Source: a bacterium (GTDB taxonomy: Bacteria; Chlamydiota; Chlamydiia; Chlamydiales; SM23-39). Taken from it: a stretch of 56,288 nucleotides of DNA. Positions 1-56,288 of this stretch are shown here, one piece after another. A program made the position numbers and the translations under genes. The notes under the pieces were generated by a model that was not told the origin of the DNA, searched no databases, and saw nothing but the letters and a program-made list of their open reading frames with translations. The stretch spans positions 1 through 56,288 of the forward strand of contig JAJXYX010000043.1 in assembly GCA_021780355.1 (NCBI GenBank). The letters are read 5' to 3'. The first letter of the stretch is position 1. Each line of letters begins with the position of its first letter.

Positions 1-64
1 CATCACGTTCTCGTCTATGTTGGAGCTTGAGCTGTTCGCGTTCTTTTTCAGTTAAAAAATTCAT
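1..64 (-). CDS. IS630-family transposase, N-terminal fragment (partial)
   Basis: Translates as MNFLTEKEREQLKLQHRRERD, resembling IS630 transposase N-termini. It is preceded by TTCACA-N17-CATAAT ending 6 nt before the ATG. Not in the ORF track. Confidence 0.7.
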   Translation of the reverse strand, partial: MNFLTEKEREQLKLQHRRERD

Positions 65-126
65 GCCACGATTATGCGGCCAAGAGAAATTTTTGTGAAT
101 CAAAATTTTGATTCACGAAGGGTATA
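1..126 (-). mobile_element. Left end of an IS630-family insertion sequence (continues beyond the window edge)
   Basis: The minus strand begins TA-TACCCTTCGTGAATCAAAATTTTGATTCAC, with a TA target dinucleotide at 125-126 and a perfect 22 bp subterminal palindrome at 95-116. A transposase-like start follows at 64. Confidence 0.75.
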
Positions 127-578
127 TTTGTGTACGGACAAATAATGAACTAGAATCGGATAAAATAAAGGGGAAGATTTTCCCATGCATACAGAAGTAT
201 TTTCATGGGGCTCTTTTTGAAAAGATTCCAAATCGAAAAAAGCCTGGAACAACATTCTGTGCCTATACGGACTATGAAAGCGATTATACAGGAGATTATA
301 CGTATTTTGTTGGAGAAGAAGTTTCATCGTTTGACCGTCCTTTGCCAGAAGGGTTCCAGAAACTGGTGATTCCGAGTCAACAGTATATGAAATTTACGAC
401 GAGTCCCGCGCCTATGCCAAATGTAATTGTAAACGCTTGGAAAGAAATTTGGAATATGTCTCCGAAAGAGCTTGGTGGAAAGCGTTGTTATAAGACAGAT
501 TTTGAAATTTATGATGAAAGAGCAGCAGATCACCAAAACATTGTTTTGGATGTCTATATAGGGATTGAGCCTAAGTAA
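108..578 (+). pseudogene. GyrI-like small-molecule-binding protein, 5' end interrupted by IS630
   Basis: Motifs YTDYESDYTGDYTYFVG, G-x-MP..V..AW..IW and DFEIYDER. The first codons (MIHEGY) come from the IS end. Removing the IS restores GGT ATT TGT GTA (G-I-C-V-R-T). Confidence 0.75.
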
Positions 579-592
579 AATAGAGGGAGTTT

Positions 593-937
593 ATGAATAC
601 AGCAGAAATCATCACAGAGTATTACAAGGCAATGGGGCAGAAGGATTTTGAAAAACTGGAGAGATTTTTGTCTTCAGACGTTCAATTTATCGGTCCTCTT
701 GCGAAATTGAAAGGGAAAGAAGCTGTCATTGAAGCTACAAAAAGATTTACCTCACTTTTCAAGGCTCTGAATGTACGAGCTAAGTTTGGTTCAAATAATC
801 AAGCTATGGTTGTTTATGATCTGGACTGCCCAGAGCCCATTGGTCTTTTTTCTAGCTCGGCTCTCATGACTTTTGAAAATGGCCTGATCATAAAAATAGA
901 GCTTTTTTACGATGCTCGCCCCTTCGATAAGAGGTAG
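593..937 (+). CDS. SnoaL/NTF2-like protein
   Basis: 114 aa with YYKAM..KDF..L...L..DV.F.GP and C-terminal GLIIKIELFYDARPF; GGAG RBS. Confidence 0.8.
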   Translation: MNTAEIITEYYKAMGQKDFEKLERFLSSDVQFIGPLAKLKGKEAVIEATKRFTSLFKALNVRAKFGSNNQAMVVYDLDCPEPIGLFSSSALMTFENGLIIKIELFYDARPFDKR

Positions 938-1986
938 TGATGTTTCGACAACCATCAGCCTTAAAGCCCAATGATAAGGTAGCCATTGTCTCACCTTCTT
1001 CTGGTATGCCATATCTTTTTCCTTGGGTATATGAACAGGGTTTAGATCGTTTAAAACAAGTATTCCAGCTTGAGCCAATCGAATTCCCGACTGCTCGCCA
1101 GAGTCCTGAATACTTATCTCGAAACCCAAAAGCACGAGCGGAAGATATCAATAGGGCATTTGCTGATCCATCGATCAAGGCCATCATTGCAACGATAGGT
1201 GGAAATGATCAAATCAGAATTCTTCCCTATTTGGATAAGAAAATAATCGGAGAAAATCCCAAAATCTTCATGGGTTATAGCGATTGCACCAATCTACATT
1301 TGTTGCTGTGGAATCTGGGTATTATTTCTTATTATGGTGGCGCAATAATGACGCAATTTGCCATGGGAGGAGGTATGCAGGAGTATACGGTCAACTCAAT
1401 TAGAAAGGCTGTTTTTGATCCTCCAATTGGTAAAGTGTTTGCTGCTTCTGAATATAGCGATGCAGATTTAGATTGGGGCGATAAACAGAATTTAAGCAAG
1501 AAGCGTCCTATGTACCCAAGCCATGGATGGATTTGGCATAATGATAAACAGAGTATAATTCAGGGGCGACTTTGGGGAGGATGTCTTGAGGTATTGGACC
1601 TTCATCTTTCGGTTAAGCGGTATTTACCCGACCCCGCCCAATTGAATGATGCTATTCTTTTCATAGAAACTTCAGAAGAGATGCCTTCTGAGGGGTTTGT
1701 ATATCGTTTTATTGCTGCTCTTGCTGAACTGCATATATTAGAAAAATTTCAAGCTATCTTAATGGCTTATCCAAAGGCGCAGTTTTGTGATAAGCAGCCA
1801 GCTGAGGGTAGAGAAGCCTTTATCGTTAATCAGCAGAAGGCGGTAAAAAGCGCGCTACAGGACTATGGTATTGCTGTCCCTGTCATCTTCAACATGAACT
1901 TTGGTCATACCGATCCTCAAATGATTATTCCAAATGGGGGTCATGTGAAAATTAATGGCTCTTTAAAAACGATCGAATTTTATTAA
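937..1986 (+). CDS. S66 family peptidase (LD-carboxypeptidase/MccF-like)
   Basis: IVSPSS, ATIGG, GYSD (Ser), GRLWGGCL, IETSEE (Glu) and FGHTDP (His). ATG at 940 is an alternative start. Confidence 0.9.
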   Translation: MMFRQPSALKPNDKVAIVSPSSGMPYLFPWVYEQGLDRLKQVFQLEPIEFPTARQSPEYLSRNPKARAEDINRAFADPSIKAIIATIGGNDQIRILPYLDKKIIGENPKIFMGYSDCTNLHLLLWNLGIISYYGGAIMTQFAMGGGMQEYTVNSIRKAVFDPPIGKVFAASEYSDADLDWGDKQNLSKKRPMYPSHGWIWHNDKQSIIQGRLWGGCLEVLDLHLSVKRYLPDPAQLNDAILFIETSEEMPSEGFVYRFIAALAELHILEKFQAILMAYPKAQFCDKQPAEGREAFIVNQQKAVKSALQDYGIAVPVIFNMNFGHTDPQMIIPNGGHVKINGSLKTIEFY

Positions 1987-2018
1987 TTTTTTTTACGAAA
2001 AAACTGTCAAAACATTCT

Positions 2019-2044
2019 TCTAATGCGTAAAAATTGCGTAATTT
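2019..2044 (+). repeat. Left copy of terminal inverted repeat with tandem TGCGTAA (putative integrase arm sites)
   Basis: TCTAATGCGTAAAAATTGCGTAATTT; 24/26 identical to the reverse complement of 9227-9252. Confidence 0.75.
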
Positions 2045-2121
2045 TCATCAAGCCTCTCCTGATTATAGCTGAATTCTCTATGAGAAATTGGTTTTAGGTG
2101 GCGAGATTAGTGATCTCTTTG

Positions 2122-2150
2122 TTGCCATTTAATCCAGTTTTTTCTACACT
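2122..2150 (+). promoter_or_regulatory. Putative sigma66/70 promoter of the integrase
   Basis: TTGCCA-N17-TACACT, followed by AAGGAAGG before ATG 2175. Confidence 0.5.
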
Positions 2151-2174
2151 AATGCCTTTTATAAGGAAGGGTAT

Positions 2175-3257
2175 ATGGGTGCGATTAGGGAAAGCAAAAA
2201 GAAAGATGGATCGGTTACCTACCACGCCGAAGTTCGTTTAAAAGGCTATCCTCCACAAAGAGAATCCTTTCGTACAAGGACATTGGCAAAAAAATGGATT
2301 CAAGACACAGAATCTTCGATTCGAGATGGCCGTCATGTTCGGATTGCCGAAGCAAAAAAGCACACCGTCAAAGATTTAATAGATAGATTCGTTACTCAGT
2401 GGCTATCGCAGTTTCCTCATAGGCTTGTCAGGCAAACAGCTTATCTAGCCTGGTGGAAAGATAGACTTGGTCATTTGCTTCTAGCCGATTTAACTCCAGC
2501 GGTTATTGCTGAAGCAAGAGATGCTTTGCTTCAGGAAAACACTACTAGGCAAAAATTACGAAACCCAGCGACGGTCAATCGATATCTGGCTGCTTTTTCA
2601 AGAGCTTTGACAATTGCCATGAAGGAATGGGGTTGGATTGATGATACCCCTATGCGGAAAGTCTCCAAGCCCTCAGAAGGAAATGGTAGAAATCGACTTC
2701 TTAGCCTAGATGAGAAAGATCGTCTATTACAGGAGTGCAAGCTCTCCCCCAATCCTCATCTTTTTCCTATCGTTTCTCTGGCGCTTTTGACTGGCATGCG
2801 GTTCGGTGAAATTGTTGGATTAAAGTGGGAGGATGTCGATCGCCAACATCGCACTATCACTCTTGAGAAAACGAAGAATGGGGAGAGAAGGGTTCTTCCT
2901 TTAACTGAAGCAGTAGAAACGCTGCTGGCGAATTGGCAAAAGACTGATATTGCATCTGGTCTAATTTTCAAGCCAACGAGTCCTACAAACCGATCAGGGG
3001 TGGTAGATATTCGGAATGCCTTTGTAAAAGCTCTTCAACGAGCAAAAATTCTAAATTTCCGATTTCACGACCTTAGGCACGCCGCCGCGTCATTTTTAGC
3101 AATGAGCGGGGCCACCCAGGGAGAATTAATGGCCATTTTGGGTCATAAAACACCGACGATGACCAGGCGCTATGCCCATTATAGTCAAAAGCACATAGCA
3201 AATGTGATGGAGAGAACCCAGTCAAGTTTGTTAGGGGTTATTAATGAATCCAAATAA
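2175..3257 (+). CDS. int: Tyrosine recombinase / phage-type integrase
   Basis: TGMR, KTKNG, HDLRH, LGH and RYAH catalytic motifs; N-terminal arm-binding-like region. Confidence 0.95.
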   Translation: MGAIRESKKKDGSVTYHAEVRLKGYPPQRESFRTRTLAKKWIQDTESSIRDGRHVRIAEAKKHTVKDLIDRFVTQWLSQFPHRLVRQTAYLAWWKDRLGHLLLADLTPAVIAEARDALLQENTTRQKLRNPATVNRYLAAFSRALTIAMKEWGWIDDTPMRKVSKPSEGNGRNRLLSLDEKDRLLQECKLSPNPHLFPIVSLALLTGMRFGEIVGLKWEDVDRQHRTITLEKTKNGERRVLPLTEAVETLLANWQKTDIASGLIFKPTSPTNRSGVVDIRNAFVKALQRAKILNFRFHDLRHAAASFLAMSGATQGELMAILGHKTPTMTRRYAHYSQKHIANVMERTQSSLLGVINESK

Positions 3258-4353
3258 ATCGGTAATAGATGATCTCGAAAAGAAATTTCAGACGGAAATG
3301 TCATTGCTTTTAGAGTGCTCTACAAAGCTTGGAACTTGTGAAAGAATTGCGATGCGGATAATTCCTATGTTCCAGGAGCATCCCATGACAAGCAAACTCA
3401 TTGATGAGTGGGATCAAAAAAATTGTGATGGCAGTCTGCTCGTTCGTGCGTATACCGAACTCGATACTGCATGCCAACAAATTCATGCCAATTCCTATTG
3501 GGTTAAACAAGTAGAGCAGATTCTTGAAGAGGTTAAGCAAGAGGGAAGTTGTTCAAATATATCCGATAGAGACTGCGAGGGTCTTCATGTAGATGCTAAA
3601 GGCAACCAATCTACTATAAAAATTCCAAGAGCTCAAGCTCCATGTCAAAGGGTTTATTACAAACTCAGATCGCTTTATGTTTTGTCGATTTCTAAGACGT
3701 GGGATATGACTTTTGCTCCGTCTGCATATAGAGTCATCCAGGCAAGTAGCCAAGGGGAAATGGCTATTAGTATTGATACCGATCCTCGATATATCTGGAG
3801 GCAACTGAGGGTATTTGAAGAGTGTTGGGCGATTCGGAATGACGTTCTTAATATCGGTTGGCCGAGGGCTAATGGGAGTGGAGTGGCGATGTGGATTGAA
3901 GCAGATCAAAATTTTAGGAACGCTTTGCGATGTCGGTTGGCTTCAGATTTTTCATTTGCAAGTCATTATGGCCCCGATCGAAAAATGGATTTTTTTCAGC
4001 CGAAAATCTTAACACAATTGGTGGATCGATTACTCAAGGAGATCATTCTGCTTCTGCGTCAACAAGCTGTTGAAATTAAACCGAAAGGACCGAGAGCTAT
4101 GAAGAAAGAGGCCAGAAAACTCGCTCAGAGTGTCTTGGAGAAAAAACTATTGCCGCTGTCTGTAGAAGAAAGGAAGGAATATGCCTATGATTCGGTGCGC
4201 TCCATCATCTGGAAGGCGGCACAACAATCCAATGTCCATGGACTATTTGAAGCGTGTAGCGAAACGTTAATCAATGATGAGTGTTCCCTTTTCGCTAAAA
4301 AGCATGGTTGGAAGCCAAAAAGAGGAAAAAAAGGGTCGGCGGTTTCAAAGTAA
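3244..4353 (+). CDS. Hypothetical protein coupled to the integrase
   Basis: 369 aa ORF overlapping the int stop by 14 nt; basic C-terminus (KPKRGKKG); no family recognised. Confidence 0.7.
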   Translation: MNPNKSVIDDLEKKFQTEMSLLLECSTKLGTCERIAMRIIPMFQEHPMTSKLIDEWDQKNCDGSLLVRAYTELDTACQQIHANSYWVKQVEQILEEVKQEGSCSNISDRDCEGLHVDAKGNQSTIKIPRAQAPCQRVYYKLRSLYVLSISKTWDMTFAPSAYRVIQASSQGEMAISIDTDPRYIWRQLRVFEECWAIRNDVLNIGWPRANGSGVAMWIEADQNFRNALRCRLASDFSFASHYGPDRKMDFFQPKILTQLVDRLLKEIILLLRQQAVEIKPKGPRAMKKEARKLAQSVLEKKLLPLSVEERKEYAYDSVRSIIWKAAQQSNVHGLFEACSETLINDECSLFAKKHGWKPKRGKKGSAVSK

Positions 4354-4548
4354 GCTCTCATTTTTTGGGCTCTTTTTCTCTATGAAAAGGGTCGTCTACT
4401 TGTCCGTTAAATTCGGACGTCTTATTTAAATCCTATCTATCTGATGTAATGTGGGTTAGAGAAGATAAGTTATGCCTAACTGATGTGCCCTAAGAAGCAA
4501 GGGCGTTAGGCGGCTATCCTCCGTAACTATAAACCTACAGGATTTATT

Positions 4549-4866
4549 ATGGATTGTTCAGTTCAACCTTCTTTAGAAAAAGTTGTTCGCACTGTGCGCG
4601 AATTCTGCCAAAAGAATCGTGAAACAGGAGCTTGGCCCGCTAGCGAGCATGCAGTACGTGCCATCATTCAACAAGGGGAGCAAAGCCCTTTTGCTCCTGC
4701 CATTCTCAGGTACAACAGACGAGTTCTCATAGATCAGGTCGCATGGGATTCCTGCTTAGCTCGTCTCTCTCAACCCGCAACCAATATGCCCATAAAGGAG
4801 GTAGAAGATGCTAAGGAAACACCAAGAAAGATCAAGACGCAACCGAGTCGCACCATGCGCTCGTAA
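4549..4866 (+). CDS. Excisionase/AlpA-like small DNA-binding protein
   Basis: TVREFC...WPASEHAVRAII...ILRYNRRVLID..AW is a winged-helix Xis-like pattern, in the usual position between int and the replication gene. Confidence 0.6.
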   Translation: MDCSVQPSLEKVVRTVREFCQKNRETGAWPASEHAVRAIIQQGEQSPFAPAILRYNRRVLIDQVAWDSCLARLSQPATNMPIKEVEDAKETPRKIKTQPSRTMRS

Positions 4867-4974
4867 GAATGTTTGGATCGATTATGAATGGCAAAAAAAG
4901 CGCCTCAGTCAGTGCCCTCGAAAGTACGAAACTGAAGCGCGTAGAGTGGCTGAAATCTTAGGACTTTAAGCCTT

Positions 4975-5009
4975 GTTCCTCCCAAGCTCTAACTTGGGGG
5001 GAACTTTTT
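4975..5009 (+). terminator. Intrinsic terminator/attenuator just upstream of the helicase gene
   Basis: GTTCCTCCCAAG-CTCTAA-CTTGGGGGGAAC followed by TTTTT. Confidence 0.5.
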
Positions 5010-5033
5010 ATCAACCACAAGAACAGGACTATA

Positions 5034-7070
5034 ATGAACGATAATACTACACCTACGGATACACCACCAGACCCAATATCGGCAAATGCCTTTTTGATCC
5101 AACCGATGAAGGGAGCGACGAAAGCACTTAAGGCTATAAATACTGATTTAAAAAAGGCGGGCTGCCATTGGCATATGAGAAACGCATGGAGCTGTCCCAT
5201 TGGAATGCAGGATATGGTGGAGACAATGCTTGCAAGCAGGCAAATCAGCGTTGAAATTGTCCTTCACAAGGACGATTACTTCGATAAAAGCAGGAGCGGT
5301 CAAGAAGCGGAAAACATATGGACGCAGATTGACATCAAGGAAAGGCAACATTACGCCGAAGATCGAGCCTTAATAACTGAACGTGCAGCATTGGAGAAAG
5401 AGATCGAAACTCGGGGTTTGTCAGCAGATGATCCGAAAATTCAAAGCCTCTTGGAAAAATTGGATCGGCGGGAAGCTGTACAAAAAGAGCTGCAAGATGA
5501 GATCAATCAGTTGCGGAATGGTGCCAAATTACTGGAAGAGAAGGCAGAGTCGATGCTGCCATTTCACATTTTGGGACATAATGCAAAGCGAGAAATTTTG
5601 CTGTGGAAGGAGGGGCGACTTATTGCATTACCAGCAGCGCGACTGAACAAGGATGAGCTTCGCCTTTATATCGGGAGTGAGTCGGAGTGGTTTCAATCTG
5701 AGGATTCGATTAAAGCTTTGAAGGAAGCGATCATCGATGCAGCACACAAAAAAGGATTCATTGATGACGTTTCACCTTTGCGATCGGGGCTATGGATGGT
5801 GAATGACAAATGGTTGATTATTTCTGGCAAGAAAGCGGGCTTTATTGAAAAGGAGCGATTTTCTTACCTAAAAGCACCTCTCTTTGAAGGAAAACTCGTT
5901 GAGACTGAGGGGGCAGCATGGTTGGATTGGGAGATTTTCGAGACGTCGATAGGCAATCGAGCCCTTTTAAAAGAGTCTTTCGACCTTATTCATAGCAAGG
6001 TGAAGCAATGGAATTGGATTGTTCCTTCGATGGCGGCTTTTGTGACCGCCTTTGCGATGTTAGCCATTGTGCAGCAAGCCATGAAGTGGCGTCCGTGGAT
6101 ATATGTCACGGGCGCTGCATCAACGGGGAAAACCACATTTTGGGAAAATATTTTACAGCACATTTATGGAGGGCTTGTGGAGCGTTTAGATAAGAGTACC
6201 GCGCATGCTACTGCTCAAACTATTGGCAATAGCGGCCGCATTCCTGTTTTTGACGAATTTGAAAAGCACAAGCACATTCCTGAAATTCTGGAGTTGGCTA
6301 AGCTCTTCAACAAGGGAGGGCAAAAAACCAGTGGGACAGGTTCCGATAAAGCTCATCGGTTTGATCTGCATCACATGCCATGGTTTGGATCGATTTATTT
6401 GCCCAAGAAGTTTATGCAGGACACTGCGCAAGAATCGCGTCTTGTTAAGTTCGAGCTGAACAAGATTCCGCAAGGATCGCCAGCCGTTGATAAATTTGAC
6501 GACGATGGGCGAGTGATCTCTGCCAGGATTACGGCTGCCGTGACTACCTTGTGGGAAGTTCTCGAAGAGAAAGCACAAAAGATCAACGCAGATCGGCATC
6601 GTCTTTTGCAAGTGCATCCAGGAATCAAAATTCGCACAGTAGAAAATTTTATGTACGCCTCAGCTCTTTTAGAGATTGTTGCTCCAGAAGGACTAGAAGA
6701 GAGTTTCCCCATGTGGGCGGCGACACAGACAGAAGATGATGGCGATAAGTTACTCGATACGATTTTGGCCAGTCTCATCTTTGTTGATGGTGACAAGAAG
6801 TCGGTACGTGAGATGTTGCAAATGGGACAGCATGAGGAGCAGTTAGAGCGGCATGGCGTGAAAATTGTCGTTCATAAAGCGAAGAGGTACTTAGCGCTTC
6901 GTTGTGAGAACATCACGAGGCACTTGCTCAAAGATACCGAATACGCTTCCTTAGACATCAAGGGGCCGTTGGCAAGAACGGACGGGGCTATAGGAAGTGT
7001 GCAGGTAAAGATTACGGGAACGAACCAGCGTTGCATCTTGATTCCGATGGAAAAAGTAGAGAATGAATAA
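5034..7070 (+). CDS. Replicative helicase-like P-loop ATPase (phage/satellite primase-helicase C-terminal type)
   Basis: WRPWIYVTGAASTGKT (Walker A), PVFDEFE (Walker B), an ESR motif and an N-terminal coiled coil. No primase motifs recognised. Confidence 0.75.
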   Translation: MNDNTTPTDTPPDPISANAFLIQPMKGATKALKAINTDLKKAGCHWHMRNAWSCPIGMQDMVETMLASRQISVEIVLHKDDYFDKSRSGQEAENIWTQIDIKERQHYAEDRALITERAALEKEIETRGLSADDPKIQSLLEKLDRREAVQKELQDEINQLRNGAKLLEEKAESMLPFHILGHNAKREILLWKEGRLIALPAARLNKDELRLYIGSESEWFQSEDSIKALKEAIIDAAHKKGFIDDVSPLRSGLWMVNDKWLIISGKKAGFIEKERFSYLKAPLFEGKLVETEGAAWLDWEIFETSIGNRALLKESFDLIHSKVKQWNWIVPSMAAFVTAFAMLAIVQQAMKWRPWIYVTGAASTGKTTFWENILQHIYGGLVERLDKSTAHATAQTIGNSGRIPVFDEFEKHKHIPEILELAKLFNKGGQKTSGTGSDKAHRFDLHHMPWFGSIYLPKKFMQDTAQESRLVKFELNKIPQGSPAVDKFDDDGRVISARITAAVTTLWEVLEEKAQKINADRHRLLQVHPGIKIRTVENFMYASALLEIVAPEGLEESFPMWAATQTEDDGDKLLDTILASLIFVDGDKKSVREMLQMGQHEEQLERHGVKIVVHKAKRYLALRCENITRHLLKDTEYASLDIKGPLARTDGAIGSVQVKITGTNQRCILIPMEKVENE

Positions 7071-7071
7071 A

Positions 7072-7297
7072 GTTACTGTGTTACTGCGGAGTAGCATTAA
7101 AAGTAAGATGTAACTTATTGATATTAAGTAAAGAATAGAGATTGGTAGCGCGGTAGCAGAGGGATTGGGGCATTAGTGAAAGTAATGAATAAGCGTTTGA
7201 GGAATTTGCGAGATAAGCACCAAAGGCTGCTACCTGCTACCGACAGTTGCAATGTCCTTGAATTAAGCAAATTAAGTGGTAGCTTGAGAATGCTACC
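7072..7297. repeat. Iteron-like cluster, putative replication origin of the element
   Basis: Ten GTA(G/A)C-core motifs in both orientations at 7072, 7080, 7091, 7110, 7144, 7152, 7229, 7236, 7278 and 7292, with AT-rich spacers, directly after the helicase stop. Confidence 0.6.
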
Positions 7298-7312
7298 AAA
7301 GGAAATAAAGAG

Positions 7313-7918
7313 ATGACAAAAAAGCTGAAAAAACAAACTGATCTATCTTCACTTTCGCCAAAAGCGTCAGCGGAAAATCGCCTAGAGAAACCTATGAAAT
7401 TAAATGCAGTGGATAACCAGAAATCTGGAGAGAAGAAGTCGAAGTTTACGCTTGCAGATGGAACAGCTGTAAATTCAGAATCGATGGAACGTTTTGAAAC
7501 GGCCTTCAAGCAGACCACGGGTACCAATGATGCAGATTTTGCTACGGCCATATTGGTGCATGTCTCCAGAGGATTGCCAGACTCAACATTCGAGGAACGA
7601 TTCACGTGCATGGCTAGTCTACTTCCGACGGTTAGGCCGCAGGATGAAACGGAGGCGTTGCTTGCGGGGCAATTCCTAGTTTTACAGGCATCTGCCATGG
7701 AATGTCTGCGTCAGGGCCATTTTCAAGATGGGTTTTATCACACTGAGCGCTATATCAATTTGGCAACCAAACTCTTCAATGCCGCTACTCAAACCATGCA
7801 GGCTCTTACCAAGTACCGAGCTAAGGGTCAGCAAACGGTACAAGTGATCCATGTCCATAATGAAGGGCAGGCGATCGTCGCTCAGAACGTATCATCTGGG
7901 GGAGGGGTGGGGACATAA
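7313..7918 (+). CDS. Conserved hypothetical protein of the type found upstream of HGGxSTG genes
   Basis: PQDETEALLAGQ...AMECL...KL.....QTMQAL.KYRAKGQQTVQVIHVHNEGQAIV. Confidence 0.7.
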   Translation: MTKKLKKQTDLSSLSPKASAENRLEKPMKLNAVDNQKSGEKKSKFTLADGTAVNSESMERFETAFKQTTGTNDADFATAILVHVSRGLPDSTFEERFTCMASLLPTVRPQDETEALLAGQFLVLQASAMECLRQGHFQDGFYHTERYINLATKLFNAATQTMQALTKYRAKGQQTVQVIHVHNEGQAIVAQNVSSGGGVGT

Positions 7919-7946
7919 TTTCTTGAATTGAACCCCATGGATCACT

Positions 7947-8192
7947 ATGAGTCAATGTACGGCAAAAAGCAAACGGTCTGGCAACCAGTGTTTAAAGTGG
8001 GCAATGCGCGGAAGAACAACCTGTCACATGCATGGAGGAACTTCCAAGGGCCCCATAACAAAGGGAGGGAAAGAACGCTCTCGTCGGGCAGCCTTAAGGC
8101 ATGGGGGATATACTAAACAAGCGAAGGATCATCATCGAGATGTAATGGCTTTAATTCAGAAAAGCAAGCGATTAATTCAAAGCTGCAAATAA
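7947..8192 (+). CDS. HGGxSTG-domain (CCCH zinc-finger-like) small basic protein
   Basis: CTAKSKRSGNQC...AM....CHMHGGTSKGP.T..G......A.RHG.Y. Confidence 0.8.
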   Translation: MSQCTAKSKRSGNQCLKWAMRGRTTCHMHGGTSKGPITKGGKERSRRAALRHGGYTKQAKDHHRDVMALIQKSKRLIQSCK

Positions 8193-8232
8193 AAGTTCTC
8201 AGTGCGACCGTCTAACAAAAAAAGTGGACTTT

Positions 8233-8997
8233 CTATTTATCGATCATTGAAGTAGGGAATTCATTAATATCATGATAACCAAACACTTCGACTTCTGGAT
8301 GTTTAGCAATAAAATGTCGGATTTTATTTAATGTTGCAATCCGCAATTCATTGTCATCTGCCCTCATTGTTGCCAATTCATTGACGGGATGGTTGGTGTC
8401 TGTAAGTTCGCCTCTTAGATAGTAGGCATCTCCGATATAAAATAACCATTGGGATTGGTGCTTCAAAGCGACACCGCAGTGTCCAAGAGTATGTCCGAAA
8501 AGAGGAATTAGATAGATTTCGATTTCAGAGCCGACATCTACTTTTCTCGCTTCAAAATCGAACCAGGTTTGTGACGATTTGGAATAGGTTTTTATCATAG
8601 GATTGTGTTCGAGTGGTTGAGATAAATATCTCGGATTACCGTTGTTAAAATTTTCATATTCTTCTATTCCAAGATGGACTTTTGCATTCGGGAAATCGGC
8701 CAATCCTCCTATATGATCATTATCTAAATGAGAAATAATACAGTCTGTTACATTCGCAGGGTTTAATCCGAGCTTTTCAATTCTTTTTATTGCGGTCCAT
8801 TGTTCATTGAATTTGTAGCCTACAATATCTATTAATTGTTTCCCAATTCTTGCAAGGGGATTTTGTGTATCCATCAGGCCGATCCCTGCATCAATTAATA
8901 TTAACTTTTTAGCTGTTTCCAATAACAAGCAATGACCAATTGCTCGACCGTATCCAGGAGAATGAATTTCTACGCAATTCAAGTGATGGATTTTCAT
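8233..8997 (-). CDS. MBL-fold metallo-hydrolase (cargo)
   Basis: SHLDNDH, GHTLGH, GDAY and C-terminal HD. ATG 8997 (MKIHHLNC) preferred over TTG 9003. Confidence 0.9.
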   Translation of the reverse strand: MKIHHLNCVEIHSPGYGRAIGHCLLLETAKKLILIDAGIGLMDTQNPLARIGKQLIDIVGYKFNEQWTAIKRIEKLGLNPANVTDCIISHLDNDHIGGLADFPNAKVHLGIEEYENFNNGNPRYLSQPLEHNPMIKTYSKSSQTWFDFEARKVDVGSEIEIYLIPLFGHTLGHCGVALKHQSQWLFYIGDAYYLRGELTDTNHPVNELATMRADDNELRIATLNKIRHFIAKHPEVEVFGYHDINEFPTSMIDK

Positions 8998-9226
8998 CGT
9001 CAAAAATTCCTTTTGCTTGATAGAGATGATAACCTAATAGGTTTAGCAAGTATAAACGAAAACAACGGGCTTTTCCAGGTCAAAGTTCTTGACTGGGCGC
9101 ATTATACGATAGAGAAACATATCCTTCCATCGCCCAACAAAAGCGTTGCAGCCCGAGATAACCTGGAATGTGCAATTGCTTAACTTCAGAGGCGTATAGC
9201 TAAGAGAAGGCGTTGTCCTTCCGTTT

Positions 9227-9252
9227 AAATTACGCAAATTTTACGCACTAGA
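9227..9252 (-). repeat. Right copy of terminal inverted repeat (putative integrase arm sites)
   Basis: AAATTACGCAAATTTTACGCACTAGA, 100 bp inside the tmRNA 3' end. Confidence 0.75.
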
Positions 9253-9352
9253 CTGGGTAAAAGTGGCCTAAATGAAAAGAAAAAGGACTTATCGGTTTCC
9301 CTTTAAGTCCTTGATTTACTTAGTGTTATTTGATTTGGTTTAATCTGAATTT

Positions 9353-9744
9353 TGGAGGTGGAGAGAATCGAACTCTCGTCCTTAGCAAACTTCATACAGA
9401 TGACTACATGCTTAGCGCTTAGGGTGTTTAGGGAGCCTTGCTAGTAAGCGCGCTACTTGAGGCTCTCCGAGCTATCTTATATCTCGAACTCCCTTCAAGA
9501 TCACTCAAGAATGAGGGGTTCATACCAAGATGTATAACAGTAGAACATCTAAGACTCTCGGTCAGATCCTAGGCTACTGTGCTTCAACGGCTATTAAGCC
9601 GCAGCTGCAAAACCTTCTTCGTTACCGAAGAGGCTGACAATTTTAGAGTTGTCGTTTATATTTAATCGGATATTTTAAGAGGCCAACGATTGTCCTCTAC
9701 ATGCCACCCATACTTTGTTTCCAAGTCGAAACCTTGACACCCCC
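9353..9744 (-). ncRNA. ssrA: tmRNA
   Basis: 5' GGGGGTGTCAAGGTTTCGAC and 3' GAGAGTTCGATTCTCTCCACCTCCA. The acceptor stem has the G3:U pair and CCA is not encoded. The tag frame 9653-9594 reads DNSKIVSLFGNEEGFAAAA followed by TAA TAG. Confidence 0.97.
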
Positions 9745-9889
9745 GAGGAGACAGGGTAGAAGACCCAAGCTCTTCGGGGGATTCAATGTACTTAGATCCC
9801 TTTATTTTAACATATTTGTGATTTTTATGGAACTCTTTGATTTTTAGAGGGGGTTTTGGAATAATGGTCCAGAGTATTAAGGTGGTTTT

Positions 9890-12800
9890 ATGTTTCATTG
9901 GGAGCAGAGCGAGTCGTTTCCGGAGAGAGAAGAAAAAGTTTTGTCTTTTTGGCAGGCTCAAGGGATTTTTAAAAAGTCGGTAGAGGCTAGGAAGGGCTCG
10001 CCCCTTTTCTCTTTTTACGACGGCCCTCCCTTTGCGACGGGGCTGCCCCATTACGGCCACTTGCTGGCGGGAACGATCAAGGACGTGGTGCCTCGGTATA
10101 AGACGATGAAGGGATTTTGCGTCCCTAGGCGTTTTGGCTGGGACTGCCATGGGTTGCCTGTCGAAAATGAGATCGAAAAGGGCAAAGAGCTCTCGGGGTC
10201 TGCAGCTATTGAGGAGTTCGGCATTGCGAACTTTAATGAAGAGTGCCGCAGCATTGTCTTGAGATATTCCAACGAATGGAAAAAGACGGTGAACCGCTTT
10301 GGGAGATGGGTTGATTTTGATCATGTCTACCGGACGATGGATGTCTCTTTTATGGAGTCTGTTTGGTGGGTCTTTAAAGAGCTTTACGAGCAGGATTTGG
10401 TTTATGAGGGATTTAAGGTGATGCCTTTTTCAGCAAAGCTGGGAACTCCTTTGTCGAATTTTGAGGCGAATCTTAACTACAAGGATGTCGATGATCCGAG
10501 TTTAGTGGTCGCTTTTGAGTTAGTAGATGAGCCCAATACGCGGTTTTTGGCTTGGACGACGACTCCTTGGACGCTCCCTTCGAACTTGGCTTTGATCGCT
10601 GGGGGAAAGCTCGATTATGTCAAGGTGAGGGCTGGAGACGGCAAATATTACATTTTAGCTGAAGCTCGCTTGCCGGGTTATTTTAAAGAAGGGGCGGAGG
10701 TTCTAGAGCGTTTTAAAGGGGAAGCGTTAAAAGGGCGTAGATACAAGCCTTTATTTCCTTTCTTTGCAGACAGAGCAAAGGAAAACGCCTTTCAGCTATT
10801 GGTAGATGATTTTGTGTCGGTAGAAGATGGAACGGGCATTGTGCATGCGGCGCCGGCTTTTGGCGAGATGGACTTTTTTGTCTGCAAGCGAGAGGGGATC
10901 GATTTAGTTTGCCCAGTAGATGCGAATGGAGCATTTACTTCTGAAGTACCTCCTTATACAGGGCAGTATGTCAAAGATGCGGACAAGGAGATCATCCGCG
11001 CGCTGAAACAGCAGGGATCGATTTTTTATCAAGGAACCATTCGGCATAGATACCCCTTTTGCTGGCGCTCCGATACGCCGCTGATTTATAAGGCGGTGAG
11101 CACATGGTTTGTGGCGGTAGAAAAAATTAAAGATAGACTCCTTGAAGCCAATGAACAAATCACTTGGATGCCTTCTCATATTAAAGAGGGGCGGTTTGGC
11201 AAGTGGCTCGAAAATGCGAGAGATTGGGCGATCAGCCGCAACCGTTATTGGGGGACGCCGATCCCGATTTGGCGCTCTGAAGATGGCGATTGTTTAGTCG
11301 TTGGCAGCGTAGCCGAATTAGAAAAGCTCACCGGTGAAAAAACGACAGATTTGCATCGCCATTTCATCGATCATTTAGAAATTAAGGTTGGTTCTAAAAT
11401 TTATCGGCGCATCTCTGAAGTGTTTGATTGCTGGTTTGAGTCGGGATCGATGCCGTATGCGCAAAATCATTATCCTTTTGAAAACAAAGAGACGTTTGAA
11501 AAAACTTTCCCTGCTGACTTTATTGCAGAAGGGTTGGATCAAACTCGCGGCTGGTTTTACACGCTGACGGTTCTCTCTTCAGCTCTTTTCCGAAAACCTG
11601 CGTTTAAAAACGTGATCGTGAACGGTATTATTTTGGCTGAAGATGGTAATAAAATGTCCAAACGGTTAAAAAATTACCCTGATCCTGAAGTGGTCATTCA
11701 GCGTTTTGGCGCGGACGCGGTAAGACTTTATATGCTCAATAGTCCTGCTGTTAAGGCGGACGATCTTCGCTTTTCTGAGCGCGGGGTGGAGCATGTGCTG
11801 AGACAAGTTTTGATTCCTCTTTGGAACTCATTTGTCTTCCTTTCCACGTATGCGAAAATCTATAAGTGGACGCCCTCGTCTCACGAAAAGGCTCCTACTG
11901 CCCTCATTGATAGGTGGCTTTTATCCCTTACGCAAAAGTTGATTCAGGATGTTGAGTCCTCTATGGATCGGTACGATCTAAATAGCGCTGTTGAACCTTT
12001 TGTCGGCTTTGTTGATCAGTTGACCAATTGGTATATCCGCCGCTGCCGCAGCCGATTTTGGGCAGATGAAGACACGCAGGATCGAAGAGAGGCTTTTTCT
12101 ACGCTTTACACAGCGCTTCTTCTTGTGGCAAAGATCGCAGCTCCCTTTATTCCGTTCATTACAGAGGCGATCTATCAACAGCTTCGGCAGTCAGAGGCTC
12201 CTCAATCTGTGCATCTTTGCGACTATCCAGTTTATCAAGAAAAGCTTCGAGATCTTGGTCTTGAACAGGAAGTGCAGGCGGCTCAAGCGGCTGTTAGTCT
12301 TGGTCATAGTCTAAGGAAAGAGCATAAGATGAAAGTGCGCCAGCCTTTGTCCAAAGCTCATGTCATCACTTCCAATCTCTCCCTGCTCCATTCTTTAGAC
12401 AAGCAAAAACAACTCATCGCTGATGAGCTCAATGTAAAAACGATTGAATTTCATAGCGATGAAGGAAAATTTGTCCAGTGGCAGGCAAAACCCAATTTCC
12501 CGATCCTCGGAAAAAAAATCGGTAAGCTCATGCCTCAGGCGCAGAAAGTCATCCAAGGATTGGATCGTCATCAAATGAACTCTCTTGCGCATGGCGGAAA
12601 CGTTTCGGTCGTGATTGGCGATTTGCTGATCGAGCTAGAACCTAACGACGTTCAAATTGAACGAAAGGTTAAAGAAGGGCTCGCCGCAGGCAATGAAGGG
12701 GAACTTACGGTCGCTCTCGATCTTGCTTTAACTGAAGATCTCCTCTTGGAAGGACTTTCTCGAGAGCTCATGAATAAGATCAACATGATGCGCCGCGAGA

Positions 12801-12991
12801 TGGGTTTAGAGGTGACCGATCGGATTCGTATTTGCATCCAGACCACCCCACGCATGGAAGAGGCTCTTTCTCTTTATCAAAAGACAATTGCGTCCGAGGT
12901 ATTGGCTGTCGATTTCCAAATCGGCCCCTGTGAGGGCGCTCTTTGGGATCTTAACGGGGAGGAAGCTCGACTTATGATTGCAAAGGCTTAG
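9890..12991 (+). CDS. ileS: Isoleucine--tRNA ligase (type 2)
   Basis: DGPPFATGLPHYGH, GWDCHGLP, WTTTPWTLP and KMSKR; C-terminus lacks the type-1 zinc motif. Confidence 0.98.
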   Translation: MFHWEQSESFPEREEKVLSFWQAQGIFKKSVEARKGSPLFSFYDGPPFATGLPHYGHLLAGTIKDVVPRYKTMKGFCVPRRFGWDCHGLPVENEIEKGKELSGSAAIEEFGIANFNEECRSIVLRYSNEWKKTVNRFGRWVDFDHVYRTMDVSFMESVWWVFKELYEQDLVYEGFKVMPFSAKLGTPLSNFEANLNYKDVDDPSLVVAFELVDEPNTRFLAWTTTPWTLPSNLALIAGGKLDYVKVRAGDGKYYILAEARLPGYFKEGAEVLERFKGEALKGRRYKPLFPFFADRAKENAFQLLVDDFVSVEDGTGIVHAAPAFGEMDFFVCKREGIDLVCPVDANGAFTSEVPPYTGQYVKDADKEIIRALKQQGSIFYQGTIRHRYPFCWRSDTPLIYKAVSTWFVAVEKIKDRLLEANEQITWMPSHIKEGRFGKWLENARDWAISRNRYWGTPIPIWRSEDGDCLVVGSVAELEKLTGEKTTDLHRHFIDHLEIKVGSKIYRRISEVFDCWFESGSMPYAQNHYPFENKETFEKTFPADFIAEGLDQTRGWFYTLTVLSSALFRKPAFKNVIVNGIILAEDGNKMSKRLKNYPDPEVVIQRFGADAVRLYMLNSPAVKADDLRFSERGVEHVLRQVLIPLWNSFVFLSTYAKIYKWTPSSHEKAPTALIDRWLLSLTQKLIQDVESSMDRYDLNSAVEPFVGFVDQLTNWYIRRCRSRFWADEDTQDRREAFSTLYTALLLVAKIAAPFIPFITEAIYQQLRQSEAPQSVHLCDYPVYQEKLRDLGLEQEVQAAQAAVSLGHSLRKEHKMKVRQPLSKAHVITSNLSLLHSLDKQKQLIADELNVKTIEFHSDEGKFVQWQAKPNFPILGKKIGKLMPQAQKVIQGLDRHQMNSLAHGGNVSVVIGDLLIELEPNDVQIERKVKEGLAAGNEGELTVALDLALTEDLLLEGLSRELMNKINMMRREMGLEVTDRIRICIQTTPRMEEALSLYQKTIASEVLAVDFQIGPCEGALWDLNGEEARLMIAKA

Positions 12992-13111
12992 TCTTTAAAA
13001 AGTCTTAATAATTACGCTTTGTAATACCTTCTCTACGAATGAGTTGCGATTAAAATAATTGTTGCATTTTAAATGAAAATATGGTACAATTGAAGTATAA
13101 AGAGAGGATGT

Positions 13112-13369
13112 ATGAGCAGAAATCAACCATCTCTTCTTGATGAAGAGACGCAAGAAGCAAGTAGTCTTTTAAAGACGGACGATCACCGTTTTCAGATGAA
13201 AGTGTACGAGACTGTGGAGCTTATCCAAGACGCTTGCCCTTTTCTCCAGACTGAATCGACGATCCGACGCCTTCTCGCCCAGTACGGCGAAGCTTATCTC
13301 TTTTTTAACCAAACAGGCGAGCTGTGCTTCTTGACAGATTTCGTCAAGCCTGTGAAAAAGACGAATTAA
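13112..13369 (+). CDS. Hypothetical protein
   Basis: 85 aa with GAGGA RBS and a promoter-like TTGCAT/TACAAT upstream. Confidence 0.65.
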   Translation: MSRNQPSLLDEETQEASSLLKTDDHRFQMKVYETVELIQDACPFLQTESTIRRLLAQYGEAYLFFNQTGELCFLTDFVKPVKKTN

Positions 13370-13383
13370 GAGGGTTTAGCTGA

Positions 13384-13432
13384 TTGGGACTTCGTCCCAA
13401 ACCCAACTAAAGGACTTTGTCCTTTAGAATCC
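13384..13432 (+). repeat. Double-hairpin repeat unit A
   Basis: TTGGGAC-TTC-GTCCCAA ACCCAA CTAAAGGAC-TTT-GTCCTTTAG AATCC plus a T-rich tail. Confidence 0.85.
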
Positions 13433-13450
13433 TATTTTTTTTGTATTAGG

Positions 13451-13494
13451 AAAAAGCCTTGATGGTTAATGCGTCAATCATCAGGGCTTTTTTT
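13451..13494. terminator. Bidirectional intrinsic terminator
   Basis: AAAAAGCCTTGATGG...TCATCAGGGCTTTTTTT. Confidence 0.7.
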
Positions 13495-13558
13495 ATTTGA
13501 TGAATTTTTGTTTATAAAGAAAACCCTTTTTGTATAGTGAAAGAAAAAGGGTGAATAG

Positions 13559-14485
13559 ATGGGACATACTCATTCGTCTTCGTGTTCTCATGGCCATGGC
13601 CCTGCGGTGCATGGCAAGGCGCTTTACATTTCTATTTCGATTGCGGCTTTATTTATGATTGTCGAGGTGGTGGGCGGTTGGATAGCCAACTCGTTAGCTC
13701 TGATCAGCGACGCTCTTCATTTGTTTACAGATATTGGCGCTTTGACGCTGAGTTTAGTTGTTTTGAAGATTGCCCATTGGCCCAAAACGCCCGGCATGAG
13801 CTACGGCTATTATCGAGCGGAAGTTTTAGGGGCGCTTGCGAGTTCGCTTTCTTTGTGGGCTCTTTGCGGAGTATTGGTGTATGAGGCGATTATGCGTCTT
13901 ATTGTACCAGAACCTGTGCAGGGACCTTTAGTGTTTGTGATTGCTTCGGTCGGTCTTGCGGCGAATTTGATGATGATGCGCGTTTTACATCCCGTGCAGG
14001 GGCACAATATCAACATGCGCGCGGCTTATTTGCATGTTCTTGGAGATGTATTGGGCAGTGTTGGGGTGATTTTGGGGGGCGCTCTTTTATGGTGGACCAA
14101 TTGGTACCCCATTGACCCGATCATTACGCTTCTTTTTAGTTTGGGTATTCTTTATGGCTCAGGGAAGATTATTAAAGAATCCATTGTGATTTTAATGGAA
14201 GCGACTCCAACGGGTGTGAATCCTCTGAAAATTGAGCAAGACCTTTTGGCGATTGAAGGGATTGAAGAGATTCATGATCTTCATGTATGGGCTGTTTCTA
14301 ATAAGAAAATCGCTTTAAGTGCGCATCTTGTCGGTAGAAATGGTCATAAAATTCTGAGTCAAGCCCATCAAATGATCGAATCGAAGTATGGAATTTCGCA
14401 TATGACCCTTCAGTTTGAAGATCCGGAGCATTTTGAGCCTAAATACTGTTACGACTGTTCTCCTGGGAGTGCTCATAGAGAATAG
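13559..14485 (+). CDS. Cation diffusion facilitator (ZitB/CzcD-like Zn/Co/Cd efflux)
   Basis: His-rich N-terminus, SLALISDALHLFTD, NMRAAYLHVLGD, IHDLHVW. Confidence 0.93.
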   Translation: MGHTHSSSCSHGHGPAVHGKALYISISIAALFMIVEVVGGWIANSLALISDALHLFTDIGALTLSLVVLKIAHWPKTPGMSYGYYRAEVLGALASSLSLWALCGVLVYEAIMRLIVPEPVQGPLVFVIASVGLAANLMMMRVLHPVQGHNINMRAAYLHVLGDVLGSVGVILGGALLWWTNWYPIDPIITLLFSLGILYGSGKIIKESIVILMEATPTGVNPLKIEQDLLAIEGIEEIHDLHVWAVSNKKIALSAHLVGRNGHKILSQAHQMIESKYGISHMTLQFEDPEHFEPKYCYDCSPGSAHRE

Positions 14486-14547
14486 CCCTTGCGTTTTTGA
14501 CCTTCTTTAAGTAAGCTGCATGCCTTCAAAAAAATACCGAGGCATCT

Positions 14548-14979
14548 ATGCATGTTTTGTTACCATCCATCCTGTTGGCGTCTTCAAGGGGAGGTCAACT
14601 ATTAAACCTGAGCGGCGAAATCATTGATGAACTCGTGGATATGGATTTGCCAGACACAACTTGTTCCATAAGAGATATTCCGAACCTTCGATTGACTCGC
14701 TGCAAATTCTTTAAGGTGGAAAGCAAAGGAGAGCTTTTCTTGAATGAATGCCGAGTTGAGAAAGTCGTCGCAGTAAAAAAAGCTACTTTAATCAATCAGT
14801 GTGAGATCGGAGAGGTCATGACAGATGAGGATGGGGAAGTATGGATAGAAAAATGTAAAAACGTCAAAGCGGTAGCTACGGGCCGCGTCATACTTGATCA
14901 AGTTTTTCCCTCGATGAAATTGCATGTAAAAATATTGATTCGTACGGCTGATTTTTCGGTATATACCGAAGGAAGCTGA
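14548..14979 (+). CDS. Hypothetical protein; last codons and stop supplied by a MITE
   Basis: 143 aa with GAGG RBS; the terminal YTEGS-stop lies inside the palindromic element starting at 14962. Confidence 0.55.
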   Translation: MHVLLPSILLASSRGGQLLNLSGEIIDELVDMDLPDTTCSIRDIPNLRLTRCKFFKVESKGELFLNECRVEKVVAVKKATLINQCEIGEVMTDEDGEVWIEKCKNVKAVATGRVILDQVFPSMKLHVKILIRTADFSVYTEGS

Positions 14980-15130
14980 AGAATCGGCTTACAGGCGGGT
15001 TCAAAGCGCCAAAAATCGATCGTCATAAAGGGGGGTTGTATTGCCTCGATACTACCCCCCTTTATGACAATCGATTTTTGGTAGCTTTCAATTCCGCCTG
15101 TAAGCCGATTCTTCAGCTTTCTTCGGTATA
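14962..15130 (+). mobile_element. Palindromic MITE, copy 1
   Basis: 169 bp imperfect palindrome TATACCGAAGGAAGCTGAAGAATCGGCT...AGCCGATTCTTCAGCTTTCTTCGGTATA, bounded by TA. Confidence 0.85.
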
Positions 15131-15136
15131 AACATA

Positions 15137-15183
15137 GGATTCCAAAGATTGAGTCCTTTGGCGGGGTATGGGGCAGCGTCCCA
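15137..15183 (-). repeat. Double-hairpin repeat unit B (degenerate)
   Basis: GGATTCCAAAG...CCTTTGG CGGGGTATGGGGC-AGC-GTCCCA. Confidence 0.75.
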
Positions 15184-15253
15184 TCTCATTCTGAGTGCAT
15201 CTATAGATTTAAAAAATTCGAATGATGTATCATGGGTCCCCGTGAGAGGTTTT

Positions 15254-16030
15254 ATGGGTGGTCAGTTTGTCTTTTTAGGGACGGGGGCGTCGGCGGGGGT
15301 TCCTTTGATAGGGTGCCAGTGCGCTGTGTGCCAGTCTTCTTTGCCCTATAACAATCGTTTGCGCTCAGCAGGGTGGCTTCGGGTAGGAGAAAAGTCTTTT
15401 TTAATTGATGTGGGGCCCGATTTTCGACAGCAGGCGCTGAAGCATGGGATTGAGCGGGTCGATGGGCTGCTGTTGACTCATACGCATTTTGACCATATTG
15501 CGGGGATCGACGACTTGAGGATCTATTCTGTTAGGCAAGAAAGGGCTGTTCCTTGCTTGCTGTCTCAGGAGAGTTATGATGAGCTGGCTACGCGCTATCA
15601 TTATTTTTTTAAGAAAGGAAAGAATCTGACGGCCCAGTTTTCTTATCAGGTGATGAATGATGAGGCGGGCGTCTTGGGATTTGAGGGGCTTTCGGTGAAG
15701 TATTTTCATTATAAGCAAGGCGATATGAAAGTGACGGGCTATCGGATTGGCGATTTTGCGTATCTGACAGATATCCGGGATTATGGCGAAACGATTTTTT
15801 CTTTTTTACAAGGGGTGAATTGTTTGGTGCTGAGCGCGCTTCGAGAAGAGCCGTCCCATTTGCATTTATCGCTGGATGAAGCGGTCGCCTTTGCTAGGAA
15901 AGCGGGAGCTCGGAAAACGAGACTGACCCACCTTTCCCATTTTTTGGATCATGAAGAGATCAACCAAAAACTGCCTCCTGATGTACAGGCAGGATACGAT
16001 GGGTTGACGATGGAATTTGAGGTGCTGTAG
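15254..16030 (+). CDS. MBL-fold hydrolase, PhnP-like
   Basis: FLGTGASAGVP..GCQCAVC, THTHFDH, YLTD, THLSH and GYDG. ATG 15254 follows GAGG; the ORF-track start at 15149 lies in a repeat. Confidence 0.9.
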   Translation: MGGQFVFLGTGASAGVPLIGCQCAVCQSSLPYNNRLRSAGWLRVGEKSFLIDVGPDFRQQALKHGIERVDGLLLTHTHFDHIAGIDDLRIYSVRQERAVPCLLSQESYDELATRYHYFFKKGKNLTAQFSYQVMNDEAGVLGFEGLSVKYFHYKQGDMKVTGYRIGDFAYLTDIRDYGETIFSFLQGVNCLVLSALREEPSHLHLSLDEAVAFARKAGARKTRLTHLSHFLDHEEINQKLPPDVQAGYDGLTMEFEVL

Positions 16031-17340
16031 TGGAGCCGGGACAGGGAAGACTAGTCGATTTACAACCAGAGCAGAAAAAAACTTTATTGGTAGGCACCTA
16101 TAAACAAACGAGCGATAAAGAGCTTTGCGCGGAGCAATTGAGCGAGCTGGAAAGTTTATGCGCAACGTATGGGTTAGAGGTGATAGAGAAAATCATGTGC
16201 CCGATTAAGGCATATGATGCTTCGACCTTTGTAGGCAAAGGGAAGGTCCAAGAGATTGCGGATTTGGTTTTGGAAAAAGGGATTGACGTCGTCATCTTTG
16301 ACGATGAAATTTCTCCCCAGCAGCAGAGAAATTTGGAGAAAATCTTTGAAAAAATCACGGTGGATCGAACAGAGCTGATTTTAGGCGTATTTGCTCAAAG
16401 GGCCCATTCCCGCGAGGCGCGCATACAAGTTGAACTTGCGACTCTTCGCTACCAGATGCCGAGGCTGAGAAGGATGTGGACCCACTTAAGCCGCCAAAGA
16501 TCGGGAGGATCGAGCGGCGGCGGAGGCGGCTACGTCAGAGGAGAAGGGGAGAAGCAGATTGAGATCGACCGAAGGATCGTGAGGCGCCGCTTAGATCGTT
16601 TGGAAGTAGAGCTGAAAGCCGTCAAACAGGCGCGAGATACACAAAGGCAAGCGCGGAAGCGAAGTGGAATCGCAACGTTTGCTATCGTCGGGTATACGAA
16701 TGTTGGTAAATCGACTTTAATGCGCGCTTTAACGGACGCCGATGTGCTGGTAGAAGATAAACTCTTTGCCACGCTCGATACGACGACACGCAAATATGTC
16801 CTTCCAAACCGCCAAGAAATTTTACTGATCGATACGGTGGGATTTATTCGTAAAATTCCTCACCTTTTGGTAGCGGCTTTTAAAAGCACTCTTGAAGAAG
16901 CTGTCCAAGCAGATATTTTGCTCCACCTAGTTGATGTCAGCAGCTCTGCTGCAGAAACGCAAGCGGAATCAACTCTGGCCGTTGTTAAGGAGCTGGGCGC
17001 TGAAAATGTCCCGATGATCACAGTATTAAACAAAATCGATCAGTGTCAAAATCGCCTTATGGCAGAGCGCATGAGGATCAAGTATCCAAAAACGGTAGAA
17101 ATTTCTGCCTTGCAAAAGCTTGGATTTGATCATCTTCTCGAATCGATGATCAATGAAATTTCTAAATTAAGAAAGCATGTCAAATTAAGAATCCCGCAAA
17201 GCCATTACGCTTTAGTCAGCGAACTCATGCGAGAGGGGAAAGTAAGCTCATGCGAGTATGAAGACAACGACGTCGTGCTTGAAGTAGAAATCCCTCGCAT
17301 CCTCGAGAAAAAAGTAGCTCTTTTTGAGGTGCTTTCGTGA
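16030..17340 (+). CDS. hflX: GTPase HflX
   Basis: GYTNVGKST, DKLFATLD, DTVGFI, NKID and GEKQIEIDRR. Confidence 0.97.
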   Translation: MEPGQGRLVDLQPEQKKTLLVGTYKQTSDKELCAEQLSELESLCATYGLEVIEKIMCPIKAYDASTFVGKGKVQEIADLVLEKGIDVVIFDDEISPQQQRNLEKIFEKITVDRTELILGVFAQRAHSREARIQVELATLRYQMPRLRRMWTHLSRQRSGGSSGGGGGYVRGEGEKQIEIDRRIVRRRLDRLEVELKAVKQARDTQRQARKRSGIATFAIVGYTNVGKSTLMRALTDADVLVEDKLFATLDTTTRKYVLPNRQEILLIDTVGFIRKIPHLLVAAFKSTLEEAVQADILLHLVDVSSSAAETQAESTLAVVKELGAENVPMITVLNKIDQCQNRLMAERMRIKYPKTVEISALQKLGFDHLLESMINEISKLRKHVKLRIPQSHYALVSELMREGKVSSCEYEDNDVVLEVEIPRILEKKVALFEVLS

Positions 17341-18233
17341 CGCTTCCTCCCTGTCGAGCTTCTTTAGATGTGCTGGACGACGAACTCACTTCGACGTTAT
17401 TTGCAGATTATTACTATTCTACCTATGCAGCCTCGAGCGCATCTACTTTATTTCGGTTCCATGAAGAGCCTTTCCCAATAGATGGAGATCCTTCCTTATC
17501 TCTCCCAGAGCTTCCCTCGTTAAAAGAACCCAAATTATCCGCCCGGATTTTTTCCAAAATCAAGTCTCTTCCAGCTCAAGACCGTCCTCGAGAGCGTTTA
17601 GCGCAGGTGGGTCCTGAAGCCCTTTCCACCATCGAGCTCCTCGCTATTTTACTAGGCAATGGGACTAAAAACTGCTCTGTTTTACAGCTAGCCGCTCAAC
17701 TCATGTCCCATTTTGGCACTCTTCACGCCCTTTCCGAGGCGAGCGTGCAAGAGCTCTCTTCTCTCAAAGGCATCGGCTTTGCCAAAGCCGTGCAGCTTAA
17801 AGCCGCCTTCAGCCTTCATGCAAGACTCCCCATCGGCCCCATCGATAAAATCGTGTTCGATAAAGCCAGCAAAATCTACGATCTCATCGGCTCTGAGCTA
17901 AAAAAAGAAAAAGTTGAAGTGCTTATGGTCATTCTTCTTGATGCCAGAAAGCGCTTTATCCATCGAGAAATCGCCGCAAAAGGCATTTTAAATCAGATTT
18001 TAATCCACCCGCGCGAAATCTTTCATTTAGCTATCAAGCATCGCGCTCACAGCATCGTCATCGCCCACAACCACCCCTCAGGAGATGTAGTCCCTTCCCA
18101 GCAAGATCTCCACATGACGCAAATTCTAAGAAAATCAGGCGAAATTTTAGGCATCAAACTGATAGATCATCTGATTGTAGCAGGAGAAGAGTACATTTCT
18201 CTCGCTGAGAAAAATCTTCTTCATGATGTTTAG
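17337..18233 (+). CDS. radC: RadC-family JAB/MPN protein with N-terminal extension
   Basis: DRPRERL, ELLAILL, HhH KGIGFAKA, HPREIF, HNHPSG and DHLIV. Confidence 0.93.
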   Translation: MTLPPCRASLDVLDDELTSTLFADYYYSTYAASSASTLFRFHEEPFPIDGDPSLSLPELPSLKEPKLSARIFSKIKSLPAQDRPRERLAQVGPEALSTIELLAILLGNGTKNCSVLQLAAQLMSHFGTLHALSEASVQELSSLKGIGFAKAVQLKAAFSLHARLPIGPIDKIVFDKASKIYDLIGSELKKEKVEVLMVILLDARKRFIHREIAAKGILNQILIHPREIFHLAIKHRAHSIVIAHNHPSGDVVPSQQDLHMTQILRKSGEILGIKLIDHLIVAGEEYISLAEKNLLHDV

Positions 18234-18234
18234 T

Positions 18235-18367
18235 TGGGGCTCCGCCCCAAACCCCGCTAAAAGGCTATCGCCCTTTAGAATCCCTTTTGTTTTTTTTTAT
18301 TTTCAAAAAAATCAAAAAGGATTCTAAAGGGCGATAGCCCTTTAGCGGGGTTTGGGGCGGAGCCCCA
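18235..18367. repeat. Inverted pair of double-hairpin units C (18235-18283) and D (18319-18367)
   Basis: 48/49 identical inverted copies separated by a T/A tract, between convergent radC and pdhB. Confidence 0.92.
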
Positions 18368-18385
18368 TCCTGAGGAATTCACAAA

Positions 18386-19372
18386 TTATCGAACAGGGAG
18401 AAGTTCTTGTAGGGCGGCGAGGATTCTTTCTTTGTTGGGAAGCGTTTCTTTTTCGAGGATTTTGGAGTATGGCATGGGAGTTTCTCGTTGGCAGACGCGG
18501 ACGAGGGGGGCGTCGAGATCATCGAAGCAGTGTTCGATGATTTGAAAGCCCACTTCGGCGGAGATGCCGGCGAAGATGTGACCTTCTTCGACGATGGCGC
18601 AGCGGTGCGTTTTGCGAACCGAGGCGGCAATGGTTGCGATGTCGAGGGGTTTGATGGTCCTGAGGTCGATGATCTCTACTTGGACGCCTTGCTTGGCGAG
18701 CTCGTCTGCGGCTTCGCGGCAGAACTTGAGCATGCGCGAGTAGGAAATGAGGGTGATGTGCTTGCCTTCGCGGATGACTTTGGCTTTGCCGATGGGGACG
18801 AGGTACTCTTCCGTGGGGATCTCCATCTTGTCGCCGTAGTCGAGCTCATTTTCTAAGAAGATGACGGGGTTGTTGGAACGGATGGAGGCTTTCAGAAGAC
18901 CTTTCGCATCGTAGGCGTTGCTTGGGGCTATGACGATGAAACCGGGGAGGTGGCCGTAAATGGCCTCTACACAGTGGGAGTGCTGGCAAGAGACTTGAGC
19001 GGCAGCTCCATTTGGGCCTCGGAAGACGATAGGGACTTTAAAACGACCGTTGGACATGTAGTAGGCTTTGCAGGCGTTCGAGATGAGCTGATCCGCGGCG
19101 ACGAAGGAAAAGTTCCAGCTCATGAACTCTACAATCGGGCGCAGACCTGTTTGAGCAGCTCCGATGGCGATGCCGGCAAAACCGTTTTCGGCAATCGGCG
19201 TGTCGATGACGCGCTCGGGACCCCATTTGTCCAGCATGCCTTTGGTGACTTTGTAGGCGCCATTATATTCCGCTACTTCTTCGCCAAGGATGAACACGGT
19301 AGAATCGCGGGTCATCTCCTCATCGATCGCTTGCCTGAGGGCTTCTCGAATTTCAACGATTTGCGTTCCCAT
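18386..19372 (-). CDS. pdhB: Pyruvate dehydrogenase E1 beta
   Basis: GEEVAEYNGAYKVT, DTPIAE, PIVFRGPNG and DLRTIKPLD; start placed at MGTQIV. Confidence 0.95.
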   Translation of the reverse strand: MGTQIVEIREALRQAIDEEMTRDSTVFILGEEVAEYNGAYKVTKGMLDKWGPERVIDTPIAENGFAGIAIGAAQTGLRPIVEFMSWNFSFVAADQLISNACKAYYMSNGRFKVPIVFRGPNGAAAQVSCQHSHCVEAIYGHLPGFIVIAPSNAYDAKGLLKASIRSNNPVIFLENELDYGDKMEIPTEEYLVPIGKAKVIREGKHITLISYSRMLKFCREAADELAKQGVQVEIIDLRTIKPLDIATIAASVRKTHRCAIVEEGHIFAGISAEVGFQIIEHCFDDLDAPLVRVCQRETPMPYSKILEKETLPNKERILAALQELLPVR

Positions 19373-20402
19373 TTCCTTCCTCTGGAGCAAATACTCCCTC
19401 TTCTAATGTCATTGGGTTAGGCCAAGGACTTTCTTCTGCAAATTTCATCGCGGCAATCACGATCTCTTTTTGTTGGGTATCTAGTTCTTTGAAAGTAGAT
19501 TCATTGAGCATGCCATGCTGGGTGAGCGCTTCTTTCATCAAAAGGATTGGGTCGTTCTCCATGGTTTTGTGCAGCTCTTCTTTTGAGCGATAGAGTGCGG
19601 GATCTGAAATAGAGTGCCCGCGGAATCGTTGGGTGATCGCTTCAATGAGTACGGGTCGAGAGGTGCTGAGCACTTCATGGTAAGCCTCTTTGAATCCTGC
19701 ATAGCAATTAAAAAAATCCATGCCGTTGAGAGTATAGGATTTGATGCCATAACTGCTTGCATAGTGCTTTGCGATCGGCTGGACGGCGACGGCTCTTTGC
19801 ACGGAAGTTCCCATGCCCCATTGATTGTTTTCAATGACGTAAAGACAAGGCAGGTTCCATAGGGCGGCCATATTGAGTGATTCGTGCACAGCCCCTTGCA
19901 CGACAGCCCCATCTCCTAGAAAACAAAAAGAGGCCCACCCTTTCTTTTTCAGATACTTGATGCTGAATGCGGCGCCAGTCGCAATGGGCACGTGTCCTCC
20001 GACAATGGCGAGCCCGCCGAGCAGGTGATCGGCATAGATATGCATCGATCCCCCTTTTCCTCCTGCATTCCCTGTCGCTTTGCCATAAAGCTCTGCCATC
20101 ATCTCATTCGGCGTCGCGTGGAGTAAAAGAGCTAAAGCATGGCAGCGGTAAGTCGTTGTAAACCAGTTGTCGGAGCCCGCTGCAGCAACGCAACCGACCT
20201 GAATGGCCTCTTGCCCCATGTAAGAATGATAAAATCCTCCTACCTTGCCTTGCTGATAGGCGGCCTCGCCTCGGATTTCAAAATTCCTGATGAGGAGCAT
20301 TTGCTCTAAGAGCTTTAAAAGTTTTTCCTTCCCCAACTCTTCAATGACAGCGTCTCGGTTGGAAGGGAAAAAATGGTAAGGGGTGTTTGTCTCGTCTTTC
20401 AT
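19353..20402 (-). CDS. pdhA: Pyruvate dehydrogenase E1 alpha
   Basis: GFYHSYMGQEA, GKGGSMH, GDGA..QG..HE..N (TPP motif) and RFRGHS. Confidence 0.96.
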   Translation of the reverse strand: MKDETNTPYHFFPSNRDAVIEELGKEKLLKLLEQMLLIRNFEIRGEAAYQQGKVGGFYHSYMGQEAIQVGCVAAAGSDNWFTTTYRCHALALLLHATPNEMMAELYGKATGNAGGKGGSMHIYADHLLGGLAIVGGHVPIATGAAFSIKYLKKKGWASFCFLGDGAVVQGAVHESLNMAALWNLPCLYVIENNQWGMGTSVQRAVAVQPIAKHYASSYGIKSYTLNGMDFFNCYAGFKEAYHEVLSTSRPVLIEAITQRFRGHSISDPALYRSKEELHKTMENDPILLMKEALTQHGMLNESTFKELDTQQKEIVIAAMKFAEESPWPNPMTLEEGVFAPEEGNGNANR

Positions 20403-20464
20403 GTCTTTGCGTTCTTAGTCTAAACCGGCGTATAAACAGTTAAGTAATAATTTTGCAAGAGATC

Positions 20465-20617
20465 TTACCCCATGCCCGGCATGCCAGAGCCGTGGTTCGG
20501 AACCACGTGGGGATTGTTGGTGACCGGGACTGTTCTCAAATCGTCGTCTTCATCATAAAACTGAAAACAACCAGTTAAGGTTAAGAGGGGGAGGAGGAAG
20601 AAAACACATTTTTTCAT
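20465..20617 (-). CDS. Small lipoprotein (50 aa), absent from the ORF track
   Basis: MKKCVFFLLPLLTLTGC-FQFYDEDDDLRTVPVTNNPHVVPNHGSGMPGMG: basic start, hydrophobic core, LTGC lipobox and GAGG RBS. Confidence 0.75.
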   Translation of the reverse strand: MKKCVFFLLPLLTLTGCFQFYDEDDDLRTVPVTNNPHVVPNHGSGMPGMG

Positions 20618-20782
20618 GATACAGCCTCGGCTTATAAAATTACTCTTCTCAGGATACCCAAATGGGGAGAAAAAAGAAATGGGTTTATTCCAGTGAGGAA
20701 TAGGCGGGCTGGGAGGAGATAAAATGAGAATTGCTTTTAATCGAAAAATTCTGTTTCATAGGGGGTTTTACATTGGGTGACT

Positions 20783-21481
20783 ATGGCTCCGCGACCTATC
20801 TATTATGACACCGAAACTACAGGTGTAAGACCGGCTAAAGATCGAATTATCGAGATTGCAGCTTACGATGTGGAAAGAGATCGAACGTTTTGTTCTTTTG
20901 TTTATCCTGAAGGGCCGATTCCTCCGGAATCTACCGCTATTTCCGGCATCACAGATGAAATGGTGAAGGGAGCTCCCTTATTTAGCGAGGTGGGGCCTGC
21001 CTTTGCGGCCTTTTGCGAGGGAGATGTGGTTTTAGTAGCTCATAATAACGATCAGTTTGATAAGCTTTTTTTGGAGCATGAGTACAATCGGTTTGGCCTT
21101 TCTATGCCAAGCTGGCTCTATTTTGATACGTTGAAATGGTCGCGCAAGTATCGGCCCGATTTGCCGCGCCATTCTTTGCAATTTTTGAGAGAATTATTTG
21201 GGATCGAGGCCAACCAGGCTCATAGGGCTTTAGATGACGTCTATGTGCTTCATCAAGTGTCTACGAGGCTGATCGACGATTTGAGTTGGGATGAAATTTT
21301 ACGTTTGATGACCCAATCTTCTGAGATCACTAGAATGCCGTTTGGCAAATATGCGGGAAAACCTCTTTCCGAGGTTCCTAAAGATTACGTTAGCTGGCTT
21401 GCGAAAAACGGCGCGTTAGATAAATCGGAAAACGCAGCGCTTCGGGAAAATTTTAAAAAATTAGGTCTTTTGGGGGAATAA
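20783..21481 (+). CDS. DEDDh 3'-5' exonuclease (DnaQ-like) with C-terminal DUF3820-like motif
   Basis: DTETTG, AHN..FD, HRALDD; tail MPFGKYAGKPLSEVPKDYVSWL. Confidence 0.9.
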   Translation: MAPRPIYYDTETTGVRPAKDRIIEIAAYDVERDRTFCSFVYPEGPIPPESTAISGITDEMVKGAPLFSEVGPAFAAFCEGDVVLVAHNNDQFDKLFLEHEYNRFGLSMPSWLYFDTLKWSRKYRPDLPRHSLQFLRELFGIEANQAHRALDDVYVLHQVSTRLIDDLSWDEILRLMTQSSEITRMPFGKYAGKPLSEVPKDYVSWLAKNGALDKSENAALRENFKKLGLLGE

Positions 21482-22312
21482 ATGAACGTCAAAATTGCGA
21501 TCATTGGCTGTGGATACATTGGCATGAAGGCAGCGGCCCATTGGAGCGAAATGGGGCATCATGTGACGGCGACGACGCGCCATCCGGAACGATTGCCCGA
21601 TTTGGCAAAAGTGGCCCAAAAAACTTTGATCCTCAAGGGAGATGACGAGGAGGGGCTCGCCTCTCTTATCGCTGCGAATGATGTTCTAGTGATCACAATT
21701 GCAGCCGATAGCATCGATCAATATGAAAATGCCTATTTGCATACCTCCCAGCAGATCCGCGCTCTCGCTTTAGAAATGAACGAACCTCGCCGTTTAATCT
21801 ATACGAGCAGCACTTCGGTATACGGAGATCATCACGGGCTTTGGGTAGATGAAACAGCCTCTTTAACGGCTCCTTCCGAGCAAGGGAAAATTCTCATCCA
21901 ATCGGAAAAAACCTATCTTTCCTTATCAGAATGCCATTGGCATGTATGCATTTTGCGTCTTGCCGAGATTTACGGTCCCGATAGAGAGATCTCTCGCCGG
22001 GCAAAACATATGGAAGGGCATAAATTGCCAGGTTCGGGCGATCAGTATACGAACATGGTGCATAAAGAAGATGTCGCGGCAGCCTTGGATTACGCGCTTC
22101 GGTATCGTTTAGAGGGAATTTATAATGTTGTTGACGATGAGCATCCGACTCGCAAAGAATTATACGACCGCATTGCTCATCAGCGCCACTGGCCTCTTCT
22201 TGAATGGGATCCTACTCTAACAAGCATGCATGGAGGCAACAAAAGAGTATCGAACCATAAAATTAAATCAGAAGGTTTTGTTTTTTCCTTTCCACATAGA
22301 ATTTTAGATTAA
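21482..22312 (+). CDS. NAD-dependent epimerase/dehydratase (atypical SDR)
   Basis: GCGYIG, YTSSTSVYG, LRLAEIYGP and KRVSN.K. Confidence 0.88.
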   Translation: MNVKIAIIGCGYIGMKAAAHWSEMGHHVTATTRHPERLPDLAKVAQKTLILKGDDEEGLASLIAANDVLVITIAADSIDQYENAYLHTSQQIRALALEMNEPRRLIYTSSTSVYGDHHGLWVDETASLTAPSEQGKILIQSEKTYLSLSECHWHVCILRLAEIYGPDREISRRAKHMEGHKLPGSGDQYTNMVHKEDVAAALDYALRYRLEGIYNVVDDEHPTRKELYDRIAHQRHWPLLEWDPTLTSMHGGNKRVSNHKIKSEGFVFSFPHRILD

Positions 22313-22335
22313 AAACTGTCGTTGAAATTCTCCAA

Positions 22336-22502
22336 TATACCGTTCGTAACTCAAGAATCGGCTATTGGATGAGATTGAAAGCTGCCAAAAATTGATCGCC
22401 GCAAAGTGGGCTAGTATGAGGCAATACAACCCACTTTGCGGCGATCGATTTTTGGCGCTTTGAACTCGTCCAATAGCCGATTCTTGAGTCACGAACGGTA
22501 TA
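22336..22502 (-). mobile_element. Palindromic MITE, copy 2
   Basis: 167 bp TATACCGTTCGTAACTCAAGAATCGGCT...AGCCGATTCTTGAGTCACGAACGGTATA. It has the same internal loop and bulges as copy 1, in the opposite orientation. Confidence 0.88.
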
Positions 22503-22525
22503 CAAAGAAATTCAACGACCGCCTC

Positions 22526-22864
22526 TTATTCGGAAAGAGCTTCTTCTTGTAGATTAGGAGATGCAGGCGAGATATTTTGAGGTAGAAACCAAGTGGTTTT
22601 TAGCGCCAGCGTTAACTCTTCGATTTTTTTGCTTGTTTTGGCGACAAATTTATTGCCGGTGAATAGTTGGATTGGCTTGCCTTTAATCAAGATTCGTTTG
22701 TCGTTATGATCTGCGATCCATTTATGAATTTTTGCCACAGTCGCTTCAAGCGCTTCTGGGGTGACCAGTTCGTCTTGTCTTTTTAATACTTCCTCTAGTT
22801 TTTTTCTGGCTTTTTTAATGGTTTGACTTTCAGGCGCGCACTTTTTTTTCCCTTCGTCGCTCAT
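22526..22864 (-). CDS. Hypothetical protein
   Basis: 112 aa, Lys/Glu-rich, with a GAGGAG RBS. Confidence 0.7.
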   Translation of the reverse strand: MSDEGKKKCAPESQTIKKARKKLEEVLKRQDELVTPEALEATVAKIHKWIADHNDKRILIKGKPIQLFTGNKFVAKTSKKIEELTLALKTTWFLPQNISPASPNLQEEALSE

Positions 22865-22956
22865 TTTAACTCCTCTGGTGGACCTGCGAGAATGCTAAAA
22901 GAATTTCATTTAAATAGCTAGAAAAAACTATGCTGAAAAGATATGCGGAGGATAGT

Positions 22957-23679
22957 ATGAATGCGATAGAAATAAAAAAAGAATTAGGTTTAAGAGCTGC
23001 TCAATTGATTCAATCCGGGATGATCGTCGGTCTCGGCACTGGTTCTACTGCTGAGTGTTTTATTCATAGCCTGCTTGAGCGGGTCCAAAAAGAAAAACTA
23101 ACCATTCAAGCCGTTGCCAGTTCAGAGCGTTCGGCAGAATTAGCGCGAGCAGGCGGCGTTTCCGTCTTAGATCTCAATGAGGCCTCTCATGTCGACATCA
23201 CCGTTGATGGAGCCGATGAAATCGATCCCGAAAAGCGTCTGATTAAAGGAGCTGGCGGAGCTCTGCTTCGAGAAAAAATCCTAGCCTCCTCCAGTCGCAG
23301 CATGCTCGTCATCGCCGATGAAACCAAGTTAGTTCCTCACCTCGGAAAAACAAAACTCCCCCTAGAAATTCTCCCCTACGGCGCCGCCGCCACCCGCCGC
23401 CATATCGAAGCCCTCGGACACAAAGCTTCCTGGAGATTAAGCCCCTTCAGCCCCCTCCGCCCCACCTTTCATCTACCCCAGCAATCAGAAAATCTCTTCC
23501 TCACAGACAACAATAATCTCATCCTCGATCTCACTTTCAGTCACCCTCTCCAAAACCCCGAAGAGCTTCATCACGAACTCACCCAAATCCCCGGAGTACT
23601 CGAAACCGGCTTCTTTTTCCACCTAGCCAAAACAATCCTCATCGGCCGTCTTAATGGCAAAGTCGATCAAATTTCTTAG
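22957..23679 (+). CDS. rpiA: Ribose-5-phosphate isomerase A
   Basis: GLGTGST, DGADE and KGAGGALLREK; start after GGAGG. Confidence 0.96.
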   Translation: MNAIEIKKELGLRAAQLIQSGMIVGLGTGSTAECFIHSLLERVQKEKLTIQAVASSERSAELARAGGVSVLDLNEASHVDITVDGADEIDPEKRLIKGAGGALLREKILASSSRSMLVIADETKLVPHLGKTKLPLEILPYGAAATRRHIEALGHKASWRLSPFSPLRPTFHLPQQSENLFLTDNNNLILDLTFSHPLQNPEELHHELTQIPGVLETGFFFHLAKTILIGRLNGKVDQIS

Positions 23680-23687
23680 CGCATAGA

Positions 23688-23835
23688 TGGGGCTTCGCCC
23701 CAAACCCCACCAAAGGACTATCGTCCTTTGGAAACCTATTTACTTTACGAATCATCAATCGCTGCGATTGATGATTCAAAAACAAATAGGAGTCCAGAGG
23801 ACGTAGTCCTTTGGCGGAGTGTGGGGCGGAGCCCC
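23688..23835. repeat. Inverted pair of double-hairpin units E (23688-23736) and F (23789-23835) around a central 29 bp palindrome
   Basis: Same unit as A-D. The centre is GAATCATCAATCGC-T-GCGATTGATGATTC (23749-23777). Lies between convergent rpiA and pepF. Confidence 0.9.
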
Positions 23836-23843
23836 GCTATCGA

Positions 23844-25643
23844 TTAGCTCAGACATTCTTCGAGTTCGTCGATGAGTTTTTGGAAATAATTGAGAGCTGA
23901 TTCGACGGGTTTGGGGCTTGTCATGTCGACGCCTGCGATCTGTAGGAGATCGAGGGGGTAGCGGCTGCCTCCGGCGCTGAGGAATTGGAGGTATTTTGAT
24001 CGAGCTTCTTGGGATTGGGTGGCTTGATTGAAGAGCTCGAGGGCTGCGCTGAGGCCGGTTGCGTATTGATAAACGTAGAAGTCGTAGTAGAAGTGGGGGA
24101 TTCGGGCCCATTCGAAGGCGAGTTCGGGGTCGGCGGCGAAATGGGGGCCGTAGTATTCTTGGTTGAGTTGGAGATAAGTTTTGTTGAGAAGAGAGGGGGT
24201 GAGGGGGACGCCTTCTTCGGCCCAGCGGTGGAGTTGCCATTCGAACTCCGCGAAGAGCGTTTGACGGAAGATGGTGCCTCGAATGCCTTCGATTTGGTAG
24301 TTGAGGAGAACGGCTTTTTCTTGCTTGGTTTTTGCGTGGGAGAGGAGATGGCGCAAGAGAAGCTGCTCGTTGAAAGTGGAGGCGACTTCTGCTACGAAGA
24401 TCGGGTATTGGGAGTTGATGTAGGATTGGTGGGTGCGGCTGTAGTAGCTGTGCATGCTGTGGCCAGCTTCGTGGGCGAGAGTGAGGACGTCATTGAGCGT
24501 GCCGTGGTAGTTCATGAGGATGTAGGGCATGCTATCGTAGCATCCGCTGGAATAGGCCCCGGAGCGCTTGCGGGCGTTTTCGTAGACATCGACCCAGCGA
24601 TCTGTGGTGAGGCCTTTTTGTAAGATCTCTTGGTATTCGGAGCCTAAGAGAGAGACGGATTCGATGACAGCATGGCAGGCGTCGGGATATGCCATGTTCA
24701 TGTTGGTTTCTGAGACGAGAGGAACGTAGAGATCGTAGGCGTGAATTTGATCGAGCTTGAGGATTTTTTTTCGTAGGTCAAGATACTTGTGCATGAGAGG
24801 GAGGCCTGTTTTCACAGTTTGGATGAGCTGTGAATAGACCTTGGTGTCGATTTTATGGCTGAAGAGGGCGGAATCTAGACAGCTGGGAAAATTTCTGGCC
24901 CTTGCTGTGAAGAGATGGCTTTCGACTAGACCTTGAAGAAGCTCGCAGATTGTGTTGGCGTGATGTTCATAGCTTTGATGCAGATGGATGAAAGCGGTTT
25001 TGCGAAATTTTCGGTCGGGAGATCTGACGTACATGAGATAAGAGCCGTTGGAGAGGGGGTGTTCTTTTCCTTTCTCGTCGAGGGCGGGTTGGAAGGTGAG
25101 GTCCGCATTATTCAGAGCCCCGAACGCTTTATAGAAAGTGTCTAGAGCTTTTGAGCTAAGGGCCATAATTTTTTCCTGCTCAGGTGGAAGCGTGTGGGCT
25201 TTTCTCCGGTTTACTTTTTCTAAATAGAATTGAAATGGTTTGAGAGAGGGGGTTTGGAGCAATGTTTGATATTGCTCCTCGCTGAGGGATAGCAGCTCTG
25301 GCTCGATCCAGGAGCTTTCCAACTGAAAATGGTGCATGAGCTGCGAGATCAGGCCAAAATAATGTTTATGTACGTCATTGCCTACGTCCTCATCTAATTT
25401 AAGATGGGCGTAGGTATGTAGTTTCGATAGCTCTCTGTCTAGGTTAAATAATTTATTGAGAAGCTCTGTGAGCTGGGAGGGGTTTGCGAGATGGTTTTTG
25501 TAGGCGGCAAGCTCTGGCCAGCGAAGCTCTTCTTCTTTATTTTGAATAGCTTGCAGATCTTTTTCCCACTCGGAAAACGAGGGGTATAAAGCCGAGACAT
25601 TCCACTGGTCTTGCTCGGGGATTTCGGTTCTGGATTGGGTCAT
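23844..25643 (-). CDS. pepF: Oligoendopeptidase F (M3B)
   Basis: KRSGAYSSG, TLAHEAGHSMH, FVAEVAS and WARIPHFY. Confidence 0.96.
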   Translation of the reverse strand: MTQSRTEIPEQDQWNVSALYPSFSEWEKDLQAIQNKEEELRWPELAAYKNHLANPSQLTELLNKLFNLDRELSKLHTYAHLKLDEDVGNDVHKHYFGLISQLMHHFQLESSWIEPELLSLSEEQYQTLLQTPSLKPFQFYLEKVNRRKAHTLPPEQEKIMALSSKALDTFYKAFGALNNADLTFQPALDEKGKEHPLSNGSYLMYVRSPDRKFRKTAFIHLHQSYEHHANTICELLQGLVESHLFTARARNFPSCLDSALFSHKIDTKVYSQLIQTVKTGLPLMHKYLDLRKKILKLDQIHAYDLYVPLVSETNMNMAYPDACHAVIESVSLLGSEYQEILQKGLTTDRWVDVYENARKRSGAYSSGCYDSMPYILMNYHGTLNDVLTLAHEAGHSMHSYYSRTHQSYINSQYPIFVAEVASTFNEQLLLRHLLSHAKTKQEKAVLLNYQIEGIRGTIFRQTLFAEFEWQLHRWAEEGVPLTPSLLNKTYLQLNQEYYGPHFAADPELAFEWARIPHFYYDFYVYQYATGLSAALELFNQATQSQEARSKYLQFLSAGGSRYPLDLLQIAGVDMTSPKPVESALNYFQKLIDELEECLS

Positions 25644-25677
25644 AGGAGCTTCCTTTTTTTAGAAAAAACGGGCGCGA

Positions 25678-25739
25678 TTAGCAATCCCGCATTCGATTTG
25701 CTAAATTTTGTTGCAAAAAAAACCATGTTCTAGTATATT
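25678..25739 (+). promoter_or_regulatory. Degenerate CIRCE (HrcA operator) and groESL promoter
   Basis: TTAGCAATC-N9-ATTTGCTAA (25678-25704), then TTGCAA-N17-TATATT (25711-25739). Confidence 0.75.
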
Positions 25740-25828
25740 CCTTTATAGATTTTAGTCGATAACTCTCACAATATAATCGCTGGCCTTAGGGCTGGCCTAA
25801 AAAAAAACAACACAAGGAGAAGCACTTT

Positions 25829-26143
25829 ATGGCTCAACAAGCTGAAAAGAAAATGACACTGAAGCCTCTTGGCAACCGAGTTCTTGCTCAAAGATTAGAG
25901 CAGCAAGAGACGATGAAGGGGGGGATCATTCTTCCGGATAGCGCTAAGAAAAAGCAAGAGACGGCTCGTGTGGTAGCTGTGGGTTCTGGCAAAAAATTAG
26001 ACGATGGTCAAATTGTGCCAGTGCCTGTAGCAGTCGGCGATGTGATCCTTATGGATAAATACGCAGGACAGGAAGTCTCGATCGATGACGAAGAGTTTGT
26101 GATCGTGAAGTCTGATGACATCGTAGCAATTGTTGAAGAATAA
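25829..26143 (+). CDS. groES: Co-chaperonin GroES
   Basis: LKPLGNRVL, GGIILPD and VVAVGSG. Confidence 0.98.
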   Translation: MAQQAEKKMTLKPLGNRVLAQRLEQQETMKGGIILPDSAKKKQETARVVAVGSGKKLDDGQIVPVPVAVGDVILMDKYAGQEVSIDDEEFVIVKSDDIVAIVEE

Positions 26144-26152
26144 TTTTGTTAA

Positions 26153-27793
<1,641 letters not shown>

Positions 27794-27816
27794 TCCCTCT
27801 CTTTCTTAAGTGCGAT

Positions 27817-27853
27817 AAAAACCCCTTGGAGGCAACTTCAAGGGGTTTTTTTT
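27817..27853 (+). terminator. groESL intrinsic terminator
   Basis: AAAAACCCCTTGGAG-GCAA-CTTCAAGGGGTTTTTTTT. Confidence 0.9.
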
Positions 27854-27874
27854 ATGTAAAATCCCAAGTCAAAA

Positions 27875-27928
27875 GGGATTCCAAAGGGCGTCAGCCCTTT
27901 GGTAGGATCTTAAGGACGAAGTCCTTAA
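27875..27928 (-). repeat. Double-hairpin repeat unit G (variant)
   Basis: GGGATT CCAAAGGGC-GTCA-GCCCTTTGG TAGGATC TTAAGGAC-GAA-GTCCTTAA. Confidence 0.8.
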
Positions 27929-27964
27929 AAACTTTCAGCTGGAAACTCTTTGTAAGCTAATTCT

Positions 27965-30100
27965 TTAGTCCTGAGAAGCTGACAGCCCCATATCTTCAAA
28001 AAATGCATCCTGCGTTGGTTCGCGGCCTAAGAAATCTTGCAAGAGATCATTAGGATCGGCGCTTCCGCCTTTGCCTAGGACTTTATCGACAAACTGTTTG
28101 CCGATGCCAGCGTCTAGGAGGCCTACTTGTTTTACTTGGTTAAATAGATCGAGGGCGAATACTTTTGACCACATATATCCATAGTACTTGGCTCCATAGC
28201 CAATTAAATGGCCAAAGGATGCCTGCATATGCGCGTTGGGATTATATGCAATTGTCGAGCAGTATTTTTCGAATAACTCTTTTTGGATGGCTTGCGTATC
28301 TTTTTCGGCGCCTGGTTTGAAGTATTCAAGCGAAATCAAGCTTAAGTACGCTTGGCGTCTTAAAAACGCTCCGCTGTCGAATTTTTTTAGGGAAATCATT
28401 GTGTCGATCAGGCTATCGGAAAGAGGTTCTCCAGTTAGATAATGGGAGCTTACCTGTTTGAGCATGTCTTTGTCCCACATCCATTCTTCGAACATTTGCG
28501 AGGGCATTTCTACGAAATCGTACTTGACGGCAAAACCTGAACATGAGGCAAGCTTTGTTGTTCCTAGAACGTAGTGCATGGCGTGGCCGAATTCATGAAA
28601 AAAGGTTTCTACATCCGAGTGCTTGAAAAGAGCGGGTTTGTCAGGGGTGGCTTTGGGGAAATTGGCAATTACCATGCAAGCTGCAGGGGCGATCACTCGC
28701 TTGCCATTTTGGTCGCTATAAAGAGATGGCACCAATTCGGCGCAGCATGCATGCGAATATTTATTGGGTCGGGGATAAAGATCTAAAATGACATAACCGC
28801 GCTGTTTGCCAGTTCCTCTATCTTTAATCGAGATGCATATGACCTCTTTATCCCAAAGACCTTGGACGGGAACTCTTTCAAAATCGACGTTTAAAAACTT
28901 TTGATAGATAGCAAAGATGCCTTCTACGGTTTTATCGACTGGGAAATACTCTGCCACTTCGCGCGCATCCATGGAGAAATGTTTTTTCTTGTACGATTCT
29001 TTAATGTACTCTAGATCCCATCCAAAAAATTGACCGCGCTCATTTAATTCGACGCCTTCGGGCAAATCATTCATCAAGTCTCGATGTTCTAGCAGTTCTT
29101 TTTGACGCGCTTTGTCGATTAGCTGATAAATAAAAGCGTAGGCGCGCTCTGGTGTTTCGGCCATATTGGGATCGATATCTAGATGAGCGTAGCTTGGGAA
29201 ATGAAGAAGCTGTGCGAGCGCGTCTCGTTTGCTGATGATGGTTTTCAGCCGCTCCATGTTTTCAGGATAGGCTCTATTTTGAAATTCTGTTAATAAGAGC
29301 TTGCGGGTTTGCCCATTTTTACAGTGGCCCATCACTTCAAAATACGTTGGGTAATCAACGCCTACTTTGAGTTTGCCGTCATCGATTTTTTCTAAACGCT
29401 GCAAAAGATCATCGGAAACGCCAGCTAAATCCTCTGGGGCCACGGCGATGAATCGATTGTCTTTGGCAATGGCCGCTTGAAACTCTGTTCCCAGCTGCGA
29501 AAGTTCTTTTTTAATTTGTTTGACCTGATCGAATTGATTGCTCGGCAAATCAAACCCATTTCGTTTAAAATCCTTCATACTCTCACTGAGAAAATAGGCT
29601 TCTTCGCTCGAGAGTTTTTCTCCATTGGCGTGAGCCAAGCTTCCCTCTCTTATCATTCCCTCAAATGCGGCGTAAAGAGCTGGATTCATAAAGGCGTCGA
29701 CGGCGAAATCTTGCATTGTAAGAATCGCTTCGTGTGCAGCGTTTCGCATGGCTTCATCAGGATGGAGCATTTCGAGAACATGAATCGGATTGCAGGCAAT
29801 GGAAAATTTACGGCTCAGTTCATCGAAAGCTTTGATCGTATTGTCAAAGTTGCGCTTCTCATGAGATAGTGAAAGGAGCTCTTTAAAGTCTTTTTGTGCA
29901 ATCGCAAGACTGGCTTTACACCTTTCGGCGATCTCATTAGGACTTTTGGGAAAAAGGTTGATGACTTGTTGAATGGAACTGACATTGTTTTGCAGCATTT
30001 CTTCATACCTTTCTGTATTCAAAGCGTAGGAATTTTTTAACAAGCCCACACAGCCCATTACAGATAACCCCACAATCGTTCCTATTTTGATGCCTCGCAT
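27965..30100 (-). CDS. M3A metallopeptidase (thimet oligopeptidase-like) with N-terminal signal-like segment
   Basis: DLYPRPNKYSHA, FFHEFGHAMH, DFVEMPSQ and YYGYMWS. Confidence 0.93.
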   Translation of the reverse strand: MRGIKIGTIVGLSVMGCVGLLKNSYALNTERYEEMLQNNVSSIQQVINLFPKSPNEIAERCKASLAIAQKDFKELLSLSHEKRNFDNTIKAFDELSRKFSIACNPIHVLEMLHPDEAMRNAAHEAILTMQDFAVDAFMNPALYAAFEGMIREGSLAHANGEKLSSEEAYFLSESMKDFKRNGFDLPSNQFDQVKQIKKELSQLGTEFQAAIAKDNRFIAVAPEDLAGVSDDLLQRLEKIDDGKLKVGVDYPTYFEVMGHCKNGQTRKLLLTEFQNRAYPENMERLKTIISKRDALAQLLHFPSYAHLDIDPNMAETPERAYAFIYQLIDKARQKELLEHRDLMNDLPEGVELNERGQFFGWDLEYIKESYKKKHFSMDAREVAEYFPVDKTVEGIFAIYQKFLNVDFERVPVQGLWDKEVICISIKDRGTGKQRGYVILDLYPRPNKYSHACCAELVPSLYSDQNGKRVIAPAACMVIANFPKATPDKPALFKHSDVETFFHEFGHAMHYVLGTTKLASCSGFAVKYDFVEMPSQMFEEWMWDKDMLKQVSSHYLTGEPLSDSLIDTMISLKKFDSGAFLRRQAYLSLISLEYFKPGAEKDTQAIQKELFEKYCSTIAYNPNAHMQASFGHLIGYGAKYYGYMWSKVFALDLFNQVKQVGLLDAGIGKQFVDKVLGKGGSADPNDLLQDFLGREPTQDAFFEDMGLSASQD

Positions 30101-30450
30101 AGCCCTGCCTCGATTTTATAACATTTTCTGACTTTTTTTTGCGCTTGTCCGCCATGATTGTCAAGGTTGACAGAAGAACTCCTCATTTTGCATATCTACT
30201 ATTTTTTAGGTACTGTTTTTCAGGTGCTTTCTTCCTTGTATTCTATATGGTAAGAGGAGATATTGCTGGAAGTTGTAGAGGAAGGAAATGAGGTGAACCT
30301 TGCTCCGTCTCTCTTGCGCTTGGAAGCGGAGTGAGCTCAAGAATAGCTCTTTTATTTCGAAAGGCATAAAATTTTATTTAATTAAATGATATATTTTTAG
30401 TAAAATTAATTATTTTTTGTTATATTGTTGATTGTTTTTTATCCTGTTTT

Positions 30451-31788
30451 TTGCTAAATTATATGTTAATTAAAAGGGTGGATTTTGTGGTTTGCGGTTT
30501 AATTAGTGGCTCGATTACTAATTTAGGTTTTAGATCGGATAATAAAAATTATTTTAATCGAAGGGTGCAAAATGCTGCCAGTTTGATAGAACGAAATGCA
30601 GCTCTAGTTGGTGTCGCAAGGTCTTCTTTTCAGGATTTTAAAAATCGATGCATGAATCATGTTCAGTCTAATTTTAGTCAAAATAGATGGATTGCTTTTC
30701 AGGGAGGGGCTCTAGGATTGATTTCTTCGGCCCCGTATCTTTTCTCGGAAGGATTTGATTTTTCGGTGGTTTTGTCTTTGTCTGTTTTTTGCTATTTATT
30801 ATCTATGTTCGTATATTGTTTTATTCAAAGTTGTAATGAAAGGCGTATAGCAGAATCTGCATTGTTTGCCTTGTCTTGTAAAAATACAAAAAATAAAGGT
30901 TTGGCAGAAGAGCTTGAAGGGCAGAGTTATTCTTATTTTTCTATGAAGAAAGCTCTAGTCCTGCGCTTTGCTGAAAATTACGAAACAAATATTCCAAGAA
31001 TACATCAGCAGATCAGTAACTTGAAAACAGTTGTGAAGATATGGGGCTATTGCGGCATGCGGCCTATTTTGGGACATGTTAAGTATATCGCTTGGATGAT
31101 GTCTTCTTATGACGAAGATTACTTGAGAGATCAAGGAATACAAGATCCTACTGAACTGTTAGGTGATTTAATAGATGAATTGTCGAATAAAACCTCTTCT
31201 CGTGTCATCCATGATGAGGAAAAAAGTCGATTTTTTATGGTCATGGGACACAAAACGCACGCTATTGTGTGCGAGTTTGGAAGAAAGCAAACTGGAGATT
31301 GTTATTTTTCTATTTATAATAAGGGGGAAGGCGTTGAACGACATGGTTGGAGTGAGAATGAACATGAATGTATTGCTAAGTTCACGGTTGAGTCTCTTTC
31401 TTTAGAAGCGCTGCAAGATTTCGTGTTTTTGCAAGGGCTTGTGAATTCTTTGAAAAAATCTTCAACTTCAGATGAGATTTATAAACATGTGGAGTCTTGT
31501 TTAATTGGTCGATTTAGAGGCTCTGTGGCCCCGATAACTCGGCAAGAGATTCATCGTCCTCAAACTCATGGTACTTGTCTTTATTCTAATTCATCCTTAG
31601 CTTTGCGTTCTGTCGTGACAGATCGGAAGTTAAGGAAAGAGTTGAAGCTTTTTGAAATCCAAGGCTTTTTAGAAGTAGCAGGAGGGAGTTACTTATCCTC
31701 GAGATATCCTGAACTCTATAGTGAAGTAATTAAAAAAATGGATAGATTGTCTCAGGAAGTTCAATCGTGTGAACAAGCCTTTTGTTGA
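30451..31788 (+). CDS. Hypothetical low-GC protein with a long hydrophobic hairpin; candidate effector
   Basis: 445 aa ORF, start uncertain. Hydrophobic stretch near residues 81-125, then HAIVC...YNKGEG...PQTHGTC motifs. Confidence 0.6.
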   Translation: MLNYMLIKRVDFVVCGLISGSITNLGFRSDNKNYFNRRVQNAASLIERNAALVGVARSSFQDFKNRCMNHVQSNFSQNRWIAFQGGALGLISSAPYLFSEGFDFSVVLSLSVFCYLLSMFVYCFIQSCNERRIAESALFALSCKNTKNKGLAEELEGQSYSYFSMKKALVLRFAENYETNIPRIHQQISNLKTVVKIWGYCGMRPILGHVKYIAWMMSSYDEDYLRDQGIQDPTELLGDLIDELSNKTSSRVIHDEEKSRFFMVMGHKTHAIVCEFGRKQTGDCYFSIYNKGEGVERHGWSENEHECIAKFTVESLSLEALQDFVFLQGLVNSLKKSSTSDEIYKHVESCLIGRFRGSVAPITRQEIHRPQTHGTCLYSNSSLALRSVVTDRKLRKELKLFEIQGFLEVAGGSYLSSRYPELYSEVIKKMDRLSQEVQSCEQAFC

Positions 31789-31880
31789 AATCCTCGAATC
31801 GTTATAATCTCGATATGGAGATAGAACCGCTTTTGCGGTCTTCTGAAGTCAAAAAAGAATTTCAACCTCTCGGAGTCGAT

Positions 31881-33170
31881 ATGCCTTTTACCATCACAAT
31901 GCCCAAATTATCTCCTACAATGGAGGAGGGGACGATTGTCAAATGGCATAAGCGCCTTGGCGATCATGTCGCTTCCGGCGATCTACTCGTTGAAGTAGCC
32001 ACGGATAAGGCAACTGTAGAATATAACGCGTTGGACGAAGGGTATCTCCGTTTGATCCTTGTGCCTGAAAAAGGCGCCGCCGTCGTCAATCAAGCGATCG
32101 CTGTTATGACGCAAACGGCTCAAGAAAAGATTGAAGGCTATCAGCCCGAAGGCATTCGCATAGAAGAAAAACCTGAAGTGAAGGCAGCGGCCCAGCCGAG
32201 CGCCGCGATTTCTGCAGTGAAAGCCCCAGTAGCAGGTCCCAGTCTCCAGCAGCCCTCTTTTATGCCAGAACCCCCCTTGGAAGGCTATGAGTTTGCTTTT
32301 CCCACAGATACAGGAAGAAAAAAAGCATCGCCTTTGGCTAGAAAGCTGGCTCGAGAAAAAGGGCTTGATTTGACGACTGTGAAAGGAAGCGGTTCGGGCG
32401 GTCGCGTGACAAGCCACGATCTAGATTTGGCGCAGCCGGATCAGCTGGTTAGTTTTGCTCCAAGAGAGATTCCGGCAGAAATCCCAGGTTCTTATGAAGA
32501 GCTTGCTTTAACTCCGATGAGAAAAGTCGTTGGGCAAAGACTTCAGCAATCGAAAATGTTTATTCCCCATTTTTATGTAAGCCAAGAGGTGAATGCAGAG
32601 GCTTTGGTGCAGCTGCGCGATCAACTGAAAGAGGGGAACGTGAAAATTACGTTTAACGACCTCGCCATTCGAGCTTGCGCTTTGGCATTGAGAGAACACC
32701 CTGGGGTCAATAGCGGCTTTGATTCTGCGAATCAGTCGATTATTTTATTTAAGACAATCGATATTTCCGTAGCCGTTACAGTAGAAGGAGGGCTGATTAC
32801 GCCGATTATCCGTCACGCCGACTATAAGAATTTAGGAGAAATTTCTCTTGAAGTGAAAAGTTTGGCGGCCAAGGCGAAGTTAGGAAAGCTGGCGCCGGAG
32901 GAATATAAGGGGGGATCGTTTACGGTCTCGAATCTCGGTATGTTTGGCATTTCTCAATTTACCGCTGTCATCAACCCGCCTCAGGCCGCTATTTTGGCAG
33001 TAGCTGGGATCGAAGATTGCGTTCGGATCAAAAATGGCCAAGCTGTTTTAGGCAAAAAAATGATGATCAACCTTTCGGTTGATCATCGTGTGATCGATGG
33101 GGCAGAAGCCGCCAAATTCATGAAAACACTTCAAAAATATTTGGAAAATCCAGCCCTTTTAGTCGTTTAA
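31881..33170 (+). CDS. pdhC: Pyruvate dehydrogenase E2 (dihydrolipoamide acetyltransferase)
   Basis: MPKLSPTM, ATDKA (lipoyl Lys), ASPLARKLA and DHRVIDG; start after GGAG. Confidence 0.96.
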   Translation: MPFTITMPKLSPTMEEGTIVKWHKRLGDHVASGDLLVEVATDKATVEYNALDEGYLRLILVPEKGAAVVNQAIAVMTQTAQEKIEGYQPEGIRIEEKPEVKAAAQPSAAISAVKAPVAGPSLQQPSFMPEPPLEGYEFAFPTDTGRKKASPLARKLAREKGLDLTTVKGSGSGGRVTSHDLDLAQPDQLVSFAPREIPAEIPGSYEELALTPMRKVVGQRLQQSKMFIPHFYVSQEVNAEALVQLRDQLKEGNVKITFNDLAIRACALALREHPGVNSGFDSANQSIILFKTIDISVAVTVEGGLITPIIRHADYKNLGEISLEVKSLAAKAKLGKLAPEEYKGGSFTVSNLGMFGISQFTAVINPPQAAILAVAGIEDCVRIKNGQAVLGKKMMINLSVDHRVIDGAEAAKFMKTLQKYLENPALLVV

Positions 33171-34066
33171 TCTTTTTTCTCTTCAAGAGCGTCAAGGATA
33201 AACTGAGGCAGGGCAAAAGCGGATCGGTGCACGGCAGGCGTGTAATAGACCATTTTGCCTTTGATCTCAGAAAGTCTTTTCTGCAGTTTTTTCAGCGAAG
33301 GTTTGTATTTTTTGTCGGAAGCCCAGCCAAATGCCATCGATCCGCCTACATAGGTGGGAACGGGAGCGAGATAATAGCTCACATGTTTAAAGTGGGGAGA
33401 GCGATTTTTCCATGTTAAGATCAGCTCATCTTTTTGAACAAAAGGAACCCCGTTTTGGTTCACAAAAATCCCTCGTTTATGTAAACACTTTTTGCAATCT
33501 TTGTAAAAGTCGGAAGTAAAGAGCACTTCAGCAGGCCCTGTAGGATCTGTGGAATCGCAAAGAATAATATCGAATTTTTCCTTGGTGTTTTTAACAAACT
33601 TAGATCCATCGTCAATGACTACTTCAACTCTAGGATCGTTAAAAGCCCCTTTGGAAACGGAAGGGAGATGTTTTTGGCTCAGCTCGATAACAGAAGGGTC
33701 GATTTCGACTAAAACAATTCTTTTCAGCCCTTCATGACGCAGCGTCTCTCGCAAAATGCCGCCGTCGCCGCCGCCTATGATGAGAACAGAGGTTGGATTT
33801 TCATGGGTCAATAAAGGAACATGCACCATCATTTCATGATATACAGGCTCATCAGCAGTCGTTAATTGCACAGCGCCATCCAGAGCAAACACTCTGCCAA
33901 ACTGTGGGTTTTCAAAAATGATTAAATCTTGGCTTTCGGTTTTTTCTTCCAAAATGGTCTGCGTATTTTCAAGCCATTGGCCCCAGCGGGGATAGAGCGT
34001 TTCTGTGTAGGAGCCGCCGAAAAGCGACGCGCTGCAAGCGAAAAAAAGAACAGTGAATCTATTCAT
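33167..34066 (-). CDS. speE: Polyamine aminopropyltransferase (spermidine synthase) with signal-peptide-like N-terminus
   Basis: LDGAVQ, YHEMMVH, GGGDGG, VEID and DSTDP. Confidence 0.93.
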   Translation of the reverse strand: MNRFTVLFFACSASLFGGSYTETLYPRWGQWLENTQTILEEKTESQDLIIFENPQFGRVFALDGAVQLTTADEPVYHEMMVHVPLLTHENPTSVLIIGGGDGGILRETLRHEGLKRIVLVEIDPSVIELSQKHLPSVSKGAFNDPRVEVVIDDGSKFVKNTKEKFDIILCDSTDPTGPAEVLFTSDFYKDCKKCLHKRGIFVNQNGVPFVQKDELILTWKNRSPHFKHVSYYLAPVPTYVGGSMAFGWASDKKYKPSLKKLQKRLSEIKGKMVYYTPAVHRSAFALPQFILDALEEKKD

Positions 34067-34111
34067 CAAAAAATCCTCTTTAAAAAAGAGAAATAGTAAC
34101 AAAAGATTAAA

Positions 34112-35029
34112 TTAAAGCCAACGTTTTCTTAAAAAAAGAAAAATAGCGGTTGCCGTTCCAATCACAGTCATGGCAATGACGGCAAGAAAGGCGTGAGGGC
34201 TATTTTGCAAAGGAAGAGGGACGTTCATCCCATAGATTGAAGCAATGATCGTCGGAATCGTTACGATCACAGTTAAAGCGGTGAGCAGCTTAATGGTGCG
34301 ATTGACGTTATTGGTAAACATAATTTGATAGGAGTCTCGAAGGCTGCGGATACTTTTGATGTTGACGCGGCAAACATCTTCCGATTGTTTGAGCGCAATC
34401 ATGAGATCGTCGACAAGCTCCACATCCTCTTCCCTTAAATTGACATACCTTCCTGCTGCCATGGTTTCCAGAAGGTTCCTCATGGGAACTAACGAGGTTA
34501 AGTATTGATTTAACACCTCTTCATTTTCCATCAAAGTGACAATGACTTTGCTGTCGATGAGATTTTCATGCCGGGGTTCTGAAATGGAGTGGCGAACTTT
34601 TTTGATCCCGTTTGTGTAGTCTTGTGTGATTTTGAGCAGGATATGCAAAATGAATTTTGTGGTTTGGCTTGGGTCGAAATGGGCATGGTTAGCGATAAAT
34701 TGTTCAACAAGTCCGCTGCGATGCGGAGAAATGGCAATGATGCAGTCATTTCGTAAAATAAGAGTCAGAGTATTGGTATAAGCGCCTATCTCTTGTTCAT
34801 CTGGATGGCGGACGAAGAGAACCAGGCTATCGCCTAAATGCTCGATGCGCGGCAGTTCATATTTATCCAAGCTATCTCGAATATCGGCGAGCTCAAGCCC
34901 CGTCCATTCAACGATCTTTTCTAAATCGTTTAGCGTCGCCTCTTTGACATAGATCCAGCAGCCAGCTCGAAATGTTTCGATCTGCTGAAACTCCGTATCT
35001 CGATCTGTTTGAAAAAATATCTCAAGCAT
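34112..35029 (-). CDS. corA: CorA-family Mg2+ transporter
   Basis: YGMN motif between two C-terminal TM helices; ends KRWL. Confidence 0.9.
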   Translation of the reverse strand: MLEIFFQTDRDTEFQQIETFRAGCWIYVKEATLNDLEKIVEWTGLELADIRDSLDKYELPRIEHLGDSLVLFVRHPDEQEIGAYTNTLTLILRNDCIIAISPHRSGLVEQFIANHAHFDPSQTTKFILHILLKITQDYTNGIKKVRHSISEPRHENLIDSKVIVTLMENEEVLNQYLTSLVPMRNLLETMAAGRYVNLREEDVELVDDLMIALKQSEDVCRVNIKSIRSLRDSYQIMFTNNVNRTIKLLTALTVIVTIPTIIASIYGMNVPLPLQNSPHAFLAVIAMTVIGTATAIFLFLRKRWL

Positions 35030-35147
35030 AAAAGCCCCTACTTACTTACATACTGCGAAACGTCTCCGGAAGCAAGGGAATTTCAATGAAGATGGATTTT
35101 TTCAACAATGAAATCGATAAAATGGCGGACTTTTGAAGCGGTATATA

Positions 35148-35753
35148 TTATCTTACATACCATAAAAATTTTTCATGGACTCGCGAGCGGATTTTTGGGG
35201 ATTCGATTTTTTCAATCATTTTTAAAGCTTCTTTCGTTTTAAAATTTTGAGGAAGCTCTAGTTCTGGAAGGGCGCTAAAAAGATGCGAGCGGGCTGAGGA
35301 GAGATAGAAGAAGTCAAGGAGAGCCTTTTCGGCAGTGGCTATTTTGGCGATTGACCCCGGGAGAGTTTCGAACCCAAAAAAGAAGTTAGGCTGGATGTGA
35401 TGGATTGAGATATGTCCGAGAGGAGTCTTGTATTTTCTAGTTCTAGCGAGAGATACTGCATAAATGGTGGCCGGAATTTGTGAGATCATGCCATGATGAT
35501 AGAGGGCGCTATGTACCGAAATATAACTCGGTGCAGGACTCGTCAGATATTCAGGAATCTCGTAGGGATTGATGTTTTCGTGAAAAGCCCACTTGCCTCT
35601 AGCAAGCTGAATAAAAAATTTAGCCTTGCAAAGACGTCGTAGAATCTGACTTGCGTGGTCAATCGAAATATTAAGTGCAGCGGCAGCATCAGTTGTTTGA
35701 AGAACATCGATTTTAAGAGCTAGAAGTTTGGCTTTCGCTTCTAATAAATTCAT
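35148..35753 (-). CDS. AbiEi-like antitoxin / transcriptional regulator (type IV TA)
   Basis: N-terminal wHTH (L.RL......QLARGKW), PSYIS..SALYHHGMISQIP and ATAEKALLD. Confidence 0.85.
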   Translation of the reverse strand: MNLLEAKAKLLALKIDVLQTTDAAAALNISIDHASQILRRLCKAKFFIQLARGKWAFHENINPYEIPEYLTSPAPSYISVHSALYHHGMISQIPATIYAVSLARTRKYKTPLGHISIHHIQPNFFFGFETLPGSIAKIATAEKALLDFFYLSSARSHLFSALPELELPQNFKTKEALKMIEKIESPKIRSRVHEKFLWYVR

Positions 35754-36505
35754 GATTTTAATTCTTCAATCGCTAGAGCTACTTTAGTTTGCATCTCTCC
35801 CCAAATTTTTGGAGAATCGTAATATTCTTGATATTCTTCCATAAGAAATGCTACAACTTGCGCTTTAAATGATGCAAAATCAATGCTTAAAGCATTTTTA
35901 ATAGCTATATCTAATTTTTTTCGCAAATCTTCAGGAAAATTTTGAGAAACGATTCCTTGGGCGAGAAGCAAATGAAGATCAAAAACATCTCTGGCTTGAG
36001 TTTCTGTTCGATGAATCAAGGCATCGATTTTTTGTATAAAAGCAGTTTCTTGCGCATAATGATTGGCCAAAATAGGATAAAGTCGATAACGATTCGTCAG
36101 CTCAGGATCCACAGATTCAAATAAGACTCCTTCATCTAGTTTTCTCCGTGAAAATTCAATTTTGGTAGGAATAATTTGAGATGTTTTCGAAAGTTTCAGG
36201 CTCAATTTCCAGCGCTGCGTTGTTTCAGTTTGTTTTGCTTCTGAAATATTTCCTATCTCGATTTGATGCGAAGAAAGAGCCTGCAAAAAAACTGGGCTTT
36301 CGAACAGCTTGCGAGTTTTGTTTCGGAGAGTTTCTTTTGTAATTGTTTTTACGTCAATATCGAGATCTTCCGAATAACGGATACTTTTGAAGAAAAAACG
36401 CAAATTGCAGCCCCCTTTTACAGCATAGAGCGATTTCTCGAGCTTCCCGCTGAGAGCATGCAGGAAAAGAAGATGGAAAAGTTCAACTGTTTTTTGGTGT
36501 GTCAT
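35750..36505 (-). CDS. AbiEii/AbiGii-like nucleotidyltransferase toxin
   Basis: KGGCNLR, RYSEDLDID, KIEFS and K..A...R...RDVFD. Confidence 0.9.
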   Translation of the reverse strand: MTHQKTVELFHLLFLHALSGKLEKSLYAVKGGCNLRFFFKSIRYSEDLDIDVKTITKETLRNKTRKLFESPVFLQALSSHQIEIGNISEAKQTETTQRWKLSLKLSKTSQIIPTKIEFSRRKLDEGVLFESVDPELTNRYRLYPILANHYAQETAFIQKIDALIHRTETQARDVFDLHLLLAQGIVSQNFPEDLRKKLDIAIKNALSIDFASFKAQVVAFLMEEYQEYYDSPKIWGEMQTKVALAIEELKS

Positions 36506-36514
36506 ATGAACATG

Positions 36515-36554
36515 ACAATACGCGTAGTTGACATATTTGTCAACTACGCGTATT
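36515..36554 (-). promoter_or_regulatory. TA promoter embedded in a perfect 17 bp inverted-repeat operator
   Basis: AATACGCGTAGTTGACA-N4-TGTCAACTACGCGTATT (36517-36554). The minus strand reads TTGACA-N17-TATTGT, ending 9 nt before ATG 36505. Confidence 0.85.
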
Positions 36555-36690
36555 TTGTTATTTCATAACTTATTGATTGTGAATTGTTTTGATATTAGAT
36601 CGGGGTGAGCAGTCTTCAGGGCTGTGCAACGTTAAACAAGAAAATTTTTTTTCTCAACCCTTTATCAGGTTTTTTTATACAAAACAAAAA

Positions 36691-36740
36691 GGGTTTTAAG
36701 GGACGTAGTCCCTTAATGGGATTTGGGGCGAAGCCCCAAT
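36691..36740 (-). repeat. Double-hairpin repeat unit H
   Basis: GGGTT TTAAGGGAC-GTA-GTCCCTTAA TGGGAT TTGGGGC-GAA-GCCCCAA; abuts the lpxD stop. Confidence 0.85.
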
Positions 36741-37781
36741 CTATTGCGGCTGCAATTCGGCGAGTTTTTTTTCGAGTTCTTTGAGGCGGGCGATGTAGTC
36801 TTTGAGTTTACGGACATGGACTTCTTGGCGGTGGTAGTCGGCAATGGGGATGGCGGGACTGCCGCGGTATTCGCCGGCTTTAAGATACTTGCTGGCGCCG
36901 CCGCGCGTTGCGATTCGGACGTGATTGTCGAGCTCTACGTGGCCGAGGATGCCGACTTGGCCTCCTAACATGACATGCTTGCCTGTTTTGGCAGAGCCTG
37001 CAATGCCAGTTTGGGCGGCGATAGCATTATGCTCTCCGATTTCGACGTTGTGGGCGATTTGGACAAGGTTGTCGATCTTTGTCCCTTTGCGGATGATGGT
37101 GCTTTTGAAACGTGATCGGTCGATGGTGGTATTGGCTCCAATCTCTACGTCGTCTTCTAAGATCACATTGCCTAGCTGCTCTAATTTGCTGAAGTGTCCT
37201 TGCGCGTTCGGGAGATAGCCAAAACCGCAAGAGCCGATGACAGCTCCCGGTTGAAGGATGACGCGGTCGTGGATGATGCATCTTTCTCGGATGCAGCAAG
37301 AGGGGTGAATAAAACAGCCTTTGCCGATTTGCACTTCGAAACCGATGGAAACGTGGGGTCCGATTGAGGTGCTCTCTCCAATGTCTACGTTCCTGTCGAT
37401 GACGGCGTAAGGTCCAATGGAAACATTGCGACCGATGTGGGCGGTGGGGTGGATGACGGCTGTTGGATGGATGCCGGTGAATCCTGATTCACGCGATGTT
37501 GGCGCTAAAAGCAGTTCTGCAATGCGCTGAAAGGTGAGAGAAGGATTGTCTGAAACGAGATAGTTTTTTCCATCTTCTACAGGCTCTTGTACGCAGATGA
37601 TGCCGGCGACGCTTTTTTTCATAGCTTCTCTATAGCGAGGATTGGCTAGAAAAGAAACATCGCTGGAAAGAGCTTCTTCGAGGGTGTTTACCCCCGTCAC
37701 TTGGTGATCGGGATTGCCGATGAACCGCGAACCTGTTTGCTCTGCAAGTTCAGCTAATGAGAAGCTCTTTGTCGACGACAT
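36741..37781 (-). CDS. lpxD: UDP-3-O-(3-hydroxyacyl)glucosamine N-acyltransferase
   Basis: Hexapeptide repeats, [17 protein letters not shown] and [11 protein letters not shown]. Confidence 0.97.
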
Positions 37782-37785
37782 TCAA

Positions 37786-38400
37786 TTAACCCGCTTGATT
37801 GAGCATCGATTCTTCAATCGCATGGATAGAAGCTTCTGGGCTGCTTTGATCAGATACTTTTTTATCTGCTCTATCGAGATCGAATGTTTTATCCATTTCA
37901 GAAATCACGCTGCTTGTGACATCGAGATCGGGACGGATATAAAAACACGCTTCTTTGTTGAGGATGTAATCGAGTTTTTTTTCTTTCGCGATTTTCTCGG
38001 AAGCTTTTGTGATGTTCGTTAATACTTTTTGATAAATTTGGTATTGCGCTTGCTGCATCATTTGGTAGAATTGGTTTTGGTATTGGCTGAGATTTCTTGC
38101 CAACTGTTCGCGCTGCGCTTGGAGTTCGGCTTCTGCTTGAGGAGAGAGACTGTCGAGGTATTCAGAGTCTTTGAGCTTTCCTTCGATTTCTTTCAGTTCC
38201 TTGTCAGTCTCTTCCATGAGGGAGATCATCTGATTTTGTACGTTCTGCAAAGTTTCTTGCTCTTGCAGGCCGAGCTTAGATTCGCTCATGCAGCTGGCCA
38301 AGTTGACCATCCCAATGATGGATTCCTCTGCGGCAAAAGCAGACCCCGAACTTAAAGCGGCAGCAGTAAGCAATGAAAGAAAGAATTTAGACTTATTCAT
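37786..38400 (-). CDS. skp: Skp/OmpH periplasmic chaperone
   Basis: Signal peptide, IGMVN, long helical region and DVTSSVI; between bamA and lpxD; AAGGAG RBS. Confidence 0.9.
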   Translation of the reverse strand: MNKSKFFLSLLTAAALSSGSAFAAEESIIGMVNLASCMSESKLGLQEQETLQNVQNQMISLMEETDKELKEIEGKLKDSEYLDSLSPQAEAELQAQREQLARNLSQYQNQFYQMMQQAQYQIYQKVLTNITKASEKIAKEKKLDYILNKEACFYIRPDLDVTSSVISEMDKTFDLDRADKKVSDQSSPEASIHAIEESMLNQAG

Positions 38401-38419
38401 ACATCTCCTTAACAAAGGT

Positions 38420-40831
38420 TTAAAATTGTCCGCCCATCGAAAAGTAGAAGGGTTGGTACTTGTGGTTCCGTTCTTTTCTGTCCAACGAATTCAGCAAGTA
38501 GCCCCAGCCTACCACAATTGGCGTGCGGTTGCCAATATCTAAACGAAGACCTCCGCCGACGGAGGCTCTCATTTTTTCAGCAGATAAAATTTTTGTTGTA
38601 ATACTTCCAATGTCATAAAAGACAAACACGTCGAGGATTTTTAACAGTTCTTGGTTGTATTCCAATGAAAGTAAAGTGGAAGAATTTCCCCCATTTGGGG
38701 TGCTAGTGTTTTGAGGAACTCCCTCATCGTTGTCCAGTTTGACCAAAGGCCCTAACATAAACGGTTTATACCCGCGGACGCTGGTCTCGCCGCCCATGAA
38801 CAGCCGTTCGCTGTAGGGCATAGCATTCTGGGCCGTTCGTCCATAGGGGAAAAGATATTTGAATTCAGCTTTCAGTTTCAGCGTTCCTTTGGACCAGATG
38901 GGAAAATAGATGGAGTTGAGGTAGCTCAGTTTTCCGAAGTAAAATGAACCGCCGACTCCTGCGATCTCTGCCTCAAAGAGAGAGCGCCAGCCTTTGTGGG
39001 GTTTAAACGCGTTATCTGTGGAATCGTATCCTAGATTCGAGCTAAAAGCTGAGACAAGCCCTTGCTGATCTAATAGCCTTTTTTGGTGCTCAAAAGAAGC
39101 TTTGGCAATTTCATTGGTTCCCATGGGTCTGAGGTCTACGTAGTCATGCGAATGACGTAGGCGCTGGCGCATGCCAAAGGTCCAAAAATTGTTCAGGGGG
39201 TAGCTAGTAAAGACCGAACCGCCGTAGGTGATGATTTTTGTCGTTTGCTGCAATTCGCTATAGGTTCTGGTCAGTTCTGTTCCAAAGCGCCAGAGAGAAT
39301 CATTAAAGTAAGGATTCATCCAGGAGACGAGGATGTTGTTTTGCTTTTTACCCAATGTGCCGCGGATGTGGAAATATTCCCCGCCGCCTCTCAAATTGGA
39401 CATGTCGCTCCAGGCTTTGGCAAGGCCTGCAATGTTGAAATTCCTCTCAGTGATCTCAACGCCCCCAAAGATGTCATCGATGGTGCTGAATCCCATGAAG
39501 AGACTGACATTGCCTGTCGTGGTTTCTTCGACTTCAATGTAGACGTCTCTATAGTTTTCTCCGAGGTCTTCACTGGTCCGAACTGCGTAGACATTGACGC
39601 TTTTGAAATACCCCATCGCTTCCAGGCGGCTCTGCGTGGCTTTTAACTTTCTTGTGTCGAATGTTTCGCCGGGCACGAGGAGCGATTCTCTGAGGATCAC
39701 ATTGTTTTTTGTGAAGTGGTTGCCAAAGATATAGATGAGCCCGATGTTGTACTGGTCCCCTTCTTCAATTGAGTAGCGGACATGATAAATCGGCTGCGTT
39801 TCATCTAGATCGGCCTCAAATTGAACGCTCACATCGATATATCCTTTTTGCCCATAAAGATCTTTGATGAGCTGCGCCGTGTCTCTTACTTTGTCTGGAG
39901 AATAGGGGTCGCCCTCATGGACAAGACATTTTTTTTCGAGATCTGCGAGGGTGAATAAAGTGTTGCCTTCGAACTCCACAGCTCCCGTTTTATAGATAGG
40001 GCCTCGGTGTGCGGTAATTTCGATAATTAATTTGCCGGATCTGGGATCTTCTTGCAAGTTTACGTCGACTCTTGCATCGGCGTAGCCTTTGTTGTGCAAA
40101 TAGTTGGCGATAGTGGCTTTGTCTTGATCGAGGGCTTCGTCTCGGAAAATGCCGCTGCCGGTCAGCCAGCTGGTGACAAAATTGTATTTTTTTAAATACA
40201 TCTGATCAGACAAATCACTGATTTCCGACTTTGTGAACTGTTGGAAAACGATTTTTTTGATATTGCCTGATTTGCCTTCTTTCACATCGATGATGATGTC
40301 GACTTGGTTCGTATTAGGGACCGGCTGCAGGGAGTAGGAAATCTGAGATTCAAAATAACCTTTTTTAATGTAAAATTCCTTCACCTTATTGAAGGCTTTA
40401 TTGAACGTTTGCCGATTAAATAAAGTGTAAGGTTGGACGCTGAGTTCTTTTTGCAGCCTTGAATCGTTATAGCGTTCGTTGCCCCTCCAGACAATTTGAT
40501 GAATCAAAGGTCTTGGGCTGACGTGGATCGTGATGACTAGTTGATCGTCTTTGACTTGCACTGAAGGGTCGACTCGATCGTATTCTTGGGAAAGATTTTT
40601 GAGATCTTGATCAAAAGTGGCTTGTGAAAATTCCTCTCCCTCATGGGTCTTTAATCGGGAAAGAATAGGTTTTGCGTCAAAATAGACCTCTTCTTCCGGA
40701 GAATCGATGATGATTTCAATGCGGGCGACCCGTTTTTCTTCGTAGAATTCAGTGCTATAAATTGGCCCGGCCATCGCAGCGAAAAGAATCGAAAGCAAAG
40801 CGTAAGATGTAATGCGTCGTTTGTCGGCCAT
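38420..40831 (-). CDS. bamA: Outer membrane protein assembly factor BamA
   Basis: POTRA repeats (Y.KKGY), MGGETSVRGY and terminal Phe. Confidence 0.96.
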   Translation of the reverse strand: MADKRRITSYALLSILFAAMAGPIYSTEFYEEKRVARIEIIIDSPEEEVYFDAKPILSRLKTHEGEEFSQATFDQDLKNLSQEYDRVDPSVQVKDDQLVITIHVSPRPLIHQIVWRGNERYNDSRLQKELSVQPYTLFNRQTFNKAFNKVKEFYIKKGYFESQISYSLQPVPNTNQVDIIIDVKEGKSGNIKKIVFQQFTKSEISDLSDQMYLKKYNFVTSWLTGSGIFRDEALDQDKATIANYLHNKGYADARVDVNLQEDPRSGKLIIEITAHRGPIYKTGAVEFEGNTLFTLADLEKKCLVHEGDPYSPDKVRDTAQLIKDLYGQKGYIDVSVQFEADLDETQPIYHVRYSIEEGDQYNIGLIYIFGNHFTKNNVILRESLLVPGETFDTRKLKATQSRLEAMGYFKSVNVYAVRTSEDLGENYRDVYIEVEETTTGNVSLFMGFSTIDDIFGGVEITERNFNIAGLAKAWSDMSNLRGGGEYFHIRGTLGKKQNNILVSWMNPYFNDSLWRFGTELTRTYSELQQTTKIITYGGSVFTSYPLNNFWTFGMRQRLRHSHDYVDLRPMGTNEIAKASFEHQKRLLDQQGLVSAFSSNLGYDSTDNAFKPHKGWRSLFEAEIAGVGGSFYFGKLSYLNSIYFPIWSKGTLKLKAEFKYLFPYGRTAQNAMPYSERLFMGGETSVRGYKPFMLGPLVKLDNDEGVPQNTSTPNGGNSSTLLSLEYNQELLKILDVFVFYDIGSITTKILSAEKMRASVGGGLRLDIGNRTPIVVGWGYLLNSLDRKERNHKYQPFYFSMGGQF

Positions 40832-40893
40832 GTCTAAACATCGTTGTTGATCCGCCTGATTATAGAAATTAGACTTTAAAAAAGCAATCCTTT

Positions 40894-41493
40894 CTATAAA
40901 GTCTGTCTGCCTGTAAGAGCGCGTGCCAGCGTGCCTCCATCGATGTATTCTAAGCTGCTGCCCATGGGCAGGCCGACGCCGAGTCTAGAGACTTGCAAAG
41001 AGAGTTTTGTGAGTTCGTTTTTTAGATAGAGCGCTGTGGTGTCGCCCTCCAGAGTGGAGTCGAAAGCGATGATGACTTCCTTAATTTGATGTTTTGCGAT
41101 TCGCTTTTCAATTTTGTCGATTCGAAGTTGGTTGGCATGTCTTCCGTCCAAAGGGGAAAGGAGATGTTCGACGATGTGATAGAGGCCGCGATACGTTCGG
41201 GTTTCTTCGATGGCATAAGCGTCTCGGGCGGATGAGAGGATGCAAAGGGTTGCAGTGTCTCTCCCTTCTTGGCAAAAATGGCAAAGGCCGTTTTGCGTAA
41301 GACAGCCGCACTCTTGGCAGGGAGGTACTTTATCGAGGATTTCTGTTAGCATAGCGCCAAGCGCGCCGAGGTCTCGCTTTTCCCATTTGAGAAATTCAAA
41401 GGCAAATCGCTCTGCTGTTCGAGAGCCGACTCCCGGCAGTTTTTTTAGATAGCCGATGAGAGCGAGAAGATCTTTTGGGTATTTTAAGGACAT
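40894..41493 (-). CDS. recR: Recombination mediator RecR
   Basis: LPGVGSRTAER, a C4 zinc finger and the TOPRIM EGDTT motif. Confidence 0.95.
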   Translation of the reverse strand: MSLKYPKDLLALIGYLKKLPGVGSRTAERFAFEFLKWEKRDLGALGAMLTEILDKVPPCQECGCLTQNGLCHFCQEGRDTATLCILSSARDAYAIEETRTYRGLYHIVEHLLSPLDGRHANQLRIDKIEKRIAKHQIKEVIIAFDSTLEGDTTALYLKNELTKLSLQVSRLGVGLPMGSSLEYIDGGTLARALTGRQTL

Positions 41494-41634
41494 AGTAAGT
41501 GCAGTGTAGGAAAATTTTCTCCTTTTTGCAAGAACCTTTCTTCTCTGTAAAGAATAATTTTTATTTGTCAAACTCTCTCTTTCTATTTAATAGGAGATTT
41601 GTGTAAAATCGACGCAATTGAAGAGCTTAAAAAG

Positions 41635-42627
41635 ATGATTAGAGTAGCTAGAATTAGAGGTACTGGGGCCTATTTGCCGGAAAGAGTCTTGACAAATCAG
41701 GACCTTGAGCAAATGGTGGACACTTCTGATGAATGGATTGTCACTCGAACCGGGATGAAAGAGCGTAGGCTAGCCGGTCCTGATGAATTTACTTCAGGAA
41801 TGGGAGCCAAAGCGGCCCAGAGGGCCATTGAAGATGCGGGGCTTGTAGCTGACGACATAGATTTTATTTTAGTGGCGACATTGACGCCGGATTACCTGTT
41901 TCCGAGTACTGCTTGTTTAATTCAGCAGCTTTTGGGCGCTAAAAAAGCTGCCAGCTTAGATATCCAAGCGGCCTGCACGGGATATTTATACGCCCTATCT
42001 TTAGCCAAATCTTTCATTGAATCGGGGGCTTACCGCCATATTTTAGTCGTGGCTGCCGAAAAGCTCTCTTCTATCACTAATTATAAGGACCGTTCCACTT
42101 GTGTTTTGTTTGGCGATGGGGCCTCCGCCTGCGTCGTTTCCTCTGAAGGAGAGGGGTTGGCCATCCAATCGGTCCGTCTCGGTTCCGATGGAGAGCAAGC
42201 TGAGCTGCTCATCCAGCCGGCTGGCGGGTGCCGTCTTCCCGCATCAGCTGAGACGGTGGCGAACGATCAGCACTTTATCCGGATGGCAGGCAACGAGGTG
42301 TTTAAGCACGCTGTTCGACGCATGGAATCGGCTTGTAAAGAATGTATTGATGCAGCTCAAATTGATGAATTGGACATTTCCTGGGTCGTTCCTCATCAAG
42401 CAAATATTCGAATTATTGACGCGATTGCCAAGCGCTTTAAGCATCTTCCCTCTGAAAGGGTGTATAAAACAGTGCAGAAATACGGCAATACTTCAGCTTC
42501 TTCCGTCGGTATTGCCTTGCACGAACTAAGAAAAGAGCAGTCTTTGCAGGAAGGGGAGAAGATTTTATTAACAGCTTTCGGCGCAGGTCTAACCTGGGGC
42601 GCGGCTTTATTGCAGGCTCAACGATGA
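41635..42627 (+). CDS. fabH: Beta-ketoacyl-ACP synthase III
   Basis: AACTG, PHQAN, GNTSASS and FGAGLTWG; start uncertain (41599 or 41635). Confidence 0.97.
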   Translation: MIRVARIRGTGAYLPERVLTNQDLEQMVDTSDEWIVTRTGMKERRLAGPDEFTSGMGAKAAQRAIEDAGLVADDIDFILVATLTPDYLFPSTACLIQQLLGAKKAASLDIQAACTGYLYALSLAKSFIESGAYRHILVVAAEKLSSITNYKDRSTCVLFGDGASACVVSSEGEGLAIQSVRLGSDGEQAELLIQPAGGCRLPASAETVANDQHFIRMAGNEVFKHAVRRMESACKECIDAAQIDELDISWVVPHQANIRIIDAIAKRFKHLPSERVYKTVQKYGNTSASSVGIALHELRKEQSLQEGEKILLTAFGAGLTWGAALLQAQR

Positions 42628-43571
42628 AAAAAATAGCGTTTTTGTTTCCTGGCCAAGGATCCCAGGCTCCTGGAATGGGGAAGGATTTTTATGAGGCGTT
42701 TTCTGTTGCTAGAGAGACGTTTCAAGAAGCAGATGATTTACTCTCGTATGGTTTAACGCAGGTCATGTTCGAGGGCCCGGAAGCTCTTTTAACGCAGACC
42801 AAGCATAGCCAGCTCGCTATCTTTGTCAACAGCGTAGCGCTTTTGAGAACACTGCAATCGCAAATGCCGCAATTAACCCCCTTTGTCTGCGCAGGTCTGA
42901 GCCTTGGAGAGTATACGGCCTTGTTTGCATCTGGTCGAATTGAGATGGCAGAGGCTTTGCGGCTTGTGCGCGTTCGAGCAGAACTGATGAACCGAGCTTG
43001 CGAAGAGGTTTCTGGAACTATGGCTGCAGTCCTTGGGATGTCAGGGTCTGCTATTGAAGAAGCTTTGCATGGACTTTCTGGTGTTTGGGTAGCCAATTAC
43101 AATTGCCCAGGACAAGTCGTGATTTCCGGGACGCAGGAAGGGGTTGAAGAGGCCTCTTCGGTTTTGAAAGCGAGCGGTGCAAAACGGGTTATTCCTCTGA
43201 CCGTGCATGGAGCTTTTCATAGCGGTCTTATGAAATCAGCTCAAGAAGGGCTGACCCCCTTTATTCAGGCGGCCTCTTTAAAAAATTCTTCCATCCCATT
43301 TGTGATGAATGTTCCTGGCGATTTTGTCGAGTCTCTCGATCTTATGCGCCAACATCTCATGAATCAAGTGACCCAGTCTGTCCGATGGGACCAAGGTATT
43401 GTCGCCATGGAATCGAAGCTAGTGGATCTTTATCTAGAGATTGGATCTGGCAAAACCTTAGCAGGCCTTAATAAAAAAATAGGGGTGAAAGCTCCTACGT
43501 TGTCTTTGGAGAAAGTCGGCGATTTAGATAGCGTGATGCAACAAATAGAAGGGGCGATATGCAGCTGTTAA
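42624..43571 (+). CDS. fabD: Malonyl-CoA:ACP transacylase
   Basis: FPGQGSQ, GLSLGEY and GAFHS. Confidence 0.97.
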   Translation: MKKIAFLFPGQGSQAPGMGKDFYEAFSVARETFQEADDLLSYGLTQVMFEGPEALLTQTKHSQLAIFVNSVALLRTLQSQMPQLTPFVCAGLSLGEYTALFASGRIEMAEALRLVRVRAELMNRACEEVSGTMAAVLGMSGSAIEEALHGLSGVWVANYNCPGQVVISGTQEGVEEASSVLKASGAKRVIPLTVHGAFHSGLMKSAQEGLTPFIQAASLKNSSIPFVMNVPGDFVESLDLMRQHLMNQVTQSVRWDQGIVAMESKLVDLYLEIGSGKTLAGLNKKIGVKAPTLSLEKVGDLDSVMQQIEGAICSC

Positions 43572-44314
43572 AGAAAAAATCGGCAATCATTACGGGCGGT
43601 ACAGCGGGGATTGGAAAAGCGATCGCGTTGCTTTATGCGCAAAACGGAGCGGATGTAGCGATTTTTGGAACAAACAGAGAGAGAGCAGAGCAAACTCTTA
43701 AGGAATTAGAAGCTCATCGAGTAGATTCTGAGCAAAAATTTTCAGCCCACTTAGTCAATGTGGCTCAGTTTAAAGAAGTCGAAGAGACGATTCAAAAAAT
43801 ATTATCCGATTGGGGAAAAGTGGACATCCTTGTCAATAACGCGGGGATTACAAGAGACAATCTTTTAATGCGTATGAACGAAGAAGATTGGGACCTTGTC
43901 TTGGATGTCAATTTAAAATCTGTGTATAACACTTGCCGAGTTCTCGCTCGGAGCATGATGAAGGCGAAAGGGGGATCGATTATCAACATTTCCTCCGTGA
44001 TTGGCTTGACAGGAAATGCGGGGCAAGTAAACTATGCAGCATCCAAATCGGGAATGATCGGGTTCACGAAGTCGCTAGCTAAAGAGCTGGCGAGCCGCAA
44101 TGTGCGGGCGAACTGCGTGGCGCCTGGTTATATAGAAACTCAAATGACCGAGGGGTTGTCCGACCAAATTAAAGGGCAAATCCTCGCAAATATCCCGCTG
44201 GGGCGTATTGGCAGTCCTCAAGATATAGCTCAAGCGGCTTTATATTTAGCTAGCGATTTATCAAGCTATGTCACAGGACAAGTGATTGCGGTTGATGGCG
44301 GGATGGTCATGTAG
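43559..44314 (+). CDS. fabG: 3-oxoacyl-ACP reductase
   Basis: TGGTAGIG, NNAGITRD and YAASK. Confidence 0.97.
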   Translation: MQLLKKKSAIITGGTAGIGKAIALLYAQNGADVAIFGTNRERAEQTLKELEAHRVDSEQKFSAHLVNVAQFKEVEETIQKILSDWGKVDILVNNAGITRDNLLMRMNEEDWDLVLDVNLKSVYNTCRVLARSMMKAKGGSIINISSVIGLTGNAGQVNYAASKSGMIGFTKSLAKELASRNVRANCVAPGYIETQMTEGLSDQIKGQILANIPLGRIGSPQDIAQAALYLASDLSSYVTGQVIAVDGGMVM

Positions 44315-44426
44315 GACCCACAATAATTGAAAAGGCCTGCTCGAAAAATAGATGGGTCCAAAATGCCAATAGCTGCGTTTTGGGCTCATGTCTTCTTTGA
44401 GCCGGCTCAATAAATAGGAATTTTTT

Positions 44427-44666
44427 ATGACAATACAACAAGAAGTCATTGATATTATCATCGAACAACTCGGTGTAGAAGCTGCAGATGTTTCTTTAGA
44501 AAAATCATTTGTAGAAGATTTGAATGCAGATTCTTTGGATTTAACTGAGCTCATCATGACCTTTGAAGAGCGTTTTGGTTTTGAGATTTCGGAAGAAGAT
44601 GCTGAAAAACTTAAAACTGTAGGCGATGTCGTCGATTACGTAGAAAAACGTAAAGTCAACGCTTAA
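44427..44666 (+). CDS. acpP: Acyl carrier protein
   Basis: DLNADSLD phosphopantetheine site. Confidence 0.97.
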
Positions 44667-44685
44667 CTGCCCAAAGCCTTCTTTT

Positions 44686-44739
44686 GCCGCATCTTTTTGA
44701 GTGATGTTTCCTCTTTTTCAAGATGCGGCTTTTCTTTTT
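44686..44739 (+). terminator. Possible terminator after acpP
   Basis: GCCGCATCTT...AAGATGCGGC followed by TTTTCTTTTT; the loop is long. Confidence 0.5.
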
Positions 44740-44748
44740 GATTTGTTT

Positions 44749-44913
44749 CATACCGTTCGTGACTTAAGAATCGGCTATTGGGCGGAAGATCGCTGCTAAA
44801 AATCGATTGTCATAAAGGGGGATTGTATTTCCTCGATACCCCCTTTATGGCAATTGATTTTTAACGGTTTTCAATCCCGCCTATAAGCCGATTCTTCACT
44901 TTTCTTAAGTATG
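44749..44913 (+). mobile_element. Palindromic MITE, copy 3 (chimeric, degenerate)
   Basis: Left arm ATACCGTTCGTGACTTAAGAATCGGCTATTGG is like copy 2; the centre and right arm CCGCCTATAAGCCGATTCTTCAC are like copy 1. Confidence 0.8.
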
Positions 44914-44976
44914 TCTTTTGTTTGTTCTGAACAGTAGGCAGGTCTCGCAGTTCATTCAAAAAAATAAAAAACCATA

Positions 44977-45025
44977 GGTTTCCAAAGGACGAAGTCCTTT
45001 GGTAGGGTGCGGGACGAAGTCCTGC
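44977..45025 (-). repeat. Double-hairpin repeat unit I
   Basis: GGTTT CCAAAGGAC-GAA-GTCCTTTGG TAGGGT GCGGGAC-GAA-GTCCTGC. Confidence 0.85.
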
Positions 45026-45039
45026 TCTTTTTAGCTATA

Positions 45040-46323
45040 CTAGCTAAGCACTTGAAAACAAAGCAAATGAATATCCTCAGAGAGCTCTTTGCGCTTTGTG
45101 GCGAAGGTGAGTTCTTTTTGGAGCATGGCGGCGGTGGTCTCGAGGCCGTCTGAGGCGAAGAGCTTGAGAACTTTGGCGAGGAGATCGACGATCCGTTTGG
45201 GTTCTTTGTAGAAGTTGACGAGGCCTTGGTTGAAGAGGAAGAAAAAATCGCCTGATTCGAGGGGGACGGAGCGATCGGAGGGTTGGATGAAGCGGCGATG
45301 GTCTAGGGACCAAAAGAGGGGAAGCTCGGGGCCTTTGTAGGAGAGGAGGCAGCGGGTGCGATCGTAGGAGAGGGAGAGGTGTTTTGGGTTTTCTTTGGAG
45401 AGCTTGTATTGCGTGAGAAGCTCATACATGCCCTCGAAACCCTCTTCTTCGGCTTCGGCCATATGGATGAGGAAGAGATCTTTTCGCTCTGGTTTGGGAA
45501 AGTCGAGAAGAAGCCCGCGGGGGGACTCTGAGAAGAACGTGATCGATTTGACAGCGACGGCATCGGAGCGGCAGGTATCGATGTTTTTTTGGAGCATGAG
45601 ATGCTGGAGAAGCGTGGCACACTCATATTCTCCATACATCCGCTCTCGGAGAAGCGAGTTGTCTTTGAGCCGGTTGATATTTTCATGAAGACATTCGCTC
45701 ATGGTATTGAGCGTATTGGCGAGCTCGACGATCTCTTTGGGACCGTTGACCTGGACTGACTCTCCATATTGGCCGGCGGCAATGGCGAGAGCGGAGTTGT
45801 TGAGCTGCTGGACAGGATCGGAAATTTTATTGGCGATGAGATAAAGGGTGGTGACGACGATGGCGAGCGTGCAGCCGCTGCCAAGGAGAATGAGGAAGAG
45901 GCTTTCTTGGAACTTTTGGTCGATGAGATCTGTGCTGACGTCGGCCGCCATGAGTCCCATGATGTGCCCCTCTTTTGTAAAAATGGGGGCGTAGCCTGTC
46001 ATGACGGACGCACCTTCTTCCGTTCTATAGGCCTTTGTTAATTGGACGTGAGTGGGGATCGTCGAGAGGGGAGAGGAGCGGACGGGAATGATATGAAGCC
46101 GCGTAAGCGCAAGCTCTTTTTGAATCTCTTGGAGCTCGTCAGTCAACTCTAAGGCGTTGGGATCGATGAGAGCGGCCGCAGCGACGACAGCGGACTTAAG
46201 ACGGGTTTGAAACCCTTCTGAAATTTCTTGATACCAATTGTAGGCAAGAAGCGACGAGATAAACGCGATGCTGCCGAGCAAGGTAGGTAAGAGAAAAAGG
46301 AGCAGACGGGTTCTAATCTTCAT
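45040..46323 (-). CDS. Membrane HAMP protein with degenerate SpoIIE/PP2C (RsbU-like) domain
   Basis: Two TM helices, HAMP (PVQQL...G.Y...EIVELA..LN.M), an RsbU-type linker ERMYGEYECA..LQ..ML, and GDFFFLFNQGL / EDIHLLCF in place of the catalytic motifs. Confidence 0.7.
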   Translation of the reverse strand: MKIRTRLLLFLLPTLLGSIAFISSLLAYNWYQEISEGFQTRLKSAVVAAAALIDPNALELTDELQEIQKELALTRLHIIPVRSSPLSTIPTHVQLTKAYRTEEGASVMTGYAPIFTKEGHIMGLMAADVSTDLIDQKFQESLFLILLGSGCTLAIVVTTLYLIANKISDPVQQLNNSALAIAAGQYGESVQVNGPKEIVELANTLNTMSECLHENINRLKDNSLLRERMYGEYECATLLQHLMLQKNIDTCRSDAVAVKSITFFSESPRGLLLDFPKPERKDLFLIHMAEAEEEGFEGMYELLTQYKLSKENPKHLSLSYDRTRCLLSYKGPELPLFWSLDHRRFIQPSDRSVPLESGDFFFLFNQGLVNFYKEPKRIVDLLAKVLKLFASDGLETTAAMLQKELTFATKRKELSEDIHLLCFQVLS

Positions 46324-46760
46324 GGAGTTAGTTGTCCTATTTTATGCCGACACGGCAATTGCTGCGAATAGGCCTGAAGTAAAACGACGGCGACAGCAGG
46401 GCATTCGGAAATAATCGAAAGGAGATGGCTTCGGGAAAGAGTTAAAAAGAGACAATCCGTTTTACATACAGCAGAATACGTCCTAGGCTGTTCGTTGAAA
46501 AGCGACTCATCTCCAAAAAAATCTCCGCTTGATACTTCAGCCAACGGTCGAGTCTTTTCATCGAAAATTTGAACAGTACCATGAGCGATCAAATAGATCC
46601 TGTTAGCCACTTGACCTGGAGTGAAAATTTTTTCATTCGCATCATAGTCGTCGTGGTGCAGTTTTTCTGCGATCGCTAGAAGAGAGTCTAGGTCTAACTC
46701 GGAAAAGAGGCGGACTTTTTTGAGAAAAAAAGCTCGTTCAATCAAACTTAATTGTTTCAT
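46320..46760 (-). CDS. Stand-alone cyclic-nucleotide-binding domain protein
   Basis: LKKVRLFSEL, IYLIAHGTV and GDFFGDESLFNEQPRTYSA. Confidence 0.88.
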   Translation of the reverse strand: MKQLSLIERAFFLKKVRLFSELDLDSLLAIAEKLHHDDYDANEKIFTPGQVANRIYLIAHGTVQIFDEKTRPLAEVSSGDFFGDESLFNEQPRTYSAVCKTDCLFLTLSRSHLLSIISECPAVAVVLLQAYSQQLPCRHKIGQLTP

Positions 46761-49549
46761 GATTCTAACAACTCATAGGCAAATTGGTGAAAGGTCTCAT
46801 CTGAATGCTTCATCTGTTCTCGCAGTTGCTGGCGCCAATTGGGCATTTGCAGCTGCGCTTTTAAGCGGGTTGCGACAATTTTGTCGAAAAGAGTCGGCGA
46901 CATCTCGAGCTTGCCGAGCAGTTCAGAGAGGGTTAAATTGGGAAAATCGCCTTGCCAGCGAAGGCACGCCGCCATTTTTTCCTCGATCGGCAAGTCATCG
47001 ACGAGAGGCGCAATGAGGCGGAAAATTCTTAAATCGCAAGTTTTTTCCAAGCTCTCTACGGCATGCGAGTGGATTTTTGCATTGCGGCTATGCAGCGCTC
47101 GAACAAGCAGCTCAGGATCTTCCAAAGAGCCCGCGGCTCCGAGCAGGTGGATGATGAAATCGATCACCGATTGATAGCCTGTAAGGAGCGCATTTTGCAA
47201 CATTTCTAAATCATAGAGAGGATATTGCTTTTGGATCGTATGGCCGAAATAAAAATAAAAATAGGCCCTTTCGATCTCGATATCGATGATATCGATCAAA
47301 TTAGCCTGCAGCTGAGGCAGAGCCAATCTTCCCAGGACTTTGCCCGCTTGGATCCGTGCGCGAACTGGCAGAGAGAGGTCTTTGGACATTGCAAGAAGAA
47401 GCGGCACTGTTTTGAGACCCATCTGGGTAATGATCTCTTCTGTGCGCCGGCGCTCGTTGGGGCGGAGATAGACGCTTGCGAGCAAGAGATCTTTCACCGT
47501 CGTGGAATCGCCGATTTTCCCTAAAGCGTCTAGGCAATGAAGACGAAACGTGTTGTCCCTTGCCGCTTCCAGCTCTTCGATGATTCTCGGTGCATGGCGG
47601 CTCATTTTCTTGTCGGATAGGCGAGAGATGCATCGGGCGGCAGCCCTTTTGACGAGGACCGATTCATGCGATAAAAAGGGGAGAGCTCTTTCAGCGGATT
47701 CTAAGGCTTGTTCTTCGCTTAAAATGTCGAGCCCCATACTGATCTCGTCGATTCTAGACGAGGTGAGCATCAAATCGAGTTTTTTGGTAGCGATCGTTCG
47801 ATTGAGAGCGGCGTAGTCAAGCGAGTGGTTTGCAAGTGATTTTTTGAGCGTAAGAATGGCTGCTCCTCGAAGGAAAAGATCGGGATGGTCGAGATCGTTT
47901 TCTACTTTATCCGGGTGCTGTAGTCCCTTTTTAGCTAAATAAAAATGGCCCCATTTCGACAGTTCGGAAGATTCGCTGTTGTCAATCCAGTGATCGACCA
48001 TTTCGATGACCCGGGCGTCATGGGTAAATGCGCTGCTTTCTAGCAGTTTGAGCAGATGAATTTTCGATAAAGTGCCTAGGCGCTTGCCTACTTGCAGGAT
48101 TTGAGGCAAGACTGAAGCGTCTTCCATTTGAAGCAGCGTCTCTATGGCCAAAAGCTGCGTCTCTTCGGAGCTAGAGCGAAGGGATTCTAAAATGTCTTTT
48201 TTAGTCTCTTTTTGGTCTCGGCGAGTCATCGAGCCGATCCACTGCTTGATCTTCCGTTCGAAATGGAGCGCGTTGTCTTTCAAATTCATGAAGATTGCTT
48301 TCGAATAAATGGCGCGGATTCCGAGAGACAAAATGAGGGTAAGTACAGTTAAGATGAGTCCGATCCAGCGGCTTTCTGATTGCGCGCAAAATAAAATCGC
48401 CGAGCTGATGAGCGTTCCAATTGGCTCGAAAAACGAATCGTTAATGATCCGCACCTTTGATTTGAGCTTTGCCGGCACGGCATTGGAGAGGAGATTGAAG
48501 CAGTTGTCTTCGATTGTAAACAAAATGCCGTCTACTGCAATGAGGCCTAAAATCGCCAGCATCATCGAGTCTCTAACCACCCATCCGGCATAGACCAAAA
48601 GGAAAAATAGAGGCGTGATCAAAACGACGTTATGAAGGCCGAGGCGGCGGACGAATCGGCTGTAGAAAAAGGTGCCAATAAAAATATTGCAAGCGGAAAT
48701 CCACGCTCTGCACTTACCGATGAATTCCGCAATTTCTCCCTCCTCGGCCTCGATAAGATCAGCGGAAACGTTAAAAAACCGGCCAAAAGCGTCCATGTAG
48801 TTGAATTCAGTGACCGTGATGAGAAGCTGCGTTACGAGACTGAGAGAAAGAAGGATCAAGGCGAATTTTGAGCGGACGATCAGGTTGACCACAGAAGAAA
48901 AAGTGTCCCGGCTGCCGGTAAAAATGCCTTCAATCGTATCGTCATGGACCGCTTTAGCTCTTAAAGCAATGCTTCTCGCTTCAAAAAAAGCGCAGGAAAT
49001 GGAGCAAGCCGATGCGATTAAAATCCCAGAAAAGCTGATTTTATCAAGGAATAAATTGATGGCCGTGCCAGAAATAATGCTTCCGAGGAAGTAGGCGGCG
49101 CTATAGAGAGAATACACCCTTTTTGCGTCTTGAAGATCGTGGTATTGATCTGTAAACGTCCAAGACGTTGCGATCATGACCGCAAAGAACATTTTTGAGG
49201 CGATTTTAAAAAAGTACCAAAACCACTCAGGAGGCGAACCTGTGATCATAAACGAGGCGAAAAGAGCCAGCGAGATCCCGGCCACCATGGCCGAGGTGAA
49301 AATCCGATAAGGGCTGGTGAGCCTTAAACTATAGAGAACAAGGCTAGACACCCCGATCATGCCAAGGGCGATCGACAGGTAAACCGAGGGCAAAGAGTCG
49401 GCGCCCACGTGAGTAAGAAATAAACCATCCGATAGGGTTTCCATACAGCAGCTTCCGAACGCCCAAAGGAGCGCCAAGCGGACGAATCGGATAGAGTGGG
49501 CCCCTTCTCCTTGATAGATCCCAAAAGCTTTTCGAAATAGGTTTTGCAT
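46757..49549 (-). CDS. NTT/MFS-like membrane domain fused to HEAT/ARM repeats
   Basis: About 410 aa of multi-TM N-terminus (FW/SW..D.....AKR.Y), followed by helical repeats such as LDALGKIGD and HAVESLE. Confidence 0.8.
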   Translation of the reverse strand: MQNLFRKAFGIYQGEGAHSIRFVRLALLWAFGSCCMETLSDGLFLTHVGADSLPSVYLSIALGMIGVSSLVLYSLRLTSPYRIFTSAMVAGISLALFASFMITGSPPEWFWYFFKIASKMFFAVMIATSWTFTDQYHDLQDAKRVYSLYSAAYFLGSIISGTAINLFLDKISFSGILIASACSISCAFFEARSIALRAKAVHDDTIEGIFTGSRDTFSSVVNLIVRSKFALILLSLSLVTQLLITVTEFNYMDAFGRFFNVSADLIEAEEGEIAEFIGKCRAWISACNIFIGTFFYSRFVRRLGLHNVVLITPLFFLLVYAGWVVRDSMMLAILGLIAVDGILFTIEDNCFNLLSNAVPAKLKSKVRIINDSFFEPIGTLISSAILFCAQSESRWIGLILTVLTLILSLGIRAIYSKAIFMNLKDNALHFERKIKQWIGSMTRRDQKETKKDILESLRSSSEETQLLAIETLLQMEDASVLPQILQVGKRLGTLSKIHLLKLLESSAFTHDARVIEMVDHWIDNSESSELSKWGHFYLAKKGLQHPDKVENDLDHPDLFLRGAAILTLKKSLANHSLDYAALNRTIATKKLDLMLTSSRIDEISMGLDILSEEQALESAERALPFLSHESVLVKRAAARCISRLSDKKMSRHAPRIIEELEAARDNTFRLHCLDALGKIGDSTTVKDLLLASVYLRPNERRRTEEIITQMGLKTVPLLLAMSKDLSLPVRARIQAGKVLGRLALPQLQANLIDIIDIEIERAYFYFYFGHTIQKQYPLYDLEMLQNALLTGYQSVIDFIIHLLGAAGSLEDPELLVRALHSRNAKIHSHAVESLEKTCDLRIFRLIAPLVDDLPIEEKMAACLRWQGDFPNLTLSELLGKLEMSPTLFDKIVATRLKAQLQMPNWRQQLREQMKHSDETFHQFAYELLES

Positions 49550-49680
49550 GTTTGTGGATTAGCCTATTGTTCCTTGGTAAATAAAAATTTAGCGATCCTA
49601 ATGTTCACAACATTTTACATGACTTGTGGATTTATCCCCAAGATGGATATGCCTGGCGGAAAAATAAGGATTCATTCAAG

Positions 49681-50511
49681 ATGAAAATTATGAAAATGCA
49701 AGAGCACCGCGTAGGATTTATCGGCTTTGGGCACATGGCTCAAATTTTATTTACTTCGATGCACTCAGCCCGTTTAATCCCTTTGTCTCAAGTCCAATTC
49801 GTTCAGCGCGACCGAGATAGGATGAAGCTGAATGAACAAAAGTACGGCATTACGGCCACTTCGATCGAACATGCTGTTGTCACATCCGATGTTTTACTCC
49901 TTTGCGTCCGGCCTGGGCAAATAGAGCCCGTTTTGCAGGAGATGGCCCGTTTTGGCGCCGGCTCTAAGCAAATTATCTCGATTTTATCGGGCATTCCGAT
50001 CTCTTTTTTTCAACAAATGCTCGGAGAAAAGGTGCAAGTAGTTAGATTGATGCCCAATGTGGCCTCCGCGATTGGCCAAGGGATGACGACTTTGAGTTTT
50101 TCTCCCCACGCCCGAGTGGAGTTTCGATCTTTTGTGGAGCTTTTTTCGGCTCCTTTGGGTAAGTATTTAGAAATCTCCGAGTCCCACATGGATCTGGCCA
50201 CGGCAGTAGCCGGCAGCGGTCCAGGATTTGTCTTTACCCTGATCCAGGCGATGGCCGACGCTGCTGAAAACGGGGGGCTCTCTCGAGAGCGCGCCCTTTT
50301 GATGGCCTCGCAAACGTTCATGGGCGCTGCCGGCCTAGTGGCTAAAGAGAAAGACATAGCCTCTCTTCTCAACCAAATCACCACGCCAGGCGGTACGACG
50401 GAAGCAGGATTGAACATCATGCGCCAAACAGAGATGGCCAAGCATTTTCAAGAGACGATTCGCGCGTCGGCTTCAAAGGCCAAACAGATGGCTCAGCAAA
50501 GCAGCCGTTAA
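49681..50511 (+). CDS. proC: Pyrroline-5-carboxylate reductase
   Basis: GFIGFGHMA, VRLMPN, AGSGPG and TTPGGTT; start uncertain (49681-49696). Confidence 0.93.
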   Translation: MKIMKMQEHRVGFIGFGHMAQILFTSMHSARLIPLSQVQFVQRDRDRMKLNEQKYGITATSIEHAVVTSDVLLLCVRPGQIEPVLQEMARFGAGSKQIISILSGIPISFFQQMLGEKVQVVRLMPNVASAIGQGMTTLSFSPHARVEFRSFVELFSAPLGKYLEISESHMDLATAVAGSGPGFVFTLIQAMADAAENGGLSRERALLMASQTFMGAAGLVAKEKDIASLLNQITTPGGTTEAGLNIMRQTEMAKHFQETIRASASKAKQMAQQSSR

Positions 50512-50588
50512 TTTTCCCAAAAAAAAATCTCCGCAAAAAATCGAAAACCAGAGATGATGATAGCCAATTTTTTTAGCATTGGGTACCC

Positions 50589-51539
50589 ATGGAAACGAGG
50601 AAATTGATCATTATCGGATCCGGTCCGGCCGGATTTACCGCTGCGATTTATGCCGCGCGCGCAAACTTACAACCCGTCTTATTTGAAGGTTTTATGAGCG
50701 GCCCTTCAGGAGGGCAGCTGATGACTACGACGGAAGTAGAAAATTATCCAGGTTTTCCCAAAGGGGTTTCAGGTCCCGACTTGATGGCCGATTTTCGCGC
50801 TCAGGCTGAGAGGTTCGGTACGCTTATCCTTACTGAAGATGTCGAATCTGTCGACTTGTCCCAAAGACCCTTTTTGGTCAAAGGCTCTTCTACCCAAATG
50901 AGGGCGGAGGCTTTGATCATTTCTACAGGAGCTACGGCCAAGCGCCTCGAGATTGAAGGGGCTGGCGACGGGGAATTTTGGCAAAAAGGGGTGACGGCCT
51001 GCGCGGTATGCGATGGAGCGGCTCCTATTTTTAGAAACCGCCCCCTCTTTGTGATCGGCGGCGGAGATAGCGCAGTTGAAGAAGCAATATTTTTAACGAA
51101 ATACGGCAGCAGAGTCTATATCGTCCATCGGCGCGATCAGCTCAGAGCTTCTAAAATTATGGCTGAAAGAGCGTTAAAACATCCTAAAATCGAAATGCTC
51201 TGGAATAGCGCCATTGAAAAAATTTTAGGGGATCAGGTAGTCAGAAGAGTAGTGGTCAAAAATGTCGTTACCGGCTCTTTGGAGGAGCTCGACGCAGGCG
51301 GCGTCTTTTTTGCTATTGGACATCAGCCTAACACCGGATTTTTGCGGGGGCAGTTGGAGACGAATCAAACGGGGTACCTTGTTGTGACCCCTGGGACCAC
51401 ATATACTTCGAAAGAAGGTGTTTTTGCCGCAGGAGACGTCCAAGATCCGACGTATCGGCAGGCGATCACGGCCGCGGGCAGCGGCTGTATGGCGGCCCTC
51501 GATGCGGAAAGGTGGCTTACCAACATGGGAATTGAGTGA
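50589..51539 (+). CDS. trxB: Thioredoxin reductase
   Basis: GSGPAG, CAVCDG, GGGDSA and FAAGDV. Confidence 0.97.
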
Positions 51540-52354
51540 GATTGTTTCGTTTAAGCTGGCTTTTTTTTGCTCTGCTTCCTGTAGCAGTTCGGGCTCTTGA
51601 AGTGCAGCCTTGGTTTGGCGACGTCTATGAATTTCATTTTCTTGGAACCTACGCGTATAGCTTTTTTGATCGAGTTCAAAATGGAACTCCCCAATTGACA
51701 TCGACCTTTTATTCCCGAGTCGGTTATATGGGGCTTGATTTTTCCCCCTCTCCCGAGTGGAGCGTTGACGGGGATTTACAGATTGCCGATACGACGCAAG
51801 AGTCGTTTAATTTCCGCTCAGCCGCTTTGCAAGGCCGCTATTTGTGGTATGATGATATTGTCGGCGATTCGGTCAGTTTTGCAACAGGCGTGAGCGCCCG
51901 TTTTACCAACTCGGCTTCGCTCCATGACGTAAGCTGCCCATTTCATTCGCATCTCGATCTTGAAGCGAACTTTTCTTTGGGTAAGGAATTAGATGCTTCG
52001 GATACATGGCGTTTTCGTATGTGGGGGTTTGGCGCTGTAGGCCATGGCATCGTGGGATCTCCTTGGGTTCGGGCGATTGCCGCATTTGAGTGCAATGTGG
52101 ATGATCAGCATAAATTCGCTGTCTACGCCGAAGGGATGAACGGCTATGGCAGGCACACCCATGTCCCCGTCGATCATTTCAACGGATATGGAAAAATCCG
52201 CCAAAAATCGATCGATATTGGATTCCGTTACGGCTATCGTTTAGACGTGTGGGGCACTTTGCGCGCCGAATACGTAAGACGCGTACTGGCCAAGTCATGC
52301 CCTCAAGTCGTCAACACATTTGTCGTCAGCTATCTTTTGCCTTTTTCATTTTAA
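51536..52354 (+). CDS. Putative outer-membrane beta-barrel protein
   Basis: Signal peptide, alternating aromatic-rich strands and C-terminal Phe; overlaps the trxB stop. Confidence 0.6.
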
Positions 52355-52368
52355 ATTCAGGCTTCGTC

Positions 52369-53252
52369 TTAATTCTTTGGAATAGGAATCGAATACCTGG
52401 CTCCACTGAAAGGAGAAGTGCAGCGAAAATATTTCCCATCATTTTCAAAGATCTCTTTACGGGTTGGCTCAGGGGCTTGTAATGTTGGGGCTTTAAAAGT
52501 AGGAATCAGGCATGTTTTCTTGTGGATAGGAGAAGTGTATTCATGAAATAAAAAACTTTTAATTTCCTCTTCTTTCTCGTGTATTTGAATGGCTGGTGTG
52601 TCATTCAGCATGTCTGCCATTTTATCGATGAATGTATTTGCTCTTTCGATAGGAATGTCTTTTAAATGTTTTAATATAAAAAATTTTGTTTCTATCGATG
52701 TTTGGGAAAGTTTTGTAGAGCTAATTTTCTTGATAAGTTTGAATAAAGGCAGTAAGTTGCCTACCTCTCTGATGTCAAAAATTTGCGGCACATTCGAGAC
52801 TATGGAGATAGCTTCATTTCGCTCTTCAAAAGAAAGTTCTCGAATTGCATTTAATATGGTTAGCCTTTTTGGTACATTTGTTCGCCGATGAATAAAAGGC
52901 TTTAATTGCTTTATAAGGTCTTTCGGTTATTCATCTGGAATAGAATTAATCGCTTCTGAAGCAATTATTTTGTGTTGATCTGCTAATGGACTGTCCGTGT
53001 TATTATGCATCAAAATCTCAAGGAGTTCTTCACGCTCCTGTAATTTATTCAAGTAATGGCAATATCTCGAAGTAAGAATTGCGCTACCGGCGAAAATCCC
53101 TCCAAGTAAAACATATTGTGAGTAAGATAGTTGAGACAATGTTGTCATGGCCGTTGAAGCGATAGAGGAGATCGATGGAGAGAATTCTTCTAATGTAGTT
53201 GGTATATTTCCAGATAAATTATTAAAAAACAAACTTACAAACTGCCGCTCAT
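52369..53252 (-). pseudogene. Disrupted low-GC hypothetical gene
   Basis: AGGAG plus ATG 53252 is one base out of frame with ORF 53232-52927. That ORF and ORF 52791-52369 share a frame separated only by TAA at 52927-52929. Confidence 0.65.
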
Positions 53253-53389
53253 AAATAACTCCTGTTTAATTTATTGTTGTTGATTTTATCGATCAATATT
53301 ATGAAATAAAACTGGAATAAAGTGTGTAATAAAGTTTGTTTTTTATTGAGTTTCTTTCGAAATCTATAGAGTTTTTCAACCTGAAGGGC

Positions 53390-53421
53390 TATATAACTCA
53401 ACTTGTAAGTTGAGTTATATA
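53390..53421. repeat. 32 bp AT-rich palindrome downstream of tpx
   Basis: TATATAACTCAACTT-GT-AAGTTGAGTTATATA. Confidence 0.8.
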
Positions 53422-53450
53422 AACTTTAATTGATGATATGCCCTAGATTG

Positions 53451-53957
53451 TTACTTTGCGTGAAGGATTTCGAATGCTTTATGGTAATTAGGTTCTTGAG
53501 TGATTTCAGTGACGAGCTCTGTATAGAGGACGTGGTTTTTTTCATCTAAGACAAGAACGGAACGGGCTAAAAGGCCGGCAAGCGGGCCATCTTTGATTAA
53601 AAGGCCATAAGATTCTCCAAAATCTTTATTCCGCATAAGCGATAATGTGAGTACGTTATGAACGCCTTCAGCTTCGCAAAATCTCTTCTGCGCAAAAGGC
53701 AGATCGCAAGAGACTGTGAGAATGACAACATCCGGATGTTTTTTTGCAAATTCATTAAAGTGTTTTGTCATGAGGCTGCAAACGCCAGTATCAAGACTTG
53801 GCACCGTAGCTAGAATTTTCCGCTTCCCATCAAATTCATCGAGCGAGCGGTCTTGCAGCTCTTTGTCGACCAACTTAAAGTTGGGCGCTCTTGTTTGCAG
53901 AGCGGGCAAATGGCCATTTGTGTGAATCGGTTTATTTTTGAAAGTAATCTGTGCCAT
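53451..53957 (-). CDS. tpx: Thiol peroxidase (atypical 2-Cys peroxiredoxin)
   Basis: PSLDTGVC, DLPFAQKRFC and GPLAGLLARSV. Confidence 0.96.
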   Translation of the reverse strand: MAQITFKNKPIHTNGHLPALQTRAPNFKLVDKELQDRSLDEFDGKRKILATVPSLDTGVCSLMTKHFNEFAKKHPDVVILTVSCDLPFAQKRFCEAEGVHNVLTLSLMRNKDFGESYGLLIKDGPLAGLLARSVLVLDEKNHVLYTELVTEITQEPNYHKAFEILHAK

Positions 53958-54107
53958 GACATCTCCTATTGCAAAGGAGCATTAAACTTGATAAGGATTT
54001 TTTAAGCAAGAAAATGGGCAGATCCACTTGTAAAAGAGATTTTCTTGACCTATTTTTCACAGATTCGATAAGATCCTTGGTCAAAAAAAATGATGTAGAG
54101 TTGTGAT

Positions 54108-55676
54108 ATGAAAGATGTAGGATCGGTAGTCTCTTTAGGCGGCTCCAGTAGTTTGCTGCAGCAAAAATCAGCTCTTTCGTTATGTGATCAAGCTAAACAA
54201 ATGTATGAACGTGCTGCCGCTTTGCGAGCTGTGTACCAAGCTGTGTCAAAACAGCCTGCTCGCGCTGGCTGCGCAGCTGTGTGTATGAGTGTCGGGCTTT
54301 GCGAGCTTTTATCTGGCAATTTGATTTCGGGAACGATTACGACAGGCGCTGCCGCTTTGGAAATTTCTCATCTTTTCAGAGGGGGCGTCTCTTCTGATCT
54401 CCAGCGCGCTTTTGATGACCTTGACGCTGATGTAGGGATGGTTCAAGAGCTCCAAGAAGCCAACGCTGTTTCTTATCGAACGATTGAGCAGCAACTAATC
54501 GTTGCCTCTGAAGGAGTCAAAGGATTGCAGGAAGAACTGGCCTCTGTCGAGGCTTTGCATGGAAAAGGACTTTCAGGCTTTGAAGAGAAGCGCCAAGAGG
54601 CGGCGTCGCTCAATCAACAAGCATCTGCCGCTTATGCAAGTGCAACCTCGTTGTTTTTGAGCGCTCAAGAAAAAATGGGAGCTTCTCAAAAAAGTTATCA
54701 ATCGTGCAAGCAGGCTTTTGAGGACATTCAGCACATGCTGGCAGATTCTGATGAAAGAGGAGAAATTCAAAGTTCTACCGAGTTATTAGCGAAAGCTGCA
54801 AAGCAGGCGTCTCTTTCTTGCGATGAAGGGAAAAATCTTCTCGATGAGTCCAATATTCTCATGCAACAGGCCTTTGAGCAGCTCCAAAAGGCTCATGATT
54901 TAAAAAATCAGGCTAACCGCGCAGCTGATCGTCTTTTGCAAGAAGCTGAAGATTCTCTTCGCCGCATAGTTGAAAAAAGCGCTCTCATCGAAACTTGCGA
55001 TAAAGCAGTGAACGCTGCTCAGCAGGAACTCAAAAAAGTGCAAAAACGACATGATCAAATTATGCGGCTGATCGAAGCTTTAAAAAAAGATATTCGCACA
55101 GCGCGCGAGCTGGCAGAGAGCCGATGGACGACATCGGAGCTTGTAGCCGGTATGGGGACGGCTGTTTGCCTGGCTTCGACAAGTCCTTTTTCTGCCATTG
55201 TAGTTGGCGGAGCGGCAGCTTACGCTCTTCGCCATCGAGCCGATCTTTTTTCTGGAGCATCCAAGATCTACCGATGGGCAGTCGGCGCCATTGAACCCCC
55301 GAAAAAATCGATGGAAGAGTCTGAATGCCTTCGTATGGAATTTAGCGCGACATCTAGCGGCTATTGGGGGTATTTTATCGAAAAGCGTCCTTCCAGCACA
55401 GTAGGAACTGTCGATATCCACCTTGGAAAAGGGGAGATTCATTCTCTTTCTTTCGACCTGCGCAACGACGATAAAATCGCCAAATTAGATGTGCTTGAGC
55501 TTTTGCAATTAATGACTGAACGGATCATGAAAGGAAAATTAACCCCTAAACGCTGTCTCGCCATTTTAGATCAGCTAACTTCTCCAGAGAAAAAGCTTGT
55601 GCAAGAGCGCTCCGAGCTAAATAGCATTATCGATCTTTTACGAGAAAGGTGTGTTAGTTTGAAGGCGGCTTCTTGA
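54108..55676 (+). CDS. Hypothetical coiled-coil protein with two hydrophobic segments
   Basis: 522 aa; hydrophobic stretches near residues 53-90 and 345-375 flank a long heptad-rich region. Confidence 0.75.
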   Translation: MKDVGSVVSLGGSSSLLQQKSALSLCDQAKQMYERAAALRAVYQAVSKQPARAGCAAVCMSVGLCELLSGNLISGTITTGAAALEISHLFRGGVSSDLQRAFDDLDADVGMVQELQEANAVSYRTIEQQLIVASEGVKGLQEELASVEALHGKGLSGFEEKRQEAASLNQQASAAYASATSLFLSAQEKMGASQKSYQSCKQAFEDIQHMLADSDERGEIQSSTELLAKAAKQASLSCDEGKNLLDESNILMQQAFEQLQKAHDLKNQANRAADRLLQEAEDSLRRIVEKSALIETCDKAVNAAQQELKKVQKRHDQIMRLIEALKKDIRTARELAESRWTTSELVAGMGTAVCLASTSPFSAIVVGGAAAYALRHRADLFSGASKIYRWAVGAIEPPKKSMEESECLRMEFSATSSGYWGYFIEKRPSSTVGTVDIHLGKGEIHSLSFDLRNDDKIAKLDVLELLQLMTERIMKGKLTPKRCLAILDQLTSPEKKLVQERSELNSIIDLLRERCVSLKAAS

Positions 55677-55872
55677 TAGATTTTTATGAGCATCTTTACT
55701 CTAACTAATCTTTTAAGAAATTTCATTTTTCTCGTCCCTTTGAACCCTAGGTAGCATTTAGAAATATTTGAACGCCTTCGGAAAAATCAGAGCTTTTATA
55801 ATCCCAATCAGGACCAATAGATGGGGGGGATTAAGACATGTGTATAAAATTTCTTAAGATTTGTCTTAGTTT

Positions 55873-56160
55873 TTACTCAGGATCACAAAATTTTTCCCAT
55901 ACTACAAATCCTTCCATATCGTATGCACCGATTACAATTAGAGTTGCCTTTAAGGCAATGTTTTGTAACTGTTCGAGGGTCATATTTTGTTCGATGTTAA
56001 GATCTGACTCTGAAATAATATTCATGTAATACCATTGAGCATCAGCATGTTGAATGATTTTTTTTGCAATTTCTTGAGAGAATTCATCTTCCTTGAGACA
56101 TAAATAAACTTCCTTATGGAAGTAGAGAATGTGTTTTTCTATCTCAGATACAACTGGATC
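55873..56160 (-). pseudogene. Gene fragment without a start (95 aa)
   Basis: Open frame DPVVSEIEKH...LIVIGAYDMEGFVVWEKFCDPE, preceded by in-frame TGA and TAG. Confidence 0.5.
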
Positions 56161-56240
56161 TCAGGGCGATTTAACTAAAATTTTTTGATAGAAGATGTGC
56201 TAATATGGCATAGTAAGTTCCTCAAATTGAGGAGGATCCT

Positions 56241-56288
56241 ATGTCAAGACGCAAGCCGATTGATGCCAAAATTTTAGAAGCTGGCAAA
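56241..56288 (+). CDS. 5' end of a gene running off the window (possibly a transposase)
   Basis: GAGGAGG RBS then MSRRKPIDAKILEAGK; only 16 codons are visible. Confidence 0.45.
   Translation, partial: MSRRKPIDAKILEAGK

Follow-up and report, generated by a model that had tools for sequence, protein, structure and literature searches.

A cargo-carrying integrated island at the tmRNA gene of a chlamydial genome and its relatives across the Chlamydiota

SCCmec elements use large serine recombinases (Ccr) and occupy the rlmH/orfX site, and the chlamydial 7.5-kb plasmid (pGP1-8) carries a DnaB-like helicase (pGP1), a ParA-like protein (pGP5) and 22-bp tandem iterons. For SaPI origins, the cited section of the literature gives a rule of 6-12 hexamers that follow directly on rep, no fewer than two of them on each side and in opposite directions (PMC9371898). 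Tycheposons of Prochlorococcus are described, in the preprint passages used here, as elements with a tyrosine recombinase that occupy tRNA and tmRNA genes, swap small integration and replication modules and carry up to 10 kb of niche cargo (bioRxiv 10.1101/2020.12.28.424599). According to these passages, terS occurs in some members, PICI-like tycheposons never carry extra cargo, and islands arise from tandem arrays and partial tRNA copies.

The window, the whole stretch of DNA analysed here, comprised 56,288 nt of a chlamydial genome (GCA_021780355.1 JAJXYX010000043.1:1-56288). It contains an element that is akin to PICI, tycheposon and SCCmec islands. We consider it likely to be a site-specific integrative element in the ssrA 3' end, with its own replicon, that carries cargo genes between cells. 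An earlier note on this DNA had described an element integrated at ssrA with co-oriented genes for an integrase, a 369-aa protein, an Xis-like protein, a helicase-like ATPase, a 201-aa and an HGGxSTG protein, and a convergent MBL-fold gene next to the ssrA 3' end. All of these genes were found in their places, together with the tmRNA and a direct repeat of its 3' end (Table 1), and the six core ORFs were intact. The absence of capsid, large terminase, relaxase and T4SS genes was likewise borne out, as none of the seven island proteins matched these or phage structural and lysis families in Pfam, PHROGs or NCBIfam. An integrative conjugative or mobilizable element was rejected on the relaxase and T4SS results for these seven proteins; relaxase families were sought in the island proteins only, and T4SS-DNA_transf and TraC_F_IV had no match genome-wide.

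Table 1. Features of the island and its integration site, in window coordinates.
Feature	Position	Strand	Basis or detail
Multi-copy repeat at contig edge; interrupts Cass2-like gene and breaks assembly inside element	1..126		
Left cargo: Cass2/GyrI-like effector-binding protein, C-terminal part	108..578	+	PF14526 2.9e-23
Left cargo: SnoaL-like protein	593..937	+	PF12680 1.8e-7
Left cargo: LD-carboxypeptidase (Peptidase_S66)	937..1986	+	PF02016 1.1e-32, PF17676 3.2e-20
GCGTAA-N5-GCGTAA motif, putative arm-type or regulatory site upstream of int	2019..2044 (core 2025-2041)	+	
Hairpin with 5-bp stem, then conserved TTTGTTGCCATTTAATCCAG, upstream of int	2097..2117	+	GAGAT..ATCTC
Tyrosine integrase	2175..3257	+	PF00589 1.9e-28; phrog_1 2.4e-66
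Mosaic "position-2" protein, 369 aa, variable	3244..4353	+	
Conserved small protein, 105 aa, candidate excisionase/HTH regulator	4549..4866	+	
SF3 initiator-helicase, D5/Cch/SaPI-Rep-like, 678 aa	5034..7070	+	Walker A GAASTGKTT
Putative iteron origin	7072..7297		GTTAC/GTAGC repeats 7072-7096; AT-rich 7097-7143 (19% GC)
orf201, 201-aa family hallmark protein	7313..7918	+	AF2 pLDDT 85.7
HGGxSTG CCCH zinc protein, 81 aa	7947..8192	+	NF041373 2.5e-10; phrog_3678 3e-8
Right cargo: MBL-fold hydrolase	8233..9003	-	PF00753 6.5e-15
GCGTAA-N5-GCGTAA motif, putative arm site ~110 bp from core	9227..9252 (core 9230-9246)	-	
Element-borne hairpin and T-run, present terminator of ssrA	9274..9312	-	read from sequence
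attR core, 21-22 nt direct repeat, tmRNA 3' end to T-loop	9352..9373		
tmRNA (ssrA), integration target	9353..9744	-	ARAGORN (9350/9353-9744); Rfam RF00023, 139 bits

A second copy of the direct repeat lay elsewhere in this genome, on a separate contig (G000:C85:1732-1752), and a 20-nt part was exact between window 9354-9373 and C85:1732-1751. A native-type terminator precedes the C85 copy. The true ends of the element are these repeats of the tmRNA 3' end, so that it continues past window position 1, off the left edge, and measures at least about 11 kb. The earlier extent of 2019-9352 and the term "minimal" were therefore abandoned, since a second cargo slot is included. The LD-carboxypeptidase had been taken for host flank; located between the left repeat on C85 and the integrase, it belongs to the left cargo slot, which also holds a YhcG nuclease. 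The contiguity of the window with C85 is based on matching gene halves, no spanning read, because the contig break cuts the element; the N-terminal 54 aa of a Cass2 homologue were found on C85. Contig depth was 62-176 in bin 1-434 versus 10-30 elsewhere, with several loose ends at 123-127. From left to right, the parts would be ordered as direct repeat (C85), arm motif, left cargo (YhcG, Cass2, SnoaL, LD-carboxypeptidase), arm motif, hairpin, integrase, variable gene, HTH-like small protein, SF3 initiator-helicase, iteron origin, orf201, HGG zinc protein, right cargo (MBL), arm motif, terminator and direct repeat/tmRNA. L026 showed the same architecture between copies of a perfect 51-nt tRNA-Tyr repeat, as did L008 with a tRNA-Tyr repeat of ~52 nt that has a few mismatches and L013 with a 46-nt tRNA-Thr repeat.

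The 26-nt inverted repeat reported between 2019-2044 and 9227-9252 does exist, but it does not mark the element ends. It consists of two of the three copies of the GCGTAA-N5-GCGTAA motif, and a matching copy lay on C85, ~100 bp inside the left end. These copies are probably integrase arm sites. The copy upstream of int was found in the same place in L004, L005, L007, L008, L010, L011, L012, L014 and L026. The neighbouring hairpin shows likeness to the tmRNA acceptor/T-arm, and its stem displayed compensated changes (GGGAT/ATCCC in L026, GGGGATT/AATCCC in L008). Homology with the same-genus genome G004 ends within its loop.

In the proposed cycle, the tyrosine integrase would recombine the pair of 21-22 nt repeats, a step in which the 105-aa protein and the arm sites probably take part. 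The excised circle would replicate from the hexamer iterons directly 3' of the helicase gene, as with SaPI Rep and SCCmec Cch, and re-integration into ssrA of a new cell would supply that gene with a 3' end and a terminator from the element. Contig-level runs showed the integrated form only, with no circular junction, and terminal overlap occurred in none of five short contigs. The 105-aa protein had positional equivalents in all sister elements, and its nearest named ESM clusters were HTH_17 (0.91) and Exc (0.90). It matched no Pfam or PDB profile, and support for its earlier label "Xis-like" is limited to this language-model lead. The 369-aa position-2 protein matched no family in Pfam, PHROGs or NCBIfam; its domains are shuffled between loci, it is missing in L008, and it is dispensable.

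The 678-aa ATPase was the protein on whose fold the earlier interpretation had been staked, and it models as a helicase. Its AlphaFold (AF2) model reached a pLDDT of 85.3, and the top Foldseek matches were SCCmec Cch (5dgk, 2.8e-10) and SaPIbov1 Rep (8tch, 7e-8), followed by poxvirus D5/E5, NrS-1 and PriRep1 helicases. Thus the best structural match is to an SCCmec protein, and both islands are integrative without transfer genes of their own. However, the identity to Cch is just 12%, and the tyrosine integrase and ssrA site differ from those of SCCmec, to which the island does not belong. An integrated chlamydial 7.5-kb plasmid was also rejected, because the island helicase is SF3/D5-like rather than DnaB-like and neither a ParA match nor tandem 22-mers were found. 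P4-like elements share the integrase and D5-type primase-helicase at a tRNA-type site, comparable to a sister element on G000:C103 with DUF5906 and a DnaG-like primase. In contrast, the helicase in the window has no primase domain; in relatives, zf-CHC2/Toprim primase domains are fused to the helicase. With no primase in this element, replication would need that of the host. The P4 features psu/delta/sid and cos-related genes were not recognised among the annotated matches.

The claimed iteron cluster was recovered as six hexamers directly 3' of the helicase gene in a SaPI-type layout. Following the AT-rich tract, two GGTAGC copies (7144-7157), a 71-bp spacer, two inverted GCTACC copies (7229-7241) and a divergent hexamer pair (7278/7292) were identified. 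The window contained 20 GGTAGC hexamers, six of them within 7144-7297, versus a mean of 10.9 in whole-window shuffles. The layout was kept in 11 related loci, including L013, whose helicase is 41% identical and in which the hexamer changed to GTTGCA with an unchanged layout. By sequence, the island iterons fit the SaPI origin rule as given in the cited section (PMC9371898).

Compared with SaPI/PICI, the island shares the ~10-15 kb size class, a tyrosine integrase (PF00589) at one end, an att site with flanking direct repeats (21-22 nt), a self-loading SF3 initiator-helicase (8tch match) with hexamer iterons directly downstream, a small protein with a terS-like part, cargo genes, and the lack of capsid, tail and lysis genes. 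It differs in having no recognised Stl-like repressor or divergent regulatory pair and no cpm/ppi/rpp genes. Its terS likeness is confined to the 81-aa zinc domain, with no other packaging family matched. Furthermore, its host belongs to an obligate intracellular phylum with no known helper, and its family has two cargo slots and many t(m)RNA targets. Compared by description with the tycheposons of the preprint passages, it shares a tyrosine recombinase at tRNA/tmRNA, partial t(m)RNA repeats, tandem arrays (L013 and L014), swapped modules, niche-type cargo and terS in some members. Here, however, a terS-like domain and cargo occur in one element, and the orf201-HGG pair is unmentioned in those passages.

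By sequence, related islands form one family that is found throughout the phylum. Among 301 genomes searched, orf201 was found in 71, which represent 52 of 165 genera. The common set comprises the integrase, a swappable replication module, orf201 (an unannotated protein of ~200 aa) and the HGGxSTG zinc protein, and at least eight t(m)RNA genes are targeted. Across 20 census loci, an integrase lay within 10 kb in 17, the HGG gene adjoined orf201 in 14, and a t(m)RNA gene stood beside the element in 12; at least five kinds of replication module were present. The genome studied here harbours two sister elements. Integrases were 91-96% identical (aa) between hosts whose IleRS shared 65-72% aa (67.6-69.6% nt) identity. 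In line with mobility, the helicase was missing from all four same-genus genomes (G001-G004). The 126-bp right end was 93.6-95.2% identical (nt) in L004, L005, L007 and L010, and it differed in the same-genus genomes G001 and G004.

Such similarity far above that of host genes argues against the view that the island is what is left of a decaying prophage, ICE or integrated plasmid and no longer moves, which we regard as very improbable. The intact core ORFs, the exact direct repeat, the recurrence of one compact gene order across many genera, flanked by perfect repeats of 46-51 nt, and the lack of structural, relaxase and partition genes in any copy examined point the same way. The earlier concern that homologues might sit within full prophages or ICEs was not realised, since none of 30 neighbour proteins at 11 loci had a structural or transfer match. 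None of the 20 census loci matched two chlamydial TerL queries, in a scan confined to TerL. On the other side, the left cargo arm persists in the same-genus genomes G004 and G001, from which the region from int to HGG is missing, and these deleted versions indicate that the locus is also subject to decay and deletion. Part of the called element may be a fixed island. The helicase of L014 is in pieces, the integrase of L010 is frameshifted, and a repeat interrupts Cass2 in the present copy.

By sequence comparison, the HGG protein is homologous to an N-terminal domain found in phage proteins encoded at the terS position. Residues C4, C26 and H29 are invariant and C15 nearly so. The sole packaging match of the island was its weak one to terS phrog_9231 (0.0016). 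A tblastn search found the domain in 13 Caudoviricetes records, and in all three inspected phages it headed proteins of 190-215 aa directly upstream of terL and portal, one of them annotated terS. This homology is the single positive pointer to packaging. The orf201 model predicts a beta-hairpin, a helical bundle and a conserved tail. This family had 5634 representative relatives and was absent from Pfam and PHROGs in profile searches, and no fold relative was recognisable for the model. The two proteins are fused in P0185. A predicted orf201-HGG complex scored 0.46 against 0.22 for the best control. Of 80 solved complexes, 58 attained this level, as did 2 of 110 mismatched pairs; at least 88% of contacts agreed between runs, and partner pLDDT was at least 67. 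This model weakly suggests an interaction.

Together with the frequent adjacency of the two genes, these features make helper-phage packaging through the orf201-HGG pair the leading vehicle candidate, at less than an even chance. As a PICI-like satellite, the island would be induced by a tailed helper, and the pair would act as a small-terminase-like factor towards the helper's large terminase and capsids. The SaPI Rep-type replicon is consistent with this, as are large terminase genes in 23 of 301 chlamydial genomes, with terL, portal and HK97 capsid together on G074:C59. We nevertheless consider the satellite reading rather doubtful. Helper dependence, as proposed earlier, is pure conjecture, and no helper was found in this genome (96.7% complete), in which Terminase_6N, Phage_capsid and Phage_F all went unmatched; the control used for Phage_F was itself silent. 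Terminase_6N was present in 8 and absent from 63 of the 71 element-bearing genomes, and co-occurrence was not significant (8/23 vs 63/278, p=0.20). The chlamydial phages characterised to date belong to the Microviridae, a family not known to use terminases. Moreover, orf201 and the helicase had no IMG/VR relative in a pattern scan, orf201 was unlike the C-terminal part of phage HGG proteins (hhalign probability 0.13%), and the island had no recognised gene for a repressor, capsid remodelling or interference.

The prevalence of carriers without large terminase fits a helper-independent shuttle of the tycheposon or SCCmec kind, which we find plausible, if somewhat short of probable. It would excise, replicate briefly and move as naked or vesicle DNA, with uptake taking place within a host cell that donor and recipient share, and orf201-HGG would serve maintenance or regulation rather than packaging. 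Chlamydia is naturally competent, and this genome had no T4SS coupling protein or TraC. Swapped replication modules and many t(m)RNA targets are both traits of the tycheposon preprint passages. Against this, such a shuttle offers no obvious task for the constant orf201-HGG pair and its terS-type DNA-binding domain.

The cargo also accords with a shuttle, as both slots held unrelated accessory genes across loci, including MBL, HIT, HAD, MFS, LysR/LysE, Fic, SDR, Cass2 and an ISL3 transposase. The MBL protein fell far under every curated lactonase or beta-lactamase cut-off, with NCBIfam lactonase models at 35-45 bits versus 360-425. In L005, an LD-carboxypeptidase lay inside a decayed repeat, and L007 carried a Cass2 homologue in the same left slot.

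All genes of the inventory claimed in an earlier note were found in their places by an ORF listing and RNA scans. The element is a mobile island in the 3' end of ssrA, the tmRNA gene. The 369-, 105- and 201-aa proteins, the last being the hallmark protein orf201, belonged to no family in Pfam, PHROG and NCBIfam profile searches. The Atlas model of the 369-aa protein (pLDDT 0.43, TM at most 0.29) gave no fold relative, and the 105-aa protein had no meaningful match to PDB profiles and Pfam. The MBL protein was classed as a generic MBL-fold hydrolase because it fell far under all curated lactonase and beta-lactamase cut-offs. The island was not set apart by its GC content.

Coordinates of the features of the element in the window and of large terminase loci in other chlamydial genomes
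Feature	Position	Strand	Remark
Integrase	2175-3257		Phage_integrase 1.9e-28
369-aa ORF	3244-4353		Start overlaps integrase stop
105-aa ORF	4549-4866		
678-aa ATPase	5034-7070		Weak PHROG 'DNA primase' match 7e-11 only
201-aa ORF (orf201)	7313-7918		
81-aa ORF (HGG)	7947-8192		HGG_STG domain 2.5e-10
256-aa MBL-fold gene, convergent	8233-9003	-	Lactamase_B 6.5e-15
tmRNA	9353-9744	-	IleRS gene beyond
Terminase locus L090	G158:C1:805-810 kb		
Terminase locus L091	G239:C2:1.652-1.656 Mb		
Terminase locus L089	G263:C1:2.166-2.171 Mb		Adjoins island-type integrase at tRNA-Leu
Terminase locus L092	G010:C145:25-27 kb		

The extent of 2019-9352 given in the earlier note was wrong. The ends are direct repeats of the tmRNA 3' end, and the second copy lies on C85, another contig of the same genome (G000). 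The 26-nt inverted repeat at 2019-2044 and 9227-9252 is genuine, and the core motif GCGTAA-N5-GCGTAA occurs in three copies per element in all relatives. The inverted repeat was ruled out as a pair of transposon-like ends by these three copies and by the direct repeats of t(m)RNA 3' ends that bound the elements.

The 126 bp to the left of the tmRNA 3' end carry a hairpin terminator for ssrA. This right end was 93.6-95.2% identical in four related loci (L004, L005, L007 and L010), whose genes for isoleucyl-tRNA synthetase (IleRS, the host marker) were only 67.6-69.6% identical, and it was unrelated to the same-genus genomes G001 and G004. Therefore, the element extends to the tmRNA itself. In L007, L010, L011 and L014, an exact copy of 17-22 nt of the tmRNA 3' end was found 1.4-3 kb left of int, the tyrosine integrase gene, preceded by a native-type terminator and followed, some 100 bp deeper in the element, by a copy of the motif. 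G000 contains a second exact copy with the same neighbours at C85 1732-1751, in reverse orientation. It is followed on C85 by a YhcG/DUF1016 nuclease gene and by the first 54 codons of Cass2, the remainder of which lies at window 108-578. Window 1-126 showed 5-10x the depth of the remaining contig and several different continuations, and the assembly breaks there, between C85 and the window; a likely cause is an insertion sequence, or a repeat of another kind, that splits both the Cass2 gene and the assembly. Thus, the repeat copy on C85 and the split Cass2 gene define an element made of about 1.6 kb of C85, the repeat and window 1-9373. Its size is estimated from the contig sequences at about 11 kb at least. 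The genes for Cass2, SnoaL and LD-carboxypeptidase occupy a second cargo slot.

The same architecture was found at other targets. It lies between perfect 51-nt tRNA-Tyr repeats in L026 and between tRNA-Tyr repeats of about 52 nt with few mismatches in L008, where the left slot is empty. L013 has a 46-nt tRNA-Thr repeat, behind which another element lies in tandem.

A hairpin at 2097-2117, just upstream of int, resembles the T-arm and acceptor of the tmRNA, and homology with G004 stops in its loop. It could conceivably be an old tandem-insertion junction. The tRNA-Tyr elements have the same hairpin and a TTGTTGC box upstream of int, with other stem letters that are compensated. Given this shared hairpin, its reading as a decayed tmRNA repeat forming the left end was set aside, and because of the compensated stems it is read here as part of the int leader. 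In a deleted element of G001 (L021, contig C22), a near-perfect, MITE-like palindrome with arms of about 55 nt was observed at 1246-1420, between the int-leader hairpin and a motif copy.

The 678-aa ATPase had 64 relatives in a search of 5.8 billion proteins, and some of them carry N-terminal zf-CHC2/Toprim primase domains. Its AlphaFold model, based on an alignment of 32 sequences, had a pLDDT of 85.3. The top Foldseek match was the SCCmec Cch helicase (5dgk, 2.8e-10). The model also matched the SaPIbov1 initiator-helicase (8tch, 7e-8) and, after it in order, the poxvirus D5/E5, NrS-1 and PriRep1 helicases. On these matches, the protein is predicted to be an SF3 self-loading initiator-helicase. 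The check proposed in the earlier note, whether the ATPase would model as a helicase, thus came out positive on Cch and SaPIbov1.

According to PMC9371898, a SaPI origin consists of 6-12 penta- or hexanucleotide iterons directly downstream of rep, with at least two on either side of a central region in opposite orientations. Six of the 20 GGTAGC copies in the window fall in 7144-7297, arranged as two direct copies, a 71-bp spacer, two inverted copies and then a divergent pair. Upstream of these six hexamers lie three degenerate copies and a 47-bp stretch with 19% GC. Eleven related loci have the iteron layout too. The helicase of L013 shares 41% identity, and the hexamer there reads GTTGCA, with the layout unchanged. 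This covariation of hexamer and helicase is the strongest evidence that the predicted origin is a working one.

The G000 genome contains two sister elements. The one on contig C103 (L036, the whole 11.4-kb contig) encodes an integrase, an unknown protein, a small protein, a DUF5906 helicase and a DnaG-like primase, then homologues of orf201 (50%) and of HGG, the 81-aa HGGxSTG zinc protein (65%), and then cargo. The other, at tRNA-Thr(cgt) (L037, C65:8.6-15.8 kb), encodes a DUF3987 helicase and a primase. Both have the backbone from int to orf201-HGG in common, and their replication modules differ.

The orf201 profile matched 5,634 representative proteins at E<=0.001. Ten representatives belonged to no Pfam family; of the same ten, two showed marginal PHROGs matches (E 0.002-0.007) to unrelated families, and none matched a packaging family. 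Among the Chlamydiota genomes searched, orf201 was present in 71 of 301 and in 52 of 165 genera, with up to six copies per genome, and was absent from all 30 genomes of family f28. A census was taken of 20 loci from long contigs, not all independent of the first 11, as L097 has the tmRNA tag peptide of L005 and may be the same locus. An island-type integrase lay within 10 kb in 17 of the 20 loci, HGG lay directly downstream of orf201 in 14, and a tmRNA or tRNA (Met, Ser, Leu, Phe, Tyr, Asn, Thr) adjoined the element in 12. The replication modules were of at least five kinds, and two chlamydial large terminase (terL) queries matched none of the 20 loci. The cargo varied by copy and included HIT, HAD, GH130-like, ISL3 transposase, MFS, LysR/DUF2000/LysE, DUF5677, Fic and SDR genes, and a HerA-like ATPase with a D12 methylase.

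The integrases were 91-96% identical in amino acids across loci, compared to 65-72% for IleRS. Next to near-identical integrases, the helicases were either about 91% or about 65% identical, so modules recombine. All four same-genus genomes lack the helicase. At the ssrA site, which was read in G004 and G001, only the left arm was present; these genomes hold deleted elements with no clean attB, and no empty site was found. No excised form was seen in the available assemblies, whose contigs represent the integrated form without a back-joint, and none of five short contigs was circular by terminal overlap. The loose ends at 9253 and 9352 turned out to be the element's own left end on C85. L095, an 11.4-kb metagenome contig, encodes an orf201-like protein, cargo, integrase, a 522-aa protein and helicase in circularly permuted order with no terminal overlap; judged by this order, it may represent either an excised circle or two elements in tandem.

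In HGG81, Cys4, Cys26 and His29 are invariant, Cys15 is nearly so, and a basic tail follows. By tblastn, the HGG domain was found in 13 tailed-phage records, mostly at the genome start. In all three phage records inspected, HGG is the N-terminal part of a 190-215 aa protein whose gene lies immediately upstream of those for the large terminase and the portal, and one of these proteins is annotated as a small terminase. Longer HGG forms gave a single match only. In P0185, a 276-aa representative, the orf201 core is naturally fused with an HGGxSTG domain on the C-terminal side, and in P0100 the core is duplicated in tandem. The predicted orf201-HGG complex scored 0.46, compared to 0.22 for the best control; 58 of 80 solved complexes, as against 2 of 110 mismatches, attained this level, and passes at or below 0.60 are often wrong. 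The runs agreed in at least 88% of contacts, with partner pLDDT of at least 67, and these models weakly support complex formation. Therefore, the pair is regarded as a putative DNA-binding module. A role in packaging specificity is a lead and not a result. We consider it rather doubtful that the two proteins form a split packaging module of a new, small-terminase-like kind, which would make the whole family phage satellites.

The orf201 model (pLDDT 85.7) combines a beta-hairpin with a helical bundle, in which a long hairpin spans 112-169, and with a tail that is highly conserved but unstructured. Foldseek searches of pdb and BFVD gave no match at E<=0.001, and a VIA-wide search returned only generic helical hairpins at residues 108-174 (Z<=10). 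As a candidate for the missing small terminase (terS) body, orf201 was rejected, with an hhalign probability of 0.13% against phage HGG proteins. IMG/VR scans with the alignments of the helicase and of orf201 gave no relatives.

In G000, which is 96.7% complete, no match was found to Terminase_6N, HK97 capsid, T4SS coupling protein or TraC; a microvirus capsid search also gave none, with its control equally silent. Large terminase genes were present in 23 of the 301 chlamydial genomes, in agreement with PHROGs (phrog_979 3.4e-162; phrog_2). No Phage_portal or Phage_capsid match was obtained in 22 of these 23. The sole exception, G074, carries Terminase_6N, Phage_portal and Phage_capsid (HK97) side by side at C59:7600-12800; this genome is a MAG with 99% completeness and 1% contamination, and the contig could be a tailed prophage of the phylum or mis-binned. 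In L089-L092, the terminase lies beside a conserved ORF of about 162 aa and a ParB-methyltransferase or SNF2 helicase. Carriage of orf201 was not significantly associated with that of terminase (8 of 23 vs 63 of 278 genomes, p=0.20), in a rough comparison where kin are not independent. The earlier note's satellite-like, integrative, replicative island is retained; the helper dependence it had proposed is putative, given this co-carriage and the lack of matches to the above families in G000.

Among known systems, PICIs/SaPIs are closest by replicon, size and the terS hint, and the SCCmec replication module provides the best fold match of the helicase. Tycheposons, as described in the preprint (bioRxiv 10.1101/2020.12.28.424599), are alike in t(m)RNA targeting, module swapping and cargo. 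The element is none of an ICE/IME, an SCC cassette or the chlamydial plasmid. Such elements in chlamydiae were described in none of the papers of the library searched; supplementary tables of tycheposon and satellite surveys might list chlamydial hits. Searches for HGGxSTG found nothing, and those combining chlamydiae with tycheposon or phage-inducible chromosomal island found nothing relevant.

Environmental chlamydiae are obligate intracellular bacteria, and the mobile DNA known from them comprises a small plasmid family, a few large conjugative islands and microviruses. The present elements form a compact, t(m)RNA-targeting family with two accessory-gene slots that is predicted to be self-replicating, occurs in roughly one in four of the searched genomes and has recently crossed genus borders. 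The family is thus a concrete, testable route of gene flow in the phylum. It also offers tools for chlamydial genetics, namely an integrase whose 21-nt site is defined and a replicon based on a single protein, with a predicted origin whose position is mapped. The orf201 family numbers over 5,600 representative clusters, has no entry in Pfam or PHROGs and reaches well beyond chlamydiae; therefore, knowing its role would annotate many elements elsewhere. If the link between HGG and small terminase meant packaging, it would point to tailed phages of the phylum that are yet to be discovered, or to transfer agents that use a terminase. If the split-terminase reading were true, undiscovered terminase-using phages or capsid-less terL clusters would carry DNA between chlamydiae in protist hosts, and the whole family would be satellites of an obligate intracellular phylum.

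Two further observations concern related elements. In the cargo region of L006, ARAGORN detected a tRNA at 11713-11785 with anticodon tta (reads UAA), neighboured by a HerA-like ATPase (DUF87) and a D12 adenine methylase. The variant at L092 (G010:C145, 1653-8756) contains a primase-helicase, a short orf201, HGG and one more helicase; its recombinase is of the large serine type (phrog_95) and stands where other elements have the tyrosine integrase.

Follow-up and report, generated by a model that had tools for sequence, protein, structure and literature searches.

Hairpin signals carried by one strand of the DNA are known from ssi and sso sites, which include the phiX174-type primosome assembly sites, ssiA of ColE1, and sso of pT181 (PMC5714925; PMC3167613). 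At the ColE1 origin, Pol I synthesis leaves an asymmetric footprint that is strongest within 800 nt and extends to 1.3 kb, and in which T>C, G>A, and G>C are some of the rarer changes (PMC3167613). REP/REPIN/BIME elements, which go with RAYT transposases, are extragenic, highly repeated, located near stop codons, and arranged as dimers whose orientation is fixed and whose spacers are structured; insertion of DNA between the partners and targeting by insertion sequences are also described (PMC3733652). The NTS/SRM repeats of the Ssn nucleases, again present in hundreds of copies, are read by a protein as folded ssDNA (PMC11893778).

Here we describe a repeat from the genome of an environmental chlamydia (G000; G001, G002, G004, and so on are comparison genomes), of which a stretch of 56,288 nt (the window) carries nine copies. 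The repeat occurs about 260 times, has a strand-specific structure, forms tail-to-tail pairs around AT-rich spacers, is gained and lost between relatives, and is accompanied by an oriented mutational footprint.

A double hairpin structured on one strand

On the strand bearing the GNA loops, each unit consists of a lead, hairpin A, a G-rich linker, and hairpin B, about 50 bases in total. All nine units of the original prediction were recovered in the window in the orientations it had assigned, together with the stem variants it had quoted (Table 1). A profile search of the whole G000 genome yielded 264 matches (261 once overlaps were merged) and none in the reversed genome, which excludes a chance origin of the units. 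Unit counts across genomes come from a covariance model.

The stems had been expected to covary, and they do. Of the stem cells in 59 distinct units, drawn from three genomes, 98.3% were paired and 63 were altered on both sides. Neither value was equaled in any of 500 shuffles, a control that does not account for kinship, and sliding the stem partners brought pairing to 62% at most. The loops are likewise confined to one strand: 15 of the 18 loops in the window are of the predicted C-GNA-G or C-GNNA-G type, and among 237 units we counted GNA-type loops in 188 hairpins A and 178 hairpins B, but only 10 and 1 on the opposite strand. G.T pairs outnumbered A.C pairs on the GNA strand (133 vs. 29, with 68 of the G.T pairs at a single position; 59:25 when only unique stems were counted). 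Loops and wobble pairs thus uphold the view that the structure is kept on one DNA strand.

All 49 close pairs are arranged tail to tail, as in the inverted dimers of REP/REPIN elements. At 45 doublets no consistent target-site duplication was found and no transposase is enclosed by units, so a MITE of a DDE transposase was rejected. Three B-A-B fusions share one common hairpin A. Based on a simple ORF caller, units occupy 30/263 divergent, 39/269 convergent, and 66/983 tandem gaps; the placement rule of REP/REPIN elements, which lie mostly in convergent or co-directional gaps, therefore does not apply. Placement behind stop codons, also part of the original prediction, held in the window, where eight of nine units begin 0-39 nt past a stop, but not genome-wide: of the 179 units scored with the same ORF caller, just 100 have hairpin B facing the 3' end of a gene, and 79 have it facing a 5' end. 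Unit orientation shows no preference for the leading or lagging strand (89:88). Of 25 distinct orthologous sites (two duplicate rows dropped), eight were without trace of a unit in G000.

Table 1. Double-hairpin units and neighboring G-rich zones in the window; the strand of a unit is the one bearing its GNA loops
Feature	Position	Strand	Remarks
Double-hairpin unit	13386..13433	-	Immediately precedes a long, separate hairpin that has T tails; missing at orthologous G001 site
Unit, hairpin A damaged	15136..15182	+	Precedes metallo-beta-lactamase gene; also in G001, not in G002
Footprint zone	15183..15883	+	Fourfold sites, GNA strand: G 52, C 17
Footprint zone	17535..18235	-	G 46, C 13
Left unit of tail-to-tail doublet after radC	18236..18284	-	Orthologous units in G001/G002 show compensated stem changes
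Right unit, radC doublet	18318..18366	+	Partner of 18236 unit
Footprint zone	18367..19067	+	G 73, C 8
Footprint zone	22988..23688	-	G 67, C 7
Left unit, second doublet	23689..23737	-	G001 unit at this site has opposite orientation
Central spacer hairpin, second doublet	23749..23777	.	GCA triloop on one strand
Right unit, second doublet	23788..23835	+	Has G.T pair typical of hairpin-A subfamily
Footprint zone	23836..25335	+	G 75, C 5 in first 700 nt; beyond, G 64, C 10
Single unit, long-linker subtype	27875..27925	+	Adjoins separate bidirectional terminator-like hairpin (27817-27850) after groEL
Weaker footprint zone	27926..28625	+	G 34, C 12, T 31
Single unit at lpxD stop codon	36690..36737	+	G001, doublet; G002, degenerate remnant; G004, none seen
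Footprint zone	36738..37438	+	G 61, C 8
Single unit	44976..45023	+	In G001; not in G002
Footprint zone	45024..46523	+	G 78, C 11 in first 700 nt; beyond, G 58, C 15

The stop codon ahead of the first unit belongs to an 85-aa ORF (13112-13369), and the second unit is the only one of the nine in front of a gene rather than after a stop. These two units bracket 1.7 kb of accessory DNA, which G002 lacks. The spacer of the radC doublet measures 44 nt and is AT-rich in G000, but spans ~0.6 kb in G001 and 2.2 kb with two Ras-like genes in G002. Hairpins related to the central spacer hairpin of the second doublet recur across many doublets.

An oriented G-rich footprint beside the units

Fourfold-degenerate sites just 3' of the element gave the new result, an oriented enrichment in G along the GNA strand. 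Within 0-200 nt of a unit these sites contain G at 0.54 and C at 0.09 (n = 5288), falling to 0.24 and 0.26 at 3-5 kb with a decay length of 823 nt. Most of the ~260 copies mark the start of a ~1-kb zone in which one strand is strongly G-rich, and 12.5% of the genome lies within 1 kb of a unit. The skew was positive at 206 of 220 units and was matched in none of 5000 orientation permutations; random gaps gave a skew of about 0, and a control palindrome with 72 copies showed no footprint. The footprint was missing in 42 of 187 unit-bearing gap directions and present in 53 of 1321 unit-free ones. It is equal for doublets and singles and present in both gene directions. Intact and broken units show equal skew, which fits a historical trace and gives no link between structure and function.

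In relatives, the footprint follows the unit and not the gene: at sites with a unit only in G000, we found G at 0.41/0.53 in G000 but 0.18/0.28 in the G002 orthologues, where the baseline is 0.18/0.26. Footprints were also detected in G001, G002, G199, and G044, although not in G199 where the GNA strand is the coding strand (n = 191). Counted by family, the footprint extends to two other chlamydial families and is weak or absent in two more; it is weak in G192 and missing in G322. GC-rich proviral contigs carry near-identical units with a weak or absent footprint beside them.

The skew is similar in both replichore orientations (leading, 0.78 vs. 0.23 expected; lagging, 0.61 vs. -0.12 expected). 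Simple Okazaki priming, which predicts an effect in one orientation only, is contradicted by this behavior. Since leading-strand fourfold sites far from units have G at 0.29 and C at 0.21, the polarity of the footprint is that of a leading strand departing from the unit.

Substitution rates were estimated with a reversible model and a nearly saturated outgroup. Near units, T>C, G>A, and G>C are reduced, the same three changes that are rarer at the ColE1 origin, A>G and T>G are raised, and neither C>T nor the T content is increased. With C>T not raised, the pattern is unlike plain ssDNA deamination. In the template orientation, C>A versus G>T runs the wrong way for the ColE1 Pol I pattern, and the raised T>G, with no increase in T, is explained by neither deamination nor that pattern. 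Endonuclease V is missing in 5/5 genomes and Ung is present by motif, so that C>T could be repaired and A>G left in place; this combination does not separate unit-bearing from unit-free genomes. Amino-acid use is shifted as well, with Val, Arg, and Met up 20-31% or Pro and His up ~20%, depending on orientation.

With G at silent sites moved from about 25% to 54% on one strand, a 50-base repeat is a local mutational force on a bacterial chromosome. The footprint provides a sequence-only readout, with direction and length, of a DNA transaction starting at the repeat. Local skews this large can mislead origin prediction as well as codon-bias and selection analyses.

Origin of the footprint

Two plasmids carry the same architecture at 44-45 bits: pTX14-2, where it is upstream of mobV, and the MOBQ plasmid pDETAB14, where it is between traD and a gene with the annotation AAA ATPase. 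These plasmid copies lie near transfer origins. In viral contigs the exact 40-nt unit pattern had no match; the hairpin-B module occurred 74 times with a GRA loop versus 14 times with the flipped loop. It lies on the capsid-coding strand at 6/6 microvirus loci, and its orientation relative to Rep is mixed at CRESS-type loci. In Microviridae the coding strand is the virion strand. Like ssi/sso signals, the element occupies the strand that rolling-circle replication leaves single-stranded. Together with the oriented footprint, these occurrences strengthen the ssi-like branch of the original prediction. A G-run-plus-hairpin motif that is common in plasmids and ssDNA viruses but lacks an explanation also becomes testable in E. 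coli.

We tentatively propose, with a confidence that stops a little short of even, that the element is a priming or helicase-loading signal of the ssi/sso type, read on ssDNA and amplified genome-wide, that starts short outward bursts of unwinding and DNA synthesis. Opening of the AT-rich tail region would allow the GNA strand to fold. Host replication proteins (genes for PriA, DnaB, DnaG, and Pol I are present) might then load at the folded unit and travel 5' to 3' along the GNA strand, so that the strand 3' of hairpin B would repeatedly be displaced or re-made. Two units placed tail to tail would behave as a miniature, abortive bidirectional origin. The signal probably derives from rolling-circle or mobilizable replicons, where it would serve complementary-strand synthesis, and copies may have spread by short single-stranded products and template switching. 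An exonuclease-less Pol I was rejected, as the proofreading motifs of PolA are kept (inspected by eye). In a wider reading, which we consider possible but doubtful, rolling-circle plasmids and the ssDNA viruses of bacteria and eukaryotes would share a priming signal that has turned into a cross-phylum selfish repeat. Without needing a dedicated enzyme, the repeat would divert host restart proteins to fire hundreds of abortive mini-origins on a bacterial chromosome, spread via the single strands produced, and change codons and amino acids across an eighth of the genome.

Alternatively, a RAYT-like HUH nuclease or a structure-specific nuclease could nick the folded unit, and Pol I nick translation or nick-directed long-patch excision would re-make ~1 kb of one strand and bias mutation or repair; nicking would also mobilize units in the manner of REPINs. 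A nick would yield the same polarity and length scale regardless of replichore, the fixed doublets without target duplication resemble REP dimers (PMC3733652), the gain and loss of units would be accounted for, and some Y1 gene is present in 10/13 unit-rich genomes versus 73/150 overall. Nevertheless, we regard this mechanism as unlikely. The predicted RAYT link found no support, although the share of unit-rich genomes with a Y1 gene leaves it some probability: no Y1 transposase was detected in G000, G002, or G036, no unit lies beside the Y1 gene at any of 12 Y1 loci of family f1, and a GTAG/CGTC tag at the unit end was seen in only 9/237 units and is not conserved. Nicking also leaves the motif on the microvirus virion strand unexplained.

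Searches for a cognate protein (Y1, GIY-YIG, DDE, primase, Rep/relaxase, and others) gave no candidate. Both GIY-YIG matches are long proteins unlike the small Ssn-type nucleases, tblastn for Rep/relaxase returned only helicase-like matches, and DDE_Tnp_1_6 was not supported. An AEP primase is encoded in 0/5 genomes; DinB is present in 5/5, two of them without units. A 678-aa protein of the tmRNA island occurs in 2/151 genomes, and an IS701-like hairpin-duplicating element targets units but cannot copy a whole one and was therefore rejected as their transposase.

It is rather improbable that the unit instead starts an outward RNA or stabilizes an R-loop with GNA-strand sequence, leading to mutation of the displaced strand or to a preference for G-rich RNA:DNA hybrids. 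The G-run leads and AT-rich tail would suit R-loop initiation, raised A>G with lowered G>A and T>C is expected from non-template exposure plus template-strand repair, and the effect would be independent of the replichore. But the fourfold sites of ordinary coding strands favor C (G 0.20, C 0.28), the opposite of the footprint, and none of seven units scanned has a sigma-70-like site.

Very improbable, and largely contradicted already, is a role of the units at the RNA level, as terminators or stabilizers of mRNA 3' ends, with a skew that arises from some other cause or attracts insertion. In its favor, single units face a gene 3' end in 62/91 cases, at a median distance of 9 nt from the stop; the sense strand continues into a T-rich tail; and 3/7 units have a hairpin A that passes a loose terminator scan. 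Against it, no U-tract directly follows the stem (mean 2.7 T in the first 8 nt past stem A, T run a median of 7 nt away), the terminator scan is at chance (20 vs. 19), it is the antisense strand that carries the wobble pairs and stable loops, divergent gaps often hold units, and unit-free orthologous genes lack the skew.

Comparison with known systems

Our literature searches, which covered few subscription papers and not the older ssi/sso mapping work, turned up no account of the element and none of a comparable footprint at a repeat in bacteria. In the window, tmRNA was the sole Rfam family detected at gathering level; scans by E-value returned hairpin noise plus a match below threshold to the Clostridiales-2 RNA motif (RF02937). 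This best match aligns an A-rich lead, G-run, and hairpin on the GNA strand, but scores 18.2 bits against a gathering score of 58.6 and leaves the second half unaligned. Torque teno mini virus, an ssDNA virus, has the identical 13-nt hairpin-B palindrome twice in its GC-rich non-coding region; the accessible part of the report assigns it no function and does not mention hairpin A or the tail (PMC3819664).

Among repeats read as folded ssDNA, the Ssn system differs in that G000 has no small GIY-YIG gene and its units no CGTC-type tag (PMC11893778). With REP/REPIN/BIME elements the chlamydial unit shares the features listed at the outset; unlike them, as far as PMC3733652 could be consulted, it has two hairpins, no GTAG/CGTC tag, no linked Y1 transposase among our searches, and frequent divergent gaps. 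It also has a kilobase mutational footprint, for which we found no description at REPs. The ssi/sso sites share the one-strand hairpin signal, the occurrence of the same architecture near transfer or rolling-circle origins and on microvirus virion strands, and a footprint length like that of Pol I initiation at ColE1, and here too host machinery alone would suffice. Unlike the ssi/sso sites described in these sources, the chlamydial unit is present in hundreds of chromosomal copies arranged in tail-to-tail pairs.

A strand-asymmetric double-hairpin repeat

All nine units predicted for the window were present. On the strand carrying the GNA/GNNA loops (the GNA strand), a unit consists of an A-rich tail, a G-G-N-N-T lead, the 9-bp hairpin A, a G-run linker and the 5-bp hairpin B. 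A profile built from the nine units gave 264 hits in the window's genome (G000; 1.96 Mb in 105 contigs, completeness 96.7%, the window being contig C82) and none in the reversed genome; merging reduced the hits to 261. Loop counts rest on the 237 hits that parse cleanly: C-GNA-G/C-GNNA-G loops occur 188 times in hairpin A and 178 times in hairpin B on the GNA strand, compared with 10 and 1 on the opposite strand. In 180 of the 237 units loop B reads GAA or GGA, and loop A is variable at its middle. G.T pairs outnumber A.C pairs 133 to 29, with 68 of the G.T pairs at a single position; for unique stems, the numbers are 59 and 25. The compensated stem changes of the original prediction were borne out in an alignment of 60 units (the nine from the window and a random 51 of 103 others), with pairing in 98.3% of cells and 63 two-sided changes, which no shuffle matched. 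Since template-switch correction of palindromes is another route to compensated changes, covariation alone is no proof of selection.

Among other genomes, exact matches to a 40-nt unit pattern were found in Chlamydiales assemblies only, and the DNA runs containing it were mine-drainage metagenomes, all from one study. The repeat is present in the relatives G001 and G002 and absent from their congeners G003 and G004. Relative to these genomes, some window units are shared, with compensated changes, and others are missing, inverted or degenerate. We scored 27 anchors from the relatives and dropped two duplicates; at the remaining 25, G000 has a unit (13), an interrupted or variant unit (4) or no trace (8), and seven more hits had no anchor. 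A covariance-model scan of the order gave hits in 31 of 151 genomes, spread over many families; 13 of these 31 were unit-rich, with at least 12 of at most 39 scored candidates. Arrays of near-identical units in proviral contigs (65-75% GC) make it likely that the family extends beyond chlamydiae. At the G000 orthologues of loci L047, L048 and L058, and at C99:4952-5471, the standard unit gives way to a variant family whose hairpin is B-like and whose body differs; this family has a modest footprint.

All 49 unit pairs less than 200 nt apart are tail-to-tail. The spacer of these doublets is AT-rich in most and often contains a third GNA-loop hairpin. Three doublets are fused as B-A-B palindromes, in which opposite units have one common hairpin A (G000 C3:8774, C32:8547, C74:5528), which suggests template switching behind these fusions. 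Neither a consistent target duplication at doublets nor a replichore bias of unit orientation (89:88) was found. Distant neighbours lean to alternation, with 41 same-orientation steps of 122 (61 expected). Housekeeping genes surround the window units; genes enclosed by inward-facing pairs are mostly accessory, and hairpin B looks toward core genes. The enclosed genes include a HipA-type pair, ATPases and a methyltransferase (by eye) and cation efflux (Pfam). Two tandem Ras-family GTPase genes lie in G002 between the units that form doublet 18235/18319 in G000 (L031:6404-8299). An AbiEii-type toxin gene and a partner ORF (window 35148-36505) lie on the tail side of unit 36690; this region differs in G001, G002 and G004.

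Coordinates of features of the repeat landscape
Feature	Location
Inward-facing pair around accessory genes	G000 C14:23969-25458
Inward-facing pair around accessory genes	G000 C53:3994-5439
Inward-facing pair around accessory genes	G000 C72:12209-13528
Inward-facing pair around accessory genes	G000 C33:16612-17307
Inward-facing pair around accessory genes	window 13559-14979
IS701-like full element	L218:72-1567; also L214, L229
Control repeat (second, longer palindromic MITE family, ends ATACCG)	window 14963-15129, 22337-22503, 44750-44912

The predicted position of units behind stop codons was weaker genome-wide, where genes were called by a simple custom ORF caller: of 179 units, 100 have hairpin B toward a 3' end, and units are frequent in divergent gaps. 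A median of 7 nt separates the T run from the stem; therefore, we rejected standard intrinsic terminators. In two single-unit genomes (L428 in G261, L429 in G353), hairpin B adjoins the apparent 3' end of a tmRNA/tRNA gene (by eye).

A one-sided G footprint beside hairpin B

In G000, fourfold-degenerate sites within the first 250 nt 3' of hairpin B comprise 3174 G, 545 C, 1097 T and 930 A on the GNA strand. The skew of 0.71 compares with 0.08 expected from replichore and gene direction and with about 0 in random gaps. With distance, G drops from 0.54 to 0.24 (fitted decay 823 nt). The footprint is alike for doublets and singles and appears whether the GNA strand is coding (G 0.44 vs 0.20) or template (0.59 vs 0.29); twofold sites and amino-acid use are shifted in the same direction. 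Skew was positive in 206 of 220 units and larger on the B side than on the A side in 59 of 77 singles, and the tail side of 70 isolated singles displayed only a short opposite skew. The 72 copies of the control palindrome had little skew. As exceptions, 42 of 187 unit-bearing gap directions lack a footprint and 53 of 1321 unit-free ones have it; some of the latter contain decayed or variant units. L076 (G000 C8) has a recombinase-like gene paired with TnpB, which by eye resembles IS607; at L075 (G000 C23), the remnant of a broken DDE transposase includes a B-like hairpin with skew alongside.

We then compared orthologous codons in partial genomes (846 kb of G002, 703 kb of G001, 447 kb of G004). 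For units in G000 only, G was 0.41 (31 genes) and 0.53 (43 genes) in G000, and 0.18 and 0.28 in G002 against its own baseline of 0.18 and 0.26. For units in G002 only, template G was 0.36 and C 0.12 in G002 (12 genes) with a slight coding shift (7 genes), and the G000 orthologues were near baseline. In G004, orthologues in coding orientation did not depart from baseline, and those in template orientation exceeded it slightly (0.51 vs 0.45). Between G000 and the closer G001, a unit in just one genome went with skew in both, as expected if many sites are recent losses. Genomes of other families varied: G199 had G 0.58 and C 0.05 (n=835) vs 0.24/0.16, with nothing in coding orientation (n=191), and G044 had 0.66/0.05 vs 0.29/0.18; G051 had one strong site without a baseline, G192 a weak footprint and G322, when tested, none. 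The GC-rich proviral contigs displayed a weak effect in coding orientation only. As a comparative result, the footprint is robust. In G210, a B-only module lies directly behind the stop codon of a 608-aa transposase gene that by eye resembles IS1634; its six identical copies (L357-L362) have no footprint.

The spectrum was derived from G000-G001 pairs under a reversible model as near-unit relative to far rates on the GNA strand. A>G was raised about 1.9-fold, C>G 1.5-1.8-fold and T>G 1.3-1.7-fold; G>A, G>C, G>T and T>C were lower near the unit, and total divergence did not rise. Triplets with G002 agreed. C>T was unchanged; this spectrum is not that of plain cytosine deamination.

Hairpins as insertion targets and their relatives in plasmids and viruses

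A near-identical palindromic MITE interrupts many G000 contigs (ends, e.g., L034:1-97, L036). Its junctions start at a hairpin foot in 50 of 53 cases, against 67 of 3000 places chosen at random, and at 43 junctions the hairpin was assigned to type A or B; matching junction pairs show duplication of the entire hairpin (25 and 23 bp). The same ends (CTATAG) delimit a 1.5-kb element that encodes a 457-aa transposase closest to IS701, below the family cut-off; among its copies, hairpin duplications of 25 bp (direct) and 23 bp (inverted) are seen. Overall, duplications by this element and the MITE span 13-25 bp, one of them inverted, and G000 itself has a truncated copy inserted at a unit (L232 from 1259). 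These data suggest that, inside the cell, the hairpins are read as structures in DNA. Our literature search did not find hairpin-foot targeting by IS701 described. In G004, CTATAG-ended MITEs with an internal B module are mosaics of small hairpins (L039, L041, L043).

Two plasmids also have the two-hairpin architecture: pTX14-2, where it precedes mobV by about 200 nt (43.9 bits), and the MOBQ plasmid pDETAB14, where traD and an annotated AAA ATPase gene lie on either side of it (45.3 bits). In viral contigs, the B module has a GRA loop in 74 cases vs 14 with the flipped loop; with four queries, matches to a microvirus capsid or CRESS-type protein were obtained at 12 of these 74. The module lies on the capsid-coding strand in all five microvirus loci and L063. 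Just one paper was found to print the hairpin-B sequence, which it reports as a palindrome in an anellovirus non-coding region (PMC3819664).

Proposed mechanism and comparison with known systems

In polarity, the footprint matches a fork that departs from the unit and runs along the GNA strand 5' to 3', and it does not depend on the chromosomal fork. DnaB helicase travels 5' to 3' on its loaded strand, and genes for PriA, DnaB, DnaG and PolA are present (by motif). We propose that helicase would load on the folded GNA strand; because it moves 5' to 3', the GNA strand on the B side would consequently be displaced or re-made. Such a primosome-type signal would fit both the footprint polarity and the viral strand. 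In the main rival, one strand would be nicked specifically, and Pol I synthesis or biased repair would follow; outward transcription from the unit is a lesser rival. The biochemical cause, helicase loading included, is still a proposal.

Candidate searches for the predicted cognate protein found none. By gene presence only, a Y1 gene of some kind occurs in 10 of 13 unit-rich genomes vs 73 of 150 overall. An integrase-bearing island at tmRNA (window 2175-9744) encodes a 678-aa protein without Pfam match; it has no unit within and no link to unit-rich genomes.

Neither the element nor a comparable footprint was found in print by our literature search, and the features tested did not place the unit among REP/RAYT elements, MITEs, terminators or Clostridiales-2. 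Of the original prediction of a REP-like or ssi-like element, the ssi-like branch gained support and a RAYT link did not; we read the element as ssi/sso-like in working and REP-like in spread. In rolling-circle-type replicons, complementary-strand synthesis begins at ssi/sso signals read by host enzymes, as PMC5714925 describes. The Pol I footprint downstream of the ColE1 origin, obtained with an error-prone mutant, peaks within 800 nt and has T>C, G>A, T>A, C>A and G>C as rarer changes (PMC3167613); the unit footprint resembles it in part.

What the first reader, a model, noticed from the sequence alone, without database searches (positions are those of the whole stretch)
22957..25643. Oriented G/C strand skew next to the double-hairpin repeats: candidate dispersed ssDNA-generating or priming sites
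Seen: DNA next to the repeat units is strongly skewed, with polarity set by the unit. The strand carrying the C-GNA-G loops is G-rich and C-poor on its 3' side. Manual plus-strand counts left of pair E/F are 47 C vs 9 G at 23461-23580, relaxing to 12 C vs 16 G at 22981-23040. Right of it, 23941-24000 has 25 G vs 9 C and 24301-24360 has 23 G vs 7 C, relaxing to 14 vs 14 at 25501-25560. The same polarity occurs at C/D (18061-18120: 25 C vs 10 G; 18601-18660: 25 G vs 11 C), at I (45301-45360: 28 G vs 10 C) and at B (15241-15300: 28 G vs 7 C). At B the neighbouring gene runs the other way relative to the unit, though G excess is normal on a coding strand. The variant unit G shows no obvious skew. 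Established: a C-to-G skew flip is the signature of replication origins and is commonly attributed to cytosine deamination in single-stranded DNA. Inference: each unit may be a site where DNA is opened, primed or loaded with a helicase, leaving one strand exposed for roughly 1 kb. Inverted pairs would act like bidirectional mini-origins. I know of no description of this in Chlamydiae.
Basis: partly seen in the sequence, partly recalled or inferred. Interest (0 to 1): 0.88.

Follow-up and report, generated by a model that had tools for sequence, protein, structure and literature searches.

The report
Hairpin repeats with one-sided mutation footprints
A small hairpin-forming repeat scattered through this bacterial genome has, on one side only, about a kilobase of neighbouring DNA whose letters have drifted in a strand-specific way, which points to an undescribed DNA-handling event that starts at each repeat.

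Summary
All nine hand counts are exact. The roughly 57-nt double-hairpin unit has 258 copies in the 1.96-Mb genome. In about 232 of 245 copies with enough flank, the DNA outside the unit's tip is C-rich on the TTC/TCC-loop strand, which means G-rich on the GNA-loop strand. The skew fades over about 1.5 kb. It follows unit orientation, not gene direction or replication direction. It is absent from a second palindromic repeat family. It is also absent from the same genes in relatives that lack the unit there: all 25 loci were lower in G000. It is strongest at synonymous sites and recurs in other genomes and families. GC content rises, and net change runs towards C on one strand from T, A and G. 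Simple cytosine deamination therefore does not explain it. My best reading is a polar, unit-anchored nicking or priming event followed by short-range, low-fidelity resynthesis. That mechanism is inferred, not shown. Three literature searches found no description.

The parts
23686..23745 (-). Unit E. A double hairpin whose tip faces left. The strand given is the one carrying the GNA-type loops; the + strand carries the TTC loop.
   Evidence: Repeat families D2/I14. nhmmer and covariance-model hit of 80.7 bits. Two hairpins with compensatory changes: 7 of 15 pairs keep pairing after changes on both sides. DNA fold -15.7 kcal/mol, z=-6.0.
23746..23779 (.). Centre of the E/F pair. It holds T/A-rich tails and a third, central hairpin. 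The whole 23688-23836 stretch folds as one long hairpin.
   Evidence: Fold of -58.4 kcal/mol, z=-13.4. Similar central hairpins appear in other copies.
23780..23838 (+). Unit F, the inverted partner of E. Its tip faces right and the GGA loop lies on the + strand.
   Evidence: 75.2 bits. Adjacent units less than 300 nt apart are convergent in 62 of 63 cases.
23000..23685 (+). Left skew tract, covering the 3' two-thirds of rpiA. The + strand (the coding strand) is C-rich and G-poor, and GC content is raised.
   Evidence: GC skew 0.00 at 23000-23299, -0.20 at 23150-23449 and -0.49 at 23300-23599, with GC 0.51-0.54. 47 C v 9 G at 23461-23580. RpiA equivalog 253 bits. In the orthologous flank, G002, G003 and G004 have no unit and no comparable skew. 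Over the parts that align, the unit-E flank differs only modestly: G000 -0.04 to -0.10 against -0.05 to +0.23.
23839..25250 (+). Right skew tract, covering the 3' three-quarters of pepF (gene on the - strand). The + strand is G-rich, so the coding strand is C-rich.
   Evidence: GC skew +0.29 to +0.45 from 23750 to 25249, then 0.14-0.22, against a contig background of about +0.11. PepF equivalog 639 bits. Orthologous flank skew (outward strand): G000 +0.38, G001 +0.30, G002 +0.08, G003 +0.08, G004 +0.12.
18233..18369 (.). Pair C/D (units 18233-18292 and 18311-18369). Skew tracts lie at about 17300-18232 (C-rich + strand, in radC) and 18370-19250 (G-rich + strand, in pdhB).
   Evidence: Skew -0.21 to -0.14 on the left and +0.31 to +0.11 on the right. 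Fold -72 kcal/mol. Genes.
15127..15184 (+). Unit B with its tip facing right. The tract at about 15185-16550 is G-rich on the + strand and lies inside a + strand gene (MBL-fold hydrolase).
   Evidence: Skew 0.12-0.32. 28 G v 7 C at 15241-15300. Orthologous flank (model strand): -0.26 in G000 and G001, against -0.03 in G003 and +0.11 in G004.
44968..45026 (+). Unit I with its tip facing right. The tract at about 45027-46500 is G-rich on the + strand.
   Evidence: Skew 0.34, 0.34, 0.23, 0.19 with GC 0.52-0.54.
36682..36740 (+). Unit H with its tip facing right. The tract at about 36741-37600, in lpxD, has moderate skew and a clear GC rise.
   Evidence: 79.7 bits. Skew 0.18, 0.13, 0.23 and GC 0.51-0.56, against 0.33-0.37 on the inner side.
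13383..13442 (-). Unit A with its tip facing left. It has little or no skew. No unit was detected at the orthologous site in any of the four same-genus genomes: G001, G002 and G003 read no-unit, and for G004 the site lies outside the fetched locus. It may be a recent insertion.
   Evidence: 81.7 bits. The 1-kb flank has skew +0.02 against a contig background of +0.11.
27866..27926 (+). Variant unit G (stem AGGAC/GTCCT). It has no skew on its tip side.
   Evidence: Skew -0.015 and +0.078.

Best explanation
Each double-hairpin unit is the outer tip of a small palindromic, mobile-type repeat. It occurs alone or as a convergent pair. A recurrent DNA transaction starts at the tip and runs 5'->3' along the strand that carries the GNA loops. 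It biases substitutions towards G on that strand, which is C on the other strand. The effect fades with a length constant of about 0.9 kb and changes whatever gene lies there.

The most likely transaction is strand-specific nicking or priming at the tip hairpin, followed by short-range, low-fidelity resynthesis or strand displacement. A non-proofreading repair polymerase would make G.T, G.A and G.G misinsertions on the new strand.

Shown here:
- the polarity and the decay with distance
- independence from gene strand and from replication direction
- dependence on the unit being present at the locus
- dominance at synonymous sites
- the net direction of change.

Inferred: that the cause is DNA synthesis from the tip, and which enzyme performs it.
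For: Scale and polarity:
- There are 258 units.
- Aggregate skew on the TTC-loop ('model') strand is -0.25 to -0.28 next to the tip and about 0 by 1.5 kb.
- In the 85 isolated units the effect is one-sided, with the inner side at about 0 from 250 nt onward.
- An exponential fit gives L=909+-61 nt.

The effect follows the unit, not the gene:
- Skew is -0.27 in co-oriented genes and -0.23 in anti-oriented genes.
- The gene-end controls agree.

It does not depend on replication direction. Units split 104 with the model strand leading and 100 lagging. The shift is -0.29 and -0.26 respectively.

It is element-specific. A second palindromic repeat family with 164 loci has outward skew of 0.01, against 0.25 for the units.

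It depends on the unit:
- For 25 G000 units, the orthologous site in G002 lacks a unit.
- Over the same 1-kb flank the skew is -0.199 in G000 and -0.037 in G002.
- All 25 are lower in G000 (p=6e-8).
- Window units B-F are skewed in G000 and G001. In unit-free G003 and G004 they are near zero, with one exception.

It looks like mutation pressure:
- Coding-strand skew at codon position 3 is -0.61 or +0.49, against -0.07 background. Positions 1 and 2 shift less.
- Amino-acid use shifts as predicted: P and H up with G and V down, and the reverse on the other strand.
- At 4-fold sites C reaches 0.59, against 0.30 background.

Direction of change:
- At 2-fold sites the odds shift 3-fold for T>C and 1.5-fold for G>A on the model strand.
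- Net change from G002 (no unit) to G000 (unit) is T>C 1201 v 452, A>C 636 v 250 and G>C 443 v 191.
- GC content rises from 0.45 to 0.50.

It recurs elsewhere. Mean tip-side skew is negative in all 13 unit-bearing genomes examined, from six families. Values run from -0.41 (G051), -0.28 (G028) and -0.25 (G000) to about 0.

The tip hairpin matters. Units with an intact 5-bp stem and a GNA loop are more skewed within genomes (-0.044, p=0.0008).

Other points:
- G000 encodes a Y-family polymerase.
- Break-proximal mutagenesis through resection and gap filling peaks within 2 kb in E. coli (PMC3607216, abstract).
Against: - No nickase, primase or transposase tied to the units was found. G000 has no Y1/RAYT match. 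None of 10 Y1 genes in relatives has a unit within roughly 2-3 kb, as far as the fetched flanks reach. Prim-Pol matched nothing in 61 genomes.
- 4-fold divergence between G000 and G001 is not clearly higher near units: 0.42 at 0-400 nt against 0.45 beyond 1.5 kb. The sample is small and near saturation. The bias could therefore act at fixation or repair rather than by adding mutations.
- An 'everything towards G on one strand' spectrum was not matched to any characterised polymerase. It could equally be dCTP misinsertion on the other strand.
- The change counts are unpolarised. The control at 2.5-3.5 kb upstream is itself asymmetric: T>C 1.31, G>A 0.70. Measured against it, loss of C from the GNA strand in all directions also appears, which suits strand exposure.
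- Units in G039, G048 and G031 have almost no skew.
- In G051, units without a GNA loop are as skewed as GNA units: -0.41 in both.
- Across 13 genomes, the GNA fraction does not significantly predict skew (Spearman -0.37, p=0.21).
Confidence: 0.5

Rival explanations
1. Each unit opens the duplex or loads a helicase or primase, acting as a mini-origin or ssi-like site. The GNA-loop strand is left single-stranded for about 1 kb, and base damage on that exposed strand, chiefly cytosine deamination, makes it C-poor and G-rich.
For: - The polarity fits 5'->3' movement along the GNA strand.
- Pairs behave like a two-sided skew switch.
- Measured against the far-upstream control, C is lost from the GNA strand in all three directions, and A>G rises.
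- The 2-fold-site shifts (A>G 3-fold, C>T 1.5-fold on the GNA strand) are both deamination-type transitions.
- GNA mini-hairpins occur at the G4/St-1/alpha3 primase origins and at RSF1010 ssiA (PMC13037366, passages).
- Intact GNA hairpins carry more skew.
Against: - GC content rises instead of falling.
- The raw count for C>T on the GNA strand is symmetric (613 v 557).
- The biggest net changes are gains of G from A and T. T>G is not a deamination product.
- In known ssi and N4 systems the hairpin lies on the template, and synthesis runs towards the template's 5' side. Here that would be inward, not into the skewed flank. This is my geometric reading.
- No Prim-Pol was found.
- The effect is independent of fork direction.
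Confidence: 0.2
2. Transcription starts in the unit and runs outward. The GNA strand is then the non-template strand, sitting in bubbles or R-loops. Transcription-associated damage and repair asymmetry make it G-rich. The growing G-richness stabilises the R-loops, which feeds back on the effect.
For: - The geometry is the same as observed.
- Kilobase-scale skew gradients that start at human promoters and CpG islands are known (PMC2817419, seen only in the search listing and the start of its abstract; other papers recalled).
- The decay could reflect stochastic termination.
Against: - No sigma-70-like promoter lies in the units or points out of them. The scan of 13000-28500 found 19 sites against 17.5 expected, none at a unit.
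- Read in the opposite sense, the unit looks like a terminator: hairpin 2 followed by a T-run.
- The genes' own transcription leaves only a small background skew.
- T>G and C>G gains are not expected from exposure of the non-template strand.
- No RNA data were available.
Confidence: 0.12
3. The bias acts at repair or fixation, not at mutation. A recurrent strand discontinuity at the tip directs mismatch excision or short gene-conversion tracts of about 1 kb always onto the same strand. Mismatches near a tip are then resolved in a strand-biased and GC-biased way.
For: - 4-fold divergence shows no clear rise near units.
- GC content rises as in GC-biased conversion.
- The length scale resembles mismatch-excision or conversion tracts (recalled).
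- MutS is present in all 5 genomes checked.
Against: - GC-biased conversion alone gives no strand skew.
- The model needs heteroduplex or replication errors plus a still-hypothetical nick.
- It does not explain why G>C and A>C transversions are favoured.
Confidence: 0.12
4. The cause is selection. C-rich, G-poor RNA or DNA upstream of the hairpins is favoured for a function, such as Rho loading ahead of a terminator-like unit or keeping the hairpins free to fold.
For: - The unit resembles an intrinsic terminator in the sense that reads from the skewed flank into the unit.
- For co-oriented genes the mRNA 3' part is C-rich and G-poor.
Against: - The skew has the same size where the gene is anti-oriented, so the C-rich strand there is not the mRNA.
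- It extends 1-1.5 kb, far beyond any loading site.
- It is strongest at synonymous sites and drags amino-acid use with it.
- The same unit type carries no skew in G039, G048 and G031.
Confidence: 0.04
5. The cause is insertion preference. Units insert next to, or survive next to, DNA that was already skewed.
For: None beyond the bare association.
Against: - Orthologous flanks without a unit are not skewed. All 25 loci were lower in G000, with means -0.199 v -0.037. The window loci agree.
- Genes with no unit within 3 kb are not skewed at their ends.
- Units A and G, which look recent or variant, lack skew.
Confidence: 0.02

Closest known systems
REP/BIME elements and REPINs with their RAYT (Y1 HUH) transposases
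   Same: - Both are short, GC-rich palindromic repeats found mostly between genes.
- Copy numbers run to hundreds per genome.
- Inverted doublets that fold into one long hairpin are common: 62 of 63 close neighbours are convergent, with folds of -58 to -72 kcal/mol.
- Distribution among relatives is patchy.
   Different: - G000 has no Y1/RAYT match.
- Y1 genes occur in 27 of 61 relatives with no relation to unit presence.
- None of 10 Y1 genes examined has a unit within roughly 2-3 kb, as far as the fetched flanks reach.
- No kilobase-scale polar flank skew is described for REPs (searches, plus recall).
Single-strand initiation signals and primase origins (phage G4/St-1/alpha3 complementary-strand origins, RSF1010 ssiA/ssiB) and phage N4 virion RNA polymerase hairpin promoters
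   Same: - Both have stable hairpins with GNA-type loops on one strand only.
- The N4 promoter is a 5-bp stem with a GGA or GAA loop. Hairpin 1 here has the same form: in G000, 74 GGA and 69 GAA loops among 244 units (PMC13037366 passages).
- In RSF1010 the two signals sit on opposite strands as an inverted pair (recalled).
   Different: - Those are single sites on phage or plasmid DNA, each with a dedicated enzyme. Here there are 258 chromosomal copies.
- No Prim-Pol was found. The T7-like polymerase search is uninformative because it had no positive control.
- No priming has been shown here.
- In the known systems synthesis runs towards the template's 5' side, which here would be away from the skewed flank.
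GC-skew switch at bacterial replication origins
   Same: At inverted pairs, a C-rich to G-rich flip on one strand, with the G-rich strand pointing away from the centre.
   Different: - The effect is local, about 1.5 kb, and decays, whereas origin skew covers a whole replichore.
- At solo units it is one-sided.
- It simply adds to the true replication skew of about +-0.1 whichever way the fork moves.
- GC content rises.
- The amplitude is about three times the replichore skew.
Promoter-proximal strand asymmetry in mammals and somatic hypermutation of antibody genes
   Same: Strand-specific substitution bias that starts at a defined site and decays over 1-2 kb (PMC2817419, listing only; the rest recalled).
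   Different: Those depend on transcription, and in hypermutation on a dedicated deaminase. Here no promoter signal was found and the spectrum is not deamination-dominated.
Break- or lesion-proximal mutagenesis during resection and gap filling in E. coli
   Same: Mutation is focused within about 2 kb of a DNA end. It is attributed to resection plus gap-filling by a low-fidelity polymerase, and it is independent of replication and transcription direction (PMC3607216: abstract and section headings only).
   Different: - That is an induced experimental break assayed with reporter genes.
- Here the evidence is an evolutionary footprint at hundreds of natural sites, one-sided and strand-specific.
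- A break or nick at these sites has not been demonstrated.

Membership tests
REP/REPIN-RAYT system | Short palindromic, mostly extragenic repeat in high copy number | tested here: met
   258 nhmmer hits in 1.96 Mb. Of the 235 best hits, 19 lie inside greedy ORF calls and the rest lie between them. Hairpins are supported by compensatory changes.
REP/REPIN-RAYT system | Inverted doublets (REPIN form) | tested here: met
   62 of 63 neighbouring units less than 300 nt apart are convergent. For neighbours less than 1 kb apart the figure is 70 of 75.
REP/REPIN-RAYT system | A cognate Y1 (RAYT) transposase gene in the genome, flanked by the repeats | tested here: not met
   G000, 96.7% complete, has no PF01797 match. 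PF01797 occurs in 27 of 61 relatives with no relation to unit presence. No unit at E<=1 lies in the fetched flanks (roughly 2-3 kb) of the 10 Y1 genes examined.
MITE (non-autonomous DNA transposon) | Terminal inverted repeats bounding a short, non-coding element | tested here: met
   Pairs are near-perfect palindromes. In G023 the element is about 470-590 nt long with arms of about 200 nt.
MITE (non-autonomous DNA transposon) | Target-site duplication | tested here: inconclusive
   I inspected about 38 printed junctions of the 56 close pairs by eye and saw no direct repeat. Palindromy often runs a few nt beyond the model. There was no formal test.
MITE (non-autonomous DNA transposon) | An autonomous partner encoding the transposase | not tested
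   Only multi-copy ORF families were listed, and one Xer-like recombinase was named. There was no systematic transposase scan.
ssi / primase-recognition hairpin | A stable hairpin with a GNA-type loop on one strand | tested here: met
   143 of 244 G000 units have a perfect 5-bp stem with a GGA or GAA loop. The motif class is described in PMC13037366.
ssi / primase-recognition hairpin | Primer synthesis at the site by a cognate primase | not testable with these tools
   This needs biochemistry or nascent-strand mapping. PF09250 matched none of 61 genomes. The RepB'-type family was not searched.
Chromosomal replication origin | A skew switch together with initiator boxes and an unwinding element, at one site per replicon | tested here: not met
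   About 62 two-sided and 85 or more one-sided sites per genome. The effect is local and adds to the replichore skew. Initiator boxes were not searched.
Intrinsic transcription terminator | A GC-rich hairpin followed by a T-run | tested here: inconclusive
   The consensus is hairpin 2, then GGAATCC, then a T-run. The scan tool flags this at 3 of the 7 window units in 13000-28500. The 5-7 nt between stem and T-run is atypical, and no RNA ends are available.

The most novel reading that the evidence does not exclude
The units are dispersed chromosomal start sites for a strand-specific DNA transaction, either nicking or hairpin-directed priming followed by about 1 kb of low-fidelity synthesis. 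A small mobile hairpin element would then act as a natural, polar, local mutator that rewrites the codon and amino-acid usage of whichever gene it lands beside. By this route the units would shape about 18% of this genome. The footprint would be the first genomic read-out of such a process in bacteria.
Probability: 0.35. Interest if true: 0.95.

Novelty: categorically new. Interest (0 to 1): 0.88.

Why it matters
- **New determinant of sequence evolution.** If a 57-nt mobile hairpin imposes a polar, kilobase-long change in mutation spectrum on its neighbours, bacterial evolution has a determinant that is neither replication, transcription nor selection. In this genome 12% of bases lie within 1 kb of a tip and 18% within 1.5 kb. 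Third-position skew there reaches -0.6, and protein composition shifts with it.
- **Bias in standard analyses.** Such tracts would distort codon-usage, horizontal-transfer and phylogenetic inference.
- **A testable mechanism.** The footprint gives a direct experimental handle on an unknown DNA transaction at GNA mini-hairpins. These are otherwise known from phage and plasmid priming signals.
- **Natural contrasts to exploit.** Units with and without the effect exist in related genomes. Comparing them could identify the trans-acting factor.

Tried and rejected
Steps that led nowhere or were rejected:
- **Expression data.** No RNA holder was listed for this stretch, so outward transcription could not be tested.
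- **Population variants.** The four runs laid on 13000-32999 are contigs, three of them probably the source of this assembly. Unique DNA showed no differences, and the only differences were inside repeats. No mutation spectrum could be obtained.
- **Rfam.** No family matched the unit. The only match in the window is tmRNA.
- **RAYT idea.** Rejected for G000.
- **Phage or plasmid-type enzymes.** PF09250 matched none of 61 genomes. The PF00940 search matched nothing anywhere, controls included, so it is uninformative.
- **Gene-content contrasts.** A Y-family polymerase is present in G000, G051 and G028 (all skewed) and also in G031 (not skewed). It was not found in G039, which is only 69% complete. 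MutS is present in all five genomes. Nothing discriminates.
- **Rate test.** 4-fold distance between G000 and G001 is 0.42, 0.49, 0.50 and 0.45 by distance bin. This is inconclusive, with 298-624 sites per bin and near saturation.
- **Unit quality.** Skew hardly depends on nhmmer score, ranging from -0.22 to -0.27.
- **Loop type across genomes.** Not significant (Spearman -0.37, p=0.21). The within-genome stratified test is significant.
- **Multi-copy ORF families.** Printed but not followed up, except for one recombinase.

Limits on the analysis:
- Gene calls are my own greedy longest-ORF calls, not a gene finder.
- For every genome other than G000, only regions around units were fetched.
- Related genomes are not independent samples.

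Full report

Around the E/F pair the + strand runs from GC skew -0.49 (23300-23599) to +0.45 (23900-24199). It relaxes to 0.14-0.22 beyond 25100. GC content is 0.54-0.56 inside the tracts and 0.38-0.45 outside.

The flanking genes are rpiA (+ strand) and pepF (- strand). Both convergent genes are therefore C-rich on their own coding strand. That is the opposite of an ordinary coding-strand bias.

**2. What the repeat is**

The unit is about 57 nt long. On the 'model' strand it reads:
- hairpin 1: a 5-bp GC stem with a TTC or TCC loop, which is GAA or GGA on the other strand
- a C-rich linker
- hairpin 2: a 9-bp stem
- GGAATCC followed by a T-run.

Seven of 15 predicted pairs keep pairing through changes on both sides.

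A profile built from the nine window copies finds 258 copies in the 1.96-Mb, 105-contig genome. Neighbouring units less than 300 nt apart are convergent, tips outward, in 62 of 63 cases. A pair folds as one long hairpin of -58 to -72 kcal/mol. In G023 the same tips bound a foldback element of about 470-590 nt.

The unit is therefore the tip of a small palindromic, mobile-type repeat. No Rfam family matches it.

It is not a REP/RAYT system as defined:
- G000 has no Y1 transposase match.
- Y1 genes occur in 27 of 61 relatives with no relation to the units.
- None of 10 Y1 genes examined has a unit in the fetched flanks, which reach roughly 2-3 kb.

**3. The genome-wide pattern**

I oriented every unit by its model strand.
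- The flank outside the tip has GC skew -0.25 to -0.28. This fades to about 0 by 1.5 kb, and GC content rises from 0.45 to 0.50.
- For the 85 units with no other unit within 3.5 kb, the effect is strictly one-sided. The inner side reads +0.10 in the first 250 nt and then 0.00-0.02.
- The effect is the same in co-oriented genes (-0.27) and anti-oriented genes (-0.23).
- An exponential fit gives a length constant of 909+-61 nt.
- Per unit, 94.7% of 245 have negative tip-side skew, with median -0.255. The genome-wide 5th percentile for 500-nt windows is -0.222.
- Of 424 strongly skewed 300-nt windows in the genome, 255 lie within 1.5 kb of a correctly oriented tip. Many of the remainder sit at contig ends.

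**4. Controls**

- *Gene ends.* With no unit within 3 kb, coding-strand skew is -0.019 at 3' ends and +0.006 at 5' ends (n=222). At 3' ends beside a co-oriented unit it is -0.285 (n=57). At 5' ends facing a tip it is +0.227 (n=44).
- *Replication.* Contig background skew is about +-0.1. Units are oriented 104:100 relative to it. The shift is -0.29 and -0.26 in the two classes.
- *Another repeat.* A second nested-palindrome family with 164 loci has outward skew 0.008-0.016, against 0.256-0.051 for the units.
- *Orthologous loci, G000 to G002.* I queried 241 G000 unit flanks against fetched G002 DNA, and 57 had a usable orthologous flank. At the 25 sites where G002 lacks the unit, skew is -0.199 in G000 and -0.037 in G002, with all 25 lower in G000 (p=6e-8). 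At the 32 shared sites it is -0.200 against -0.141.
- *Orthologous loci, G002 to G000.* The reverse comparison is weaker because G002's own effect is weaker. At 44 G002 units with no detectable G000 unit, skew is -0.085 in G002 and -0.037 in G000. Some of those G000 sites lie at contig ends.
- *Window units in the same genus.* Units B-F are skewed in G000 and G001. In G003 and G004, which have no units at all, the same flanks are near zero. The one exception is unit C's flank in G004 at -0.26.

Insertion next to pre-existing skew is therefore excluded.

**5. Nature of the bias**

- It is largest at third codon positions: -0.61 and +0.49 on the coding strand, against -0.07 background. It is smaller at positions 1 and 2.
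- Amino-acid use moves as mutation pressure predicts. In co-oriented genes P is x1.23, H x1.22, G x0.88 and V x0.91. In anti-oriented genes V is x1.21, G x1.14, P x0.85 and Q x0.79.
- At 4-fold sites within 250 nt of the tip, C on the model strand is 0.59 (background 0.30) in co-oriented genes and 0.415 (background 0.21) in anti-oriented genes. G falls to about 0.4 of its background level.
- At 2-fold sites the odds shift 3-fold for T>C and 1.5-fold for G>A on the model strand. Both gene orientations agree.
- I compared G000 (unit present) with G002 (unit absent) at the 25 loci. Net change on the model strand is T>C 1201 v 452, A>C 636 v 250, G>C 443 v 191, G>T 323 v 253 and G>A 613 v 557.
- The control 2.5-3.5 kb upstream is itself uneven: T>C 1.31, A>C 1.25, G>C 0.79, G>A 0.70, G>T 0.62. 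Measured against it, both gain of C and loss of G in all directions stand out.

Caveats on these counts: they are unpolarised, the species are about 26% diverged, and the control loci lie near G002 units.

**6. Other genomes**

The covariance model finds the unit in 15 of 61 relatives, in a patchy pattern. G000, G001 and G002 each have at least 90 copies. The same-genus G003 and G004 have none.

Mean tip-side skew is negative in all 13 unit-bearing genomes examined, but its size varies:

| Genome | Tip-side skew |
|---|---|
| G051 | -0.41 |
| G028 | -0.28 |
| G000 | -0.25 |
| G055 | -0.23 (n=3) |
| G026 | -0.19 (n=4) |
| G042 | -0.15 |
| G002 | -0.14 |
| G038 | -0.13 |
| G023 | -0.10 |
| G006 | -0.07 |
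| G039 | -0.03 |
| G048 | -0.02 |
| G031 | -0.004 |

Loop type gives a mixed picture:
- G039, which has no skew, has AAA loops. Only 2 of its 52 units have a GNA loop.
- In G051, units without a GNA loop are as skewed as GNA units.
- The cross-genome correlation is not significant (Spearman -0.37, p=0.21).
- Within genomes, units with an intact stem and a GNA loop are more skewed by 0.044 (permutation p=0.0008).

**7. Mechanism**

Every candidate shares one polarity: 5'->3' along the GNA-loop strand, starting at the tip.

I favour strand-specific nicking or priming at the tip, followed by short-range, low-fidelity resynthesis of that strand. The reasons are:
- The dominant change (A>G on that strand) is the commonest polymerase misinsertion, G opposite T (recalled).
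- All three gains converge on G.
- GC content rises.
- The effect ignores both fork direction and gene direction.
- The length scale matches resection and gap-filling mutagenesis near breaks (PMC3607216, abstract).

G000 has a Y-family polymerase. No nickase or primase was identified, and the divergence test shows no clear rise in rate. A repair or fixation bias therefore remains open.

It does not fit the GC rise or the weak C>T signal.

Outward transcription has no promoter support. In the opposite sense the unit looks like a terminator.

Selection is very unlikely, given the equal effect in both gene orientations and the dominance at synonymous sites.

**8. Novelty**

I ran three full-text searches for GC skew or strand asymmetry together with repeat, REP, REPIN or chlamydial terms. 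The library was CC-licensed PubMed Central plus bioRxiv. None returned a description of kilobase-scale polar skew beside dispersed bacterial repeats.

The element is an ordinary kind of object. The polar footprint is not.

I did not test the assignment to Chlamydiae, because the tools give no organism names.

Noticed in passing
window 14954-15133, 22336-22510, 44750-44912: A second high-copy repeat, a nested palindrome of about 165-180 nt. The genome has 164 merged loci. Contig depth is up to about 45 times the neighbouring single-copy level. It often sits beside a double-hairpin unit (B, I). It has no flank skew.
   Followed up: partly
window 23746-23779; other copies in G000: Many pairs and some solo units carry a third, central hairpin after the T-run. 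It has a stem of about 10-14 bp, and several copies show a conserved ATCTTCCG...CGGAAGAT form. The full element is therefore tip, tail, centre hairpin, tail, tip.
   Followed up: partly
window 9350-9744 (-): tmRNA gene (Rfam RF00023, 139 bits).
   Followed up: no
window 2175-3257 (+); G000 C103:9801-10874, C17:1797-2900, C65:14356-15447: A four-copy Xer/integron-like tyrosine recombinase family (best NCBIfam E-value 1e-21, below cut-off). I did not examine any link to the repeats.
   Followed up: partly
G000 C42 near 40 kb; C19 near 20 kb: With unit flanks masked, background GC skew changes sign within these contigs. C42 goes from -0.04..-0.07 to +0.07..+0.01, and C19 from -0.10 to +0.12. These are candidate origin or terminus regions.
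   Followed up: no
window 13383-13442 (unit A) and 27866-27926 (unit G): Two units without skew. No unit was detected at A's orthologous site in G001 (about 80% identical flank), nor in G002 or G003. G is a stem variant (AGGAC/GTCCT), the type common in G051. Both fit recent insertion, with the skew building up afterwards.
   Followed up: partly
window 26168-27793 (+); G000 C43:46930-48624, C53:1977-3575: Three GroEL paralogues in the genome. The window copy is the canonical GroEL (835 bits).
   Followed up: no
G031 C4:870385-870955: The MutS domain V match is split into two adjoining pieces, which may mean a frameshift or a broken gene. This genome's units carry no skew. It is only 63% complete.
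   Followed up: no
G000 contig ends, e.g. C7:1-450, C9:8701-9600, C6:10051-10350: Strongly skewed windows abut contig ends with no unit visible. The assembly probably broke at units there, so the true copy number exceeds 258.
   Followed up: no
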